Shown one piece after another: positions 1 to 64,000 of a stretch of 64,000 nucleotides of DNA. A program made the translations under genes and the position numbers. The notes under the pieces were generated by a model. That model saw nothing but the letters and a program-made list of their open reading frames with translations. It was not told where the DNA came from and did no database searches. The DNA comes from Penicillus capitatus (Eukaryota; Plantae; Chlorophyta), in contig OZ287709.1 in NCBI GenBank assembly GCA_965649825.1, positions 248,001 to 312,000 on the forward strand, in the 5' to 3' direction. How positions within the stretch are numbered: the stretch's first letter is position 1; the number at the start of each line of letters is the position of its first letter.

Positions 1-315
1 GATTGCACTGAAGGCGTGGCGCATACGGATTCTGATCTGTCCTGTCGACGGCCACTTGAGTCGCTTCTGTCTCAAGGCAGTCGGATTGAATGCACGACCT
101 ACAGCAAGAATGGGAAGGGACCATGTAGAGCAGTACAGCTTCATGGCCATTCAGCGCGAGTCCTTAAATTCAGACCTCTGTACGCAGACCGTTTCCAATT
201 TGTGTCTCGCTTGGCGTGCTAGACAGTCGAGCGCCGTATTGGAGCGTCTGTACTCCTTTAACGTCTAGGCGATTGCCTCATTCCATCAGCCGGGCATACT
301 TCCCACTTGTGAACG

Positions 316-2049
316 ATGTGGCGCGTTCGGGCAGCAGTAGCCGTGGCATTTTTGGGTCCGTTTAATTCGGGTAGAAACCCCAGCATTGGCACCATCTTCC
401 CGATCGAGGCGTTTCTATGTGCGTAGCTGTGGCCCTTGTCCTCGTCAACACAATGCTAACGCAGTTATCCGAAGACTTGAGATTCGACAAGAATAGTGGC
501 GGTGCTGTGGGGACTGCTGCGCTTTACGTCGGTGGCCTGGCCGGCGGTCTTAGCGCTGTGCACTTCGAGAAAGCCAGCGGTACATTCATGCAGCTGTGGA
601 CGGGTATCCTATTTTCGGTCGGGAATACCCTCGCGGCGTTCGCCACCGAACAGAAGGTCTGTTGGAGTGGACTGCACGGATGTAGCCCAAGCATGTTACT
701 GGGCGGACGCCTACTAACGGGGTTCGCCTGCGGTCTTGTGCTCGCTCTTACTCCAAAGTACGCCGACTTACCTACAGCATTACAACAACGATATTCATGT
801 GGTAGGTATCCGGCTGAAGTTTCGTCAACCGACGAAAGAAACGCGGTTAAATCATACTCGCAGGTGTACTGACTGTTATACGCGTTTCGCTTACACACAT
901 CTTGTGACAGGTATCATTCGCCACTGGATCTCTTTATGGGCTGCTCCTTGGCCTGCCATACGAATTTGATGTTCGATTTTGCATCGGCTGTGAGTGGTGG
1001 AGGATCATGTTCCTCATGGCATCACTACCGTCAACGTTACAGGTAAGCATCGACTCCTCTACTTCCCTCCTGAAGAAAGCCATAAGCAGTGTTTATTGAC
1101 GCTGGCGGCGTTCCCTCTGTTTCAACACTCGCATGCTTCGACTGAAGCGACCGAGACAAGTGTATCCTCTATACAGATTGAATCTGGGTACACGACTGAT
1201 CAAACGAATGAATCTGGACTCAACTTGAAGGATGGACTCATCGATAAAAATACCACAACGAATGAAGTGAGCACTGGAATGTCACTTAACTCACTATGTA
1301 TGCCCCCCAAGTACATAACCCAGACCGCCGAGCAAAGCCTACCAACTCCCTCTCTGTTCGCCTGTCTATTCGACAGGAAATACCTTCGATCTATCATATT
1401 GGGAATCGGCTTCCCAGTTCTTTGCCAACTCACTGGAGTCAGTGTCTTTGCTTCCTACTCGACAACAATCTTGCAGAATACCGGAATGGAGAGAGCAATT
1501 CTGGGCAGTGTCACTTGCGGATCGGCGGCCGTCATTGGCAGTATCGTCTCCGTTTTTCTTTTTCACAGATTTAGCAGAAAAGCGATGGCCTGTGTAAGTT
1601 TCTCTGCTATGGCAATGTGCTGCCTGGCTCTCTCACTTTCAGATTTAGCGCCAACAATAATCTCCGGACTTTTCTCCGTTATCTGCATTTTTGGATTTGT
1701 TTTTTTCTATGCATCAGTGTGTAGTACTTTACACACGGGTCTTCCGACAGAAATCTTGCCTCCTGAAGTTGCAAGTGCTGCCTTTGAATTGGGTCGGTTT
1801 CTTTCATGGCTGTGTGCTTTTATCATCGTCCTCATTTCACCTGCCATTCTCGACGCTGCTGGGGCACTTTGGCTGTACCTTGCATTTTTTGCTTCGTGTT
1901 TCGTTTCTTTACTCTTTTGGAAATGCGCCATCGAACCGAAGGAACAAGAATTGAAGGATATCGTGGAGGAGCTCATGAACATGCCTGATACCTCTGTGGC
2001 TCAGCGATTCAATGCTTCGAGTATCACGTTCGGCGTTCATAAGCCTTGA
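316..2049 (+). CDS. Sugar porter (MFS/GLUT-like, pGlcT-related) transporter, copy A, 5 exons
   Basis: ATG 316 (MWRVRAAVAVAFLGPFNS). GT-AG introns about 371-426, 758-805, 864-910 and 1043-1089. Hydrophobic helices, YPAEVS after TM4, CQLTG in TM7, TEILP and IEPKE motifs. Intron positions match copies B and C. Confidence 0.85.
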
Positions 2050-3830
2050 CAGGAAGCTTCGAAGAACCAAGAGTCATTTCAGTAACGTATCGTTTGTTGT
2101 AGAGCATTCATCATGTTTCTATGTCTGTTGGATCTGGGAGGAAAATCATCAAAGGGAAAAAAGTTCCCCGGTACATGTCGTTTTTTAGTGGTAAACCACG
2201 GATAAGCTACGTACCGTTTCTTTTGTCCTGAACACCTATTAAAAGTGCAAGTCATGCAAGACAGTTTCTAATGAATGTCATGTTGACGATTTCGTGTGTA
2301 AACTCTCACAGTAGTGGATTACGAAAAACACTCAGCAGCAGAGTCCCCGAAACGGACAGAAGACCGATAGCAGACGAACTCCGTGCAGATAGACAGAATG
2401 CTCAAAGCTAAAACGCCGATAGAATCGTCGGACAGCTATGCGTTTCTCGACCTTCGAAACGAGAAGGATGCATTCGTCAATCTTCGATGTCTGTCGCCGT
2501 CAGCGGAAGAATTCAATTCCGGAGCGTTCCACGCATCTTTTCCTTTTTGATGACGTCTCGCGTCAGACCTTACGGAATAATGTATTGAATGCGTTGGCTT
2601 AAAACAGAAGGGGTTCTTGATTGCGGAAGGCGTTTCCCATGTCCTTTCCTTCGTGTGGACCTACGCGACGGCGGGGATCGTCGCCACTTCTCTCCACTTT
2701 TGCATTCTCTACCTTTCGAGCCCTCTCGGCACCTCAGCTGAGATCCTCTACTTCTCCGTAGCTTCTCTTAACTACTGAAGCGATGCATCATACACGTATC
2801 CTTTGGTTTCTATAAAGGATGATGGCTGTCGCGATACCTCAGAGACCATTTCCGATTCAGATCGATGGAGAATGTGTGGACGGATCTACAATAGAGGTCG
2901 CTGGCGAATTGTTGGCAAGCGAAGGAGCAATGTTGACAAAGGCATCAAGGAGGAGACAATAGTCTATGGTCCTGCATCACGCAAAGCAGCTAGCTATAAA
3001 CTGACCAAATCATATGGCTTAAGGCTTACTAACGACACGTGGTGGTCCCTCGGGAGGTGACTTCTATGGCAATAAACTGGGCTTGTAGAGCGACATGTTT
3101 GCGCGTCCAGTTTACACTGCCAAAGCTCGTTGAACTGAAAACGAGCAACTGCCAAACGGCATGCCGAAACAAGGTACTAACAAACAAAAAGCACTTTCGT
3201 TTCGACGCTGAAGATGGTCGCGTCGCATACCTGTCTGGATGCAACGTCCTCGGCGGACTCGCATGAGAGAGGTGAGATCTTGCTAACAGAATCTAAAGAT
3301 CTCATTGCTGTCTGCAGGCTTCCAAGCCAAAGGAGAAGTGTCTTTGGCAGAAAATGCCAGGGGGCACATTTGATGTTTGTTTCCAGCATAGGTGGAAGTT
3401 ATGTCTACCGTCAGACGCTTTTTGCCTGAAAAACAGCATGTTGTCCACGTTTTGCGTTGCGGAGTGTTCGAATCACTCGATTGTTTGGAAAAAGGTGCTC
3501 AATAATGAACTGTGTTTGAGTCTTGCACGTAGCGATCGTCGCTTGTAAAATACGGATCCACGCCGCCGTTGTAGACCGGGAGTCTAGACTACTTTTCTCT
3601 CAGCGGCTTGTCACGTTTTTGACAGATAGAGTTGTGAAAACGAAAGAATCAGAACTCCGTACCAGGCAGAGTTACTTGGCTTTTCGGAGGACGCAGAAGA
3701 CAAAGTATGCAAAGCGCCACCGGAAAGCGGCTCGTTCAGAACTACGGTTCCGCGTAAAAAGTCGCGCTTTCGTCGGCTAAAGGGGACAAAAGTTTTTGTC
3801 CGGGTGGTGACCTATCGTCGGCTCCCGAAC

Positions 3831-4185
3831 TTAGCGCGACGTTGTCCTTTCCCCGCTGTAACCCATCCAACTCGGCGCAGGCTCGCCAGACACAGCCGGG
3901 TCAACTCTGATGGGACGTCCCTCCTCTGTGTCCGGCGCAGGAATCGAACCCCCGCGGTCGTACTTCTCGAACTGGTCCAACTGCACCATCCGCTTCGGGT
4001 CGATCCCCGCGATCGTGAAGTTGCCGACCCCATCGTATGCCCACCGGTGACGACTTCGATGACGACTCTCCTCGACGACTTGCTCCACCGACCATCCTAC
4101 ACCCGTGACGACTTACTCCACCGTCCATCCAACACCCGTGACGATTCTCCCGACTGTCCACTCTGCACCTACGCCGACTTCGACG
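3831..4185 (-). pseudogene. GC3-rich fragment of an unidentified gene (3' end)
   Basis: Frame ...AYDGVGNFTIAGIDPKRMVQLDQFEKYDRGGSIP...TTSR* has nearly all codons ending in G/C. Upstream are VVTGVGWxVEQ-like repeats with an in-frame TAA at 4113-4115 and a probable frameshift. No start or N-terminus found. Confidence 0.4.
4074..4172. repeat. 33-bp tandem repeat, 2 good copies plus 1 degenerate
   Basis: 4074-4106 versus 4107-4139 match at 30 of 33 nt; 4140-4172 is degenerate. Confidence 0.85.
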
Positions 4186-4716
4186 ACGATCTTCAAAGAT
4201 GCCGGACTGAAAGACGCCGTCATCAGTAGTATCATATACGCGTTTGGTGATGTCTTGGTCAGCGGCATTTCTGTTGTGCTTTTCGACAGATATGGCCGTG
4301 TCTCAATGGCCTTCGTCAGTTTCTCGGGCATGGCTCTCTCCTACCTGGCGCTTGCCTTCTCGCAGTTTGCCAGTTCTGCCATCTCTGGTTATCTGTCTGT
4401 TGTTTTTGTCTTCACTTTTGTTGTGTCTTTCGGATCCGGATGCGGGGCATTGAATATGTGCTACGCCCCTGAGGTCGTCCCTCCACAGATCGCCAGTACA
4501 GTTATCGGCATGGGGCAGTCTTTATCCATCTTCATCGCCTTCATTGAAGTCCTCTTGTTCCCCACCGTTTGCGACACCATCGGCCCCTTCGCATCTTTTC
4601 AGATCTTATTCGTATTTTGCATCGTCTCCCTTATCTTCTTAAAGATCTTCATGGTGGAGACCAAAGATCGCCAACTCGACGAGATTGTGCAGAGCCTGTA
4701 TGCACATGGAGGGTAG
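4183..4716 (+). pseudogene. 5'-truncated sugar porter (TM7-end to TM12 only)
   Basis: TTIFKDAG...APEVVPPQIAS...VETKDR aligns with the C-halves of copies A-C. Homology stops abruptly at about 4183 and there is an in-frame stop at 4060 upstream. Confidence 0.75.
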
Positions 4717-4797
4717 TCTGTGACAGATCGAACGCCCTATCGGTCATTTGCTGTGAACATATACCGGAAGTGACGGCTCCGTCAACTGCACGTCGAG

Positions 4798-6728
4798 ATG
4801 CGACGCGTTCTTCGACGACAACTGATCGAAGGGCCATGGCGGATCTTTTCGGCATCCCTCAGGGAGCGTGTCGTTGAGAGTCCCTTCGCCTTTGAGCGCT
4901 CTACGGGTGCTGCTCCGCGGACCCCACTGTCTGCCATAGGGAAGCGATTGTTCTGGAGCGGAACAAAGCACACTGCCCGTGTATCGAGCAATCCCTCAGC
5001 TCTCGGTTTTCGAAGCACCCGTGTGGCGGATGGCGCTTCGATAGGACGGATACACAACGTGCGTTGGTTGGCGAGAAACCGACCCGTACAACAGGAAGGC
5101 ATATCCCCAATGGCATCCGATCCGTCGGCCGAACCCCCCGCACCGGCAGAAGAGGACAAAAAAGCGAGCTCTTCACTGTCTGAAGCCAAAGACACGACCA
5201 CCCCCTCCCAAACAACTGCCTCTCGCTCTCAGGTCGCCACATTCTCCCCCTCTCCCTTCTGATCACGGCCTTTACTGAGGTAGATTGCGTCTGTGGTGAA
5301 TCACTCGGCTCTGGTCATCACGCGCAACATCGAATGGTATTCTCTTCCGTCTGTTGCCTGTTCGATGTCGTTCTGTGGTATTGAGGGGGACTGTTCTGCT
5401 GGGCTTTGAGCAAGTGCGTCGGTCATTGGTCGGAGAAAAGAGTGAGGAGCGTTTGCTGTGGGAGTTAGGCAAACAAGTATACCGTACTGGACGAAGAGGG
5501 TGAGACAGTGGCACTCATTGCGGAAGATCTCAAGGGATTTGGCGATGCCATTGGACGACAGCTCCTAAAAACGAGACGGAGCTTTACAGCCACAGTCTTC
5601 AGCGCGGACGGTTGAGTCATATAGAGTGCGAGATGCATTGTGTTCCGACACGTGTCCTGCTACAGGTTCCCAAGTGATCTTCCGCATCCGACGGCCGGCT
5701 TACTTGATCAACAGCTCCATGTACGTGGAGAATGGATCGGGTGATGTTCTGGGGGAAATTCAGCAGCGCTGGCATCTGTGGCGGCGGAATTATGATCTCT
5801 ACCTAAACAAGGCACAGTTCGCCCGGATTGAAGGGAATTTTCTTGCCTGGGAGTTTGAGCTCAAAGATGAGAAAGGAGGTATCCATCATCACACTTTTGG
5901 AGGATGTGACTGATGTGTGACATTTCAGGAACGTTGGCATTGATCGATCGAAATTTTCAGGGGTTTGGCAAAGAGATCTTTACCGATGCCGGAAAGTACG
6001 TCATCCATTTTGGCGAGAGTCCGATTCAAGCGGCCGAAACGGCGACGAAGACGCTGAAAGCGCGGACAAATGACCCAAACCTGCGGGCAGTGACACCCAT
6101 GGCGAAGCTGAGGACAGGGGTCAAAGTCATCCCTTCTGTCACAGGAAACCAACTGGTCCTCTCCTGTATCCTTCCGCCCAGGTGCATAGACCCCTCCCTG
6201 TGTCATAGGTCGTGCAGAAACGGTTGGAATTGACTCAGAGAATGATTGCATTGGCGTGCGCCATGACGATTGACTACGATTACTTCTCTCGACATTCCAG
6301 TGCTCTTCGACACTTTATCCCAGTCAATGAAACGTGAGATCTCTCTCTGTGTGATCCAGGTGGAGCTGGTTATCTGGCGCCTCCGATCATTTTGCCACTG
6401 CCCGGTGGAGGAGAAGCCCCGGCCGATGCTCCGGCGGGCGATACAGCGGCAACTGGTGCGGTGGATGTTGTTTCATCAATTGGATCATGATGTGACGGAC
6501 GTGTCTGCAGGAGAGACGTCCACCGGACAAGCGGGCTCAGGCGAAGGAGATACGCTACTAGGTACATCACCATCGACCGTCGGAGAAACACTGGGAAAAT
6601 GTTCTCGGCGTGCAGGAGGAGATGAAGAGGTGTGGACAGCCGATGAGAGCGAAGTGTTGGACAGCGGCGAAGGCGGCGGCGTTCTTGGCGGTCTATTCGA
6701 GAACTTGGACCTCTTTGGAGACTCCTGA
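4798..6728 (+). CDS. Phospholipid scramblase-family protein (AIM25-like), probably mitochondrial, multi-exon
   Basis: Arg/Ser-rich N-terminus. Spliced exons give ALVITRNIEWGTVLLGFEQANKYTVLD, FRIRRP, GEIQQRWHLWRRNYDLY, EIFTDAGKYVIHF and ALACAMTIDYDYFSRHS, followed by a Gly/acidic tail. Confidence 0.85.
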
Positions 6729-7063
6729 CGCGCACTGCGTGTGTGACAGTATCTCCGAGAGATCTCACTCGTAAGTCACACATCCGTTCGACCTTCACTC
6801 AAATGATCATACCGATGCATTTCCTGCCGTTTTTAGATCAAACAGAATAGCAGAATGCCTTTCGATAAGGGCGATGGATAACTTCACATGAAAAGAGATA
6901 TAAACCAAACGTCAACACACAGGCGAAATCCATCACAGAACAAAGTGCTGTATGCGAATGTGTATGTTCGTGGCGGTAGAGGACGGCGTCATTGTGAACA
7001 GATACTCTGATTCCTGAATCGTGTGACGACTAAGTGCTTCATTTCGCCAACAGTGTCCTGCCA

Positions 7064-9253
7064 TTACGCTGTCTGCAGATCTTCTGTGACCAATACGGTC
7101 TCTGCGTGCGCATCCTCTTCTCTCTGCACCTCCTCTTCTTTTGTTTGCCCGTTGCTCTCGAACGGCAAAATGTTGTGCGTCCTGTCAAGCGTGTGACAAA
7201 GAGTGACAAAGAGTGAGATGGCTGACTTCATGTAGGTGAGGAATTGTCCGGGGAATTCGGCTAAGAGTTCCTTGGCGAGTGCCTCGCCGTTGTTTTTGTA
7301 TTTTTCAAATTCGACGAACTGTACGATGTCTCTTTCGGCATAGACCCCGTCTTCGGACAGTAAGACATCGTCCGAATCCAGCTCGACCATCTTCGAAAAA
7401 TCTTCCTTTCCTACGCCGACAAGCATGATCGATAACGGAAGACTCGATGCGGCAATGATCTCGCGTTTCACACGCTAGAGACAGACAGACACACGGAATG
7501 GCGTGCATCATAGGAATCGAGAATGGATCGAGACGCACTGGCATGTCCAGCAAAACGCCATCGGTGATCATCAGCAGACAGTAGTACTTTCGATGCGAAT
7601 CTCTAGCCGCCATCGTCGCCGCCGCCTTAAGTACTGGACTGAAAAATGTCGGTCCGGCCAATGTGACGCGATTCAGTGCATCCCTACCAGATGCGAACGC
7701 ATCAAGGCCGGTCGAGAGAGAGATACGTGCCTGTAAGCATCCAGGACGCCACGGACGCCTTGGCACTCGGGAGCGGCGTCATCGCCGTTGACAGCGAAGC
7801 AATGACTGACGACTTTGTCTTCTCCGGGGAGTTTTGCTCCGAAGCCCCACGTCGGGAAGAGCTGATCGGTGTCGTAGGCCTCCAACACACGTCCGACTCC
7901 AAAAATAGCTTCTTCGTAGACATTCAACCTCCGGTCGCCATCTGTGGTCTCCGTCAATATGTGGTGCAGGGATCCAGGATACTCGGGCAGTCCATTGGAA
8001 CGCGTGAAATCGATGGCGACCAGAAAACAAATCTCAAAACCGGATGCGATGTACTCCAAAAACGAAGGAGAGGGTGTTCTCTCGTATTCTGATGGACACA
8101 CAGAGATGAGTCCGTAGGGAATCCAGTCGATAGGGATCACCTCGGATAAAGAGTTCTCCGACGTTTTGTCCATCTTTTTTCAAAACCGATGACACCGCGG
8201 ATCCTGTTTAGAAGACAGACCTGTCACATCACAGAATCTTTCCACGCTTTACCTTTGGCGGCGCTTTCGATGTCGTTGAGTGAGAGCGTGATTTTGCCGG
8301 CGGGCTGATGCGTGCCTCGGCTTTTGAAGTAGAACAGCTAGAGAGGCACATTTCAGTCGATCGCCGTTTCCACGCGTCTGACCTCGATGAGCAACGGACG
8401 GCTGACATTTGCATTGCACAGAATTCTCAGTCGCGTCTCGAGCGGCTTCCAGATCAATGGCAGATCGCCATCTGACGGCCGCAGGACTTCGGATCGATAA
8501 GCAGGGATCCACGTTTCCCCATCGCCGTGTTGTTTACTGATTCTGTAGAAGACGCCTGATGCTCGACTGCTGCTGAGACGCGCTCCAAGAACGAGTTTCA
8601 CTTCATCGGACTGATTGCTTTGCTCCTCGTAGTAGATCGAAACCTGATGTGACATGCATCTTCCTTGATGTGACAGAAAGAGTGAGAACTTTGCTCTCGC
8701 TCATCGGAGTATTGTTTTCATCAAGCAAAGGCAACGTGCAGTGTCCCTGGGACTCGGTGACGATATCGGCCAACGTAAACGCAGCAGCGCCCAAGAAATC
8801 CTAGCCCATTATGATGTGACACATGAGTGCAATGGATAAAACTGTCGAATCGGCACTTGATCGTCCAGTTTCAGATCTTTGACACTTCGGTCTTCATCGG
8901 CATCGTACAGAACGACCTTCATTTGCTGAAGACGCTCGAATTCGTAGAGCACTTGGAAGGACCGAACAAACTTCGGATCTACAAGACCACGAGCATCTCA
9001 CGCACTCTTTTCTCCACCCCATTCCACTCCGTTACTCAGATTATTGGGTACGACCTCTGTTCGGCCCACTTCTCGCTGGCCGTCGTCCGTGACCGTATAG
9101 AGGACGGCAAATGGGTCAGATAAACTGCACATGGTGTGTAGAGTAGTCATGAAGAGTGATAAGTGTGAGATTTCTATACCTGAGGATATCTTTGTTGACG
9201 AGATTTGTGCAGGCAAAGCTCAACTCGACCTTCACGCGCAGTGTGGGGAACAT
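7064..9253 (-). CDS. Copine (C2-C2-vWA), BONZAI-like, multi-exon
   Basis: KVELSFACTNLVNKDILSKSDP (C2A), SFLEYIASGFEICFLVAIDFTRSNG, FPTWGFGAK, LLMITDG, LPLSIMLVGVG and RDIVQFVEF. The start codon (9253) is uncertain. Confidence 0.92.
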
Positions 9254-9473
9254 TTTGCATGGAAGGCGACAGGCGCACCCAGAGACTGTAGTCCTTCGTT
9301 CCCGTGCCGAAAGCGACGGCATCGACCCGTTCGCGACGTTCCGACTCGCCACGTACAACCGATGAACCCGTCGTGTCTTTAACGGAATAGGCTCCACCCA
9401 TTGTGTCCGTACGTTGTCTATCGCGGCGAAGAATTTAGCGCAATCGATGTATCATCGCGATGATGGTCGATTG

Positions 9474-10639
9474 TCATGCGTTGGCAAAACGCCGTCCCAC
9501 AATTAAGAACCCCGTATGACCCTTGAGTCCCACAATACGTGTATTGGTAACCATGGATAGGGCTCTGTCATCTTCTGTGGGCTCTCCCTCTCCCTTGCCA
9601 CTGTTCTGCATACCTGAAGTGTGATCTGGATGATCTAAATGATCTAGAACTTGCCATACCTGGAGGGATCGATTTCTGAGCGTGGTAGGCGTGGAGATCC
9701 GTAGCCAAGGGCTCGGACTTGACTCGGTATTCCTCTGCAATGCATTCCATGATACGCAGATCGATGATGCATTCAGTCTCCGTCATTGTCTGACATGTTT
9801 TCTGTATCTGTTCGATGCATGGACTGAAACTCACCAGACAGTGACCTGGACGCAAACAGGAGACAGCAGAAGAGACCACCTAGACAGAGACACCCTCACT
9901 CCATACGGCCACCCCTCCAGGCAACGCACGCACTTTCCAAGGCTCCGGTACGTCCAGAAACACGCCATCGACGCGATGCTGTGTGAATGCTTCGGGGAAT
10001 CCATGGGACTGAACGTCGCGTTGTTGGACAGTGACGATGTGCGAGAGACCTGCCAGGACAGGAGATCGATCCACCAGACGCTTCGTGGATGGTCGGATCG
10101 CGCACCGTGACGAACGAACTCGTTTTCGGCCGTGGCGCATCGATCTTGATGAAATTCAAAAGTGTGGACATGACCCGTCGGTGCGACGGCTCTGGCGAGA
10201 GCATGGGTCAGCGAGCCGCTTCCGGTGCCGCTTTCGAGTACCACGCTTCCAGGTTTCAGCTCCAGAAATGTACAGATCAAGGCGATGTCGGCTAAGTACA
10301 GAATCTGCGTCCGATGTGTGAGCACCCGCGTCCACAGTTCAGGTGTGGGGGTCAAGAGACAGAGAGGCTGAAGATTCGGACGTCTCTTGCGCGGATAGAC
10401 CACAGAGCCGAAGATTTTGCCAATCCAGTCCTATCACGCCATCTCCTTCAAAAGTGTGACCACAAAGAGTGACGCACTTGCGTGTGATACGTGCCCGTCG
10501 TGAACTGCACGACGTGATCGGGATCATCGCGCACGTAGACCGCGCGCATGACCTTAGGAGAGACGTAGGCAATGACGAGGACATCGGCTTCGATGCGGCG
10601 CGCCGTCGAGGCTTCGTAGCTTCCGGCCGTCGCCAACAT
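9474..10639 (-). CDS. TRM61: tRNA (adenine58-N1)-methyltransferase catalytic subunit
   Basis: LTHRTQILYLADI, LESGTGSGSLTHALARAVAPTGHVHTFEFH, VDGVFLDVPEPW, SFSPCIEQI and C-terminal GHTGFL. Confidence 0.93.
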
Positions 10640-10829
10640 GGATGGATGTGTGGATGGGCGACGCGTCGTCGAATGACGTGTGCATCAATAAAGCGGGCGA
10701 TTTGCCGCTGCAGTCAATGTCAAACGCGTTTTGCTGTTGCGGATTCATTTTCACTAAAGAAGAAGAACGTTGCGTGCGAGGTCAAGGAATAAACAACGAA
10801 CGCGTTAACGCGATAAGAGACGCGACGAT

Positions 10830-13800
10830 ATGAGCGACTCAAACAACGGAGCCTACGGCGAGGTAAAGCATCCTAGGGAACGAACGAACATACCGTAGAG
10901 GTGAACGCAGGCGGACGGTATGGAAGACCAAGTCCAAATTCAGAAGCTTGATGTACTGGCGGCACACCAGAATCGTTTTCAAGTAAGCCAGCTCCCTGCG
11001 TTGGTACGTGCGGCTCGACGAAGCTCGACATCGTAGTTGGAGAATTTCTATGGAGCTCTGCGACGAGCGGGACAGCGACGTTCAAAGTTTACTCTCTTTC
11101 GTGGAGGGCGTCAAGGAGGTGGTCTCGCCGACGGAGAGTTCACCGTGGACGACATGTTGCTTTACTCGCCGGTAAGTACAGGGGTGTCTGTCGTTGCATG
11201 AAGTGATGGGGGTATGTTCGTTCGGTGGATAGGATCCGATTCCAACTTCTTTGCTAAAACTGAGCAACGACTACGCCAGTCGTGCAACGAAGATGTTTGT
11301 ATCGATGCTAAAGTACATGGGTTTGGGCAAAGAGTATCTCACCGATCAACAGAAGGTGGAAATTGCTCAGAAGCTGCTGCACCAAGGGCTGAAAAGACCC
11401 GAGCTGAAAGATGAGCTCTATATGCAACTCATTAAACAGACGAGGGGCAATCCGAGTCTGGATGGCAAGCTGCGTGCATGGGAGCTGTTCCATCTCGTGA
11501 CATCTACCATGCCTCCGTCCAAAGTGTGACCGCATAGTAGTGTGATCTGGATCGATATATGGCGATGATGTGACAGGAGTTTGTGGGATTGGTGACTGAG
11601 CATGTCCATCTGGCATCGCATGGCGACGTCGAAGAGCAGATCGTACGGGAGATCGCACTGCGTTCGTGGACTTCCATGAAGCGATCGCTCATCGCCGGTG
11701 CCCGAAAGACTCTCCCCGCAACAGAAGAGATCCAGTGCCTTCTTTCTGGCAAGGCGCTGACGTGCATCGTCTACTTCTTGGACGAGACTTTCGAAGCGAT
11801 CAACTGCGATTTGACAACGACGGTCCAGGAAGCTATGAAGCAATTGGCAGACATCATTAAACTACAGAACTACAGTACATTCACGCTCTTTGAGTGTCGC
11901 AAAGTTGTTGGCCCTCGAAGTACGGAAGACACCGTCGATGAGCATATCATACTGGACGATAACAAATACATTGCTGATGCACTGTTCGATATCAAGAATC
12001 CCAAAAATTCAAGAGAAGGTATCCAAAGCAAATTGCTGGTGAAGAAGAAAATGTTTAGAGAGACGGATGAATCCATTACCGAACCGCAATTTATCAATCT
12101 CTCATACATTCAGGCTCAGTATGATTATTTGCTGGGCAATTTTCCCTTCGTGCAAGAGGATACGGCCCAGCTCTGCGCTTTGCAGATTCAGGCAGAATTC
12201 GGATCGTCGATTCTGGAAGTGGAAGAGGAACTGTCAGCTGCTGTTACCAAATACATTCCCACACCCGTAAGACCACCCCACCCGTGCTTATGCCTTAAAT
12301 GCGTGTCCTTCGTAGTCTGCTGCCTCACGACCTCATGAAGAGTGGGTGCAAGACGTGAAGAGTCGATATCGCAGTTTGGATCAATTTTCGAAAGAAGAAG
12401 CCCGATTGCATTTTCTGAGAATCTTGCGCAGTTTGCCATACGGCAATTCTATTTTCTTCCCTGTCAAGAAGATGGAAGATCCAATCGGTCTCCTGCCTCA
12501 GAAACTGATTTTGGGCATCAACAGAAGGGGCGTCCATTTCTTCAAACCCTCTCCCAAAGAATACCTCCATTCTGCTGAACTTAGAGATATCATGCAGTTT
12601 GGATCCAGTAGTCAGGCTGTCTTTTTCAAGATGCGTGTATCGGGGGTACTACACATCTTTCAATTTGAGACGCGACAGGGAGAAGATATCTGTCTAGCTC
12701 TGCAGACACACATCAATGATATCATGATGAAGCGCTACTCGAAATCCAAAGCCGCCGCCACTGCTGTACCGGCAACAGACAGCCAACCACAGGCACAGGC
12801 GACGGAATCGCATTCGGCAGCCGATGCCCAGGCCGCCGGCGCCCGTACCGGTCCAAAACACGAAAAGCATGCCAATCAGATGCAGAAGACATTGGAAGAG
12901 AAGGCCAGAATGATCGACGAGCTGCAGAAGCAGGAAGAGAAACTGCGCCAAGAGAAAGATCGCGTGGCTGAGGAGCTGATCGAGGCACGGGAGAAACTCA
13001 AGGTCGAGGAAGATCAGCTGAGGGAGTTCAAAGAGACAAAGCGGAAACTCGAGAGCGATCGATCAGGACTCTTGGCTCAGATCGACGAGGCAAAGGCTGC
13101 CGTAAAGGAGGCCGAAGCCAACAAAGCCGCCGCCGTTGACGCCGCCCGAGAAGCTGTCGATGCCAAGATGGTCAAAGAGCTGCAGAAACAGATCCACAGT
13201 GCGACAGACGAGCTGCAGAAAGTTCAGGATCGTGTACAGGAGCTCGAGAAGGAGTACAAAGACTCGACCAAAGAGAAAGAGCTCATGGAGAAGAAGATGC
13301 AGAGGCTAGAGAAATCAAGGGACAACGAAACGCGTGAGCTGCGGGACAAACTCGAAACGGCCAAGGCATCCGTGGGCGATCAGCTGCAGGAGAAGGAGGT
13401 CCGAATTGAAGAGCTCATGAAGGAGCTATCGAAGACAACGGAGCTGTACAATGCAAACAAGGTGGAGCTGGAACAGATCCGGACAGATCTGAACGAACTG
13501 GATGACTTGAGGGAAATGAAACAGGACGTCGAGCGAAAAGAGAAGCTTCAGAAAAAAATCATCGCCGATCAGGCCAAGCGCCTGGACGAACTGGAAAAGC
13601 TTCACAAAGAAGAGCAGATGTTGCGCAAGAAGTACCTCAGTATGATGGAAGACATGCAAGGCAAAGTCCGTGTCTACGTGCGATTGGGCCAAGAGGCGCC
13701 GTCCGAAGGCATCGTCGAAGTGGTCGACGAATATACCTTGGCGAAGAAACAGGCCGATCGCTTTGCCGTGCGTGAGGAGTTCGCTTTTGATCAGGCCTAC

Positions 13801-14839
13801 GGTCCAGAACAGTCGAATGAACAGGTAAAGAGTGAGAAGTGTGAGAATGTATGAGCGTTGTTGTGGGTTTAGGCGTTCGAGACGATAAAGCCTGTCACAT
13901 CACGTTGTGTTGAGGGATACAATGTGAGCGTTGTGGGCCACGGTATGGTCGGAAGCGGCAAATCCTTTACGATGTTTGGCGTCCCTGGCAACGATGGCGT
14001 CATTACCCGTGCCATCGACGATGTTTTCGCTACTGCTAAGAAACGCTCAAAGAAATGGGACTTTGTTCTCAAAGCGTCTATTCTTGAGCTGTATGGAGAT
14101 GAGCTAACAGATCTGCTCAATCCTGGCGCGAAGAAACTGTCGGTGCGTCGAGATGTCAAAGGCCTGGTGCATGTGGTGAATGCCTCGTTTACTGTCCTCT
14201 CCTCCACCGATCTGCTCAAAGAGTGTATCACCAAGGCATTCAAGAAGCGAGATGAGTTGGGACACGATGCTTCCGATTCGAATCTGTTCGTCACGGTGAC
14301 GGTGGAATGCAGCAACAAAGAGACGGGTGTGATCAACAACGGTCGTCTGGTGTTTTCGGATCTGGTCGGATGCAATAAGGGCAATGCGAGTATGGATGCC
14401 CTTGAGAATGTCATCAAGGCATTGGAGGCAGAACAGCAAGAGATTCCTTACACGGCAAGCGGTCTCACAAGACTCTTTAACGATTGTCTGGGTGGCAATT
14501 CCAAGACCCTCGTCCTGGTCCACGTCAAAGCGGATGCCGATCTGTGGGAAGAGACGAAAAAGGTAAGGCGCATATCTATCGAACCATCCATCGTATGGAA
14601 ATCGATGCCTGTGTGGCTGGCTGCCGTTCTAGACGATGGAATTGGGGTTGGCGATTCGCAAAGTGAAGAACGATATCGAGAAGCACGAGATCAACAAAGA
14701 TATCCTGAAGCTGAAGAGACAGCTCGATGCTCTGAAAGAGCGTGCTGGGATACCGAAGGAACTGTTGGATGCAGTGGACATGGTGGAGATCACAGATCAA
14801 AAAGCAGCGCCGTCAGATACTGCCCAGGCCGCCAGTTAA
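10830..14839 (+). CDS. KCBP: Kinesin-like calmodulin-binding protein (MyTH4-FERM-coiled coil-kinesin-14) with degenerate motor
   Basis: DPIPTSLLKL and DELYMQLIKQTRGNP (MyTH4); LPYGNSIFFPVKKMEDPIGLLP...HIFQFETRQGEDICLALQTHINDIMM (FERM); long coiled coil; C-terminal motor with GMVGSGKS and LGGNSKT; CaM-helix-like LKLKRQLDALKERAG. First-exon assignment is tentative. Confidence 0.92.
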
Positions 14840-15067
14840 ATCTCCCTCTTCTTGTAATCTCTTCTGTGCATGTATGTATGCACGAACACACCCGTGTTGT
14901 GATCCCTTGTCAAAATCAATCCCGTTTGATGATGGATAACGTGGTGGTCGACCTGCTGAACGGCATCATCATCATGGACAACTTCAATGACCCAGTCCGT
15001 CATTCTGTTAGAGTGTCATGATTTCGTTAAGTCTCCCGGCCACGCGTACGACACATCATGAGTGTGT

Positions 15068-16732
15068 TTACATTCCGTTCGATTGGATGGGATTGGTTTT
15101 TGAGTGCGATGACAGGGAATAATCATCCGAACGGGTGATATCGCTTTCATGAGTCGCCTGACGCGTCGTGCCGTTAAATAAACTCTTGAGCGTCGCCGTC
15201 AGTCCACCCGTCGATCGATTTCTCTTTGCAGAATGATCGTGATCAACAGACATGGCAGTGGATGTCGCCAGATGACTGTCTTCTGAAGAGTATCGTGCTG
15301 TGCTTTCGACCACAGGCATGGCGGCGGATCGAGTGGCAGGACTCTCAAATGTACCGGCCGCTTTGTGCGGGACACGGTTAACGGAATGCAGCGTTTCCAT
15401 ATCGTCTCGCACCGTCTCTGAGGCTTTGGAAGGAGAGGCAACATCGCCGCCGCCACTGCCTTGGACATCCCGAGAAGACGATTTCTCGTAGAACAGAATG
15501 TAACCACGATCCGTGATCTTGGAGAACTGCGCCGGCGATCCGAAGGTCCGTTCCACCCAGGCATCGGGAATCGCCTCGACGTGATCATCGTCAAACAGCA
15601 GCCAATGTCCATGACTCTTCACCAACGACACATAATGACCTAAATGCAAATCATTAAACGCATTTAATGAGTACGGATCTTCTCACCATGATTCAGACTG
15701 CTGCCGGAATGGACGACGACAGCAAAGAGATTGTAGACGTCATCGGAGGACGGTGCATCGTCTGTTGTGTTACAGAGTTTCAGTTCCATGGGGAAGACGA
15801 CGCGATACATCAGTTTTCGCATCCTCTCATCGAAACGCATGAGGTGACAGATGAGAATCTGCGGTAGCTGTTTGATCTTATTCTGCCTGTAAGCCTCCTG
15901 ATGACACTGACAGACTTCACAAAAGTATTTATCTCTCTTGTCCAACACAGCTTTGGCACTAGAACAGCGTCGCAAGAGTGAGAATGATGTGACAGGCGGC
16001 GGAATGAAAAGACAGAAGTGTGACCTCGACTGACCTGTATCGCTTCAGACAGCTGGTCAAGGAACAGTTGTGCTCGATGGCCAGCTGCAAATCCATGAAG
16101 ACCTCTTCTCGACTCGTCACGGTTTCGCAGCACAGACACTTCGTCTCGTGGACCAATTTGCCTTCGAAGATTTCTTGAACCCATGTCGGTCGAGGCGGTC
16201 CAGACGAAGAGGCACTCGGCTGCTTTTGTTTCTGCTCCTTCTCCAGAATATCGGATATCCGCAGAAAGAGATGATTGAGAAATTCGTGGGCGTCCTGTGC
16301 AAGACAGAGACAGATGTGTATGGGCTGCCTCGAGGGACATGGAATGGACAGACCTGATGCATGAAGCCACAGAACTGATCGTTATCTCTCTTTAATCTCT
16401 GTACGAATTTCTTGGGCGATATCACTCCAGATTTTTTGCGATGTGAGTGAATCTAGCGATGGGACACACATATCGTTTGGCCGTTGGATGTGGATGTAAT
16501 CCCACACCTGTACAAAGAGATCTGCCAGACAGGTGTAGATCGTTTCTTCTGCCTCTCTGTCCATCGACTCGGCAAAAGCGAGGACCCCTTCGCGAAACGG
16601 CGTGCAGAAGTAGAGCGCTTGGAGCACGGAATTGCAGTAACAGGTGTTTCCAAAGTTCTCGAGTCCGAAGTAGCGTTCCTCATCGGGGAGAGATGTGAGA
16701 CTTTGGCCCAGTCGACTGGAAGTCATGCCCAT
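15068..16732 (-). CDS. Ubiquitin carboxyl-terminal hydrolase, USP12/46 (UBP3/4) type
   Basis: MG start, [21 protein letters not shown] Cys box, CETVTSREE and FCEVC zinc ribbon, [18 protein letters not shown] His box, and a Ser/Thr-rich C-terminal extension. Confidence 0.93.
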
Positions 16733-17047
16733 GGTCGAAAAGAAACAGGGGAAGCAGTACTTCGCCAGACGCGCGCCACTCGACTGAGAACTGTTCTTTG
16801 AGGTGGTAGGTGTAGTGTTGGAATATCTCTTTCGAGATATGGGTGCTTCTAAGTTTATTACGACTGGACGGCGGCCACGACGTCGGTCGCGTGTACGTCT
16901 CTGCGAGTGGCTCTTCTTTGAGTCGACCACGACACAAACGTTTTCTGAACTGTCGCTGGTATTCGTTGAAAAACGTCTCTCTCGAAATTCCGCAATATTG
17001 GCCGTGGTGAAGTGGGTTTAACAGTCGTGTCGCATCGCCCTTCGAGA

Positions 17048-18445
17048 ATGCAGCGGACGCGACGGCCAGGGATGTATGATTTGATTGTGGTCGGAGCTGG
17101 ACTCCATGCACTCACCCTACTCTGTGCTCTCTACGAAGAGCGACCCATGCATACAAACCTTATCGATGCCGCCGGAGGCGTCACGCGCAGCAAACAGAGT
17201 GAGAGGACAATGAGAGCTGAGCTTAAGAGACGGCGAAGAGGGAGAAGGGATGAGAGAGAGGAGAGGGTGTTCGTGGTGGATCGATGGGGTCGATGGTTAG
17301 AGAACTGGAAGCGACAGTTCGACGTGCTCGGCATCGACGCCCTGCGTTCCAACGCTTCGTTGCATCCGGACGCTTTTGATCCAGAGATGCTCTTCGAGTA
17401 TGCTCGTATGCAAGGATATTCGATGGGACAGGCGTTTGAAGAGATCACTCATGTGCCAAGAGGGAAACAGTTCGTCGGTCCATTCCAGGTGCCGAAAACG
17501 GCATTCTTCAATGCGTTCTGTGAATCGCTCATCGAGAGCTTCGGTCTGCGAGACATCGTGCAGCAGGGTGATGTGACATCTCTAGAGGGTGTCACATCAG
17601 AAGGCGGCGCGTGTAAGAAAGGTGTGAGAGTGTGGATGAAGGATGGGACGTCAGTGATGGGACGTCGAGTGGTCGTCTCCATCGGACACTCAAATCGTTC
17701 CAATGTGCCAGACTGGGTCGATCGTGACCTCCGCCTTCCAGCTCAGACACTCGTCCACGTATGGGACTTGGTACATCAAGATCTATCACACTTAGATCTA
17801 AAGAGTGAGAGAGTGGCTGTGGTGGGCGGTGGACTGACAGCAGTGCAGCTGATGCAACTGGCCATGCGTTGCGGCTGTCGTCGTGTGTATCTCATCAGCC
17901 GACGGCCACTAACCGTCCGTCCTTTCGACAGCGACCTGACCTGGAGTGGCCGACTGCGCCATGCAAAGCTTCAGAAGTTCTGGAGTGAAGAAGACATGGA
18001 GAAACGCATGGATCTGATCCGAGAGGCTCGAAGGGGAGGGACCGTCACATCATCTGCCTACAGAACCCTGACGGAAAGGATGGCAGATGAGACGTGTACG
18101 CTCCTAGAGGGTATCGAGATCTGGGATGCGGAATGGAGGGGGTCATCGTTCCACGTGGAGCTCTCCAACCACGAATCTGTTGAGGTCGAGCGCATCTGGT
18201 TGGCAACTGGAAGCGCCATCGATGTGACGCAGGAGCCTCTCTTTGCCAGAATCCTGCAAGATTACCCTGTCCGCGTGTGTCATGGGTATCCGGTGCTGGA
18301 TGCTGATCTCAGATGGCATCCAGATCTGGATGTGTATTTCATGGGAGCCTATGCCAGTCTTGCCCTCGGGCCAGATGGCGTCAATCTTGCCGGGGCGCGA
18401 CGTGGCGCCTTTCGTCTGAGAAAAGAGTTCAGCGACAGGCCCTGA
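17048..18445 (+). CDS. FAD/NAD(P)-binding oxidoreductase (N-hydroxylating monooxygenase-like fold), intronless
   Basis: DLIVVGAGLH (FAD GxG motif), VAVVGGGLTA (NAD(P)H motif), IWLATG and LALGPDGVNLAGAR. The start could be 17048 or 17072. Confidence 0.8.
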   Translation: MQRTRRPGMYDLIVVGAGLHALTLLCALYEERPMHTNLIDAAGGVTRSKQSERTMRAELKRRRRGRRDEREERVFVVDRWGRWLENWKRQFDVLGIDALRSNASLHPDAFDPEMLFEYARMQGYSMGQAFEEITHVPRGKQFVGPFQVPKTAFFNAFCESLIESFGLRDIVQQGDVTSLEGVTSEGGACKKGVRVWMKDGTSVMGRRVVVSIGHSNRSNVPDWVDRDLRLPAQTLVHVWDLVHQDLSHLDLKSERVAVVGGGLTAVQLMQLAMRCGCRRVYLISRRPLTVRPFDSDLTWSGRLRHAKLQKFWSEEDMEKRMDLIREARRGGTVTSSAYRTLTERMADETCTLLEGIEIWDAEWRGSSFHVELSNHESVEVERIWLATGSAIDVTQEPLFARILQDYPVRVCHGYPVLDADLRWHPDLDVYFMGAYASLALGPDGVNLAGARRGAFRLRKEFSDRP

Positions 18446-19695
18446 TGTCTTCTATCTTAATAATGGGGCTTTATATGAGGCAACCCCTTTGCGTCCGAAT
18501 CAACACTTGCACGTTTCGCGCATAGCGTCGTCGGTGCCACCATGATGTCGACAACGTTGCCGAAGGGGCATGAGTAGATGCCCTCTTCGCCCTAAGCGCC
18601 ATGATACATCAGCCGATGCACCGGCGCCATATTTCCTCTCCCCTTCCGTCTGCACAATGCCCATCGCTGTCACCATGTATATCAGAGATCGCAGGCGTGA
18701 GTGTGACGGCAAGGACGTTGCTCATCGAAACGAAGCCTTCAAAAGAGATTTCTCAAAGGTACCCCCACAAAGAAAGCTTATCGGACTTGACATCGCGGAG
18801 GACAACATTCTTGGAACGGCATTGTGCGACGGCTCTCAGGATATCTTTGACGATTTGTGCCGCATCTACACACCACGCACTCCACAATCATCTCGTCATC
18901 GACGGTTACCTTGTTTAGGAGAGCTCTGTTTGATTCGACCCAAGAATGATACACTTGTGTAGCGCTCCATCACCAAATGGACGCGTTGCTCTGTCTCGTA
19001 GGCGCCATAGAGGTAGGCAATGTTGAGAGATGGGCCCAGTTTTGTCAAAGTATCCACTTGGTGATCTACACGTCATGCAAAGGGCCCCGTCGTAAACGTC
19101 CACAAGAGTTCCTTCTGCATGGATCTCACTGCAAAACCAAACTGAAAATACCGTTGTCGATCCACACGGGCAGAACTGCATCACCTCTCGCCCGTGGGCC
19201 GATGTGTGGCTTCATGAACAGAAGATAAACTGCCATAGTCCAATAGCGCTCTCATCTCACACTCGAAAGCTCTCCAAGAATCTGACTCAGCATGTGTGCC
19301 CCGAGATTAGCAATCGGTGACTGACGCTTCGCAGTGATGTTACCAAAACTGCGATGCGTTCGCGATGGAGTGCGGTGTCGTTGAGTGGCAGCGCGACCAC
19401 ATAACATGGGCACAGTCTTCAACATGCACCATTCATTGGGCATGCAACGTATAGAGAAGATAGACGTGCTGTCAAATCAAGCTCGCGACTTCATGTTGAA
19501 TCATCGGCGGAGAGTTGTTAGATTCCTCGCTGTGTGTTTGTCTGGATGGCTGTCCTGTTCCGGAACGCAGCATGGACTCAGATACTTAAGGAACCTTTTG
19601 CTATGAACTTTGCTTAGTGTAACAAGTTTAGCTGATAGCATAGCAGTCGCGACCAACAAAACTCGTTATTTTACGAATCGACGACGCATCGCAAT

Positions 19696-21055
19696 ATGCC
19701 GACCGACGAGAAGGATGAGTCGACCGAGGAGCAGCCGGCCGACGAGGAGGATGAGTTGGCTGAAGAGCAGCCAAGCCGCAGGGAGAGGGTGAGGGTTCCG
19801 TATGGATACTGAACATCGAGTGAGATGCTTAATATTCTTTAGCTGGTCGGTAGCATTGGCAAAACAACGACAGATGCTGTCAAAGGAATCTCGTCTACTG
19901 CCAGTTATTTCGGCGGCGCAATGCTGAAGGGAGCCGACAGATTCATAAGGCGAAACAAAGCTCGCGAAGAGCCAAAAACCGTCGACGATAAGACGAAGAA
20001 ACGGTCGATCATCAACATCTCAAAACCACTCTTCTCGGCACTTGCTTTACCGGCCTTGGAGGAGGACGAACCGACCGAAAAGCAGTCAGCCACCGAAGAG
20101 GATGAGCTGTGCGAGGAGAAGTCGACCCCCGTAGAGGATGAGCTGCCAGATGAGCTGGCCAGCGAGGAGGATGAGCCGACTGAGGAGCAGCCGACCCGCA
20201 CGGATAGGGTGAGATTTCTGCATCGATGTGACCATCGAATGAGATGCTGAGATTCTCTTTCAGCTGGTCGAAGGCATCGAAAAGGCAACGACAGGTGCCG
20301 TCAAAAGAATCTCGACGACTGCCAATTACGTCGGTGACGCAATGATGAGAGGAGCAGAGCGATTCAAGAGGCAAAGCCAAGCATGCGAAGAGCCAAAACC
20401 CATCAGCGAAGGCGCCAAGAGACGGTCGATCATCAACATTTCAGAACGACTGTGTTCGACACGCACTTTGTGGCTGTTCAGTGTGCAGAGGTTAAAGGAA
20501 ACGACAAAGATGGCTTCAGAATTGACGACCCGAGCAGTCAAAACGGTCTCAGTAGTTAGCGCCGCCTCCAGTGTAGCCGTCGACGCTGTCTCTGTCGTTG
20601 CATCCAAGGCAGCAGACACCATCGTCATCGAAGGCATGTCTGATGCATTGCTCAACTCCGAATGCGCAAGTGATTTGGGCAATGCAATGGCTGACATGGC
20701 ACAAAAGAAAAGGAGCGGAGTGACGCGTGTGGCCGCAGCCGTCTACACTTCGGTAGCTAAGATTTCCGAGGGAGTGACAGAGGCAGCAAATACAGTTTCC
20801 AAGAAAACGGCGGATGCAGCCGAAGAAGTCATCACACACAAGTCGCTTCAGTTCAAAAATACTTGAGCGTCACCGAATCCTGTTCCCACTCTTAGGTATG
20901 GCACCGAGGCGTTTCAGGTGGCCAAGGATTGCGTGGAAGCTGTGGGTCATACGACCAACGTCGTCGTCAAAACTTCGACGCTTGGCATGTAAGCCATTGT
21001 GAAACCGAGGTCATTAAAATTGCCATTGGGGGCAAATGATCAAGCCAAAGAATAG
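19696..21055 (+). pseudogene. Senescence/spartin-associated domain gene (ERD7-like) with internal duplication and a late in-frame TAA
   Basis: VITHKYGTEAFQVAKDCVEAVGH matches the senescence-domain C-terminal HKYG motif. The acidic exon, intron and next exon are duplicated. TAA at 20990-20992 interrupts LGM*AIVK. Confidence 0.6.
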
Positions 21056-21215
21056 CAAATTGTGTGACAAATTTGCTATTCTTTAACTAGCGAAAACTGG
21101 AAGGCAGTCTTGTACAGAATCGCTTGAGGTTCAGAGGGCATCGTCATATACGCGCAGACGTCTCTTCGTGTAGAGCTGCGAAGGGAACCATTCTCTCGTC
21201 GAAGATGCGTGACAA

Positions 21216-21836
21216 CTACGCTGTGCTCTTGTCGTTGAGCTCGTCGCATCTTTCGGCGATGTGTTCGAATGCTCGGACAGGATCTGGTGCTTGCCACACA
21301 GCGCCCAAGACGGCAACCTTCGCGAATCCGATCTCGGCCACTTCGGCGAGATTCTGGACAGTGATGCCTCCCAGAGCACACAGTTCGAAAGGAACCGCTG
21401 ACGTCAATCTCTGTAACTCTGCTCTGTCAAAGCCGGCGCTCCGGTAGCCGGCCTTCGAAATACTGTCGAACAGAGGGCTGAGGAAGGCGTAGTCGAGCTC
21501 GCTGCCATAGAGTTGGCTCGCTTCTTGCACGCGTGCGATCGAATGGAAGGACGTCGACTGCAGACATCCCCGCAACACCGGCAGCCTTTGTGGGCGCATC
21601 CTCTCCGTGTAATGCACACCCTTGAGGGAAAAGTCGTGGACGAGGTCGTGGTGTGCGTGGATCATGATCCGACGATGGAAACGTGAGGGAACATCCGCCA
21701 GGTAGCGCCTGTACACTTCTCGCCCCATTCCTGGCTTCCGCAAGTGAAGCGTCTCGAGGCCGCGATCGAACATCTCGCAGAGACGCTCGCACTCGCGCGC
21801 CGCGTTTTCGGGCGGGGAAAGCAGAACGAGTTGCAT
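21216..21836 (-). CDS. Thiamine phosphate synthase/TenI-like protein (Bacteroidota-type), intronless
   Basis: GLETLHLRKP, RIMIHAHHDL, LKGVHY, STSFHS, DYAFLSPLFDSISKAGY and ALGGIT motifs. Confidence 0.85.
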   Translation of the reverse strand: MQLVLLSPPENAARECERLCEMFDRGLETLHLRKPGMGREVYRRYLADVPSRFHRRIMIHAHHDLVHDFSLKGVHYTERMRPQRLPVLRGCLQSTSFHSIARVQEASQLYGSELDYAFLSPLFDSISKAGYRSAGFDRAELQRLTSAVPFELCALGGITVQNLAEVAEIGFAKVAVLGAVWQAPDPVRAFEHIAERCDELNDKSTA

Positions 21837-21860
21837 GGAAGGCGAGAGACAAACGTCACA

Positions 21861-23641
21861 TCATGCGGCAGGCGACGACCGAGCCTTCTCGAATCCCCTC
21901 TTGGCCAACAGAGCCACGCCGTACGAAGCCTCTCCTGCACCAGGGGGAACAAGACTCGAGTGCGTGGACACGGACCGAGAGACAGACCGAAGGGAGCGGC
22001 TTCGACAGGCACGCCCAGAGATCGCCTGCGCATCTCCGTCCACTTCAGATTCGCCGCTCCGCCTCCGGCCGTCCACACCCGTCTGACCGCCCCTGCCCCG
22101 AGCGTCTGCAGCCGACGATAGCACTCAGCTTCGATGGACGCCATTCCTTCCAGCATGCCTGCACCGATGTCGATCAGCGCAGCACCCACTCGATGACCTG
22201 CCTGCCTTGGAGAAAGAGAGCGTCGTCTGCCGGGCGTGGTTCGAGACGCGGTTGGTACAGCGGATCGTTGAACGGGAATCTCTCTCCTGGCGACGCGAGC
22301 GGATAGTAGTTCAACTGCGACGGCGCTTCGTGCTGCATCCTGTCGGTGAGTGTGCGGATCTCCTCGTCCGTAAAGTACTGCCTCAGCACAGCCCCTCCCG
22401 TGTTCGACGCTCCGCCCACCAGCCACATGTCGCCCAGTCGATGCGAGTAGACGCCGTGCTCGACGGCATCAACGCGTTTGCTGCTCAGCATCTTGATGGC
22501 GAGCGTCGATCCCAGGCTGGTGACAGCCTCTCCCTCTTCCTGCGCGCCGGATGCCAGAAATGCGGCGATGCTGTCCGTGGTTCCGGCGCAGACGACACAG
22601 TCGGTGTGCAGACAGTACTTCTGCCGAACCGCGTCCCGAACGCGTCCCGCGACCGTGCCCGGTGGCACGATCGCCGAAGGCAGAAGCGGAAAGAACTCCT
22701 AGCTCCGCAGGAGAATGCGTCAGAAGGAGAAGTCGTTGCAAAACGGTGTGCGACCTGAGACTGAAGCCAGGACGGGTATGCCGCTGTCTCCGGATCGTAT
22801 CCCAGTTTCAACGCGTTGGTGTCGTCCGACTGGCGGCAGTTTCCTGCTCGAAACCCGTCGTCGAAACCGGCAAGGCGCGCAGAGGGAGAGAGACACCGTG
22901 CATGAGATAGGACAGCCAGTCTGCTTGATGCATCACTCTGGGACGCCTTCCCCGTTCTCGATGCCGCTGCCAGGTGTTGTCCAGGTGCCACTGGAGCACC
23001 TTGCACAGCGTCGAGGTGGAGGCCCTTCCCGGATGGCGCTCTGGTGCAATGGCCTGTCTCGAATGCGGGACCAGTTCAAGTCAACACGCGTCGACTTGTC
23101 CGGTACCCTGGCGCGGTCGACCGCCGCTGAGCTCTGTGATGCGTTGTACCATTGAGGCGGCTCCAGAGACTCTCCTGTCCCCTCGTCGACAAGCATGGTG
23201 GTAGAGGATGTCCCGTCAAAGGCCAACGACACAATCCGCGTCGTCAGCTCTTCCGGTATGCGTCCGAACAGCTCATCCAATGCCCTGCAGTCAATTTCGC
23301 GCACGCGACATGCACTATCCTGGTCGCGGAATCGCGCATACCGCTGCCATGCAACATCCCACTCTTCCTCCGGTCGACGGTCGTACGGCACTCTCCCTTC
23401 GTGCAAGGCAGACGAACTCCCTGAGTCGCAGGCTCTTCACATCAACAGTCCGTCGACGATCGGACAGGTTCTTGCCGTCGATCACCGTCGCCCTCGCTCC
23501 GGACGTGCCGAAATCGATTCCCAGGTAGACCGGTCCTTCGACGTACGCCGCCATCGCGTCTCCCATCCGCGGGACGCGTGCAGGGCCTCTCCTCCTCGTC
23601 GAACTCTGGGGAAAGGCACGCGGCTGCAGGAGGATCGCCAT
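21861..23641 (-). CDS. FGGY carbohydrate kinase, XK-1/D-ribulose kinase type, with transit-peptide-like N-terminus
   Basis: YLGIDFGTSGAR, AFDGTSST, QADWL, AGTTDSIAAFLASG, VTSLGSTLAIK, GGASNTGGAVL, AGGGAAN and EASYGVALL. The start (23641) is tentative. Confidence 0.9.
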
Positions 23642-23704
23642 CCGCCAGATGAGCAGAACAATAATCGCCTCATTCCCGTCGAGATTTCCCTGCGGCACTT
23701 TTCC

Positions 23705-25465
23705 ATGCGCGCACGCAGCGGACGTCGCGAATCCTGGTCCAAAAGGGGCGTCGGCGTCGCCATCTGTTCGTTCGTCACGCTCTCCTTCTTTCTATCGTGG
23801 TGGGAGCTCTCCTACCGCGATACCGTTTCCCGCGGAGGGCGTTGGCGTCCAAATATCCAAATCAATGTCGTCGACAAGGACGGTATCGTCCTGCGCGGCG
23901 GCGCGGGATTTCAGGGCGCCTCGCGACACGGCAATCTTGCCGGACGGAGCCCGAGGAGAGGCGTCGTGGACGAGGAAGACGTACCAGTCTCAGACGGGGG
24001 AATCCGGGAGACGCCTCCCGATGCGCCCTATCGTCTGATCCAGCTGCCGAAGGCAGTCAATGCAGCCGCCGCTGCGTGCGAAGAGCAGCCAGCGGATTGC
24101 CGACGGTTCAACGACTTCGTCCAGAGCATGATTCAGGGAGCCACATCGGAAGACCGAGCCCGCCTGTACATCGTTCCGGTCGATCCTCTGGCCATGATCC
24201 GCGAGGTGAATCCCAATCTCTACGCGAAACTCCTGCGGACGCTGATCGACGAGCTCAACTCCTCGAGGCCGTACATCCGATTCAAAGGATCCGACCACGT
24301 CTTCGTGTGCCTGGCGGCGGCTTGCCAATCGTTCGGGGAGGAACTTGCCGAGAAGCTGGCAGACGATCGCGGAACGAGGGCAATCTTCGCGGGCGTCGAT
24401 CTCGACGTCGAGCGTCTGACGTGGCCGTGTCCGCTCAGAACGCTGAACATCGATCGGCAAGCGGTCCGGGATCTCGGTTCCCTGCCCGGAAAGATCACGA
24501 GAGAGGCTGCTTTCATGATCGACCGCCACAACCGCTGGGTGTGCGCGGACGAGTTCCACGCCGCCAACCACTTCGGCAGCTACGAGTCCTCGATGGACGT
24601 CGGCGGCATCTACATGGACGAGTGAGTGGGACGTTCGCAGGGTGGGAGGGCGGAGCGAGCAGAGTGCGTGCGGATGCTGTTTAGGTACCAGTTCACGATG
24701 TGCCTCAATCCCAAGAGCGGCAGCACGATGATGATGTTTCTGCTCAGAAGAATGAAGCACAGGAAGGACTGGAGGTCGAGAAAGAACGGCCTTCCCCACA
24801 ATCCTGAGCTTTCCGGACTGGACTACGTGTCGAGCATCAAGAGGAAGGACCCCAATGTCGTCAAGGCAGTGCTCTCTGAACCGGACGGCGTCGCGTCTGA
24901 GACGACTGTTGTCTAGGCGATCTACGACAGTCCCTTCATTCTGAAGGCCGTTCTGGTGCGTCACCCGATCCCGCGTCTGCTCTCGGCCTACCTCGACAAG
25001 ATCGAGGTGCTGAAGGAGTACAACAGAGTGGAGGGCTTGGAGGCATACGTGAAGGCGCGCGGAGTGCCGTCCTTCGCGGAGTTCGTCGAGTACCTCATCA
25101 CCACCTTTCCCGATCCAGACGTTCTGGAGGAGCACTTCCAGATCCAGTCCGCCAGGTGCGGAGCACGCTACCACAGGTTCGACTTCGTGGGACATCTCAG
25201 CGATGTCGGCACGGAGTTCAAGGAGTTCGCACAGTCCTTGAAGTTCTACGACGAGTACGTTGCGACCGGATGGGGAGAGGACGAGAAACAGCAGTTCGGT
25301 GTGCGCTCCTACCAAGTGGACCAACGCTACGCAGGAATGCAGATCTGGAAGTACTACACGGACGAGCTGATGACGAAAGTCTACCGGTACTACAAAGAGG
25401 ATTTCGATCGATTCGGATTCACCCTGGACGAGATTCTGGTCACGAAACCGTCGACACGTCATTGA
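23705..25465 (+). CDS. Type II membrane protein: exostosin(GT47)-like segment fused to a carbohydrate sulfotransferase (Sulfotransfer_2)
   Basis: N-terminal TM GVGVAICSFVTLSFFLSWW; ARLYIVP...PYIRFKGSDHVFV (GT47-like); CLNPKSGST (5'-PSB), VRHPIPRLLSAY (3'-PB), HFQIQ, FDFVGHL and YYKEDFDRFGF. Introns about 24623-24683 and 24867-24916. Confidence 0.85.
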
Positions 25466-27800
25466 AGCAAAGGAAAGCGCAAACCAGCTTGACGAACACT
25501 GTCTATCTAGCCTTTTCTTGTGGATCCCGTGAAGGAACGCAGAGGGACAGATAAGTGAATGGTTAGATAAGAAACCTGCGTAATGGTTCGCTCGTTCGGT
25601 TCGGGTGCTTAAGATGTCGAGAGTCCGTTTGGCTGTTTAGGCGGACAGGGGTGAGTACGAGTCGTGGTTTTCGAAACGGACAGCACTGACAGCACGGCTG
25701 TATCTTACGTAAGATGCAGATTTTACGCGTAAGGCAATTAACTTCCTAGACATTTTAAACGCTGCGCCAAGGCAGATTCACAGCCTTTCCTTTTTGACTT
25801 TTGCCGAAGAACATGCCAGGTCGACTAGACATCGCCGTGGCCCTTCTGGGCCCTTTCAACTTTGGTAAGCACGGAAGATCTCTTGTTGTTATCTAGAGTC
25901 AAGCATTTCGTCGACAGGTTTGGCTATGTCCGTCATGAATACGATGCTGGAAGCAATCTCAGAAGACTTAGGATTCGAAGAGAATGTTGGCGGTGCCGTG
26001 GCTTCTGCCGCCCTTTACGCCGGTGCAGTTATAGGCGGCTTCTTCGTCGGTCCCTTCGAGAAGTGCTGCGGACGATTCGCACAGTTCTGGATCGCGTTTT
26101 TGTTTCTACTGGCGAGTCTTCTCTGTGGCCTGACGAACGAACACAAGTTATGTTGGGGTGAATCGTTTGAGGGATGCGTGCCTTACATGCTGCTTTCTGG
26201 GCGCGTGATGGCCGGCTTCGCGTTTGGGTTTTCCATCGTCATCTCGCCAAAGTAGACCGCGAAGAGACTTAAAGCTTGTCGGCAGCATGTGTTTAGGTTC
26301 TTGGTCGCCGCGTCGACGCCAGCGCAACGTGGCTGTCTTATGGCGGTCGTGCAGGTCTGCCACCCCGCCGAATCTTTTGTACTCTTGTGGAATGCGTGCT
26401 GCAGGTCGTTGTCGCCACGAGTCAGTTTCTTGGACTGATTATCGGCCTCCCGTACGAATTCGACGACTCGTTTGAGCTCGGCTATGGTTGGTGGAGAATC
26501 ATGTTTCTCCTCACATGTCTGCCAGCCATTCTCCAAGTCCGGTCTCGTTCATCACCTTAACTGCATCTCATTGGTTCTGCAGGGCTCACTGGCACTCCTG
26601 ACGCTGTACCGTCCATCAACGGTCGGTAAAGAGCGCGGCCCGATGTGCGAGTCCGTTGTCGTTCAGATGGCAGAGTCCGGAGACAAAAGTCAAGACACGG
26701 GTCACCGCGCTTCCACGTCGGCCAGCGAAACGCATCCAGACGACAAAGTAGACGATTCAGAGATGACAGGTGGCGGAAAGGCTACTCAGCCACATCCCCA
26801 ACTGGACAAGAGCTCTCGTCCGAACCTCGATTCCATGCAGCAATTCCGATTCATCTTCGCAAAACGATATCGCCCGTGTGTCATCCTCGCCATCGGCATC
26901 CCCGTCTTCTGTCAAATGAGTGGCGTCAATGTGTTGGTCTCGTACTCGACCAAACTCTTCGAAGATGCTGGAATGGATGCAGCTATCGTTGGCACCACGA
27001 TCTTCGGCCTGGCAAACATCATTGGAAGCTTCATCAGCATTTGCACCTATGAGAAGTTCGGTCGGATCAAAACTACTCGCGTAAGCGTAACGATTTTGAT
27101 TCTCTGTTGCTTACTGATTGCCTTAATCGACTTGGCATCTTCGACGGTTTCTGGCATTGTGTCGACTGTGTGTGTCACTGTGTTCATCATGGCGTTCGCC
27201 TCCTCCTGTGGACCCATGAATCACACTTATGCTGCCGAAGTCGTCCCTCCCGAGATCGCATCTGTTGTTCTGGGATTGGGCCAGTCACTGTCGCTGATCG
27301 TCAATCTTATTCTAGTCCTTGTATTTCCTGGCATTCTCGACGCCATTGGCGTGCTGCTTTCTTTCTTGTTTTTCTGTGTTGTTTGTGTGTGTTTCTTATT
27401 CTTTCTCAAGCTGTATATGATCGAAACAAAGGGAAAAGATCCCGAAGAGATCTGGAAAGAATCGACAAGATGCTAAATGCAAATGTCGTGTTTACTGAAT
27501 GAGAAAAGTATGTTTTTTCATATTAACACAACAGAATCCAAATAAAACGGAGCTGCTGTAAGCAGAGCCGACAAAATGCATGAGACGTTTTCTATGTTGA
27601 GTTTTAATAAGGCATCAATCTGTAGTTCTTACGTTTTTATTGACCCATGAACCAGAAAAAACTCTGCATCAACTGCAGAGTCTTTCGATAATTTTGGTAT
27701 TGGTTTATTCCTTTCGTCTGCAACATGTTGCTGGAATCCAGTTTTTGCAGTATCTGGAATTCCAGCATTAGATTTCGTTAAAATCCGTTAAATCTGTATC
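25066..27800. repeat. Arm 1 of an inverted segmental duplication (partner about 44770-47513)
   Basis: The sulfotransferase 3' half, the intergenic spacer, the whole sugar porter and the downstream motif (tggaattccagcactag/cattag) recur in reverse complement. Confidence 0.9.
25813..27476 (+). CDS. Sugar porter transporter, copy B
   Basis: MPGRLDIAVALLGPFNF start, same intron layout as copy A, CQMSGVN, AAEVVP and IETKGK. Confidence 0.85.
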
Positions 27801-27827
27801 AGTAACGCATCATCCAGTAACGAATGT

Positions 27828-27913
27828 ATGATCTGGCAATACACTAGTAATCAGCATGGAGAAAGAACACATGATCTGGCAATACACTAGTAATCAGCAT
27901 GGAGAAAGAACAC
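27828..27913. repeat. Perfect 43-bp tandem duplication
   Basis: atgatctggcaatacactagtaatcagcatggagaaagaacac occurs at 27828-27870 and 27871-27913. Confidence 0.95.
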
Positions 27914-29989
27914 ATCTGGCATGCTGATAACGTCAAGCAAAAAACCCCATGTATGATGACTATGTCGTAACAAATCCTCTTAATGGCGATAAAAAAGATT
28001 CACCGCGGTAGCGACGACATAAGCGAAAGTCGACTTGATCTTAGTCACCACCACAGCAGTGGACCTCAAGTACGGATACTACATCTGATTTAACAGAGAA
28101 GAGTGTGACGTGTCAACACGGCAATCTTCATTGTCCTTCTGAGTCCTTTTAAGTGCGGTAGAGACTTTGCCAAAGACCTTTTGTTCTGGTTTTCATGTGG
28201 TTGCGTTCGCAGGCGTCGTAATCGTCATCGTCGACATGATGCTCGAAAAGATGCGAGCGGGTTTGATGTCCGAGAAAACGTTCGTCGTGCTGCGGGGTCA
28301 CCTGTCTTATGCGTCGGTGCCACGCTCGGTGGACACGTAGCTGAGCCATTCTAAAAAGTGAGAGCAAACTCGCTCAGCTGTGGATCGGCTTGCCGTGTGC
28401 GTTCGGCAACATTCTCGCCGGCTTTACAGCAGATAGCAAGTTCTGGCGAGGAGGGCCGTTCGATGGCTGCGTTGCCAGCATGCTGTCCATTGAACGCATC
28501 CTGGCGGGATTTGCTTCGGGCCACATGCTGGTCGAGTCGCCAAAGTACGGCGTCGCAGAAAACACTCTTGGGTTTTGATATTTTCGTGGTCAGGTATCTG
28601 GCAGCAGTCTCGCTCTTGATATACGAGGAAGGATCGGAGCTCGCTCTTGGGTACACCCTCTCTAATTTTATCTCACCCTTTCTCATCCATTGTCACAGTT
28701 GACCCAGGCTATTGGCGTTTTCCTTGGGTTTGCTGTTAGGCATTCCTTACGAGTTCGATGAAGGCTTCAAGACCGAGGGATACGAGTGGTGACGACTCTT
28801 GTTCTTTTTTTGCTACTCTGTCACCTATGCTTCAGGACCGGCGTGTTGCATGTCGTGCCTATTCTAAATTCTTTTGTTTTGAGTGTGTTAACTTTTCTCA
28901 CATTTTCACTCTTTCGCCACTTTGCCGAAAAAGTAAAAAAGAACTTCGACACGAAGAAGTTCCAATCAATTCTGTCGCCAAGATTTCTCTGGCGATGGGA
29001 CTGCCTTGTTTGTAAGGTGTGCGAGTGCTTCTTGGGACGCTGTTTGTCGCGTCAAATGGGTTCACTGACCTCTGAGGGTTCATTTTCTATGGTTTTGGTG
29101 AATAGCTGACTCATCTGCCTAGACGCGTCTTATCACCACGCGCGTACATAATGAATAATCCAAACCACTCCAGACCTTGCTCTGTAAACAACAAAGAAGT
29201 CTTCCGCTGTTAATCTTTTCGTCCGACCCGACCGGCGACAAATTCATCGAGCTTCAGTCGGCGACAGACCAGAACGAACTGCTGCAGGTATTTCACTAAC
29301 GACAGCAACACCAGTGCGTCTCTGCTATTCAGCTAACCGACATGAAAGATATCTACTGGTCGCAGACGCAAGAGACAAGACCTCCGACAAAGAGCGCACC
29401 ACTTGTTGTTACAGAACCGACGAAAGAGAAAGAAGAAACGGAAATAAACCAACCCAAGAGACAGAAAACCCTGAAGTTAAACCAGCACACAAAACACATT
29501 GTCGAGTATCAGGGGCGTAGAGGAGTGAAACGGAATTGGAGGCAACATCTGAAGAGAAGGGAAGCCTGCCAGCGTGTCTGTTGTCGAGACACTAGCAAAG
29601 TCATCTTCGACTAGGGCGCCCGCCCAGTGTCTCTTTCGTAGAAGCGTTGCACTATGTAAAATAGAATAATCAGGTTTAACACTGTGAATTTCTTAATAAT
29701 GGCAATGTTTCTATTGTTCTCGTGTCCTTGAGGATCACAGTCGCATCATTGGACTTGCCATAACAACAACACAACACCGTATCGTTTTCAGTCGATCGAG
29801 ACCAAGAATGGCAAAGAAGGCGAAAAGACTGTCTTTGCTGAAAAGGCGGTGTTGTGTACCGACAGTGACGAGAAAAGGACTGGATGTGGAGCACAAGAAG
29901 TAAACAACAATGTGAACGCTATGATGTCAGAGAACGCGAAAGCGGAGAGCTGTTGATGTAGAAGAATTACGACGGTATTGGTCTGATCG

Positions 29990-31880
29990 TAGAATGCGCA
30001 TTCAAAGTGCGTTGGCATGACAGGATATAGTTATGGGATTTTGATTGGAGAAAGAACAGGAGACAGAGCGGAAAAGCATGTTTGTGTGTACAGAAAAGGA
30101 ATTGTTCTGATCTCCAGTGATCTAGGAGGAACTGCGTTACCGTGTTCTCCCCATTTATGACCCGGGCTTGAAAAAGATAGAGCAGTATTCGCAGAGACAG
30201 GGTTTCTAATTGGGTAGATCTTGTATTGCACTTGTGCGTTTCGGCGAAGCACCTGTCGACGCCCAATGAGTAGGTTTCGGCTTCAAAGTTTGCTTCACCT
30301 CGGACGATCTTCAACCAATCCATCCCAAGGAGAATGTCGGCAATGACAGAAGACTCGTTCGACAGAGTTCATGACATACGATACTCGTATATAACTTTCT
30401 TCGGGGAGAGGGAAGGGCTTCTAATCGTAGGAGGGCTTCTATTTCGAGACAGTTGGAAATTAAGCGTAAATACTCGTTCATGGCTTCTCATCGGGTCGGG
30501 CTACAAACAAGGAGAGCACAATAGAAGTGACAGGTCTGGCTTTCGGAGACGTCGGAAGATCCATCGGGGTCGCTAGGGTTGCTGTTCGGCACGCGGATGG
30601 TGTACCGGATTCCTTGAGGTCCGAGATCAGATGCTCACGGGACCAGTTCTCGATTTCGGTTTTTCATTGATTCGCATTGAGACCTTAAGAGAGTTGTCTT
30701 GACTCCGATGGCAGTGTTGAGAATATTTGTAGAGTGGTCGACAGACGTGTGGGATACGTAACGGGAGGTGAGCTTGCAGATAGCTGCGAGTACTCCTAAT
30801 ACTTAGCATGCTTGAGTAACGAGGTGCGAATCTGTTCTTCGAACGGTTCAGGCATGCTAGAGGTAAGACCTCTAGGTGAGGTGATGTGCACATGGCACCA
30901 GCAATGAGAATTGCTGAGTATCTAAGGACTCGGTTAATTTGCTTCAAACGAGACTGATTTTTGACTACATGAGGGCCCCATGCGGACACTGCATAAGTCG
31001 CCTGAGGTATGAGGAAGCCGCCCGAGTACTAGAGTTCTGAGATTCCAGGGTCCGTGCCCGAGTGCATTGCTGCTATCTTCCCGATCGTCAAGAGTCGTTG
31101 TGCTATCTTCCTTCCTTGGTAGATGATTTGTGCGTGAAATGTGAATCGCTGATCGAAATGGATACCTATGTATTTCATGGTCGTTGTGAGCGCTAGATGC
31201 GCGCACGAAAACGTCAACGCGGAACACTCGAATTCAATAATGATGATGGTTCGCCGGTTCGCATTTGTAGCCAGATGAATGTCTGTATTGGCCTCATCAA
31301 TCGGCCGACCATTGTTGGCGAGAATTGGAGTGAGGTGCCGACGAATGTCAGTCTTGGGATGCGCGCTTTCCGAAGTCTAGTGATGTTCAGAAGCTGCTTT
31401 TTGGATCGGCTATATCCCATGCGGTTCTTAGTACATCAATCTTTCACAACTTGAATTGTGATTTAATGATCCGTAGAGGGGAATCCATCCTTGTCCACCT
31501 GTCGCCGGAGAATAAAACCACCAGCGAAGAGCTGACTCTTCGCTTCTCGTCTCCATATCCTTGGTAGATCATTCACATATATTGCAAACAGTGTCGCTAA
31601 CAATGGACTCCCTTGCGGAACACCTCTGGAGAGCTTAGTGAAATGTGTCTTCGTCTTGATTGTTAACTGTGGGCTGCGGTCCGAAAAAAAACTAAAGGAG
31701 ATGCAGGTGTCTTGTCGCCCGCCGCAGCCATCAAGGGCGCGCGTCATCGTTTGTGTTTCGACTCCAAGTTTTCTCGAAGTGCTTACACGATTACCGACTG
31801 TCGCACCGGTGGCGGAGAACGAGCGAACGCAGTCGAGGAACAAAGTCTGTAGAAGGCGGATATCGCCCGAAGGGGACGGG
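29990..31880 (-). mobile_element. Degenerate non-LTR retrotransposon (RT + RNase H), 5'-truncated
   Basis: SRGVPQGSPLLATLFAIYVNDLP (about 31560-31630), degenerate YADD (LFAGG), TMKYIGIHFDQRFTFHAQI (thumb), and RNase H-like EAETYSL and PGHKWGEHGN. Many stops and frameshifts. Confidence 0.85.
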
Positions 31881-32177
31881 GTCACATCATGAGTTTAAAT
31901 AGTGATACGTACACGACTGTTGTAGCACTTACTTCAGACGATAACATCTTTCTAAGACGAACACGACGAACACGTTTTCTATTTGCGGACGTTTAACAAA
32001 GTCGAAAAGTGTTAAAGGAAGAATAATAATCCGTCGGTCCTAGATTCACCAATACCCTAATTGTAACCGTTATTGATTTTCCAATTGTCCATTCTGGCTG
32101 CCTCTGCTAGAATCAGGCAGACATCTTTGTCATTAGCCTGACATCATTGAATGGCGCGAAGTGCATGGATCGATGTT

Positions 32178-34289
32178 CTACAGCCACGGGGAATTCTCCA
32201 GCGGCATCATGACGGTTTTGACCTACAGTTTTCCACAGAGATTCTGCGGGAGATGACAAACCATAGCTTATGACCTCTGTGAGCTCTCGAAGACCATACT
32301 CTGCGTTCTCGCGTCCTATTCCACTCATTTTGTAACCGCCAAGTGGGGTCGCATTGTCAAAGATTAAATAGCAATTCGCCCAGAACATACCTACAGCACC
32401 TGGACATCCTCTGTGCCACGATACCGTTCGCTCACCTGCTCGGATCGAACGAGAGAGTTTGTTGATGGTATCGACGTTATTGGACAGAACGCTAGCTGCC
32501 AATCCATATGTCGTGTCGTTGGCTCTACGGATGACCTGAAACGCAGATGTTAAGCACGCATCTCCAGTGAGGGCTCCTTCGCATACCTCATCCTCGTCTT
32601 CGAACCTGAAGATGGATTGAACAGGACCGAAGATTTCTTCTCGAGCGATCCTCATCTCATCTTTGACATTGGCGAAGATCGTCTGCTCGATGTAGTAACC
32701 CTTTGATCCAAGACGTTTCCCTCCACATATTAGCTCCGCCCCTAAAGGCAACAGCATTCGTATGGGAAACGATCAGCAGGTGTACTACTACCTTGGTTTA
32801 TTCCGCTGTCGATGCAGTCAAGGATCTTGGCAAACTGTCGATCGTCGATTTGCGGCCCTTGATCGACAGGGGTAAAGGGATCTCCCACCACTCTGTCGTC
32901 ATTCCTGTGAGATGGATCGGAGAAAGGGTAATCTGTACTTGGTTTGCACCAGATCGTGGGCTCGTTCCACAAACGCATCATAGATCTCGGCATGAACAAA
33001 CAATCGACTGCCAGCAACGCATACCTGACCATGGTTCGCAAACGCCGCTCTGTGTGCCAACTTTACTGCCTATGAAGACGCTGACGGACACAACAAGGGG
33101 TGAGAGGAGAGACCGCTTCCAAGTCTGTGTCTGGGAAAACGATAAGAGGCGATTTTCCTCCGAGTTCCAGAGAGACGCGCTTCAGATTGCCACTCGCATT
33201 GCGGAGGATCTCTTGTCCGACTTCGGTGCTCCCAGTGAAGTGTATCTTATCAACATCCATGTGTGACACGAGTGCCGCTCCAGCGACGCCATCTCCAGTC
33301 ACGACGTTAAAGACGCCATCCGGAATGCCGGCCTCCAGTGCGAACTCTGCCAGTCGGATCGCGACCAACGGCGTCTGCTCGGCAGGTTTGAGCACGAGTG
33401 TGTTGCCGGCGGCCATTGCCATGACGGAACGGCACGGCATAAGAAATGGCCCATTCCAGGGACTAATCTGAAACAAACGAAGCCCCATCCTTAGGAACAT
33501 GAGATGGAAGGGTTCGAACGTGTCCAACGACTCCGATGGGCTCGTGCAAAGTATAAGCGAAGAAACTGCCATCTACTGGAATGGTTTCACCGTGGACCTT
33601 GTCTGCCCAACTACACACATGTCTCTGTGTTAAATATCGAAGCACGTTGACTAGAGTGATTGGTGTACTTTGCACAGTAGCGAATGTATTCGATGCCGGA
33701 CGGAATCTCGCGTTCATACGTCGATCTTAGAGTCTTGCCGTTTTCCTGTTCGAGGCAGAGAAGAGCAAAAAGGCACAGGACAGGATGAGGCACCTTACCA
33801 GTGTCGCTAAGAATGCGAGTTCATCAACATGTTGGTCGAGAACGTCTGCAAATTTCCGTAGCATGCGTCCTCTCTCCTAAAGAGTGGGTGGGATGCATCA
33901 GTGAACATCAGCTGAAAGGACGCGTCCGGCGCTTTACCCGTCCAGAGAGTCGAGGCCATGGTCCTTCTTCGAAGGCTCTGCGTGCGGCCTTTACTGCACG
34001 GTCGATATCTTCGGCGTCTCCCTCGGCGACTTCGATGATGGACTGCTCTGTTCGAGGATCGACGACGGCAAATGTCTTCCCGGTGGCAGCGTCCTCCAAT
34101 TGGCCGTCAATCACCAGCTGCCGTCCAAGATCCCGTGAGCATAAAAAGATCTTTGCAACGTGCACCTTCGGTTTAACATTCCGCAGTATGTGAGGGATGT
34201 CTGGTGTTCCATACGGAATCGTCGGACTAAAAGCCAAGACTCAGTCCATCAAAACGGTATGCTTTGCAAACATACGCCGCAGTCGCCAT
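32178..34289 (-). CDS. Aldehyde dehydrogenase family 2-type, copy 1 (no transit peptide, divergent pocket)
   Basis: MATAAPTIP start across an intron; [34 protein letters not shown] (catalytic Cys), EEIFGPV and C-terminal PLENSPWL. Confidence 0.92.
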
Positions 34290-34722
34290 CACCAAACATC
34301 CTCCACTTCTGTTTCTGCCCCTCGAGGCATTCGGAGTCGCGCAGGAGATCAGCCGATTCTTCCAGCATGCTTTATTGGCGAAACCAAGCTGCGACACTCT
34401 CGCGGCTGTGTTCATCAAGAAAATGAGGCTTTCGCACGAGTCGACTAATCAGTGGCGATTGGATCCACTCGGAGACGTGATCTAGAGGTTAATGACGCAG
34501 GCAATTTTACAGAACAGCAGGTAGCAAGCGAGAGCATTTCTGCGTCATCCATCGACAACAAAAGCACGAGATCTCGTCCATCCCTTCTTCCATGCGGAAT
34601 CTCTCATTCGATTGCCACATCTATAAATCCGCGTCCATGCTTTTTTGCTATTCATGGAATCCTTCTGGATTGTCGACATACGCATCGCCAATTCGGCTGA
34701 CACGTTGGAGTGTTGTCATCGG

Positions 34723-35634
34723 CTATTCTCCTCCCTCTCTCATTCTCCTACGAATGCTTTCGGTCCACTCTTTGTTGTGCTGCGTCACTAGGCGGAAATC
34801 GACAAAGGTCAAGTAGGAAAGCACGATGGTTCCGATGCCCATTCCCGTCAGGTATGCATTCTCTAGTCCCGAAACTGGAACGTCGCTTGGAACGCCGTAC
34901 CAGACGTTTTCGGACGATATCCACTGAAAAGCCCAGAAAAGCAGAAACATGGTGATCCAGAAACGCAGCAGACATAGAATCAGGGACGTCATGGATAGCA
35001 ACATCTGCGTCACAACGGACGCGTAAATGAATGGCGCCAGTTCTGCCACAACGACGACGATGATGGCGATCTCCAGCATGTCGAAGTAGACTCGGAGCCT
35101 GGCACCCATGATACAAGGAAACAGGAGATTCAGATAATTCAGCCCCAGCGTAATGCCGCCTCTCGCCACATTCAACCACACCCGTTCTCTCTTGAACCCT
35201 TTAAAATTGAACAAGGAATTGCCAATGCTGTAGAGTGCATAGGCAGAATGTGCATTCCCCAGAAGCTCCTGATGCGGACTCGAAGCAAAGACTCTGTCTG
35301 GCAAGAAAGTGTTGTTTCCTTCGGCCCAGTTAGCGAAGAGTCGGAAGCTGTAAGCAAAACTGAAAGCGGCATGGAAGAGCTCGACAAGTCGATGTGACAG
35401 CCAGACTTGATCCGTGGGCGCAAAGAGACGTCGTCTGAGGATAATACGAACGAGAGAATGGGCGAGAGAGTTCAGAATGACGAAGACGCCTGTCAGGAAC
35501 ATAATTTTGTGCGGCGCGGCGACGCGCATTGCCTCCCAGGACTCTTCCTCTTCCTTCGGCATCCACCAAGCGGAGAGCAGTCCTGACCTATCCATGTTTG
35601 TGGGAGATGCGTCGAATGATGATGATGCGTTCAA
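34723..35634 (-). CDS. Multi-pass membrane protein, TLC (TRAM/LAG1/CLN8)-like, intronless
   Basis: 303-codon ORF with 5-6 hydrophobic helices, RLVELFHA and MLEIA positions reminiscent of TLC domains. The start may be 35595. Confidence 0.6.
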   Translation of the reverse strand: MNASSSFDASPTNMDRSGLLSAWWMPKEEEESWEAMRVAAPHKIMFLTGVFVILNSLAHSLVRIILRRRLFAPTDQVWLSHRLVELFHAAFSFAYSFRLFANWAEGNNTFLPDRVFASSPHQELLGNAHSAYALYSIGNSLFNFKGFKRERVWLNVARGGITLGLNYLNLLFPCIMGARLRVYFDMLEIAIIVVVVAELAPFIYASVVTQMLLSMTSLILCLLRFWITMFLLFWAFQWISSENVWYGVPSDVPVSGLENAYLTGMGIGTIVLSYLTFVDFRLVTQHNKEWTESIRRRMREGGE

Positions 35635-35723
35635 TGCCGTGCGTCAATCTGAAGACAGCAATCTTGTGACAGAAAAGAGAGTGGACGACGTTTGACGTGT
35701 TGCTGTGGTCACAAAGATGTCGG

Positions 35724-36511
35724 ATGCAGAGCAGCGAAAGCAAGACCATAGCGGCGACCTGTATTCAACGCTCTTACCGTCGATGGCGAGAAAAACGCGC
35801 TGCCGGACGGATAAACGCGCGTCTGGGTGATGTCATTGACGTGGATGCGACGACGGAAGTTGAAGCGTCCGGGGACGTGGTCTCGGAGGAGTCGTTGTCG
35901 CGACGTGGAAACGAAAAAAGACGTCGTCGCGCTATCCAGAAATGAAAACGCGGCAGAAGCGAAGTCCGTCGGCTGCGCGCCAAGATCGCCGCTTAGGAGA
36001 AGCTCTTGGTCGAGAACGAACAGCACACCATGCATCAACGCCAACACCTCGTCCAAGTTCTTTCGCGTTACCCTCTGGACGATTGCCTTTAAAAAGAGGA
36101 TAGGAACGCGAGGACTGTTTGGAAAAGGAACAACTGCGAAGTCATGCGCAGCTTGTAAGCGACGAGGAGAAATGGACGATTCAGATGGAGGAAGCAGAAG
36201 AAAACAGTTTGCGGAATCAGTGGATGGAAGACCAGAATCTTCTAGCAAGGGAGCTGGAAGAGGCAAGAGCCCATTGGGAGCATTCCTATCTCAGCTAACA
36301 AACATTTCACAAACGCGCTTTGTAAAAACGCAGCCAAGAGCACACGCAGTACGTCAGACTGTTGTCTCTGCCTCTTTCTTCGACCAATGGTATTAGACAA
36401 AAAGAAGAGCTACAGTTAACGCAGCAACCAGCGCTCGAAGAGATGCGTCAGCAATGCAGCGTCAAACGTACGGAATGTATGAAATCTGCCCGTCAGAAGC
36501 TTCTGCAATAA
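35724..36511 (+). pseudogene. IQ-motif plus coiled-coil gene with multiple nonsense codons
   Basis: IQRSYRRWREKR, then E/Q/K/L-rich heptad-like frames interrupted by TGA 35943, TAG 35994, TAG 36101 and TAA 36296, 36323 and 36509. Confidence 0.5.
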
Positions 36512-36999
36512 ATGACGCACTCAACGGCAAAGATGATCCACACGTCCGTCCAGCAATGTGTGTACAGAACATTATGATCTTCTTCGAGGACGGGACAGAA
36601 CCCTTTCCGTTGACAGACCTCGGGACTCAAAATCTGCTCGGCGACTTTCCTCGCCAAGAGAGAGAGATTCGAGATTGTACATTTTACTCCTCACTAAGAG
36701 AACACGGCATACTTCAATTCGCCGCCATTCAATATCGATCGCTAAATGCGACATCGTTTGTTCGATCGTACGCTCTTCTCCGCAAACAAAGGATCCTTGC
36801 CGCCGACGTTACACTTCTCTCTGTGCGGGAAGATAAGAAACCGAGCTACGGTTTGATTATTCACTATAGAAGAAGACCATTTGTGACTGGCGTGTCCTGA
36901 ACAGACATCACGTTGTGCTTGCTTGCAGCGACGCAATTCCTTTTCGGCGATACTTTCGTCAGTGCTTTAGTCTGGAACGAACCCAGAAGACTTCGACAG

Positions 37000-38340
37000 T
37001 TGAGGGAACCGAGGCTGTCAGCGAACGCCCGCTTTCCAAACTAGAGTACATATCCAATCGATAAACTTTTTGCTCGTTTAAGGCGTTAGCGAAAAACTTC
37101 CGTCGTTTGATCGTGTATACGATACTCTGCAATTCACGCTGTTCTGCGAATTTGTGCACGAGTATAATAACGGTTTCTTTGAGTCGGAAACGCCGCCAAA
37201 GCGCGCATCGCTTTAAAAACCATCGTCTCGCCACTCTGTCGATCCGTACGTTTCATGCACGGCTAACAGGTTACATCGGTTCTGTTCTGATGAACGAGGC
37301 GTGAAACGAATCCTTGACAAACGACAGAAGTAGCCTGGACGGAAATGGACGGGCTTAATCTTACAGTCCTGATGTGTTTCGACAAGAATAATGTCAAGTA
37401 AGTTATGTTTATGTGTTCAAGTTCGAATCATTCTACTACATCTATTTTCCCTTTACGCCCACGACCAGATCATCATTTGGATTCTGAACAATCACGATAA
37501 CGGATTCCGATGCCATCCGAGCACTACCGACAGCCATACTCCAACGTTCCAATGTAAGAAGCCTATCTCTCACGAAGTACCTTGAGCATATACTGATGTC
37601 TTCTTGAAATGTTGAGAGACTGGTTTCGCGAACACTATCGATCACGGGAGACAGACTCGGCGAATGTGATTCACCGACGCGTTCTCTTCGACGACATAAA
37701 ACGAAAAGTGTCATTAATCCACAGAACGCAAAGCCGAGGCTGGTCGTCACTATTTGAGCAGTAGCTCCAAAAGCTCTCTTACTGCTTGCTGCGACGTCCC
37801 CTTCAATGAGCCGCATCTTTCAGGAAGCCTACAGCGTTATGCGTTCTACCTTCCTCTGTGTCCAATTCCGTTACGACGCAGGCTTTTTCCACTGTTAGAC
37901 GAAATCCTCGTTTACACGCCACACACGTCGGTACCGTGCCGTCGTCGACGCACTTTAAACATGGCCAGTCGCAGAAGGATGCGCCTGTAGCTCCAACAAA
38001 AACTGATTTCGTCCGACGAGAGTCACGGCGTACTTATAAGGTGGCGACCATCTGATAGAGCTTCGGAACCTAAAAGCGTAGCCCTTTGCATGGCGAACAC
38101 AAGACTGGCTTAATTCGAATGCCAACCAGCAGATTCTTCGCCGTGTTCCGTGGGAGAATAACCGTCATTTTTGTGCTCCGTTTCGCCGTCCTAGAAGACA
38201 ATCCGAGTTCGTGAAGACGAAACGAGCCCGGAAACGGTCTTTGCTGAGTTCACGACTGCTTCTTGACCCAATGCGACACTATTGAGCAGGAACGAAGTAG
38301 CAAGGCAGAGAAGTACAAGGACAGTAAACGGCTGCATTTC
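37000..38340 (-). pseudogene. Possible decayed receptor-like kinase
   Basis: Signal-like MQPFTVLVLLCLATSFLL; TM plus stop-transfer SLGFAFCGLMTLFVLCRRRER; VGSARMAS...VVGVK (subdomain I-II-like); ILVHKFAEQRELQSIV (subdomain V-like). Fragmented. Confidence 0.3.
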
Positions 38341-39759
38341 GAAGGACGCGGCGTCAAACGGATGACGCACCTGAAGTAGGCGTCCCGCGGCAGCACGCAG
38401 CAACGCCATGAAGCTATCAAATGCGCGGAATGCTGTAACGTGCTGCTGAGGTGACAGTTCGAGTGTCTGTACCTGTATAGAAGTTTCTTTGAGCACGTAC
38501 ACGACAAGTTTGATCTCGATTGGCGGTTGTGAGCATTCGCTTCCAGCACTAGTCATGCCGGTTGGAACGACAGCTCTCGGCGTGGTGTCTCCGTAGATGG
38601 CGATACTGAACAAAGATGACGAATTGTGAATTCTCAATGTTCGATGCGACGACATCAGCGCAGGTATTCAGATGCAGTTGCAGGATATATGCATCTGGCA
38701 TGGATTGGCGATGTCGTCGACGGGAACCACGTGGTAGCTTTAAAGCTTGACAGAGACGCCAACCTGCCTCTACCTAGTCTGGGTTCCGGCAACGTGCCTC
38801 TATCTTCTGAGGATGATGACATTGCCGCTGCCGGATAGGCAAGGACCGAAGTCGATAGCATCGCAAACGCGATGCGGTTGACGGACCGTTTCGTTAAGGC
38901 TAAACAAGGTGGGTGCAAAGAGCGAGTTAGAGGCGCCGACTGGGACATTTGGGTTTTAGAGTCCTTCTCCCTATGAGGGGGTCGGACAGATGACGTGACG
39001 TGACATGGGCGCATCTTGTGCTTTCTAAGGACTCTTACTCGAAAGCTTGTCAAAGACAGACCGACGCACGTAGTAAACCCTAGTTCCACTAGGGAACGAA
39101 CAACTGTCTGTTTTCTTTGCAATCTTCCGCAATACTTCACCGGCGGTGTCGTGACATGCATCCGAGAGAACGGGGTTGCGAGCATGGACTGGAAGTCGAG
39201 GTACGAGGGAACTTCTCTGGAGCTTGTTCCTCGCCCTTTGGCGCCAAACATTGAAGAACGTGACATGATCAGAAGAAAATGATGCGTTATCATATAAGAC
39301 ATCGGAAGAAAAACATGGGGCGGTAGAGCGATTCAGAAGACAGAGTGTGGCGATGGAGGATGTGCGTGACAATGAGAGTGCGACCTGTACTCTGTGGTGT
39401 CATTTACCGATGTGCATTGCCGCCTTGTATGCAGATTAGTCTGGTGGTGTCGTTCTGATCACGACGGATGTTGCATTGGCGATTTTGATCGGCCCATCAA
39501 AACGGAGATTGTAGCTATGATTTTCCCACATCGAAAGTGCGTGTCCGAGATTTATGCCGTGTGTGAGCTGTTCGGAGCAGGAGATGGAGCGGAGATTTTG
39601 AGCATTTTTGGGTCTCGTAAGTACAGTCCTGACATGGTGGTAAATTTTATCGTCGCCGCAATAATTGAAAGGTTTCGAAAGTACGAGGAAATGTGCGCCG
39701 ATACCATAAAGATGATGCCACTGCACGTGGCCGGTATCTTCTCAGAAGTCTTTGGATTC

Positions 39760-41113
39760 TGACGGGGATACTTCGGACTCTGGCGCGCCGCGAACGCGCC
39801 GACGCCTATGCGAATGCGGAGGGACTGCAAGGAGTCAAAGCTGAGACTGGTTACATGGTGAGCCCAGTCAGCTTTATAGCCCTGGCGCCCGCGGACCGCT
39901 GTCATGTCAAGCAGCGGACAGCCTGTCCGGTCCGCGGGGTCGCAACCGTTATCGCGTACCCGTCAGGACTCCCCCAGCGGTTGACACAACGTTCACGAGC
40001 CAACCGCTCAACGGGAAGCGTACGACCAAGACGCGGGAAGAAACGTCGCGTCACCACACACACTCAGAGAGAATCGACGCAAAGAATGCACAATTGCGAA
40101 AAAATCACGGTCGTGACTGTGAACGTCGACCCGATGGCCGAGTCCGGACCGGATGGCGAGCCGCGAAGGGAAACTCTGTCGGCAATGGCTATTTACATAG
40201 CTAGACAGATACAGCACGGCAGCTCCGTTTAAATACCCCGGATTAGGAGGGTCACATCATTACGTAAGGCATATCGTCACACCTCTGTCACACCTCTCGT
40301 CCTGCGCTCCAATGATGTTCTGCTGGCGTGGCGCCACAGGGACGGTTGGCGCGCCATCAGCGACTCCTCGCCAGATGACTCGAGGCAGAACCAGTGACCC
40401 TTCACAGTGACAAGACCGCTCCGCCGCACATCACTGTCCCTGTCACATCATTATTCAGGGCATGGCAGCTCGGCTACGGCCCGCAGCTGCCGGCGCTGGC
40501 CGGAGGGCGACACGAAACAAAACGCCACAGAAACAGGCGCGAAGGAAAACCCAGGTGCGACCGCGCAACGGTCGGTCCGACGGGCCCACAGGGGGATGTC
40601 TACGGGCGGCAGCAGCGACGCCACAGCCTCATTGGGCTCGCGCTGCGCGCGCCACCCCCCCGCCTGCTTAGCAAGGCCACTCCGTGCCGTCGGCCGCGCA
40701 CATCAGCTCAGGACGGTCATCATGCCGTCGGTCTTCGGTCGGCCGGCTTCGTGGAGAGCGTCGTCTCTCCGGCTGAGGTCTTCAGCAGCGTCTTCCTCTG
40801 GCCGCTGACGGGGTCGGAGTCTTCCTCGGTCGGGCACCACTGACGGCAGCACCTCGTTCCTCCAGCTGTGGCATTGAGAGCGCCACTACCCCGGGGGTCC
40901 ACCAGTCTGACGGGGATTCGACAGACTCTGGCGCGACGCGTACGCGCCGACGCGTGTGCGGATGAGGAGGAACTGTAAAGAGCCAAAACTAAGACTGATT
41001 ACATGGTGAGCCCAGTCAGCTTTATAGCCCTGGCGCCCGCGGACCGCTGTCATGTCAAGCAGCGGACAGCCTGTCTGGTCCGCGGGGCCGTAACCGTTAT
41101 CGCGTACCCGTCA
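39760..41113 (-). mobile_element. Non-autonomous LTR retrotransposon (TRIM), 1354 bp, complete
   Basis: Two 206-bp direct repeats (39760-39965 and 40908-41113), each TGACGGG...CCCGTCA; 5-bp TSD GATTC (39755-39759 and 41114-41118); PBS TGGTGGACCCCCGGGG (40904-40889); PPT GGGGGAG (39975-39969); no pol ORF. Confidence 0.93.
39851..39878 (-). promoter_or_regulatory. LTR TATAAA box followed by TGTAA poly(A)-type signal (also at 40999-41026)
   Basis: The minus strand reads gggcTATAAAgctgactgggctcaccaTGTAA in both LTRs. TGTAA is the known green-algal polyadenylation signal. Confidence 0.65.
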
Positions 41114-42386
41114 GATTCTAAATTGTGTGATTGGCAAAGGAGAGAGAGGCAACTTGTGAACGCAATCTTTTAAAAAAGCCGATGGACCTGCGTACGCGAT
41201 GATAGTTCGGCATTGCTTGCGCCGTCGTCGCTCAGCAACGTGCTCTTGCTAACATCTGTGCCGTTTTGTATCCTTCGCATATCGAGTTTAGCCAAACGTA
41301 TCGTTCGTGCGCGCAGGTCATATGGCGTTGAGCCTTCCGTGAAAATCCGTCAAGCGTTTCTGATGCTTGCTCTCTTTCTGTTTATGCTTCAATGCGACAG
41401 CAGCCGTCTCGGCAAGGTTGTCAACGACCTCCCTCGCCCTAGGATGTCCGATATCGAGATGTTTAGAGAGTTGTAAGACAATCTCAATGTAATCAGAATT
41501 GGTGATTTCATCTGGGAGCTGTGAAGAACTCCCCGGCGGCCTGCCCCTCCACCTCTATCACGATGTCCTTAACGTTGTCGTCAAGGAGGTACGAGGAAGA
41601 TTGGGAGTTACAAAAATCGTACAAACGGAGACATCATTCCCATCTAAATATGCCTTTTTCGCAGTCAGATCACAGCGTGGACGACGCATATCTCTCCCTC
41701 GCCCTCTGAGACAGAGAACTAAGGAGGAGAAGGAGGAGTGTTATCGCCGGAGCCATCCCCGTGTTGGCTCATCTCACAAGCGCAGCGGAAGTCTTTAAGT
41801 TAGATGAGGATATGGAAAGATATCGGAAGCCATTCCAAAAGTTGCACCAAAAAACAGCTTGTTACAACGATGATGGATAGCAGATGTTTTGACAGACAAA
41901 CAGAATGTATGCGATTTGCAAACACATATGCAACCTCAGATGTCATGCAAAAGATGTTTTATGTGTCCGATGCTTGCTTAAATACTCAGTCTTTGATGGG
42001 ACAGCAGGAAAACATGTGAAGTTCAAAAGTGAGTTCTCAATGAGATTCTAAACGTTTCTAAAGAACTTCAGTGCAAACTTTGCAAAAACTCACTCCTGGT
42101 CACCACGATTCGTTCCTACTCATCGCGACCCCGGGGCGACGGTTACGTCGCCTAGCCAAAGGCCCGAAACACATCAAGGACAGAAATACCACCCATTACA
42201 CTGTCGCCCCATGAATGTTCTTCCAAAAATGGCACCTTATTTTGACAGGAGCTATGTTATGCTTCGACCAAGTTAAGTACTTCATTCAGCTCTATATCAT
42301 TCATGGCATTTCCCGGCTTCTTCTTCCTCCGTATCTTTCATGTACATGGCACTGGTTTGCAGAAGTGGTGCATCTGTCACAACATT

Positions 42387-42457
42387 GTATTCGTGGTATA
42401 GTGGTTAGCACGCTCGGTGTTTCCTAAAAGGAGAGGGTTCAGATCCCACCGAGGCGG
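42387..42457 (+). other. tRNA-derived remnant (A and B boxes), possible SINE head or tRNA pseudogene
   Basis: TGGTATAGTGGTTAGCACG (A box/D arm) and GGTTCAGATCCC (B box), but no intact cloverleaf. Confidence 0.4.
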
Positions 42458-44041
42458 TTCATGAGTCACTCGAGTGACAATGGCATGGCCTCGCCCAACA
42501 GACAGAACATGACGATGTTCGGGGAATTCATTGGTTATATCTCATTAACCCTGAACGGATGAGTTTAAACGAAGGAATAACGATTAACTGTCATTCGTCA
42601 TTCACGCCGCGGGGGCAAAACGTTAAAAAAACCTGGATGGAAAGGACGCAGAACCCGTTTTGAAAGAATGCATACCGCACAAAGCAAAAGACGTAGCCAA
42701 TAAGCGAACTCCAGCATGCGTGAAAGTGAGTGTTTCATTCTTGTTTTCCTTTTTTTACGTTGATCCGTGCAGAAGCCAAAACGAAAAATGTCATAAGTGA
42801 AGCACCGTAGGATGAGCGAAGTGTTGTTTTCCGAAGTGACAGCCGAAGCGTTTGTGAGCCTATTATCGATGACGTGACAGATGTAATGGATTGAAGTGAC
42901 GGCATGGCAGCGAAGACACTGCGAAATTGACATCGACAAGATTAACAATTATTAATCTGCGTTCGTTCTCCGCTACCTCAGAATCGCATGCGCGCCGACG
43001 GCATCCGGCCAACCGCGCCGCGCGCACGACAAGATGTGTCATTCTTCATCCCGATCGCACTCGCATTAGTCGTCCTACCGGATTCAAAGGGTATGTTAGA
43101 GACGCTGGAACGGACAAGGTGTTCTTTTAAGCAAACGTTGGTCGTCTCACAAGCGCATGCGCCATGACAAAAATCTTCCTGTGCGTGAAACAAAAACCTA
43201 TGCATTGCTTTGTTCTTTCGAAGAAGGAGAAAATGCAGAACTGAGATCTTTGGCAACCTCCGCATTCCATCCAACCAGCTAGCGAATTATTTGAAAATAT
43301 GTCATTCCTACGTTAGACTGTCAGATTCGACGAAGGCTTATCACTTACAGAAGACTGTCCAACAATGAATGGTCGAGGTTAAATAGATACAGAACGAACA
43401 AACAGGTCACAACGCACGTACTAACGTCGTTCACAGCCTCTCCTTGGTCTACTGCGCGAAGCTAGGCACGTTGTGACTCTGACATAGACATCATCAAATT
43501 TATTCTCAATGCCACGCATTTTTTGTTTTTTTTGTTTCAATCATAAAAACAAGACTTTAAAAGGACAGTGAAAAATTACGAAAGATACCAGTCGTCACTG
43601 AGGCGTAGAGTGTGTCACCTTCTGGCACGCGCCACCACGGGAGAAAATGACATTGCCCTGAAAAAAGTAAACGTTGTTGCGAACTCATTGCTGCGTACTT
43701 GCGCGTGTTCAAAGACGCTCGCTGTGAACCGCAATTACACTGATGTCGTCTATAGCGGCTTTTGTAAATGTATCCCGTCCCATCATCAGCCGTTCTATTG
43801 ATCTGAATAAAGAGTAGCGCAACAACGTAATACTCAGAGTCCACCGAACATGACACAAAGTAAAAGACAGATGACACCGCGGCACCTCCGGCGTCTTTCT
43901 TAAAGGTTAAATCCTTTTACGTCTTTCGAGCATCGTGTTGACAATGACGAGTGCGGCACCTGCAGACACAGCAGCATGAAGACCAGAACAAAGAATCATC
44001 GGCAGAGTCCTTACCGACGTTAAAAAATCTCAAAGGAACAA

Positions 44042-44365
44042 TGACGGGGATACGTCGGACACTGGCGCGCCGCGTGCGCGAACGCGTTTGCGAAGACGAA
44101 GGAACTGTTGTTGAGATGGAAAATTTAGAAGTGGATATTATCGTGGACATTATCAGTATTACCGATTTTCTTCTGATCGTTCAACTTTGGCGATTGGTAG
44201 CGCGTTCTTAATGGCGTTCCAACACTATGTTGAGTCAAAGCTGAGATTACTTACACGGTGTGTCCCGTCCCTTAAATACCCTTGGCGCCGGCCGACCGCT
44301 GTCATGTCAGGAAGCGGACAGCGTGTCCGGTACGCGGGGCCAGAACCGTTATCGTCTACCCGTCG
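44042..44365 (-). mobile_element. Solo LTR related to the TRIM LTRs, 324 bp
   Basis: TGACGGG...CCCGTCG ends; shares ctggcgcgccgcg, gagtcaaagctgaga, gaccgctgtcatgtca and aaccgttatcg; TSD-like AACAA/AGCAA; has its own TATTTAA and TGTAA on the minus strand. Confidence 0.85.
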
Positions 44366-45101
44366 AGCAACGAAGATTTTGCGTAGACACGCTACGTTCT
44401 TCTTTGCTCAGACAGCTGCATGGTTTGTACGTGAGGTGTCATCCCGTGCTGTCTACAATTGAGTCATCTCTAATCCGCTCACGGTACTTCTCATGCACCA
44501 CAGCTTTTCTAATCTTCATTAATCGATGGTCCGCGACGTCATCGTCGTCGAAATGCAGGTCTGTGACTAAGATCAAAGGATGCCAGCTGTGCGATTCATG
44601 CACCTGTGGAGAAAGCAGATGCACATGAATGTCCGACAAACCAATAAGACACGTTTGCGCAGGTCGGTGTCTCGTCCACTCGTTGCGCAAAAAAACATCT
44701 GTCGTCACAAGCGACACATGTATTCTTTCTCAATGGTGATTACTAACGTGTTGTCATGCCATGTGTTCATGATTGCAGGTTTACCGAATTTGTATAAAGT
44801 CTAGTGCTGGAATTCCAAATGCCGCAAAGATGGATTGCAACAGCATCAGTGTTACTGCACAATAACGGGAACACGAATATACTGAATCCAGTGAAAGATT
44901 CCGGAATTGATGCATGTTCATTTGAGGTATATCAATGAGTGAGGTGAATAGACAAGAACTAATCAATTTTTACCTAATTGAAAACCCCCATAGACAACGT
45001 TCATGCATCGCACTTGCTGTGCTAATTGCAGTGCAGATTTTTCGCATTCAGTTGCCAAAACTAAAAAAATACTCATCGTAATAAAATGCAACAACTTGCT
45101 A

Positions 45102-46767
45102 TTAGTATCTTGTAGTTTTTTTCCAGATCTCTTCGGGATCTTGTCCCTTCGTTTCGATCACATACAATTCGAGAAAAATCAAAAATAACACGCAAACAAC
45201 GCAAAAAAACAAAAAGGTGAGCAGTGCGCCAATTGCTTCGAGAATACCAGGAAAGACGAGGACTAAAATAAGATTAACAGTCAATGCAAGTGACTGGCCC
45301 AATCCCACAACGACAGAAGCAATCTCAGGAGGGACGACTTCGGCGGCGTAGGTCATGCTCATGGGTCCACAGGAGGAAGCAAATGCCAGAACATACACAG
45401 TGACACACACTGCCGATACGATGCCGGAAACTGTCGACGATGCCAAGTCAATCAGGGCAATCAGTAAGTAAGAAAAAATCATAATAGTGATGCTTAGGCG
45501 AGTGGTTTTGATCCGACCATACTTTTCATAAGACCACATACCAAATAAGCTTGAAATGATGTTTGCCAGGCCGAAGATCGCGCTGCCAACGATCGCTACA
45601 TCCATTCCCGCGTCCTCAAAGACTTTTGTCGAGTAAGAAACCAACACAGGGATACCACTCATTTGGCAGAAGACGGGGATGCCGATGGCGAGGATGACAC
45701 AAGGGCGATATCGTTTTGCGAAGATGGATCGGAATTGCTGCATGGTGTCGAGATTCGGACGAGAGTTCCTTTCGCGTTGGGACTGTGGTGGAGAGGCCTT
45801 TCCGCCATCCGCCACCTCTGGATCGTCTTCTTTGTCATCTGAATGCGCTTCGCTGGTCGATGCGGAAGAGCGGTGACCCGTTTCTTGACTTTTCTCTTCG
45901 CACTCCGCCATCTGAACGACAACGGACTCGCACATCTGGCCACGCTCTTTGTCGATCGCAGATTGACGGTACGACGTTAGGAGTGCCAATGAGATCTGCA
46001 GAACTGATGAGATGTATTTGAGATGATGAGTGCGAACGAACCTGAAGAGTTGCTGGTAGACACATGAGAAGAAACATGATTCTCCACCATTTATAGCCGA
46101 CCTCAAATGCGTCGTTAAATTCGTACGGGAGGCCAATAATCATCCCAAGAAATTGACCCGTGACGACAACGACCTGCAAGACTTTCTCTGTCAGGGAAAC
46201 AAAAGGTCGACGAGATGTCAGACCTGCACAACCGCCATGAGACAGCCACGTTGCGCTGGCGTAGAAGCAGCGACTAAAAACCTAAGAACAGATCACTGAT
46301 GAGCCTCAAGTCTCTTCGCGGTCCACTTTGGAGAGATGACGATGGAAAATCCGTAGCTGACACCGGCGATGACGCGTCCAAGCAGCAGCATGTAAGGCAC
46401 GCATCCGTCAAACGGCCCACCCCAACATATCTTGTGTTCGTTCGTCAGGCCACAGAGAAGACTCGCCAGTAGATACAGAAGGCCTGTCCAGAACTGTGCG
46501 AATTGTCCGCTGCACCTGTCGAAGGGACCGACGACGAAACCGCCTATAATTGCGCCGACGTAAAGGGAGGCGGCAGCCACGGCACCGCCAACATTCTCGT
46601 CGAGTCCCAAGTCTTCTGAGATTGCTTCCAGCATCGTGTTCATGATGGACATGGCCAAGCCTGTCGACGAAACACTCACACTCTCTATATTTACTATAAG
46701 TCGTTTCGCGCTTACCAAAGTTAAAAAGGCCCAGAAGAGCCACGACGATGTCGAGTCGGACTGGCAT
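45102..46767 (-). CDS. Sugar porter transporter, copy C
   Basis: MPVRLDIVVALLGLFNF start; close paralogue of copy B with the same introns; CQMSGIP, AAEVVP and IETKGQ. Confidence 0.85.
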
Positions 46768-47113
46768 GTGATTTGGTGACAGTCTAAAAGCAAAAAGTGA
46801 ATCTTCCGTGGCGGTATTTGAAAATTGTCTCATTGATTTACCTTCGTGAGTAGAATCTGTATCTTACGTAAGAAACAACCGTTTACGTTACGTCAGAGCT
46901 GTCAGTTTCGAAAACCGCGACTCGTACTGACGCGTGTCTTGCCTATACAGCCAAACGGACTCTCGGCATCTCGGATACCCGAACCGAACGAGCGAACCAT
47001 TACGCAAGTTTCTTATCTAATCATTCACTTATCTGTCCCTCTGCGTTCCTTCACGCGATCCACAAGAAAATCTCAGACAATGCTCGTCAGGCTGGTTGGC
47101 GTTATCCCTAGTT

Positions 47114-47513
47114 TCAATGACGTGTCGATGGTTTGGTGACCAGAATCTCGTCCAGAGTGAATCCGAATCGATCGAAATCCTCTTTGTAGTACTGGTAGAC
47201 CTTTGTCATCAGCTCGTCCGTGTAGTACTTCCAGATCTGCATTCCTGCGTAGCGCTGGTCCACTTGGTAGGAGCGCACACCGAACTGCTGTTTCTCGTCC
47301 TCTCCCCATCCGGTCGCAACGTACTCGTCGTAGAACTTCAACGACTGTGCGAACTCCTTGAACTCTGTGCCGACATCGCTGAGATGTCCCACGAAGTCGA
47401 ACCTGTGGTAGCGTGCTCCGCACCTGGCGGACTGGATCTGGAAGTGCTCCTCCAGAACGTCTGGATCGGGAAAGGTGACGATGAGGTACTCGACGAACTC
47501 CGCGAAAAACGGC
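47114..47513 (-). pseudogene. 5'-truncated sulfotransferase copy
   Basis: Near-identical to 25066-25465 but lacks both PAPS-binding motifs and has no in-frame ATG. Confidence 0.85.
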
Positions 47514-47897
47514 AAGCTGTGACAGAGACATGGTGGAAGGCTCACTTGATTGATAAACGACTGAAGTCACGATAAGACACGATTCAATTCATTTCTACAT
47601 ACCCCAGATCTGATCACACAGATTCGTCAGGAGACCATTGGAGACGCCACACGAAAGAAATCGACATCTCGGTTCTCTTGTCATCCGCATCACATTCTCA
47701 GGCAACAGAACGCGCTTCGTACACCACCATCCCGAATAGATCAGGATGATGCGTTAATTCGATTTCCCGCATCATGTTGTTTTCATTCAGAAATCAGCAA
47801 AGAACGTACAGTCAGTCGCACAGACCTTTCAAACGCATTCTGCTGCCGTGTCCATCGCGACGTCATGAGGCTTTCCGTACAGAACTTTGCAAAACAA

Positions 47898-50059
47898 ATG
47901 CGTTTCGCGCATTTCTCGCGCCCAGCAAGATATTCACACATCGTCCGTGCCGGTGTCGCGGCCAGGCCCCAAACGTTTGTCGACTTCCGCCACCGCGCTT
48001 TGCACTTTCTCTCTCTGAAGGGCACCGAAGGTCATTGACCCAAGCATCCCGGACATTCTCAAAAACGTCAAACCAAAGGTGGACGCAGCACGTCGACGTG
48101 CCGCCAACTGACGATGTTGTTCTATAGCTCGTGATCAACGGCGACTTCGTGGAAGCCGCGTCAGGAAAGACGTTTCCAATCGTCGATCCGAGAACGGAAG
48201 AAGTCATTGCGAATATCGCCGAGGCAGATGCTGAAGATGTCAATCGTGCTGTCAAAGCTGCACGCGTCGCCTTTGACGAAGGCCCATGGCCTCGTCTGTC
48301 TGGGAGAGTGCGTCACGTCGATGATCGCATTCTCTCACTCAGCATCACTCTTCTAGGAGCGCGGACGTATCATGAACAGATTCGCGGATCTCCTCGAACA
48401 GCACCAAGAAGAACTCAGCCGTTTAGAAACACTGGTCTGCGAGTTGATCCAGTCGACAAACATGAAGTGCTGCATGCGTAGGACAATGGGAAGCCACTGA
48501 CGCTGTCTCGCAACGTCGATCTTCCGAGCGTCATTGGTCACATCCGTTACTTTGCAAGGTATCACCCTTTTTCAGTCTTTTCCCGCATGTGATCGTGCTG
48601 TGTAGTTGGGCGGACAAGATCCACGGACAAACGATCCCAGTGGATGGCAATTTCTTCGCCTACACGCTTCATGAGCCGATGGGCGTCATCGGACAGGTGA
48701 CGCGGCTTTTCGTTTCACTTGAGAGACGATATGAGTTTGGCAGATCATTCCATGGAACTTTCCCTTGCTGATGGCGGCCTGGAAGATAGGCCCAGCTTTG
48801 GCAGCCGGCAACGCGGTCGTGCTGAAATGTGCCGAACAGACGCCGCTCACCGTCTTGAGGGCAGCAGAGCTGGCATTGGAGGCAGGAATCCCAAAAGGCG
48901 TTTTCAATGTTCTTCCAGGTTATGGTCCGACAGCCGGTGCCGCGTTGGCCTCGCACAAAGACGTCGACAAGGTTTCCTTTACTGGCAGCACTGAGGTTGG
49001 CCAGAAAATCATGACACTGGCCAGCGGAAACGTCAAGAACATATCTCTGGAATTGGGAGGCAAGTCTCCTGTCATTGTCTTTCCAGATGTCGACTTGGAT
49101 GCAGTTCGAGCTGCCTTTTCGCTTCCATCGTTTTCTATCTTCGTCTTCTAGGCAGCAGCAACGGCACATGAGTCTACGTTCTGGAACCAAGGCCAGGTCT
49201 GCAACGCCGGAAGCCGTCTCTACGTCCACGAAGACATCTTCGACGCCTTCGTCGAAAAAATGAAAAAGGCAGCGACCAACAGGCGAGATGCTTGCACCAT
49301 CACATCGAAGAAGCCTGTCTAACCTCGTCCTTGGTCAGAGTCGTGGGAGATCCGTTCACGGATGTCGAACAGGGTCCTCAGGTCGATGCCGACCAGTTCA
49401 AGAAGATTCTGGGATACATTGACAGCGGCAAAGAACAGGGTTTCGTGCCGTCACTGTCTGATGGTGGATGTTAGCTTTCGTCGTCTAGGTGCGGATTTGG
49501 TATGCGGTGGGAATCGTCTGGGCGACAAAGGATACTACATCGAGCCAACTGTCTTTGCAAATGTTCAAGACGAAATGAAGATCGCGCGCGAAGAGATCTT
49601 CGGCCCGGTCCAGTCCATCTTGAAATTCCGCGACACAGATGATGTCTTCGTTCCAGTCGTTTCTATCGCTGTCGAATGGCGAATGTCGTTTCAGGTGATT
49701 CGTCGGGCGAATGACTCGCCCTATGGATTGGCCGCCGGCATTCTGTGCAACGACATCAACACAGTGAACCGCGTCTCCCGTTCTCTTCGTGCCGGTGAGC
49801 CAGTCTTGTACACTCAAGCATGCATAGATGAGTTTTTTCACACTATGAAGGAACGGTGTGGGTCAATACTTACCATAACTTTGAGCATGCCTTGCCCTTC
49901 GGCGGTTACAAAATGAGTGGCATCGGACGCGACAAGTCGAAATACGCCTTGGAGCACTACACAGAGGTTCTCAATAAGAGGACACTTCCGTCGATTGATT
50001 GTTTTTGTGTTTAGGTCAAAACGGTGATGATGCCTCTGGAGAACTCTCCTTGGCTCTAG
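47898..50059 (+). CDS. Aldehyde dehydrogenase family 2-type, copy 2 (organelle transit peptide, canonical pocket)
   Basis: [23 protein letters not shown] presequence-like start; [49 protein letters not shown] and PLENSPWL. Confidence 0.92.
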
Positions 50060-50877
50060 ATCTTTTCCATTCAGTTTCCATTCCCTGCATTTTTTTCTTT
50101 TCTGAGCTCTTTAGGAGATCTCGTACCTGTCCAATCATGGCGACTTCACTCGATTCGATCGAATTTTAAAGTTTTGTGAAGTTGCAGTGTTTATGAACCA
50201 TACTAAAGCTTTAACGCATGCTTGTGGCTGTGGAACGATGAGTCTGTGTTATCCTTACCGTATTTGATGTTGTGAAAATACAATGGCATCGACGCGGCTT
50301 GGGATCTTCTATTCAGCGAATGCTTGCTTGATTTTTCTTCGAGAAAGACTAACAAACAAGATAGATCTTAAAACAAGACAAAATCGCGAAGAAGGCCTTA
50401 GCGAAATGGATGGATATTCTGCGATGAATGGCACTCCGGCAAATCACCCGATCAGGGAACATTGCTCTCTTTTCCGAGCCACTGCCGGGGATGTTTCAGA
50501 TACTCCTTGGGCAAAGAGGTAACACCTGTCCTATGTTCTTCCGATCGTCTCTCTTTCGGCTCACTTACTGTGTCCACTGACCGTGATCTCCTGACGGCAT
50601 AGCATTCTTTCGGCGGATACACCATCAAAACATTTTTCGGCAATGCTTTCGAAAGAATTCTCGCGTCGTCGTTGTCCGCATGAATAAACACCAATGAAAA
50701 GGAACAGAGCACACAAAATCTCAGCTGCATCGTATGTCATGCAAGCGTCTCAGAGCACGATATTCTCTTAATTATGAGCATTTCCGTAAAGTAACGCCTC
50801 GGATCAATGGCCATCCAGATGCAGATCTCGTGAGTGTGACAATAGTTTCCCATCCAGTCCACAGATAACACGTTTCC

Positions 50878-52741
<1,864 letters not shown>

Positions 52742-52817
52742 AATGCCACGCTTTGGAACAAATGCGCGACAGATGTGTCGTTTAGCGTCCTTCGATTGAA
52801 GTTCATGGCGTCGCGCG

Positions 52818-54160
52818 ATGCAGCGCGTATTGACGCAGAGTGAAGCGAGTGAAGTACTGTCTATTCTGAAAGGCAGTCTCGATAAAAACTTCGAATCGGT
52901 GACGCTCTCGTTTGGACTGCTGTTTCGTCGCGAGACCGACAAGTTCAAAGCGTGCTGTGGTTTGGTCAGTGCACTGTCGGAGGTCGCGTTTCTTGACGGC
53001 CGACAACGACTGTTTGCACTCTATGCTCTCCTGGAGCTTCATAGAGAAAGAACACCGGATCTGCATCCGTTCTGGGAATTTCTCCTTTCCTGTGGCACAA
53101 CGCCCCAAGCCCCGACTGAGGAAGTGGAGCTCGTGCATCTGTTCTTGATTCAGAATCGAGGAACGGAGTTGCTGAAACGGAACGTGAATGAATACCTCTA
53201 CGGCATCCGTGGCATTCCGCATTCCGTTTTGCGTTCTCATGCTCTCGATCTTCTTCAGCTACAGAAGAAGCGATACATAAAGGATTCTGGAATTGGTGCC
53301 TTTGGGCAATCTGGCCTTGCGAGAGTCCTGCTCGATGTCCCGCACGAACGAACAGGCGCTGTCGCGAGAGAACACCAAGCAGACATTTTTGAATCCTTTG
53401 CACAGAATCTGACGCTCTCCGGCTTCGAGCCACCCTTTACCAGACCTCTACCCCCAATTATGGATCTTATGGATTCGGAATGTCAGTGGAGAGAATCGCA
53501 GATTGCGATTCCTCTCATGTGGAACTGTGGGAGCTGTGATCCTTCTGAACAAACCTTACAGCGTCTTAAGAGTCTTATAGACGAAGCCATCCTCTCACCC
53601 CTCACCCTCTCACAACAAAAACAAGTTAGCCATCCTCTTTCCCCCCTGCCGGTCGCTGACTCGAAGAGCGACGGTGTTAGATGCGTCAAGACGTGGAAGA
53701 AGATCCCAAGCTTGTATTTCGTTGCGATTTGGATCCAGATGTGCTGCCTGCCCTGGTGGAGAATGCCCCTTCTGCTGCATCCGAAATGCTGCGGCATCTG
53801 CTTCCTTCGCCGCTGGGTTCTGCCTATCTCGCTTCGCTGGTATCCATGACAATGAGTTTGCATTCCATGGAAGTTGTGAACAGTCTTGCGACGTCCATCT
53901 CGTTGCCAGCAGACTTTGTTCAGGGCTACATATCGAACTGCATTACCTCATGCAATGCCATCGAAGATCGCCACATGCAGAGCCGCCTTGTCCGTCTGGT
54001 CTGCGTCTTCCTGCAGAGCTTGATCCGGATGAACCTTGTCGATATGCGAAATCTCATCCACGAAGTTCAAGCTTTCTGCATCGACCATTCCAGAATACGA
54101 GAAGCAGCTGGACTGTTTCGAATGCTGAAACAGATGGAGAATGAAGTGGAAGGCGAGTGA
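52818..54160 (+). CDS. CNOT11: CCR4-NOT complex subunit 11
   Basis: C-terminal SLHSMEVVN...YISNCITSC...QSRLVRLVCVFLQSLIR...EVQAFC...SRIREAAGLFRMLK; one intron at about 53625-53681. Confidence 0.92.
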
Positions 54161-54872
54161 AGAGACATTGGTCCGGCAAGCAAGCACGAGTCCGATATCC
54201 AATTCTTTCCTTCTTTAATCGATACCGTAAGCGAACCGCTCTGGCTTCTCAACATTATAGAAAGATGTACACCTCGAGATTGTAAGAATGCGTTTACTCG
54301 TGTTGTTGTTCCTGATGTTGTTGAGTTCAGACAGATATTCATAAGAGAACGGACAGAGCTGCTTCCTTGCCGGGTGGGTAGGTATCCTCTAAAGAGGAGA
54401 AGACAAATGAAACAAACAATCATGAACAATAACAACGACGGTCGTACGTTCATAACAGGAAGCTTCGCTTTCGGCAGATTTCTTCATGAGTGAGGCTAAA
54501 ATAAAATATCAGGTCAGCTCAAAGATGAAAGTATGTCGATTCTTACAGCAGATGTGCAGCAAGATATCATTGCTCTCATATAACAGCCTACTCCGTGATG
54601 CTGATCTACTACTCAGCGTCATATATGAAAGGAAGAACTCCGAAAAGGGTCAAGAGGGAATCCTGGGTTTTTCATTTAAAAAGCTGATACCGAACTGAAC
54701 AAGCAAACCAAATGAAACGTATCCTACTTCCCTGGTCTTGCCCACCGAGCCGCCCCGGAGGACCAGCTGAATTGTCTACAGACAGCAAATGAGATATACA
54801 AACGAAAGACCTGACATCCAATAAAAACGACTACCAACCCCAATGAAAGACAAAACTCAATGTTGACACCCT

Positions 54873-56447
54873 CTAACAGGTGTCGCTATCAGACAGAGAA
54901 TCGAGAAGAGAAAGCGGGTAACTATAAGTCGTCGGTCCAACAGGAGAAGCGAATGCGTAATCGGAAAGCGAGAGATGATGTGCTTCGAGATCGACAAGAT
55001 CTGTCGTGACTTCTTCTTTATGCTCATCAGAAACATCCCTGTCCTCCTCTTCCTGGTGATCTCTCAAGAAATGCCCGAGTGCTGCGACGGAGACGACCAG
55101 CAGAGCTTTGCACGAGAAACCGAGGGCAGCTCGGATCCAGCCGCCACGAGGACGACACATGGCATTTCCTTGGGACAGCTTCTCAGAGACCGTCGTTCCT
55201 AAAACATTGCTCGTCTTGGAACTATCACGTGGAAACCAGTCATAATGCTCGAAACGCGGCTTGTGCTTTCGGGATGACGTCTGAGAACTATTCTCAGACG
55301 GCATCACACAAAGGCTCGCGTCATTGACGGACGCCTCCGATCGTGGGGTCGAAGGATCCGTTGTCAAAGATGATGATTTTTGGCCGAAAAGATTAACGAT
55401 GGCTTTGGTCAGAGACCTCTTCCTCTCCAATTTTTTAACAGAATACATGGCGTCTTCCCCATCCGTCAAGTCATCGGTATCATCCTCAATATCCGTCGTT
55501 TCCGAAACTGGAATCTGCGGACGACGACGGAATCGTCCTTGCTTGTAAAACATCGCTTGACGGGTCGTGGCGGCGGCGGCGGCGGAGGTCGTCGAGGATG
55601 ACAAGGATGGCCTGCCATATCCTCTATCGTCCATGATATCGGTGGCATGGACCTCCGAGGCGAATGCGACGCGCGTGAGATCCACATTCCATGCGCTGCC
55701 ACGTTCGGCCCGCTCCGCTCCGAAGCCTTGCCAAAAATTCGATGGTAATGTGGGAGACAGACGCATCGCCTCGTTCTTGCCACACATCAGATCGTCCAGC
55801 GATGTATCGCAGCTCGTTTCGGAAGCGGCATGAGATTCTGGATGAACCTCCCCCAAATTTGCCAACTCATCCATATAGTCCGTCACTTCACTTCCGTATT
55901 CCAGCACCGTGTTCTGAGATGAGAGAGATGCGTTGCGAAGTCGACGCGTCGAGAAGCGCGAGATATCTGAGGCGCTGGACGCATGTGGACGGCGGCCTTC
56001 TTCAAATTTGCCGCAGGTACTGTCTCGGCCATCCGAAAGGCATGATGATGAAAGATTGGGTGCCTTGGTGGCGATCGAGATCGGTCCATCATGCTTGTCT
56101 TCTCTTTCCTTCGGTTCTGGATGTGCTGTCACGCGTCGCGCAAGCAGATGGGTCAGTCCGCCTCGTGGTTGCTGGTCTGATGGTCTTCCATGTCGCCAGC
56201 GCTGCTCGCCTGTTAAGATATCGTAGTAGAGATTTCCTTTCGTTTTGGGATAAGGTATTTTTGAACAGAACCGATCGACAGGGTCGTTTCGAAACAGAGG
56301 TGCCTCGGGCGAGGGTTTAGGAATACTACTGCTGCGGCGGCGATGCGCGTAGCTCTGCGTTTTGCGAAGGGTCCCTTTCGCATCTGCTCCACCTGTTGAC
56401 GAGCTCGGGTAGTATTCTAACGATTTCGATGTTTTTCCTGCAAACAT
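54873..56447 (-). CDS. Hypothetical Ser-rich protein with a C-terminal TM helix, intronless
   Basis: Uninterrupted frame of more than 520 codons from ATG 56447; low-complexity Ser/acidic tracts; TM-like KALLVVSVAALGHFL near the end. Confidence 0.65.
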   Translation of the reverse strand: MFAGKTSKSLEYYPSSSTGGADAKGTLRKTQSYAHRRRSSSIPKPSPEAPLFRNDPVDRFCSKIPYPKTKGNLYYDILTGEQRWRHGRPSDQQPRGGLTHLLARRVTAHPEPKEREDKHDGPISIATKAPNLSSSCLSDGRDSTCGKFEEGRRPHASSASDISRFSTRRLRNASLSSQNTVLEYGSEVTDYMDELANLGEVHPESHAASETSCDTSLDDLMCGKNEAMRLSPTLPSNFWQGFGAERAERGSAWNVDLTRVAFASEVHATDIMDDRGYGRPSLSSSTTSAAAAATTRQAMFYKQGRFRRRPQIPVSETTDIEDDTDDLTDGEDAMYSVKKLERKRSLTKAIVNLFGQKSSSLTTDPSTPRSEASVNDASLCVMPSENSSQTSSRKHKPRFEHYDWFPRDSSKTSNVLGTTVSEKLSQGNAMCRPRGGWIRAALGFSCKALLVVSVAALGHFLRDHQEEEDRDVSDEHKEEVTTDLVDLEAHHLSLSDYAFASPVGPTTYSYPLSLLDSLSDSDTC

Positions 56448-57145
56448 ATTCCTACACCCGTTGTCCTGTGACGGATGATGAGGGTATGCATCCGAAAAGC
56501 ATACTTTGTTAACTGTGGAAAGATTTTTGAGAGACGCGGCGAAGGGACAACTAAGCGTTTGAATAGTGAAGGCCGCAGCTATCAAAAGATGAAGTTTGGG
56601 GCACACGCAGGTGAGACGGAACGGACGGCGTGTGAGAAACGATGTTCAAAAACGTGTTGACGAAACAAGGGATCGTACGTGACTGGCTTTCACGAACACA
56701 TCTCAATGCATTACCGTGTAAAACACAAGTGGGTTCCATCCAGCTTCCAATAGCAGAGCTGGTTTTCCCTCGCCACAAAGTGCAGAATCTGAGCCACGTG
56801 TCTGGGAACGGCCTCCTTCCTCTCTGCAGATGGTGACCCTGCCTCGATGTATCCTTTCATTGATGGACATGGCATGTGGCGGTTTTGCCTCGGCTGTCAC
56901 ATCTTTCGACCACAGCCTTTGTGTGCTATTGGCAGGCTAAACAAGAATAGAGTCGGGTGCTTTGCGGTCTAAAGGCCGAACGAGGCACGAACCGTACGTT
57001 GTAGCCGTCTGAGGGTCGTAGGATTTGGAATCACCGATTGGCTGACGTGGTCGTTCATTAAAGCCATGAAGCAACACTCGCGTTATCGCTCACCAGTCGT
57101 TTGAGTATTTCCCTGGCATTTCCGTTCTTTCTTGTATTTGTCCCA

Positions 57146-60100
57146 ATGCGACGACGCACCGCCTTTCAGACGATATGCCTTCTGCTACTACTGTCGACCG
57201 TTCTGGTCCCAATTTCGGGCCAAGTAAATCCCACTGGTTTGCGGTTCACGACCGGAGACGGAGAACCCGCGGTAGACGACGAACCCTCAGAGGAAGTAAC
57301 GTCGAATGAAGAAAAGCCAAGCCCTGAGGAAAACGCAGAAACCGAACCGCCAGCGAAGACCACGGGTATCGTCACCAGTTTGCCGCTAGCACACGATATG
57401 GACGAAGCTGAGACGGAAAAACCGGCAGAGAAAGAAACGCCAAGCTCTACAAAGGACGAAGAACCAGATGAACACGGAGCGCCTGGCGGTCACATAGAAC
57501 ACGAGGAAGACGGGGCGCATGAAAGTAAAGCGACAACAGCCACAAGCGAGACACCGTCGCATAAGCACTCGACGGACGATGAAGCGGAACATGGAGATAG
57601 CAGCAACCACGAAGCGTCGGACGCCGAAAGTCACAGCGATATCGTAACCACGGCGTCGAGCTCTACGGGAGAGGCACATGGGGCACATACCAACGAGCAC
57701 AGCGCGGGTGGAGAGCACGACGCAACGACGTTGTCACATGAAGAGGAAGAAGCGGAGTGCGAGGAGCATCATGGCGGAGCCGACGTGGTTTTGTTGCTTT
57801 TCTTTATGTTGTTGATTGGCCTCGTCACGCGCTACGCTCTACACAAACTCCCTGTGCCCTATACGGCACTGCTGTTGGTACGTCGCTCGCCGCGGAGAGG
57901 CGCGGACTGTTCGTACGAGGCAGCAATGAACGGTGGTTGGTTGTTGTAGATTATGGGGATGATTCTCGGCGCCATGCAGATTCGACTAACAAGCCACACG
58001 AACGAAGAGGACATGATGCCAGGACACCAAAGCGAAGAAGAGGCTCATAACGAAGAAGGTCATGAAGAAGGAGGCCATGAAGGAGGCCATGGCGGTCACG
58101 GTGGACACGCCGTCAATGTACAAGGCCACGACCATTGGGAGAAATTCGCCATTGGAATAAACGCCTGGCGGGTAAGACCAATCGATGTCTATGTGATCAT
58201 GGATGATGACCTCACACATTTGTGTGATGTGACAGTCACTGGAGCCCGAATTGATGCTTCTCGTCTTTCTTCCTGCATTGATCTTCGCCAGTGCCTTTTC
58301 TCTCAATTTCCACATTACCAAGAAGAGCTTTGGTCAAGTACGCATACCTTAAGAAGGTAGATGTGGAAGGATAAGCAAATGATGTGACAGGTCTTGACAT
58401 TAGCCGGACCTGGTGTGGTAATTGGGACCTGCATTACAGCCGTCTTCGTCAAATATTCATTTCCTTACGGTTGGTGTTGGCCAAAGTGTTTCATGTTTGG
58501 TGCCATGATCAGCGCCACAGATCCCGTCGCCGTCGTCGCCCTGCTCAAAGAGGTCAGCCATCACCATCTCCATTCCTCTCGTTCAATTCTTGTGCTTAGG
58601 TGGGTGCGTCCAAGAGATTGGGTACTGTCATTGAAGGAGAGTCGCTCTTCAATGACGGAACGGCTTTCGTGTTCTTCTTACTCTTTAGAGACATGATCCC
58701 GACGAATTCTGACTGTCTCAATGACAAATACAATTGCAGGGAGGAGCCCGTCGGCAGCAACATCTGCGAGGAAGATGTCTTTGTGCCACAAGGATGCCTC
58801 AACGAGCGCGATTTGGGTCAGTCGATTACATTCTTTCTGCAGTTGGCACTCGGAGGTCCTGCCATCGGTATTCTCTTTGGCTTGGGCGCGACGTTCTGGA
58901 TTCAGTACATCTACAACGATCTGCTGACAGAGATTTCTGTGACATTGGTGACGGCTTACCTGACGTTCTACGTTGCCGAAGACGTCGCCGAAGTGTCCGG
59001 CGTCCTCGCCGTTGTGGCACTGGGCCTGTTTATGGGTTCCTTTGCCAAAGACAGGATCTCATCGGCCGTCCACGAACCGATGCATGTCTTCTGGGAAATG
59101 ATGGAGTACTTGGCCAACACACTGATCTTTGTCTACACAGGTCTCAAGATCTCCGTCGAACTATTCGATTCCACGAATCCGAGTTCGAATTTCATCGGGA
59201 CCAGAGAGTGGGGTCTCGCCGTCTTCCTCTATCTCATGCTCCAGTTGATCCGGTTCGCCACGATCTTCATGCTGCTGCCAGTGCTCCAACGCATGGGGTA
59301 CGGTATGACCTGGAGAGATGCCTTGGTTGCCGTCTGGGGAGGACTCCGTGGAGCGGTGGGTCTGGCATTGGCCCTGATCGTTCAACTGGATCGCAATCAC
59401 ATCCCACCATCGTTCAGGAGTTACACCATCTTCTATCTCGGTTTCGTGGTGATCGCCACGCTTTTGCTCAACGGCACCACGATGCCCTATCTCCTGAAGT
59501 TCCTGGGGGTGACGAAGACCAGTCCGGAGAAACTGGAGGTTCTTTTCTATCTCCTCAAGGAGATGGAAGAGAACGGAGACAAACGCGCTATGGACGGCGA
59601 AGACGAGCTTTTGGGTATTCCCGATTACACCGAGATCCACAAATTGACAGCACTGAATATTTCGAAGATTGTCCCGACGAGTAAAGAGATTGAAACGGTC
59701 ATCGAATCGGCTACTGTGACAAACCATCCTGCGGGATTGAACATCCGTCACAGCCTCCATCAAAGCAGTCTCAGATTTAATCCTACAGGACGAGGCAGTC
59801 TTGCCGAGATTGTAGAAGAAGTGGCACGGGGTCCAGAAGAGCGAGTGTTGGATGTCGAGAAGCCGCAGAATCAGACGATGCTTGAACAGTTGAAGGCAAA
59901 GTTCTTCGGCGGCCAGCATCGACGCTTCGATCTCGACGACAGTCCCAAGAAAGAGACCTTCACTCCGGACATGTTGGTCCAGGACTTGAGATCGAGACTG
60001 CTGCAAGGTGTGAAGACGGCCTATGCAGAATGGCTGGAGAAAGGGTTTATTGGTGCCAAACCCATGTTCGATTTGATTGCTAGTTCCGATTACGCTATTG

Positions 60101-61629
60101 ATCGACTCGATCAGCCCATCTGCGACTGGGAGTATGTTGAAAAGGTCGCCAAACCAGCCAGATGGAGAGTCGAGATTCAGAAGATCAAGAGCAATAGATG
60201 CGGAGGCCCTGTGGGCGATTTCGTCAATAAAGGCATCTCCAAAATCCTCTTCGATACCATGCACCATGCGGTGTTGCTTGCACGAACTTACATTATGGCA
60301 CACCATGAGGCAGAGCATGCAATCCATGAATATATTAAGAGTGAGATAGATGACGGCCAGAGAATGCCGGATCTGACGAAGAAGAGGATCATGGAGGATG
60401 CCGTCGAAATGGTCGTCCGGGAAAGCAAGGAGGCATCTAAGGCGGCGTACGAAATGATGCGTGATTTCAGAATGGTCTATCCCGAGATTCTCAGAGCGAT
60501 CAAGACGCGACTGTCGGCTCAAGAAGTCCTTCTGGAGAAACAAGCCTACGTTCACCAGATCGTAGGGGCCGGATTAATTGAGGAGAGAGAGGCAACACTT
60601 ATCCGTGAGATGATCGATACCAAACTCAAGTACCTCACATACAATACATTGGTATTGGATCTGCCGAATTCGCACGATCTCCTTCACTCCCATCCCATAT
60701 TCATCAACCTGTCCAACAGCGTCTTCGACAGTCAGATCTGGCCGCACGCCAAGCCGAAGGTCTTCACGAAAGGAAACAGGATCTTCTCTATTGGAGAGGA
60801 GCCCAAGAATGTTACTGTGGTCGTCCGGGGTCTTGTGAAAATGATTGATTCCGAAGGCAACGAAGCGCCGATCGGCGACGGCTTCGGATCTGTACTGGGT
60901 GTATCCGAGATCATGTTGAATCGCCCTCGTGCCATGACCATGCACTGTGAAACGACATCAGAAGTGATCCAGATTGACAGACAGATGTACGAGACTTTCG
61001 TGGAACGATACTCGAGTGTCCGCACCCGTTCGTGGCAACTGACGGGAATGATGCTGACGTATCTGAATCCGTGGGGCGACTTCGTCAACCGTTCCATTCT
61101 GGACCTGGCAACCGTATTCAGGACAGCTCAGGTTCTGGACTTCGAGCCTGGCGATGAACTCCGTGTCCGAACGCCGTCCTATCTCTTGATGGGTACGGTT
61201 AAGGAAGCCGGATTCATTCAGGCATCTCCGCGATCCATCATCGGTCCATCGCCTCTCGGTCCGGGACTGGGTATCTACAACTGTGTGAGTTCCGTCAAAA
61301 TTCTGAGAATCCCGATGCCCGATGCGCCGGGTCATTCGCAACAGAGCGGTTCCTTCGGCAGCACAAAGAAGATGTTGTCGCGCACAAGTCAGTCGATGCA
61401 GAAGATCACGACGCCTGTCGGATCCAGTCACTCCGTGCAGCCCCGTTCACAGACGGCACGATCGTTGCTGGAAATCCCAGAAGGAGCAGAAGAAGTGAAT
61501 ATTCCCGATGACGAGAGACCGAGAAAACTCGAGTCCCAGTCGCTCACTGTCGCTCACTCTATGAGCGCCGACCTAGAAATGCGCAATGTCATGAGGAGAC
61601 GACTCACCAGGAACAGCATTGAGTTTTAG
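57146..61629 (+). CDS. SOS1: SOS1/NHX7-type Na+/H+ antiporter with signal peptide, His-rich ectodomain and cNMP-binding-like domain
   Basis: LPVPYTALLL, FLPALIFASA, AMISATDPVAVVALLKE, IEGESLFNDGTA, WGGLRGAVGLALAL and NGTT; long cytosolic tail with a CNB-like segment (IFSIGEEPK...GSVLGVSE). Confidence 0.93.
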
Positions 61630-64000
61630 ATCCGTTCGTTCGCTTGGATAGATGACAGAGCGTTGCACTTTGTCGATCCATCCATCGTCTGTCTGCTCAT
61701 AAAGAGGGGGAGGACACACACATCGGGGTGGTAAGATGACCTGACGGATTTTCGATTCTTTCATCGCATAAAGATTCTGACAGCTGGGTAAATGCTGTTT
61801 TTTATCTTTGACGGCATATTCTTATTAGATTCCTTTACCTGTATAAACCATAAAAAAAGGTGGACGGACGGATTCGTTATTGATGTTTTCGCTTTCAATT
61901 GAAATTGAAAAAAGTGGTATGACGTGGTATTGTGTGTGGGACTCTGATGGTGAGGTCATCGATGACTTTTCATGCCTGTCAAATCAACAGCGTATAATCC
62001 ATATGGTATGCTTTAAAAACACAGACCAATCGATGGTTGAATCTTTAAAAGAGATGTTTCTCGAAAAGGCGTCAACGCATCTATGTGTAAACAAACAGGA
62101 AGGCGATCGATGATATGCAGAGACAGGTGACCCGCGATAGAAGCTGCGTGCGTCGTCATTCTCGTGCCTGAATCCCACATGCATCATCAGTATCCAGGGT
62201 GGCAGATCGACAGAGGGAGGCCACCGCGCCTTGGTCATTGACTCAAAGACCCTTGCCTGGCCACCGAATAGAGGCAGAACTGGAAGCGTTGTGTTTTGAG
62301 CAACGTCTCGTGGAGTGTTGAGTGTGGAGTGTGTGATGCTCTCTAACGATCAGACGTGACCCAGAGGCCGACATTGCATGTTGTGATTTGGGAGATGGTT
62401 GGGAGAAATCAATGCTGATAGGAAGGCTGCTGTGCGATGTGGGATACGTTGATCGTCACACTCAGCATAAAAAACGAAGACGGAGCTTGAGCGTCGGGCA
62501 TGTGATCCGCAGGTATGCCTTAGCTATCTGAGTGCTTTTGACGCAAGGGTCCTTTTGTCGGTATGGGTCTTGGATGAACGACCGAAGAACGAGCAAGAGG
62601 AGGGACTGTCGATGTTGCCATGTCGCATTTTAGACACAGAACAGTTTTGTGTCGTTTTCCTAGATGCGCGGGTGTCGCAGGTGAGCTCCAGAGACCGCAG
62701 AAACGATCGTGATCTGATCGCGAAGGAATTCTGTGCCGAATATGATCATCGGTACTGCGTAGGCAGATGCCGCAATTCTGTCATCAATAGATTCGAATCC
62801 GGTTTTCAGGTATGCAAATCGAAAGGCGACGAGAGGACCTGCATGCGGCAAGATGCGGTGCTGTTGAATGGAACGGAGTTTCAGGCGACGGAATATGTGC
62901 AATTGACCACAAGTCAAGGTACTGAGCAAATTGCGATGGTCGTTACGTAACCGGACACGTGCCACTCAATACTCAGAGGCTAGATGCCAATTGGTTCCTT
63001 TGGAGACGCTGAAGGAATAGTCTGTTGCATCCACTGTTGTGTTATTTTTACAAATGATGTGAGCTGTGGTCCTTAAGAACATGAAAACATTAGAGCCATT
63101 GCCATTATTACGAACTTCTGAAGTGTTTAAGTCTGTTTCGGGTCATGCGGTGCACTACTTACTCTCTCACAAATTTCTAGAAACGTGAATGGGCCAAAAC
63201 AAGAGAGAGTTGTAATATTGATTTGACAGTTCACTCAAAAACGCTGTTTGCGGGATCAGTTGTCTATTCTTATGAGTAACCGTGTCTGTTTGCTATGCGA
63301 TTTCTTGATTCGATGGAAGAGTGTTCGTCTGACCGCTTTGGAGCTTTCACCCCTTGCGACAGTGCCATCACACATGTCGTTCTTGAACCGATCCGAACGA
63401 TAGTGTCGAAGACAAAACAGCAGTCCTGCACGACGGACATAGAAAGCGATCGATATCGCTGACCGGAGCCAACAGTATCTTGCAGCACACTCACTCGACC
63501 CGTGAGCCAGCAGGAAATGAAGCCAGGCTTTGAAGACGTCTGGTTGCCGCAGAAGTCTGGCCGATCGGAAAAAGAAAAAGTGTGGGCGTTGAAACGACCA
63601 ACGCCCGTTTTTGTTTCATCGCCTTGGCGACTTCGCAGTTCAAGCAAGGATCGACAGAGGAACAAAGCAGAGTTTGATGAAAGGCAAACACATGCAAGAA
63701 CAGTGTGAAATCAGGGAGGCTGCAGCCGCAAAGACGTCGAGCGCTAAGCTTGCAAGAACGCTTGTTCGATAGCTCAGATGGCGGCAGCGGACTTCGGTTT
63801 TTTATGCGTTTGGTGGGATAACTGACGATAAATGATGACTCTATGCAATTCACAATCAAAGCACTCGGTATTGTTGGAAATGTAGCATCTAACGCGTTGT
63901 TCGTAGCCGTCGGAGGCGGTTCGATTCTTGGTAACCACCCTGGCGCGCTGACCATCAGACGCGACGGGTGCTAGCTTCCGAGCCAACTTCTTCATAACAA

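Follow-up and report, generated by a model that had tools for sequence, protein, structure and literature searches.

Very short introns are known from Giardia and Trichomonas, where a fused branch-point/3′-splice-site word ending in AG stands at the intron 3′ end; there, virtually every intron has the fused motif, always in sense and at an unvarying distance. Introners, described in algae such as Micromonas and Aureococcus, give rise to new introns; each is a copy of an entire intron, tens to hundreds of bases long. To our knowledge, regulatory words that reside in introns and are independent of orientation have otherwise been recognized only in the form of statistical, degenerate signals, like that of plant intron-mediated enhancement (IME). 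The Arabidopsis IME signal TTNGATYTG is over-represented in introns near gene 5′ ends, and the plant signal, which does not depend on splicing, takes effect when it lies in transcribed DNA no more than ~1 kb from the start (PMC6760150); thus, it also works from coding sequence. Among sites bound by TALE homeodomain proteins, PBX and PREP/MEIS recognize the half-sites TGAT and TGACAG (PMC6023610), and potato BEL5/POTH1 bind tail-to-head TGAC cores with short linkers, namely TTGACTTGAC and TTGACggTGAC (PMC3904721). Caulerpa, a bryopsidalean alga, has an expanded set of TALE genes (PMC6476727).

The window analyzed here, 64,000 nucleotides of nuclear DNA from Penicillus capitatus, assigned in the analysis to a siphonous, uncultured green alga close to Bryopsidales, contained 17 copies of the 9-mer TGATGTGAC/GTCACATCA, nine on the plus strand and eight on the minus strand, compared with about one expected. 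Every coordinate and strand of the original prediction proved exact, and the excess over chance that it claimed was observed against each background. Dinucleotide shuffles averaged 1.03 copies and never exceeded 4, so that 0/100 shuffles reached 17, and Markov models predicted 0.83 (order 3) and 2.53 (order 5) copies. When run on the window, both models ranked this 9-mer as the most enriched one, and its 8-mer and 10-mer extensions were likewise top-ranked. The word extends past nine bases, with eight copies of the 11-mer TGATGTGACAG, six of the 12-mer TGATGTGACAGG and four of the 13-mer ATGATGTGACAGG; the excess of (a)TGATGTGACAG(g) was approximately 15-fold. Positions 2, 3, 7, 8 and 9 of the 9-mer were essentially invariant and positions 1, 4, 5 and 6 variable, giving TGA-N3-GAC, and the class TGAYNTGAC was observed 31 times against 7.8 expected. 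AG directly followed the 9-mer in 8/17 copies, and five of these eight are not spliced at it; among the 14 copies not spliced at their own AG, it was present in five. The analysis covered one genomic neighbourhood of ~80 kb per species in two species, so that any genome-wide statement is an extrapolation.

The location of the copies agreed with the earlier classification: five genes have nine of them in a total of eight short introns, four are in coding sequence and four in spacer or TE-like sequence (Table 1). The intron-bearing host genes are scramblase, copine, KCBP, UCH and SOS1, with host introns of 45–76 bases, and the copies are clustered in certain genes (copine, KCBP, UCH, the monooxygenase-like gene and SOS1). 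Although introns make up well under 10% of the sequence, they hold 9/17 copies (binomial P ~1e-5 assuming 10%). We delimited 15 introns, 837 nt in total, and the motif was absent from seven of them. Within their introns, all copies of the window are placed centrally or towards the 3′ end, at 0–31 nt from the acceptor; one copy in the sister species introduced below directly follows the 5′ splice site. Relative to the host gene, five intronic copies are sense and four antisense; the corresponding counts for the sister species' syntenic blocks are seven and four. The claim that both orientations build acceptors was confirmed by reading frame and homology for four copies, namely TGATGTGAC-AG in KCBP 11524-11576 and in SOS1 58172-58235 and 58338-58390, and GTCACATCA-G in copine intron 8644-8689. 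If the 8223 copy's own AG were used, it would give a stop codon.

Table 1. Copies of the 9-mer and one variant, with positions in the window, strand, relation to the host gene and state in the sister species (a slash marks the splice junction)
Location	Position	Strand	Orientation and acceptor	Basis or reading	Sister species
Scramblase (probable) intron 6456-6510	6488..6496	+	sense, acceptor 14 nt downstream	frame change, GT..AG boundaries	exact (L010 8796), flanked by indels of 8 and 4 nt
Copine intron 8204-8252	8223..8231	-	sense, used acceptor 17 nt downstream	translation	11-mer kept beside 11-nt indel
Copine intron 8644-8689, 3′ end	8645..8653	+	antisense; GTCACATCA-G/ is acceptor		all 46 nt of intron 100% identical
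Copine intron 8644-8689, second copy	8666..8674	+	antisense		as above
Copine intron 8801-8856	8812..8820	+	antisense, acceptor 11 nt downstream		missing (only such intronic copy)
KCBP intron 11524-11576, end	11566..11574	+	sense; TGATGTGAC-AG/ is acceptor	MyTH4 frame MPPSK/EFVGL	GATGATGTGACAG kept; intron sequence upstream diverged
KCBP kinesin motor, coding	13894..13902	-	antisense	CCT GTC ACA TCA = PVTS	
UCH intron 15959-16034 (gene on - strand)	15985..15993	+	antisense, acceptor 26 nt downstream	Pfam UCH exons	9-mer exact (L005 8930) amid indels of 4, 7 and 3 nt
Flavin monooxygenase-like gene, coding, inverted pair	17569..17599	17569 +, 17591 -		GDVTSLEGVTS	1 mismatch in each copy
Flavin monooxygenase-like gene, coding	18044..18052	-		TVTSS	
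Spacer, ~25 nt 5′ of ATG of TMP-TENI-like ORF, in segmental duplication	21855..21863	-			not kept in paralogue
Spacer, aldehyde dehydrogenase gene 3′ end to reverse-transcriptase fragment, adjoining TATTTAAA	31881..31889	-			
Spacer, abuts palindrome TTACGTAA, ~20 nt from TATTTAAA	40251..40259	-			
Spacer, repeat-rich region, TGATGTGACAGG	40442..40450	-			
V-ATPase intron, one-mismatch variant TGAGGTGACAG	51629..51639	-	acceptor 14 nt downstream		exact motif
SOS1 intron 58172-58235, end	58225..58233	+	sense; acceptor	spliced alignment to homologues	kept (L006 9520)
SOS1 intron 58338-58390, end	58380..58388	+	sense; acceptor	spliced alignment to homologues	kept

The syntenic contig of a sister species (~87–89% DNA identity) was then compared. 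It carried 17 copies in ~73 kb, against 0.26–0.46 expected per 20 kb. Eight of the nine intronic copies, in both orientations, were identical there, a figure that covers the intronic copies, with the spacer copies outside it. Identity at intron sites outside the motif was 68%, and of the remaining 9-nt windows in introns 7.2% were fully conserved; indels occurred directly beside the kept copies at 6488, 8223 and 15985. The coding copies behaved like neutral sequence, two being kept and two changed. Gains and losses between the two species were point changes or small (3-nt) indels inside existing introns. The motif, exact in the sister species, was absent from three more distant relatives, with zero copies in L002 (64% SOS1 identity), Bryopsis and Ostreobium; in L002, the SOS1 introns are at the same positions and both orthologous introns lack the motif. 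This pattern clearly points to a nearly invariant 11-mer under purifying selection in two species. The excess, the intron location and the letter-for-letter conservation amid drifting intron sequence together indicate a real functional element. Three of the kept copies overlap acceptor regions, which are themselves conserved to some degree, and 2/8 motif-less intron 3′ ends were also perfectly kept in the sister species.

We put the probability at roughly 0.5 that (a)TGATGTGACAG(g) functions as a DNA site specific to this lineage, predicted to be read on double-stranded DNA by a sequence-specific protein. Sense copies occur as often as antisense copies, and the sister species has kept copies of either kind, which favours a DNA-level site and supports the earlier view that the word is not a one-strand RNA splicing signal. 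Selection blind to strand argues against a splicing signal as well as against a mobile-element footprint. We infer protein binding with an effect on host-gene transcription or chromatin. The putative site would lie mainly in the transcribed 5′ parts of a gene subset, where tiny introns would be the only spots for an 11-bp site without disturbing the protein. Copies near the intron 3′ end would be taken into use as acceptors because they offer CAG/G on one strand and ..ATCA followed by G/G on the other, and this acceptor role would be a secondary consequence and not the reason why the site is conserved. The locus would then be an example of a DNA-level site and a splice signal using the same bases, and a sharply defined 11-mer would offer a handle on gene control by DNA inside transcribed regions. 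Gene finders for these compact algal genomes should expect ...TGATGTGACAG/ and ...GTCACATCAG/ as frequent acceptors.

As a candidate reader of the DNA site, we propose a dimer of TALE-type homeodomain proteins (KNOX/BELL class), as a lead and not as a result, because the invariant positions correspond to two tandem TGA(T/C) half-sites ending in TGACAG. The consensus TGAT-G-TGACAG consists of two tail-to-head TGA(T/C) cores, of which the second is extended to TGACAG, with GA (2–3) and GAC (7–9) invariant. Animal DECA, TGATTGACAG (PBX + PREP/MEIS), and the plant BEL5/POTH1 sites resemble it in having two tail-to-head TGA(T/C) half-sites, of which the second reaches TGACAG, and TTGACTTGAC, bound by StBEL5/POTH1, has the same one-base linker and equal half-site spacing. 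TALE composite sites also work on DNA in either orientation. In contrast, half-site spacing here is one base longer than in DECA, and the first core, with A in front of it instead of T, reads TGAT and not TGAC. TALE composite sites lie upstream, whereas the motif here is intronic or within the gene body. No homeobox gene was found in ~80 kb of this genome. Several observations count against the DNA-site reading: transcription-factor sites are not usually so strictly identical letter for letter, and the canonical DECA, from which the half-site spacing is off by one base, has 0 exact occurrences in the window. The overlap of three kept copies with acceptor regions and the neutral behaviour of the coding copies also speak against it. 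The proposed bHLH/M-box likeness failed. The M-box/E-box TCATGTGAC (MITF-type bHLH-Zip) matches 8/9 letters, but the one mismatch abolishes the CANNTG core; all 17 copies have G at position 2, leaving no CANNTG E-box, and TCATGTGAC itself occurs once against 0.72 expected in the window.

Alternatively, the word could be an RNA-level splicing element, either an extended branch-point/3′-splice-site signal or an intronic splicing enhancer of tiny introns, which we regard as unlikely. Both orientations would be usable because each has a U-N-A-C branch-like core (GUGAC or GUCAC). The 9/17 intronic copies, all mid or 3′, fit this explanation, as do the three sense copies and one antisense copy that form the acceptor itself, the internal sense copies, which precede the acceptor by 14–17 nt as a branch point normally does, and the G/T-rich 3′ ends that motif-less introns also have. 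However, antisense copies are as frequent and as conserved as sense ones, the full 9–11-mer is kept and not merely a 4–5-nt branch core, and the distance to the acceptor varies, up to the sister-species copy just past a 5′ splice site. Moreover, 7/15 delimited introns do without the motif, L002 splices its orthologous SOS1 introns although they lack the word, and the identical 12-mer occurs in spacer and coding copies. The motif also mismatches the U2-pairing branch-point consensus, UACUAAC. As with the fused motif of Giardia and Trichomonas, three sense copies here end the intron in AG; unlike that motif, the word here is antisense in half of its copies, stands at varying positions and is missing from many introns. 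A pairing of sense and antisense copies within one pre-mRNA, looping out exons for splicing control or circular RNA, is very improbable: both polarities are present in each of copine, KCBP and the monooxygenase-like gene, but the two SOS1 copies are both sense, those of UCH are antisense only (one in the window, two in the sister species), scramblase has a single copy, as has the V-ATPase gene, and a 9–11-bp duplex is weak. A known non-coding RNA, such as a C/D snoRNA with box C UGAUGA, was rejected in view of the missing Rfam match, host introns that are too short and half the copies being antisense; Rfam at gathering score gave no matches in the window, and there were no tRNAs.

Spread from intron to intron, with the copies being passively retained and either stemming from a tiny mobile or introner-like element, as its ends or remnants, or produced by ectopic gene conversion, appears improbable. 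An unrelated 20-mer, AAGAGTGAGAAGTGTGAGAA, is common to one KCBP intron and one copine intron with 2 mismatches and in opposite transcriptional orientation, a dispersed ~180-nt repeat of the sister species (3 copies) includes the motif, and there is the inverted pair at 17569/17591. Nevertheless, the flanks of the 17 copies show no similarity, target-site duplication or terminal inverted repeat, and the SOS1 introns are older than the motif. The species differ by substitutions and 3-nt indels instead of by unit presence or absence, and relics under no selection would be expected to erode like the intron background (68%), whereas 8/9 were kept. The inverted pair was ruled out as an insertion, being ordinary coding sequence that aligns with homologues. 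As with introners, unrelated genes of marine algae have a repeated sequence in many of their introns, but only 9–12 bases are shared here and the introns predate the motif. Given the unrelated flanks, the motif-free SOS1 introns at the same L002 positions and the turnover by point changes, an introner/MITE-type element was rejected, and the suggested footprint of an intron-associated element found no support. Chance or base composition carries practically no weight. It would suit the four coding copies only, with frames GAT-GTG-AC or GTC-ACA-TCA and neutral-like evolution; for the intronic copies it is already refuted, since none of the 100 shuffles reached 17, the order-5 expectation was 2.5, and enrichment and conservation were seen independently in a second species.

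The DNA-site reading also invites comparison with IME. For 11/13 intragenic copies, the distance from the start codon is ~0.45–1.3 kb (predicted ATG; the range was picked post hoc), and some copies are coding, which may parallel plant IME. In contrast, the sequence is a different one, and the plant signal is degenerate and additive, whereas the word here is a nearly invariant 11-mer. A dual-use code is a further, rather unlikely proposal: a lineage-specific factor's predicted high-affinity site would stand at or in tiny introns, the same letters would be the RNA acceptor, and the bound protein would boost initiation from within the gene or slow the polymerase to aid recognition of 50-nt introns. 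Such a system would be recent in origin, because the three more distant Bryopsidales-type genomes lack the motif. If true, its initiation-boosting version would be a sharply defined algal counterpart of IME.

The core TGT[CG]ACA, described in the original prediction as frequent, showed a weak excess, with 31 occurrences where the order-3 model predicts 12 and the order-5 model 24; 12/31 fall within full motif copies. The sugar-transporter arrays contained a single copy (L004 4751), with zero within the window. A paralogous copy of the 21855 site was found at L001 20275, and the sequence context of the 40251 copy looks promoter-like.

We searched both strands of the window for the 9-mer TGATGTGAC (reverse complement GTCACATCA) and found 17 copies, nine on the + strand and eight on the - strand, at exactly the 17 positions counted by eye in the original prediction. 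Shuffling of the window with dinucleotides preserved (n = 100) gave a mean of 1.03 and a maximum of 4 copies, and Markov backgrounds gave expectations of 0.83 (order 3) and 2.53 (order 5). The word is the top over-represented 9-mer of the window, and its 8-mer and 10-mer extensions likewise rank first in over-representation. The 9-mer as originally noted is therefore real, but the true word exceeds nine bases: the longer forms TGATGTGACAG, TGATGTGACAGG and ATGATGTGACAGG occur 8, 6 and 4 times in the window. The 11-mer was matched exactly 8 times, with one mismatch about 20 times and with two mismatches 29 times. Together these make 57 matches with no more than two mismatches, against 24.5 expected, and the enrichment centres on the exact word. 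Within the 9-mer, positions 2, 3, 7, 8 and 9 are nearly invariant and positions 1, 4, 5 and 6 are variable, giving the pattern TGA-N3-GAC. No consistent partner half-site was seen within 80 nt of the copies, a runs test on their genomic-strand order (+ then - then +) was not significant (z about -1.2), and the only literature matches to the word were primers.

Gene structures were set by hand from Pfam hits and their coordinates, alignment to homologues and translation in three frames; a dicodon coding-potential track for annotating the whole window was overfitted and was dropped. Loci L003, L007 and L009 were covered by DNA search, sequence retrieval and alignment. Pfam analysis of the open frames identified several sugar transporters, a scramblase, a copine, GCD14, a UCH protease, a TMP-TENI protein, a KCBP-type kinesin (MyTH4-FERM plus motor), a flavin monooxygenase-like gene, aldehyde dehydrogenases, a V-ATPase subunit, CNOT11 and an SOS1-type Na+/H+ exchanger with a cyclic-nucleotide-binding domain. 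Gene structure is compact: introns are few and measure 45-76 nt. Exon delimitation confirmed the predicted distribution of nine copies in eight introns of five genes, four in coding sequence and four in spacers or repeat-rich DNA, as listed in the table. Introns account for well below 10% of the window, and the presence of 9 of 17 copies in them has a binomial P of about 1e-5, assuming 10%. Relative to the host gene, five intronic copies are sense and four antisense. The predicted acceptor use in both orientations also held in these gene structures: the motif's own AG serves once in KCBP and twice in SOS1, and GTCACATCAG|G, from the reverse complement, serves in copine. The copies are clustered in certain genes.

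Copies of the word in the window (orientation relative to the host gene) and copies of a dispersed repeat in the sister species (loci L006 and L009)
Feature	Position	Host gene	Orientation	Detail	Orthologous place in sister species
Intronic copy	6488	scramblase	sense	14 nt before acceptor; intron 6456-6510 predicted	exact
Intronic copy	8223	copine	sense	17 nt before acceptor used	exact
Intronic copies	8645, 8666	copine	antisense	one shared 46-nt intron	exact
Intronic copy	8812	copine	antisense		absent
Intronic copy	11566	KCBP	sense		exact
Intronic copy	15985	UCH	antisense		exact
Intronic copies	58225, 58380	SOS1	sense		exact
Coding copy	13894	kinesin motor			
Coding copies	17569, 17591, 18044	monooxygenase-like gene			
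Copies in spacers or repeat-rich DNA	21855, 31881, 40251, 40442				
Dispersed repeat	L009 3090-3270				
Dispersed repeat	L009 7463-7640				
Dispersed repeat	L006 13900-14080				

The conservation of the copies was then analyzed in a sister species. A query with the monooxygenase-like protein led to its locus, an 814-kb contig (ctg303746) from another metagenome that encodes a homologue of 91% identity. This contig is syntenic with the window, with a DNA identity of 88.6% in the copine-GCD14-KCBP-UCH-monooxygenase block and 87.1% in the V-ATPase-CNOT11-SOS1 block; the sequence from both motif-bearing species represents a single chromosomal neighbourhood. The sister species carries 17 copies of the word in about 73 kb, where 0.26-0.46 would be expected per 20 kb. 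Of the nine intronic copies, eight are exact at the orthologous place and only 8812 is absent. The surrounding intron sequence has diverged, with indels at three of the copies (8 and 4 nt at 6488; 11 nt abutting 8223; 4, 7 and 3 nt around 15985). An automatic count scored 15985 as unconserved through gap placement; the exact 9-mer is present at L005 8930. In 14 delimited introns, non-motif positions were 68% identical, and other 9-nt windows were fully conserved in only 7.2%. Under this null, the keeping of at least 7 of 8 copies has a P of about 7e-8, and that of 5 of 6, excluding the wholly conserved intron, a P of about 1e-5; three conserved copies overlap acceptor regions, which are partly conserved in their own right. 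The 46-nt copine intron 8644-8689, containing two copies, is 100% identical between the species, compared with 57-81% for other introns. Around it, only 3-4 differences were seen in about 120 nt. Copies present only in the sister species lie in a KCBP intron directly after its 5' splice site, antisense 5 nt before a UCH acceptor, and in an intron of the V-ATPase gene whose counterpart in the window has the one-mismatch variant TGAGGTGACAG; another is a synonymous coding change. The copy differences between the species are substitutions or 3-nt indels, as in ordinary site turnover, and the coding copies, two kept and two altered by one base, appear to evolve neutrally.

A signal read from one strand of the RNA cannot explain the antisense copies, which are as frequent and as conserved as the sense copies, as the original prediction had anticipated in setting a splicing signal aside. 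Moreover, the distance to the acceptor varies from 0 to 31 nt, the word lies once at the 5' end, about half of the introns are without it, and the identical 12-mer also occurs in spacers and coding sequence. A snoRNA box-C identity of the word was likewise rejected. The footprint of an intron-associated mobile element, which had been offered as an alternative, is also disfavoured. The copies have nothing in common outside the word, and passive relics would not survive in 8 of 9 cases where the background identity is 68%. The inverted pair 17569/17591, considered as a 31-bp mini-element or a 33-nt intron, is normal coding sequence that aligns with homologues. Furthermore, old introns gained the word later: in L002, a more distant syntenic relative (64% SOS1 protein identity), SOS1 has all four introns at the same positions, of 40-45 nt, with T-rich 3' ends and motif-free, indicating that the introns predate the motif. 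Exact copies were absent from 20 kb of L002, 28.5 kb around Bryopsis SOS1 and 25 kb around Ostreobium SOS1.

With both readings disfavoured, selection on the double-stranded sequence remains, and we put the probability that the word is a functional, protein-binding site at the DNA level at about one half. Selection would act on the double-stranded word, and in gene bodies tiny introns would offer the only room for an 11-bp site without protein change, which would explain the intron concentration. The word includes CAG|G on one strand and ends in ..ATCA, with G|G coming next here, on the other, so that a copy near an intron 3' end is a ready-made acceptor. Since the word is stricter than most transcription-factor sites, some other DNA-level reader or process may be in play. 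Of the 13 intragenic copies, eleven are some 0.45-1.3 kb away from the start codon, a range picked after seeing the data; this position recalls plant intron-mediated enhancement, where the active DNA word belongs to the transcribed sequence, lies no more than about 1 kb from the start and needs no splicing for its effect (PMC6760150).

As for the factor binding such a putative site, the suggested likeness to an M-box or bHLH site did not hold, because position 2 is an invariant G and the word thus contains no E-box; TCATGTGAC was not enriched. The invariant letters make up two TGA(T/C) cores arranged tail to head, of which the second continues to TGACAG; TALE-homeodomain dimer sites have the same layout. 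The animal DECA motif is TGAT plus TGACAG (PMC6023610), potato BEL5/POTH1 bind TTGACTTGAC and TTGACggTGAC (PMC3904721), and Caulerpa, which belongs to the same order, has an expanded set of TALE genes (PMC6476727). However, the half-site spacing in the word is one base longer than in DECA, and exact DECA is absent from the window. A TALE-homeodomain dimer is a candidate reader of low probability, named as a lead only.

Other sequence words were also observed. The word AAGAGTGAGAAGTGTGAGAA at 13828-13847 (+), sense in KCBP intron 13825-13872, recurs with 2 mismatches at 9152-9171 (+), antisense in copine intron 9125-9179; simulated sequences gave 0-2 matches even allowing 5 mismatches. In the UCH intron and in copine intron 8644-8689, the shorter AAGAGTGAGA adjoins the main motif. 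Of these copies, only the one in copine is conserved in the sister species. The palindrome CGATATCG occurs, mostly in coding sequence, at 8761, 12364, 14671, 26865, 41449, 45706, 57637 and 63451 (16 counting both strands, against 2.9 at order 3 or 9.5 at order 5). Many introns have G/T-rich 3' ends (…GTTGTTGTAG, …GGTGGATAG) in place of pyrimidine-rich ones, and donors vary (GTAAG, GTACG, GTCAG, GTGTG, GTTCT); introns 11172-11232, 13825-13872 and 57878-57949 exemplify these traits and lengths.

The window is nuclear DNA of an uncultured ulvophyte green alga near Bryopsidales. The nearest named relatives of its SOS1 are in Bryopsis (43% identity) and Ostreobium (37%), and closer relatives exist. 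A 315-kb contig in an ENA metagenome assembly matches the window at 99.7% identity; the two metagenome assemblies concerned, for the window and the sister species, are ERZ25074695 and ERZ26696514. Positions 48692-64000 differ from L001, the contig carrying the SOS1 protein, by 47 mismatches and 3 gaps in 15.3 kb, and the left end, 1-4048, is identical to the end of L004, a different contig of the same sample, indicating that the window derives from a different haplotype or assembly of this organism. A large inverted segmental duplication (25065-27482 versus 45096-47514) contains sugar-transporter genes, 82-95% identical; aldehyde dehydrogenase genes are also duplicated (32306-32395 versus 49846-49935), and the TMP-TENI region 21497-24518 has a 97.7%-identical copy at L001 19916-22937, just past the right end of the window. 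At 31466-31700 (- strand), downstream of an aldehyde dehydrogenase gene, there is a degenerate reverse-transcriptase fragment (…LFAIYVNDLP…). In the sister species, a 909-aa RVT_1 ORF that looks intact (L005 12389-15118) is inserted after the monooxygenase-like gene, at a place where the window has no insertion. The dispersed repeat of the sister species, about 180 nt in three copies, includes TTGATGTGACAAC; no counterpart was seen in the window, whose D1 repeats (39758, 40906, 44158) are unrelated to it. Lastly, TATTTAAA occurs only twice in 64 kb, at 31894 and 40228 (- strand), on each occasion no more than 25 nt from a spacer copy that reads TGATGTGACCC, and these sites may be TATA-type promoters. 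The palindrome TTACGTAA, a bZIP-type site, occurs at 25705, 40260, 46864 and 62943 (4 places, where about 0.2-0.45 would be expected); each of them looks intergenic, with one adjoining copy 40251 and two lying in the inverted-duplication arms.

Follow-up and report, generated by a model that had tools for sequence, protein, structure and literature searches.

The window, a 64-kb stretch of DNA analysed here as a whole, contains a gene whose product belongs to the KCBP (kinesin-14VI) family. This protein, called pseudo-KCBP below, is probably (we estimate a probability of about 0.7) a conserved family member without catalytic activity that would work through its tail and stalk as a tether, brake or regulator. 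The sequence supports a preliminary description of this DNA, which had read the gene as a maintained paralogue with a dead motor; we infer that motility was lost and that the protein may serve as a tether, brake, adaptor or heterodimer partner. The MyTH4-FERM tail, the dimerising stalk, the neck, the kinesin fold, the P-loop and the regulatory helix are all kept under purifying selection, and the same motor lesions occur in all 11 relatives found, among them Caulerpa, Ostreobium and Bryopsis. The gene and its domains are located as follows.

10920-14839, + strand: whole pseudo-KCBP gene, 7 exons, product of 1194 aa
10920-10982, 11037-11171, 11233-11523 and 11577-12266, + strand: exons 1-4
12316-13824, 13873-14562 and 14633-14839, + strand: exons 5-7, with the TAA stop at 14837-14839
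11365-11738, + strand: MyTH4 domain, aa 111-217, crossing intron 3 (Pfam PF00784, E 5.9e-25)
11754-12726, + strand: RA-like and FERM domain, aa 223-530, crossing intron 4 (Pfam RA_2; FERM_M, 5.2e-18; FERM C-lobe, IRS/FERM_C)
12817-13596, + strand: coiled-coil stalk, aa 561-820, unusually conserved in the pseudo-KCBP clade
13597-13674, + strand: kinesin-14 neck KLHKEEQMLRKKYLSMMEDMQGKVRV, aa 821-846
13672-14659, + strand: degenerate kinesin motor domain, aa 846-1135, crossing introns 5 and 6 (Pfam Kinesin PF00225, 2.8e-49)
14660-14836, + strand: C-terminal regulatory region with a neck-mimic, a CaM-type helix (14690-14749) and the acidic tail ELLDAVDMVEITD

Every intron of the gene is GT-AG and 48-70 nt long, and the closed 1194-codon frame runs across the seven exons free of stops and frameshifts, as the preliminary description had stated. 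The exon junctions are colinear with orthologous intron-free ORFs, and the syntenic orthologue L003 has an identical exon structure. The domain order (MyTH4-FERM, stalk, kinesin-14 neck, motor, regulatory helix) is that of KCBP, and the product is colinear over its full length with >100 KCBPs. The entire switch region lies within one 690-nt exon flanked by introns of 48 and 70 nt, and a tblastn search of the 64-kb window found no other kinesin-coding sequence and no second kinesin; an alternative exon supplying canonical switch motifs, named at the outset as one result that would overturn the dead-motor reading, is thereby ruled out.

Substitutions in the motor were read from a HMMER alignment to the solved Arabidopsis and potato KCBP motors (3h4s, E 1.2e-53; 1sdm) and from a 34-sequence alignment, and every substitution listed in the preliminary description was seen in these comparisons with KCBP/kinesin-14 motors. 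The altered and retained motifs are listed here.

13681-13692, + strand: RLGQ replacing the RxRP adenine-pocket motif, aa 849-852
13942-13965, + strand: retained P-loop GMVGSGKS (canonical GQTGSGKT)
14131-14175, + strand: L8/beta5 segment KKLSVRRDVKGLVHV, still basic and conserved (consensus KKLVVKKDVKGLVHVVN)
14263-14286, + strand: switch I equivalent HDASDSNL (canonical NxxSSRSHL), salt-bridge Arg replaced by Asp
14359-14379, + strand: switch II DLVGCNK (canonical DLAGSER), Asp and Gly kept, Glu replaced by Asn
14379-14380, + strand: junction of a 16-residue deletion (L11 and the N-terminal half of helix alpha4)
14443-14469, + strand: L12/alpha5 IPYTASGLT (canonical IPYRNHKLT), basic microtubule-contact residues lost

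The P-loop, which fits GxxxxGK[ST], and the DLVGCNK segment, which departs from DxxGxE, lie exactly where they had been placed before; RLGQ, also named there, stands in the RxRP position. ASDSN, previously put at about 14268-14282, replaces SSRSH at 14269-14283, and switch I has lost its leading Asn as well as Ser residues. The roughly 16 residues of L11 noted as missing correspond to a 16-column gap over VKKSGSxGExLKEAQA. Three lesions are newly recognized: in L12, PYRNHKLT has become PYTASGLT, four residues are deleted immediately upstream of switch I, and 6-8 residues are missing behind RxRP. The other clade members read RLAP, RIQP or RLGE at RxRP, and GxxG[SC]GK[ST] is present in every Bryopsidales member whose sequence covers the P-loop. 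The switch I Arg position holds Asn in four of the 11 members, Lys in three, Asp in two, and Ala and Ser in one each, but Arg in none, and the surrounding segment varies (ASDSN, ASNSH, KNASH, PSDSA, LSKTH). At the switch II Glu position, seven members have Asp and four Asn. The 16 deleted columns are empty, and the L12 Arg is Thr, in 11/11.

The salt bridge between the switch I Arg and the switch II Glu is needed for the microtubule-activated ATPase, and L11, alpha4 and L12 form the chief microtubule interface of kinesins. The main microtubule-binding segment comprises 47 residues in the clade versus 63 in canonical KCBPs, with 2-3 versus 7 K/R and a net charge of -3 to -6 versus 0 to +2; in the window gene, the segment from switch II to alpha5 has 3 K/R and a net charge of -4. 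The L11-alpha4-L12-alpha5 interface is thus degraded by the 16-residue deletion, the PYR to PYT change and the lower number of K/R. Across 23 canonical KCBPs (ranging from Mesostigma to angiosperms), 139 motor positions show ≥95% invariance; the pseudo-KCBP clade keeps 49 of these and has changed 90, so that the extent of motor divergence is, by this count, far beyond chance. The kinesin fold itself is predicted to be retained: the AlphaFold (AF2) model of the motor is a confident KCBP fold (pLDDT 88.6, pTM 0.86), and its best Foldseek match is Arabidopsis KCBP (4frz; TM 0.82/0.90, rmsd 2.4 A). The alpha4 helix of the model has only 14 residues.

Outside the motor, the neck (KEEQMLRKKYLSMMEDMQGKVRV versus canonical KEEQxxRKRYFNxMEDMKGKIRV) lies directly N-terminal to the motor, is modelled by AlphaFold as a helix running into beta1, and has no amino-acid difference from L003 or from the clade member P0001. 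The C-terminal CaM-type helix is present, but its conserved Trp is replaced by Leu1160 (14732-14734). This replacement, noticed in the preliminary description, holds for the window gene and is confined to the Caulerpa-like lineage, the Ostreobium and Bryopsis orthologues retaining Trp.

Selection was estimated against L003, a syntenic 97% orthologue whose introns, where aligned, differ from those of the window gene at 26% of positions (JC distance 0.33), but whose protein differs at only 3.1% of amino acids. The dN/dS of the motor is 0.083 (bootstrap 0.044-0.129; dS 0.43), and those of the tail, stalk, neck and C-terminus are 0.012, 0.038, 0 and 0.022 (dS about 0.4). The comparison of motor with FERM that had been proposed thus gives low values for both, in line with an intact MyTH4-FERM tail, for which Pfam also finds the domains, and with a maintained motor, whose lesions are common to all 11 clade members. 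The orthologues L001 (78%) and L002 (67%) were dropped from the dN/dS analysis because their synonymous sites are saturated, which makes them usable for dN only; L003 was used for this reason. We also rejected L001, an intron-free ORF of 1020 codons, as a spliced transcript and as evidence of expression, because introns 4-6 are also missing from L002, a genomic Caulerpa-like contig, and L001 may equally be genomic.

When Ostreobium is compared with Bryopsis, identity between the pseudo-KCBP copies is 37% for the motor, 79% for the tail and 65% for the stalk; the corresponding values for the canonical copies are 74%, 67% and 38%. Judged from these identities, constraint is inverted relative to the canonical paralogues: the motor is the least conserved domain rather than the most. 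Many motor residues that are invariant in canonical KCBPs have been exchanged for new ones fixed in the clade. Among them, Thr1090 (formerly Arg), His1113 (Asn) and Phe931 (Tyr) occur in 11/11 members, and Cys1063 and Cys1101 (both Ser) in 10/11. This pattern indicates a new regime of constraint and not drift.

The clade consists of sequences from Caulerpa, Ostreobium and Bryopsis (GMH43112.1), L003 and seven more (P0001, P0121-P0126). Neighbour-joining trees of tail and motor place the pseudo-KCBPs as a distinct clade inside the chlorophyte KCBPs, monophyletic in both (bootstrap 97-100). That the gene is a paralogue, as had been proposed, is borne out by Ostreobium and Bryopsis, each of which has canonical KCBP (P0026 and P0091; P0067, which is Kin14VIa) beside the pseudo copy. 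A search with a profile of canonical stalk-neck regions, aimed at a canonical KCBP of the window's species or of the ERZ26696514 assembly, found none; of the window's own genome, the search for such a copy covered the 64 kb. The candidate P0177/L005, which has a long contig, was rejected as that copy since it belongs to another assembly. Pseudo-KCBP probably arose by a duplication predating the divergence of living Bryopsidales. There also seems to be a separate dead-motor KCBP lineage in Chlamydomonadales. The motor tree groups the dead-motor forms of the two orders (bootstrap 100); the trees of tail, FERM-C and stalk place the chlamydomonadalean form within Chlamydomonadales, adjoining C. 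eustigma (bootstrap 74-80). A single origin of all dead-motor KCBPs was rejected on this contradiction, and our reading of the motor-tree grouping is long-branch attraction or convergence. A literature search (pseudokinesin, KCBP in Caulerpa, GMH43112) found no published description of the clade, and GMH43112.1 figures neither in the published 34-kinesin inventory nor in the RNAi screen that was based on this inventory.

Canonical KCBPs (Arabidopsis ZWICHEL, Physcomitrium KCBP, Bryopsis Kin14VIa/b) are the best sequence and structure matches of pseudo-KCBP and share its architecture, including the acidic tail, but they keep switch I, the switch II Glu, RxRP, L11/alpha4 and the basic L12, all of which (for alpha4, half) pseudo-KCBP has lost. 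Another point of comparison is provided by Vik1 and Cik1, the non-catalytic partners of the yeast kinesin-14 Kar3; neither of these partners has a P-loop or nucleotide site. They resemble pseudo-KCBP in combining a coiled coil with a kinesin-14-associated head that is folded like a kinesin but does not catalyse, and their dead head plays a positive role in motility (PMC4338441, PMC3384419). However, they bind microtubules tightly, whereas the canonical microtubule face of pseudo-KCBP is degraded, and pseudo-KCBP is of independent origin, with a P-loop and a complete cargo-binding tail. It does not fit the description of motor homology without a nucleotide-binding site, and because its head keeps the P-loop, the analogy with Vik1/Cik1 drawn in the preliminary description stands only loosely.

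Among other kinesins without activity, Suetsugu et al. are said to have found in 2010 no detectable motor activity in KAC. This green-lineage kinesin-14 relative positions and anchors chloroplasts, and its orthologue is missing from chlorophytes (PMC4853393). KAC belongs to a different kinesin-14 subfamily, lacks MyTH4-FERM and acts via chloroplast-actin filaments; pseudo-KCBP, whose best hits are all KCBP, is not an orthologue of the streptophyte KAC. Given that chlorophytes lack KAC, the pseudo-KCBP clade would be an independent counterpart of it in the microtubule system. Costal2/KIF7 are natural dead kinesins. Like these and KIF26A/B, the engineered rigor KCBP (T982N), which is dominant-negative in trichomes (PMC4574192), is ATPase-dead but still associates with cargo and cytoskeleton and changes how the system behaves. 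Rigor mutants and KIF26 have an intact microtubule interface and lock onto microtubules; in pseudo-KCBP, the interface is truncated and acidic, and tight binding of the head to microtubules is unlikely for this reason.

We suggest that the remodelled head of pseudo-KCBP may still hold nucleotide but would have neither a microtubule-activated ATPase cycle nor canonical microtubule binding, so the protein would act via its tail and stalk. Nucleotide binding and weak microtubule contact are possible because the P-loop, the switch II Asp and Gly and the basic L8 are kept, and a crippled residual ATPase is conceivable because the switch II Glu site is Asp in 7/11 members and the switch I Arg site Lys in 3/11. 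Without the motor, the MyTH4 domain of KCBP binds microtubules and its FERM domain F-actin (PMC4574192), and retrograde chloroplast transport in Bryopsis is driven by KCBPs, with the FERM domain as the likely cargo binder (PMC12961179). Pseudo-KCBP would share both its cargo (chloroplasts and other organelles) and its tracks with the active KCBPs, the MyTH4 and FERM domains linking it to them, and its part in the minus-end transport of the giant cell would be that of a passive tether, brake or regulator. Its head in remodelled form, together with the invariant neck, would be retained as a module with a structural or regulatory function, perhaps in a pair with an active KCBP chain.

An unlikely alternative, which amounts to a sharper version of the tether, brake or regulator reading, is that the protein is an obligate heterodimer partner of a catalytic KCBP in the manner of Kar3-Vik1/Cik1, its dead head acting as a foothold or regulator for the live one. 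The invariant, near-canonical neck is consistent with this, as are stalk lengths that match those of same-species canonical copies (309 vs 311 and 316 in Ostreobium; 307 vs 313 in Bryopsis); a specific pairing surface would account for the higher stalk conservation, and Kar3 is made processive by non-catalytic heads (PMC4338441). However, pseudo-KCBP has its own full cargo-binding tail and a P-loop, unlike Vik1/Cik1, its stalk is just 34-35% identical to that of the same-species canonical paralogue, and a foothold role would require a new binding surface because the canonical microtubule face is now acidic. Equally doubtful is a broader proposal that pseudo-KCBP is a dedicated partner or brake of active KCBPs in giant coenocytic cells, either a Kar3-Cik1-like subunit altering KCBP processivity or a nucleotide-holding, non-hydrolysing clamp arresting chloroplast streaming, and that green algae came up with a dead-head KCBP on two or more occasions, in Bryopsidales and in a Chlamydomonadales lineage, which would have lost L11 and the switch motifs in parallel.

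A still-active unconventional motor or ATPase with a rebuilt catalytic site and track interface is much less probable. The P-loop, the switch II Asp and Gly, the frequent Asp at the Glu position (7/11) and the strong purifying selection on the motor would all fit such a protein, but switch I is unrecognisable and variable between members, none of which has L11 or more than half of alpha4, RxRP is lost, and we know of no kinesin with productive ATP hydrolysis that lacks the switch I/II salt bridge. Nothing except the motif loss itself speaks for a decaying pseudogene, an assembly or annotation artefact, or canonical motifs from an alternative exon, and these readings are effectively refuted by the open frame with its seven correctly spliced exons, by the syntenic L003, whose gene structure is identical and protein nearly so despite the intron divergence, by the motor dN/dS and by lesions common to three Bryopsidales genera; the single exon of the switch region and the lack of any other kinesin segment in the 64 kb also argue against them.

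KCBP-type kinesin-14s are the main minus-end organelle transporters where plants and green algae lack cytoplasmic dynein, and those of Bryopsis carry chloroplasts through a cell >10 cm long. A conserved family member that combines a full cargo tail with a dead head implies that this transport system has its own regulator, tether or partner without motor function. With GMH43112.1 absent from the 34-kinesin list and RNAi screen, this would be a component outside that screen in an experimentally tractable system, and RNAi, gliding and single-molecule assays are already available for its paralogues. The clade is also a natural experiment on which parts of the head are useful after the loss of catalysis: the P-loop, neck, L8 and fold were kept, and switch I/II, L11 and L12 discarded. 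Because its defective form is conserved across the giant-celled Bryopsidales, we infer that pseudo-KCBP may be a working non-motor relative of an organelle transporter.

The gene for the putative dead-motor KCBP (kinesin-14VI), termed pseudo-KCBP here together with its relatives, was assembled on the + strand using GT-AG introns of 48-70 nt each, and the spliced model has 1194 codons and zero internal stops. Pfam domains follow the order MyTH4, RA-like lobe, FERM_M, FERM C-lobe and kinesin motor, and the motor lesions fall in the 3' third of the gene.

Exons of the window gene (GT-AG introns) and Pfam domains of its product
10920-10982, +, exon
11037-11171, +, exon
11233-11523, +, exon
11577-12266, +, exon
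12316-13824, +, exon
13873-14562, +, exon
14633-14839, +, exon
aa 111-217, +, MyTH4
aa 864-1135, +, kinesin motor (E 2.8e-49)

The minus-strand neighbours encode a copine, a GCD14/TRM61 methyltransferase and a ubiquitin hydrolase, and no second kinesin-like coding sequence was found across the 64 kb window. The window also holds several transporter gene copies, seen as four ORF pieces matching MFS sugar transporters (994-2049 +, 4105-4716 +, 26472-27476 + and 45102-46136 -; Sugar_tr, E 1e-24 to 1e-39), a 1009-aa ORF joining a Na+/H+ exchanger membrane domain with a cyclic-nucleotide-binding domain (58600-61629 +), and exon-sized ORFs of two ordinary housekeeping genes, a V/A-type ATPase catalytic subunit (50878-51606 -) and an aldehyde dehydrogenase (32113-32757 -). 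A GC-rich stretch at about 22000-25500 (0.62 vs about 0.51 elsewhere) carries long overlapping ORFs on opposite strands (23195-24625 + and 23990-25462 -), neither with a Pfam match.

Among solved structures, the motor best matches those of Arabidopsis and potato KCBP (3h4s, E 1.2e-53; 1sdm). The preliminary description had listed a set of motor lesions and named alignment with KCBP motors as a check, and all of its motif statements were upheld by residue-by-residue alignment to the KCBP structures and by a MAFFT alignment with canonical KCBPs. The P-loop is kept (GQTGSGKT to GMVGSGKS, 13942-13965), RxRP is lost (RIRP to RLGQ, 13681-13692), switch I and switch II are changed (SSRSH to ASDSN, 14269-14283; DLAGSER to DLVGCNK, 14359-14379), 16 residues comprising L11 and the first half of alpha4 (VKKSGSxGExLKEAQA) are gone at the junction 14379|14380, and the calmodulin-type helix has Leu1160 in place of its Trp (14732-14734). 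Beyond that list, L12/alpha5 reads PYTASGLT in place of PYRNHKLT, and there are deletions of 4 residues upstream of switch I and 6-8 residues downstream of RxRP. AlphaFold2 on aa 815-1194, with an input alignment of 34 sequences, gave a confident model (mean pLDDT 88.6, pTM 0.86) with a neck helix, a complete beta-core, a 14-residue alpha4 and a C-terminal regulatory helix, for which the best Foldseek matches in the PDB are KCBP motors (4frz, TM 0.82/0.90, rmsd 2.4 A). In this predicted structure, the kinesin fold is retained and the catalytic and track-binding loops are lost.

A protein search covering 5.8 billion proteins returned the following closest full-length relatives.

Closest full-length relatives, with identity to the window protein
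P0001, JGI sequence, 78%
P0002, Caulerpa lentillifera g6280.t1, 67%
P0003, Caulerpa-like Logan contig, 67%
P0004, Ostreobium quekettii CAD7699890.1, 57%
P0005, Bryopsis sp. KO-2023 GMH43112.1 / BSKO_11034, 56%

These five and six motor fragments (P0121-P0126) have in common the 16-residue deletion, the lost switch I, a switch II of DL[VAP][GA][CF][DN] and an L12 of PYT. The identities place the window in a siphonous green alga (Bryopsidales) that is nearer to Caulerpa than to Bryopsis. Across 23 canonical KCBPs, 139 motor positions are at least 95% invariant; the Bryopsidales pseudo-clade departs from them at 90. New residues are fixed at canonical-invariant sites in 11/11 members (Thr1090, His1113, Phe931) or nearly so in 10/11 (Cys1063, Cys1101, Gly1048). 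The segment from switch II to alpha5 is 47 residues long, against 63 in canonical KCBPs, with 2-3 K/R instead of 7 and a net charge of -3..-6 instead of 0..+2. Distance-based NJ trees (100 bootstraps) recover the pseudo-clade as monophyletic (bootstrap 97 for MyTH4-FERM, 100 for the motor), with branches that are of ordinary length for the tail but very long for the motor. Ostreobium has two canonical MyTH4-FERM KCBPs (P0026, P0091) besides its pseudo copy, and Bryopsis has at least P0067 (GMH43362.1 / Kin14VIa) plus the published Kin14VIb, all with perfect GQTGSGKT, SSRSH and DLAGSERVKKSG motifs; the dead-motor gene is therefore an extra paralogue, as had been claimed. It dates back at least to the divergence of the three sampled Bryopsidales lineages. 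A second, very divergent Caulerpa lentillifera copy inside the pseudo-clade (P0255, g8766.t1; GMEKTGKT, DLVGFN, L11 deletion) has long branches in every domain and marks a further duplication in Caulerpa.

A syntenic orthologue was found in ENA assembly ERZ26696514 (contigs ctg303746 and ctg302572; L003/L004), where copine, GCD14, the pseudo-KCBP gene, UCH and an FAD monooxygenase are shared with the window; its seven-exon structure is identical and its protein 96.9% identical. Directly downstream of the FAD-monooxygenase gene, L003 carries a 909-aa reverse-transcriptase ORF (RVT_1, 15498-18227 -), and no equal-sized ORF lies at the matching window place, about 18500-21000, which may reflect a retroelement insertion difference. 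The genomic Caulerpa-like orthologue (L002, 1306-4446) retains only the three 5' introns and is missing the three 3' introns of the window gene (12267-12315, 13825-13872 and 14563-14632), a pattern that indicates lineage-specific intron gain or loss.

dN/dS (Nei-Gojobori) of the window gene vs L003
MyTH4-FERM tail, 0.012
stalk, 0.038
neck, 0 (no replacements)
motor, 0.083 (bootstrap 0.044-0.129; dS 0.43)
C-terminal regulatory region, 0.022

The introns differ by a JC distance of 0.33. Constraint on the motor is thus three to seven times looser than on the remaining protein, yet the motor is far from neutral. The motor value, from the comparison of motor with tail (0.083 vs 0.012) that the preliminary description had named as a check, bears out its view that the gene is maintained. 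The strongest constraint lies in the tail, stalk and neck, and between Ostreobium and Bryopsis the domain pattern is reversed relative to normal KCBPs: pseudo copies are 37% identical in the motor, 79% in the tail and 65% in the stalk, vs 74%, 67% and 38% for canonical copies. The stalk (12817-13596), at 65% vs 38% in the same species pair, may harbour a surface for specific binding or pairing.

A profile search over 1.84 billion representatives added three proteins: P0255, P0030 (a complete MMETSP transcript, Transcript_37392) and P0253 (KAG1674601.1, Chlamydomonas sp. UWO 241). The latter two have MyTH4-FERM/KCBP tails, lack switch I and II, carry a ~15-residue L11 deletion and have destroyed P-loops (GARRSGAG, GQPGAGCS). 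They join the Bryopsidales pseudo-clade only in the motor tree (bootstrap 100). Because the tail, FERM-C and stalk trees nest them within Chlamydomonadales beside C. eustigma (bootstrap 74-80), the motor probably died a second time in this group, independently and with parallel lesions; the alternative is an ancient common origin of both groups with tail homogenisation.

No description of a dead-motor KCBP was found in the literature searched. The Bryopsis genome paper counts 34 kinesins, and its Table S6 gives three KIN14-6 genes (GMH44105.1, GMH42877.1, GMH43362.1); GMH43112.1 is not among the 34, nor was it found in the texts of that paper and two RNAi papers. It was therefore left out of the RNAi screen in which Kin14VIa/b and Kin14VIc emerged as chloroplast motors, and it looks like a 35th kinesin-family gene of Bryopsis sp. 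KO-2023 that has been missed.

Microtubule-activated hydrolysis by kinesins needs the switch I Arg-switch II Glu salt bridge, which is absent from pseudo-KCBP, and the principal tubulin contact is L11/alpha4/L12. Given the lesions and this mechanism, it is very unlikely that the head acts as a motor or rigor-type clamp, and we infer that it persists as a module with a structural or regulatory role. With the P-loop and the switch II Asp and Gly retained, nucleotide may still bind in the pocket, and conservation of the basic strand pair at L8 makes a weak secondary tubulin contact possible. A still-active unconventional motor is improbable, and decay, artefact or a hidden exon is scarcely credible. 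Dead or non-catalytic kinesins are already known (Vik1/Cik1, KAC, KIF26, Cos2/KIF7), so pseudo-KCBP is a variant within a known kind. A sharper version of the tether, brake or regulator reading given below, a Vik1/Cik1-like heterodimer partner, draws on the invariant neck, the unusually conserved stalk and stalk lengths matched to canonical KCBPs; pseudo-KCBP differs from Vik1/Cik1 in keeping the P-loop and full tail, and we regard this version as a rather unlikely one.

In Arabidopsis KCBP, MyTH4 binds microtubules and FERM binds F-actin, both independently of the motor, and a KCBP dead for hydrolysis has a dominant action (PMC4574192). KCBPs drive retrograde chloroplast transport in moss and Bryopsis, with FERM considered the cargo binder (PMC12961179), and blue-light chloroplast accumulation in Bryopsis comes about through a local slowing of microtubule-dependent streaming (PMC4853393). 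The tail of pseudo-KCBP would occupy KCBP cargo and tracks, and the protein, as a non-catalytic KCBP, would then serve as a passive tether, brake or regulator, a reading to which we assign a probability of roughly 0.7.

Follow-up and report, generated by a model that had tools for sequence, protein, structure and literature searches.

A D-ribulokinase gene and a TenI-like open reading frame lie 24 nt apart and in frame in Penicillus capitatus: a possible bicistronic mRNA

The DNA analysed here, hereafter the window, is a stretch of 64,000 nucleotides from the chlorophyte Penicillus capitatus (contig OZ287709.1, positions 248,001 to 312,000). Its minus strand carries a sugar kinase gene (ORF1) followed closely by an intronless ThiE-like open reading frame (ORF2). 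The upstream gene (21861–23641) encodes a 462-amino acid D-ribulokinase of the FGGY family, AtXK-1/SePSK type, and was delimited with a rebuilt exon model and alignment to homologs. The model consists of eight exons (23641–23466, 23392–23342, 23284–23107, 23053–22897, 22843–22755, 22698–22206, 22158–21988, and 21934–21861) and seven introns of 47–73 nt, six of which are GT-AG and one GC-AG. The GC-AG intron (intron 6, 22159–22205) is the sole in-frame solution both in the window and in L001, one of three copies of this junction in a relative that is described below. Intron 1 has been given tentative boundaries, and at that point the model falls about six residues short of its homologs.

The kinase product aligns end to end with D-ribulokinases from green algae, plants, and cyanobacteria and terminates at the same C-terminal point, with the peptide ...ARSSPAA. 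It matched the structures 5HTR (E=9e-122, residues 38–454) and 5HTN (E=1e-104), and the Pfam FGGY_C domain scored 39 bits (cut-off 27). The protein is 51–60% identical to green-algal D-ribulokinases; its best named matches are chlorophyte proteins (51–57%), and UniRef titles its relatives D-ribulose kinase. ORF1 resembles the AtXK-1/SePSK enzymes (PMC4880283; 5HTR, 5HTN) over its full length, but none of the members of that family encountered in this analysis had a ThiE-like partner or extension. The start codon that had been proposed, ATG 23641, proved to be right, since it opens a 29-codon in-frame extension upstream (23555–23641) that is conserved in L001. This Arg/Ser/Pro-rich segment (MAILLQPRAFPQSSTRRRGPARVPRMGDA) stands upstream of the FGGY core and of the structure-aligned region, and could serve as a short transit peptide for the plastid.

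ORF2 (21216–21836, with a TAG stop codon at 21218–21216) encodes a protein of 206 amino acids that begins with MQLVLLSPPENAAR and falls in the TMP-TENI superfamily (PF02581; E=1e-13, 51.5 bits against a threshold of 27, residues 11–180). Its best solved-structure match is PDB 3CEU (E=1e-27, residues 1–186), which we take to be the product of BT0647. Residue 1 of ORF2 aligns to residue 1 of 3CEU, and the reading frame hence begins exactly at the start of the domain. Scores against the specific families were low: 40.8 bits with the ThiE equivalog TIGR00693 (cut-off 145.1) and 39.5 bits with the TenI (thiazole tautomerase) equivalog NF005819 (cut-off 251), and the alignment with Bacillus subtilis ThiE covers only the C-terminal half. 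Judged by these profile and structure comparisons, ORF2 does not qualify as a genuine ThiE and is instead a member of the 3CEU/TenI-like branch. The protein is probably a TenI-like binder of thiazole phosphate or another phospho-ligand, and probably not a thiamin phosphate synthase.

The closest solved structure to ORF2 represents the 'second ThiE'/TenI of the thi operons of Bacteroidetes; ORF2 itself scores far under both NCBIfam cut-offs. A Hymenobacter homolog of ORF2 adjoins thiS-thiC-thiD-thiE-thiG-thiH and is distinct from the ThiE of that same operon, and the thi operon of Bacteroides thetaiotaomicron is organized as thiSEGCHF-tenI (PMC5613172). A recent transfer of ORF2 from bacteria was considered and rejected: it groups with chlorophyte orthologs in a neighbour-joining tree calculated without bootstrap, and its GC3 matches that of the kinase. 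Like these orthologs, ORF2 lacks a targeting extension. It also lacks introns, as opposed to the seven found within 1.4 kb of the kinase. In green algae, thiazole is made via THI4. The sequence-only reading had regarded a thiamine link as conceivable on the grounds that some FGGY kinases act on deoxy-xylulose; that link now looks weak, given that the kinase is of the D-ribulokinase type (PMC4880283) and that ORF2 lies under the ThiE and TenI cut-offs.

A read of the minus strand confirmed the arrangement that had been proposed for the junction. The last kinase codons, ...TCG TCG CCT GCC GCA TGA, are followed by TGT GAC GTT TGT CTC TCG CCT TCC and then by ATG. The kinase stop codon occupies 21861–21863, the mostly pyrimidine-rich 24-nt spacer 21837–21860, and the start codon of ORF2, which is the first AUG after the kinase stop, 21836–21834. 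The distance from 21863 to 21836 is 27 nt, and the two ORFs and the spacer therefore share one frame, an outcome with a prior chance of 1/3. The spacer contains neither an ATG nor an AG dinucleotide. Other gaps at the locus are much wider: the convergent gene that ends at 20866 is about 350 nt away, and about 400–450 nt separate the sulfotransferase gene from the MFS gene. A spacing of 24 nt is exceptional by comparison. As had been pointed out, a spacer of this size leaves no space for a separate poly(A) site and promoter. TGTAA is absent from the minus strand in and just after the locus, so this signal reveals no 3′ end. A scan of 20500–24500 returned no Rfam match and no TPP riboswitch.

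The layout is kept in a relative that is about 82% identical at the DNA level and is represented by three near-identical copies (L001, L006, and L007) in one ENA assembly. At the position of the window's TGA the relative has CGA, and another TGA follows three codons further on, leaving a spacer of 21 nt that is again in frame. Eight sense codons (window) or seven (relative) thus lie between stop and ATG, without a further stop. This short-spacer arrangement was retained despite dS values of 0.43–0.65. Exon 6 of the kinase gave a dN/dS of 0.09 against L001, and ORF2, which is 85% identical to its ortholog in the relative, gave 0.13 at a dS of 0.65 over 206 codons; indels between the ORFs of the window and those of the relative are multiples of three only. 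These comparisons indicate that purifying selection acts on both ORFs (dN/dS about 0.1), and ORF2 is therefore probably expressed. For two separately translated proteins, these values and the stop kept in both lineages are indirect evidence. The same data bear on the idea that ORF2 is a relic without expression, left in the 3′ UTR of the kinase by a dead retrocopy. It is intronless and promoterless, it is placed where a 3′ UTR is expected, and truncated copies are present in the relative, among them 223-nt partial duplicates that comprise the spacer and ORF2 codons 1–66 and start 1 nt before the kinase stop. Nevertheless, the window and all three copies of the relative have an intact ATG and an intact full-length frame, and together with the low dN/dS and the purely in-frame indels this makes a relic very improbable.

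Beyond this relative the pairing was not found. Downstream of the Bryopsis kinase comes a convergent protein-kinase gene, and no ThiE-like sequence was found within 8 kb. The ThiE-like gene of Monoraphidium and Raphidocelis stands alone, with one intron and a divergent neighbour, and in these two algae and Apatococcus lobatus the kinase and the ThiE-like gene reside on different contigs. A DNA pattern spanning the junction had no match in JGI metagenome contigs. When kinase, spacer, and ThiE-like protein were used as a single query, the best 120 matches included no FGGY+TMP-TENI fusion, only stand-alone kinases of 357–582 amino acids. Such a fusion was likewise absent from the best 120 matches to the ThiE-like protein, which were proteins of about 190–240 amino acids except for one 354-amino acid model combining PF04725 with PF02581. 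A search for synteny or true fusions in other algae, which had been suggested as a check, showed the layout kept in the relative and the genes unlinked in Bryopsis, Monoraphidium, Raphidocelis, and Apatococcus, and no fusion protein turned up.

The shared frame raises the question of whether the UGA is a programmed readthrough site at which some ribosomes would continue through the linker to produce a kinase-ThiE-like fusion; the N-terminal extension of the kinase could then carry into the plastid a domain that, like its chlorophyte orthologs, has no targeting extension of its own. Several features agree with this idea. The frame is shared in both lineages in spite of a net 6-nt indel, the stop is UGA in both, the ORFs of the window are parted by nothing more than a single UGA, for which the relative has CGA, and the relative has the context UGA-C. 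The two lineages are, however, not independent tests of a match with a prior of 1/3, and the stop context is not conserved (UGA-UGU in the window, UGA-CGC in the relative). The stop itself was kept in both lineages although its position shifted. The spacer peptides, CDVCLSPS and RLSRSPS, appear poorly conserved. The spacer DNA can be aligned with either one 6-nt indel or two indels of 4 and 2 nt, and its conservation does not exceed that of neutral sites. RNA folding revealed no stable or shared structure after the stop (z = +0.6 and +0.9). Known cases of functional readthrough include the peroxisomal isoforms of LDHB and MDH1 and viral UGA-CGG and UGA-CUA contexts. The junction has in common with these an in-frame ORF after a UGA and a possible targeting rationale, but it differs in its unconserved context, the retained stop, and the lack of a stimulatory structure and, among the best 120 matches to either query, of natural fusions. 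In other green-algal polycistrons the frames of the ORFs are random with respect to each other (PMC7896298). The earlier suggestion of a fusion by readthrough thus found no specific support, and we regard it as improbable.

A true fusion mRNA could also form if the stop codon were spliced out. The introns of the kinase are very short, have weak consensus sites, and include one GC-AG example, and GT dinucleotides are present just upstream of the stop. On the other hand, no AG occurs from the stop to codon 15 of ORF2. Candidate introns ending at the first three AGs would be 85–106 nt long, all leave a remainder of 1 modulo 3 and so never restore the frame, and with any of them the TMP-TENI domain would lose its first conserved strand. 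We consider splicing across the junction the least credible of the explanations discussed here.

The sequence-only reading had drawn attention to a repeated motif at the stop codon. The overlap is real, as a copy of TGATGTGAC occupies 21855–21863, but it does not extend to the junction of the relative, which has CGACGTGAC instead. No other 9-mer of the window is as over-represented as TGATGTGAC, which has 17 copies compared to 1.03 expected. A role as a gene-end signal was rejected, in that its TGA triplets close long ORFs no more often than other TGAs. The motif is of greater consequence for a serious rival explanation, in which transcription of ORF2 starts independently, either at the junction or in one of the last exons or introns of the kinase. 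The kinase mRNA would then overlap a monocistronic mRNA whose leader is about 20–25 nt long, and the protein would be made from the short transcript, which sidesteps the problem of translating past a long, AUG-rich ORF1. One TGATGTGAC copy sits exactly on the junction; other copies tend to occur in pairs, and two adjoin TATTTAAA boxes at 31881 and 40251 in a manner resembling promoter or transcription factor sites. In addition, the pyrimidine-rich character of the spacer is conserved and recalls the sequence that immediately precedes the kinase ATG, and the 223-nt duplicates of the relative resemble copies begun at the 5′ end of a transcript. Weighing against a separate start are the loss of TGATGTGAC from the relative's junction, its presence in both orientations inside a copine gene, and the lack of a TATA-like element near the junction on reading the sequence. 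Moreover, the kinase mRNA must enter ORF2 in any case, since a 3′ UTR with its poly(A) site does not fit into 24 nt. Overall, we consider a separate start less likely than not, but still a serious competitor.

The reading that we favour, with a probability of roughly 0.45, is a structurally bicistronic mRNA that would give two proteins, the second at a low level. In its favour are the distance of only 24 nt from stop to start, a spacer free of AG and ATG, the retention of this layout in the relative, purifying selection on both ORFs, and an ORF2 whose first residue coincides with that of its domain. The premise of the earlier proposal that polycistronic nuclear mRNAs occur in green algae is well established (PMC7896298): chlorophytes have exclusively polycistronic nuclear mRNAs with inter-ORF medians down to 40 nt, including cases in which a stop codon overlaps the following start codon (PMC7896298, PMC11291117). 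The loci described in Chlamydomonas reinhardtii, Chromochloris zofingiensis, and Auxenochlorella protothecoides share with the window colinear, tightly spaced ORFs with a stop between them, no room for a promoter and poly(A) site, and conservation of the pair in related species (PMC7896298, PMC11291117). The window differs in that its spacer lies at the extreme short end and in that the pair is unlinked in the other chlorophytes examined. The normal C-terminus of the kinase is also in favour of a bicistronic mRNA, as is the intronless state of ORF2 when compared with the stand-alone orthologs of Monoraphidium and Raphidocelis, which have an intron.

In this model, transcription would begin at the kinase promoter, in the short divergent region upstream of 23641 that is shared with the sulfotransferase gene, and the transcript would span the eight-exon kinase and the ThiE-like ORF before ending downstream of 21216. 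Ribosomes would finish the kinase at the UGA, and the ThiE-like protein would be made separately from its own AUG 24 nt on. The mechanism demonstrated for algal bicistrons is leaky scanning past a short, AUG-poor ORF1, and documented ORF1s have median lengths of 291–600 nt (PMC11291117). Leaky scanning of that type is a poor match to this locus: ORF1 is 1389 nt long and contains at least 16 AUGs, and it is not depleted in them, since the 1302 nt that follow 23554 hold 16 ATGs versus 15.3 ± 3.5 in shuffled sequences. We infer that the ORF2 protein would most likely arise from a single transcript by reinitiation after termination, across the very short spacer and with a low yield. Reinitiation is generally inefficient after long ORFs, which counts against a bicistronic reading. 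The AUG context of ORF2 is also weak (U at −3 and C at +4), and no TURBS-like UGGGA motif was found in the last approximately 75 nt of the kinase. A very short stop-start distance, and a downstream AUG that is the first after the stop, are shared with termination-reinitiation on closely spaced ORFs (for reviews see publications that PMC11291117 cites, such as Sherlock et al. 2023), but the window differs in the lack of a detected 18S-complementary (TURBS-like) motif and in an ORF1 of 462 codons. According to the account in PMC11291117 of the work of Onishi and Pringle, a usable ORF2 product was obtained in Chlamydomonas despite a long ORF1 when a synthetic spacer of 6–10 nt was used. Two further points stand against a bicistronic mRNA, namely the missing pairing in Bryopsis, Monoraphidium, Raphidocelis, and Apatococcus, and the fit of the junction motif copy, the pyrimidine-rich spacer, and the relative's duplication boundary to a transcription start at this site.

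Two bolder versions of a shared mRNA appear improbable to us. In one, the UGA would be a regulated switch: most ribosomes would terminate and yield a plastid D-ribulokinase, a minority may continue to a plastid fusion protein, and reinitiation may supply a cytosolic TenI-like protein. If true, one mRNA would give three products in two compartments. In the other, reinitiation after the 462-codon ORF would be efficient without a known viral-type element; such a mode of translation has so far not been described for any cellular gene of an alga.

If transcription of ORF2 starts separately at the junction, the two transcription units would simply be an extreme example of overlap, and TGATGTGAC, as an enriched motif, would become the more interesting lead. 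If instead one mRNA serves both ORFs, it would be a natural counter-example to the rule that green-algal bicistrons depend on a short, AUG-poor ORF1 and leaky scanning. It would also be a compact system in which to study how reinitiation or readthrough follows a long algal ORF, with practical value for the design of two-gene expression cassettes, and would connect a plastid D-ribulokinase that is poorly understood to a TenI-like family of chlorophytes and Bacteroidetes that is still uncharacterised.

The minus-strand D-ribulokinase gene (ORF1, 23641 to 21861) ends in ...GCC GCA TGA, with the TGA at 21863-21861. It is followed by a 24-nt spacer (21860-21837, TGT GAC GTT TGT CTC TCG CCT TCC) and then, on the same strand, by the ATG CAA CTC... 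of an intronless ORF of 206 amino acids (ORF2, the ThiE-like gene, 21836-21216). The distance from the kinase stop to the ORF2 ATG is 27 nt, placing both in one frame as the sequence-only reading had described, and the overlap it had reported between the kinase stop and a copy of the 9-mer TGATGTGAC was confirmed at 21855-21863. Its view that there is no room between the ORFs also held, 24 nt being too small for a 3' UTR and a poly(A) site. The junction is exceptional because the remaining intergenic gaps at the locus are ~350-450 nt.

Exons rebuilt from the sequence gave a kinase model of eight exons and seven introns of 47-73 nt, six with GT-AG splice sites and one (22205-22159) with GC-AG. 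Its translation aligned end to end with green-algal, plant and cyanobacterial D-ribulokinases, and its C-terminus, LLAKRGFEKARSSPAA, stops at the same point as those of the homologs. The named proteins that matched best came from green algae (57% identity for Bryopsis; 56-57% for Scenedesmus, Tetradesmus and Chromochloris), and one EukProt model was 60% identical. Among solved structures, the protein matched Arabidopsis XK-1 (5HTR, E=9e-122) and Synechococcus SePSK (5HTN, E=1e-104), both characterised as D-ribulose kinases (PMC4880283). Since the kinase is of this type, the thiamine link via deoxy-xylulose that had been raised is still speculation. The start at ATG 23641 was correctly placed; the R/S/P-rich extension of 29 codons ahead of the FGGY core is kept in frame in a relative (ENA assembly ERZ26696514) and may be a short transit peptide. 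The region 22001-24000 is 62% G+C, against ~50% across the window, with GC1 ~0.65, GC2 ~0.45 and GC3 ~0.70-0.76 in its coding frames.

ORF2 matched Pfam TMP-TENI (51.5 bits, E=1e-13) and scored far under the NCBIfam equivalog cut-offs for ThiE (40.8 vs 145.1) and TenI (39.5 vs 251); its top NCBIfam match was the C-terminal domain of a Nudix-TMP-TENI fusion family. The nearest solved structure was 3CEU (E=1e-27, residues 1-186), and B. subtilis ThiE and TenI aligned to the C-terminal half only. A Hymenobacter homolog adjoins thiS-thiC-thiD-thiE-thiG-thiH and is distinct from that operon's own ThiE. Taken together, the sub-cut-off scores, the 3CEU match and the Hymenobacter context lead us to predict that ORF2 is a TenI-like "second ThiE" paralog. 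The bacterial role of such paralogs is probably thiamine-related; the B. thetaiotaomicron operon is thiSEGCHF-tenI (PMC5613172). In a neighbour-joining tree without bootstrap, ORF2 grouped with chlorophyte orthologs (Monoraphidium, Raphidocelis, Scenedesmus, Apatococcus). Together with the kinase matches, this grouping places the host among the green algae; a slight lead in identity suggests that it may be an ulvophyte. Rfam elements, TPP riboswitches included, were absent from 20500-24500.

Divergent from the kinase, a sulfotransferase gene and then an MFS transporter gene occupy ~23.9-26.3 kb of the plus strand. The ThiE-like gene converges with a plus-strand gene ending at 20866. Tandem paralogous ORFs on that strand (19921-20250 and 20342-20866) share the start M(L/M)(K/R)GA(D/E)RF..RRSIINIS, and the second matched the Pfam Senescence domain weakly (23 bits, below the cut-off of 24.6). 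The convergent gap contains a perfect 15-bp inverted repeat, AAAGAATAGCAAATT / AATTTGCTATTCTTT, with an 8-nt loop (21047-21084); this stretch gave no alignment with the relative. Further genes encode a scramblase (5626-6233, plus), a copine (~7064 to at least 8655, minus) and a GCD14/TRM61 tRNA methyltransferase (9831-10403, minus).

Among ~5.8 billion proteins, the sole close relative of the ORF2 protein was P0002 of ERZ26696514 (85% identity). That assembly holds three copies of the whole MFS-sulfotransferase-kinase-ThiE-like locus (L001, L006 and L007), ~99% identical to one another and sharing 82% DNA identity with the window. They lie on contigs ctg291042 and ctg303746, two of them inverted and ~25 kb apart on the same 814-kb contig, and are either haplotypes or the product of a recent segmental duplication. 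Between the lineages, ORF2 has a dS of 0.65 and a dN/dS of 0.13, kinase exon 6 has values of 0.43 and 0.09, and indels among the locus copies are multiples of three. The low ratios and the indels in threes argue that both genes are functional and must be expressed. The comparison also indicates that the tight junction has outlasted substantial neutral divergence. In all three copies the junction reads ...GCC GCG CGA CGT GAC TGA CGC TTG TCT CGC TCT CCT TCC ATG; the relative's kinase extends three codons beyond the window's stop position to another TGA, after which comes a 21-nt spacer, also in frame. The window's kinase TGA aligns with CGA. Both differences inside the TGATGTGAC site (CGACG in the relative vs TGATG in the window) are CpG -> TpG changes, which makes it probable that the relative retains the ancestral state and that the stop and the TGATGTGAC copy of the window are derived. 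Examination of synteny, which had been proposed as a check, revealed no pairing in Monoraphidium, Raphidocelis, Apatococcus lobatus or Bryopsis. The ThiE-like gene of the first two is unpaired, with one intron and a divergent upstream neighbour; in the first three the two genes are on different contigs, and in Bryopsis a convergent protein-kinase gene is next downstream of the kinase. The pairing is thus no older than the lineage of the window and its relative.

The shared frame would permit UGA readthrough to a kinase/ThiE-like fusion, which we regard as improbable. Such a frame has a prior of 1/3, the base after the stop is not conserved (U in the window, C in the relative), and the stop has moved between the lineages yet been kept. 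The spacer peptides (CDVCLSPS vs RLSRSPS) are poorly conserved, folding at the junction is unremarkable (z = +0.6 and +0.9), and the true fusions sought elsewhere did not appear, with no natural FGGY+TMP-TENI protein among the best 120 matches of either query. Removal of the stop by splicing was excluded because no AG occurs before ORF2 codon 15 and every candidate intron would leave the two ORFs out of frame.

A separate short ORF2 transcript starting near the junction is less probable than a bicistronic mRNA, but a serious alternative. It would fit the TGATGTGAC copy there, and partial duplicates in the relative begin 1 nt before the kinase stop, as might be expected if a unit had its 5' end at this point, although this is not firmly explained. 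However, copies of TGATGTGAC in both orientations lie within the copine gene as well, the relative's junction lacks it, and the kinase mRNA must enter ORF2 even so, because a 3' UTR and poly(A) site cannot fit in 24 nt. The duplicates, 95% identical, comprise the spacer and ORF2 codons 1-66 and lie ~2 kb downstream of the full ThiE-like gene: one measures 223 nt (L001:8316-8538), and a second, in L007 from ~7317, holds a 76-aa ORF (7341-7571). No such duplicate is present in the window. TGATGTGAC is the window's most over-represented 9-mer, with 17 copies vs 1.03 expected; they occur on both strands (6488, 8223, 8645, 8666, 8812, 11566, 13894, 15985, 17569, 17591, 18044, 21855, 31881, 40251, 40442, 58225 and 58380). 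It is frequently lengthened to ATGATGTGACAGG, copies are often paired at 21-22 nt or ~150-190 nt, and TATTTAAA abuts two of the 17; no common flanks or extended repeat context were found around these copies. A role as a gene-end signal was rejected, and the 9-mer may be a candidate transcription-factor or promoter element.

Exclusively polycistronic nuclear mRNAs number in the hundreds in green algae (PMC7896298), and the route demonstrated for them is leaky scanning (PMC11291117). Those loci have a short ORF1 (medians 291-600 nt) with few AUGs, and inter-ORF medians of 40-260 nt (PMC7896298, PMC11291117). In contrast, ORF1 here is 1389 nt and ATGs are not depleted (16 in the 1302 nt downstream of 23554, vs 15.3 +/- 3.5 in shuffles, with two further in-frame ATGs upstream), making leaky scanning to ORF2 implausible. 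The routes left are a bicistronic mRNA with low-level reinitiation or the separate short transcript from the junction. Work cited in PMC11291117 describes usable ORF2 output in Chlamydomonas with 6-10 nt spacers behind long ORFs. We favor, at a probability of roughly 0.45, a structurally bicistronic mRNA that would give two separate proteins, with ORF2 produced at a low level, most likely by reinitiation at its AUG past the spacer. If this is true, the locus would be a new, atypical member of the known green-algal polycistronic class.
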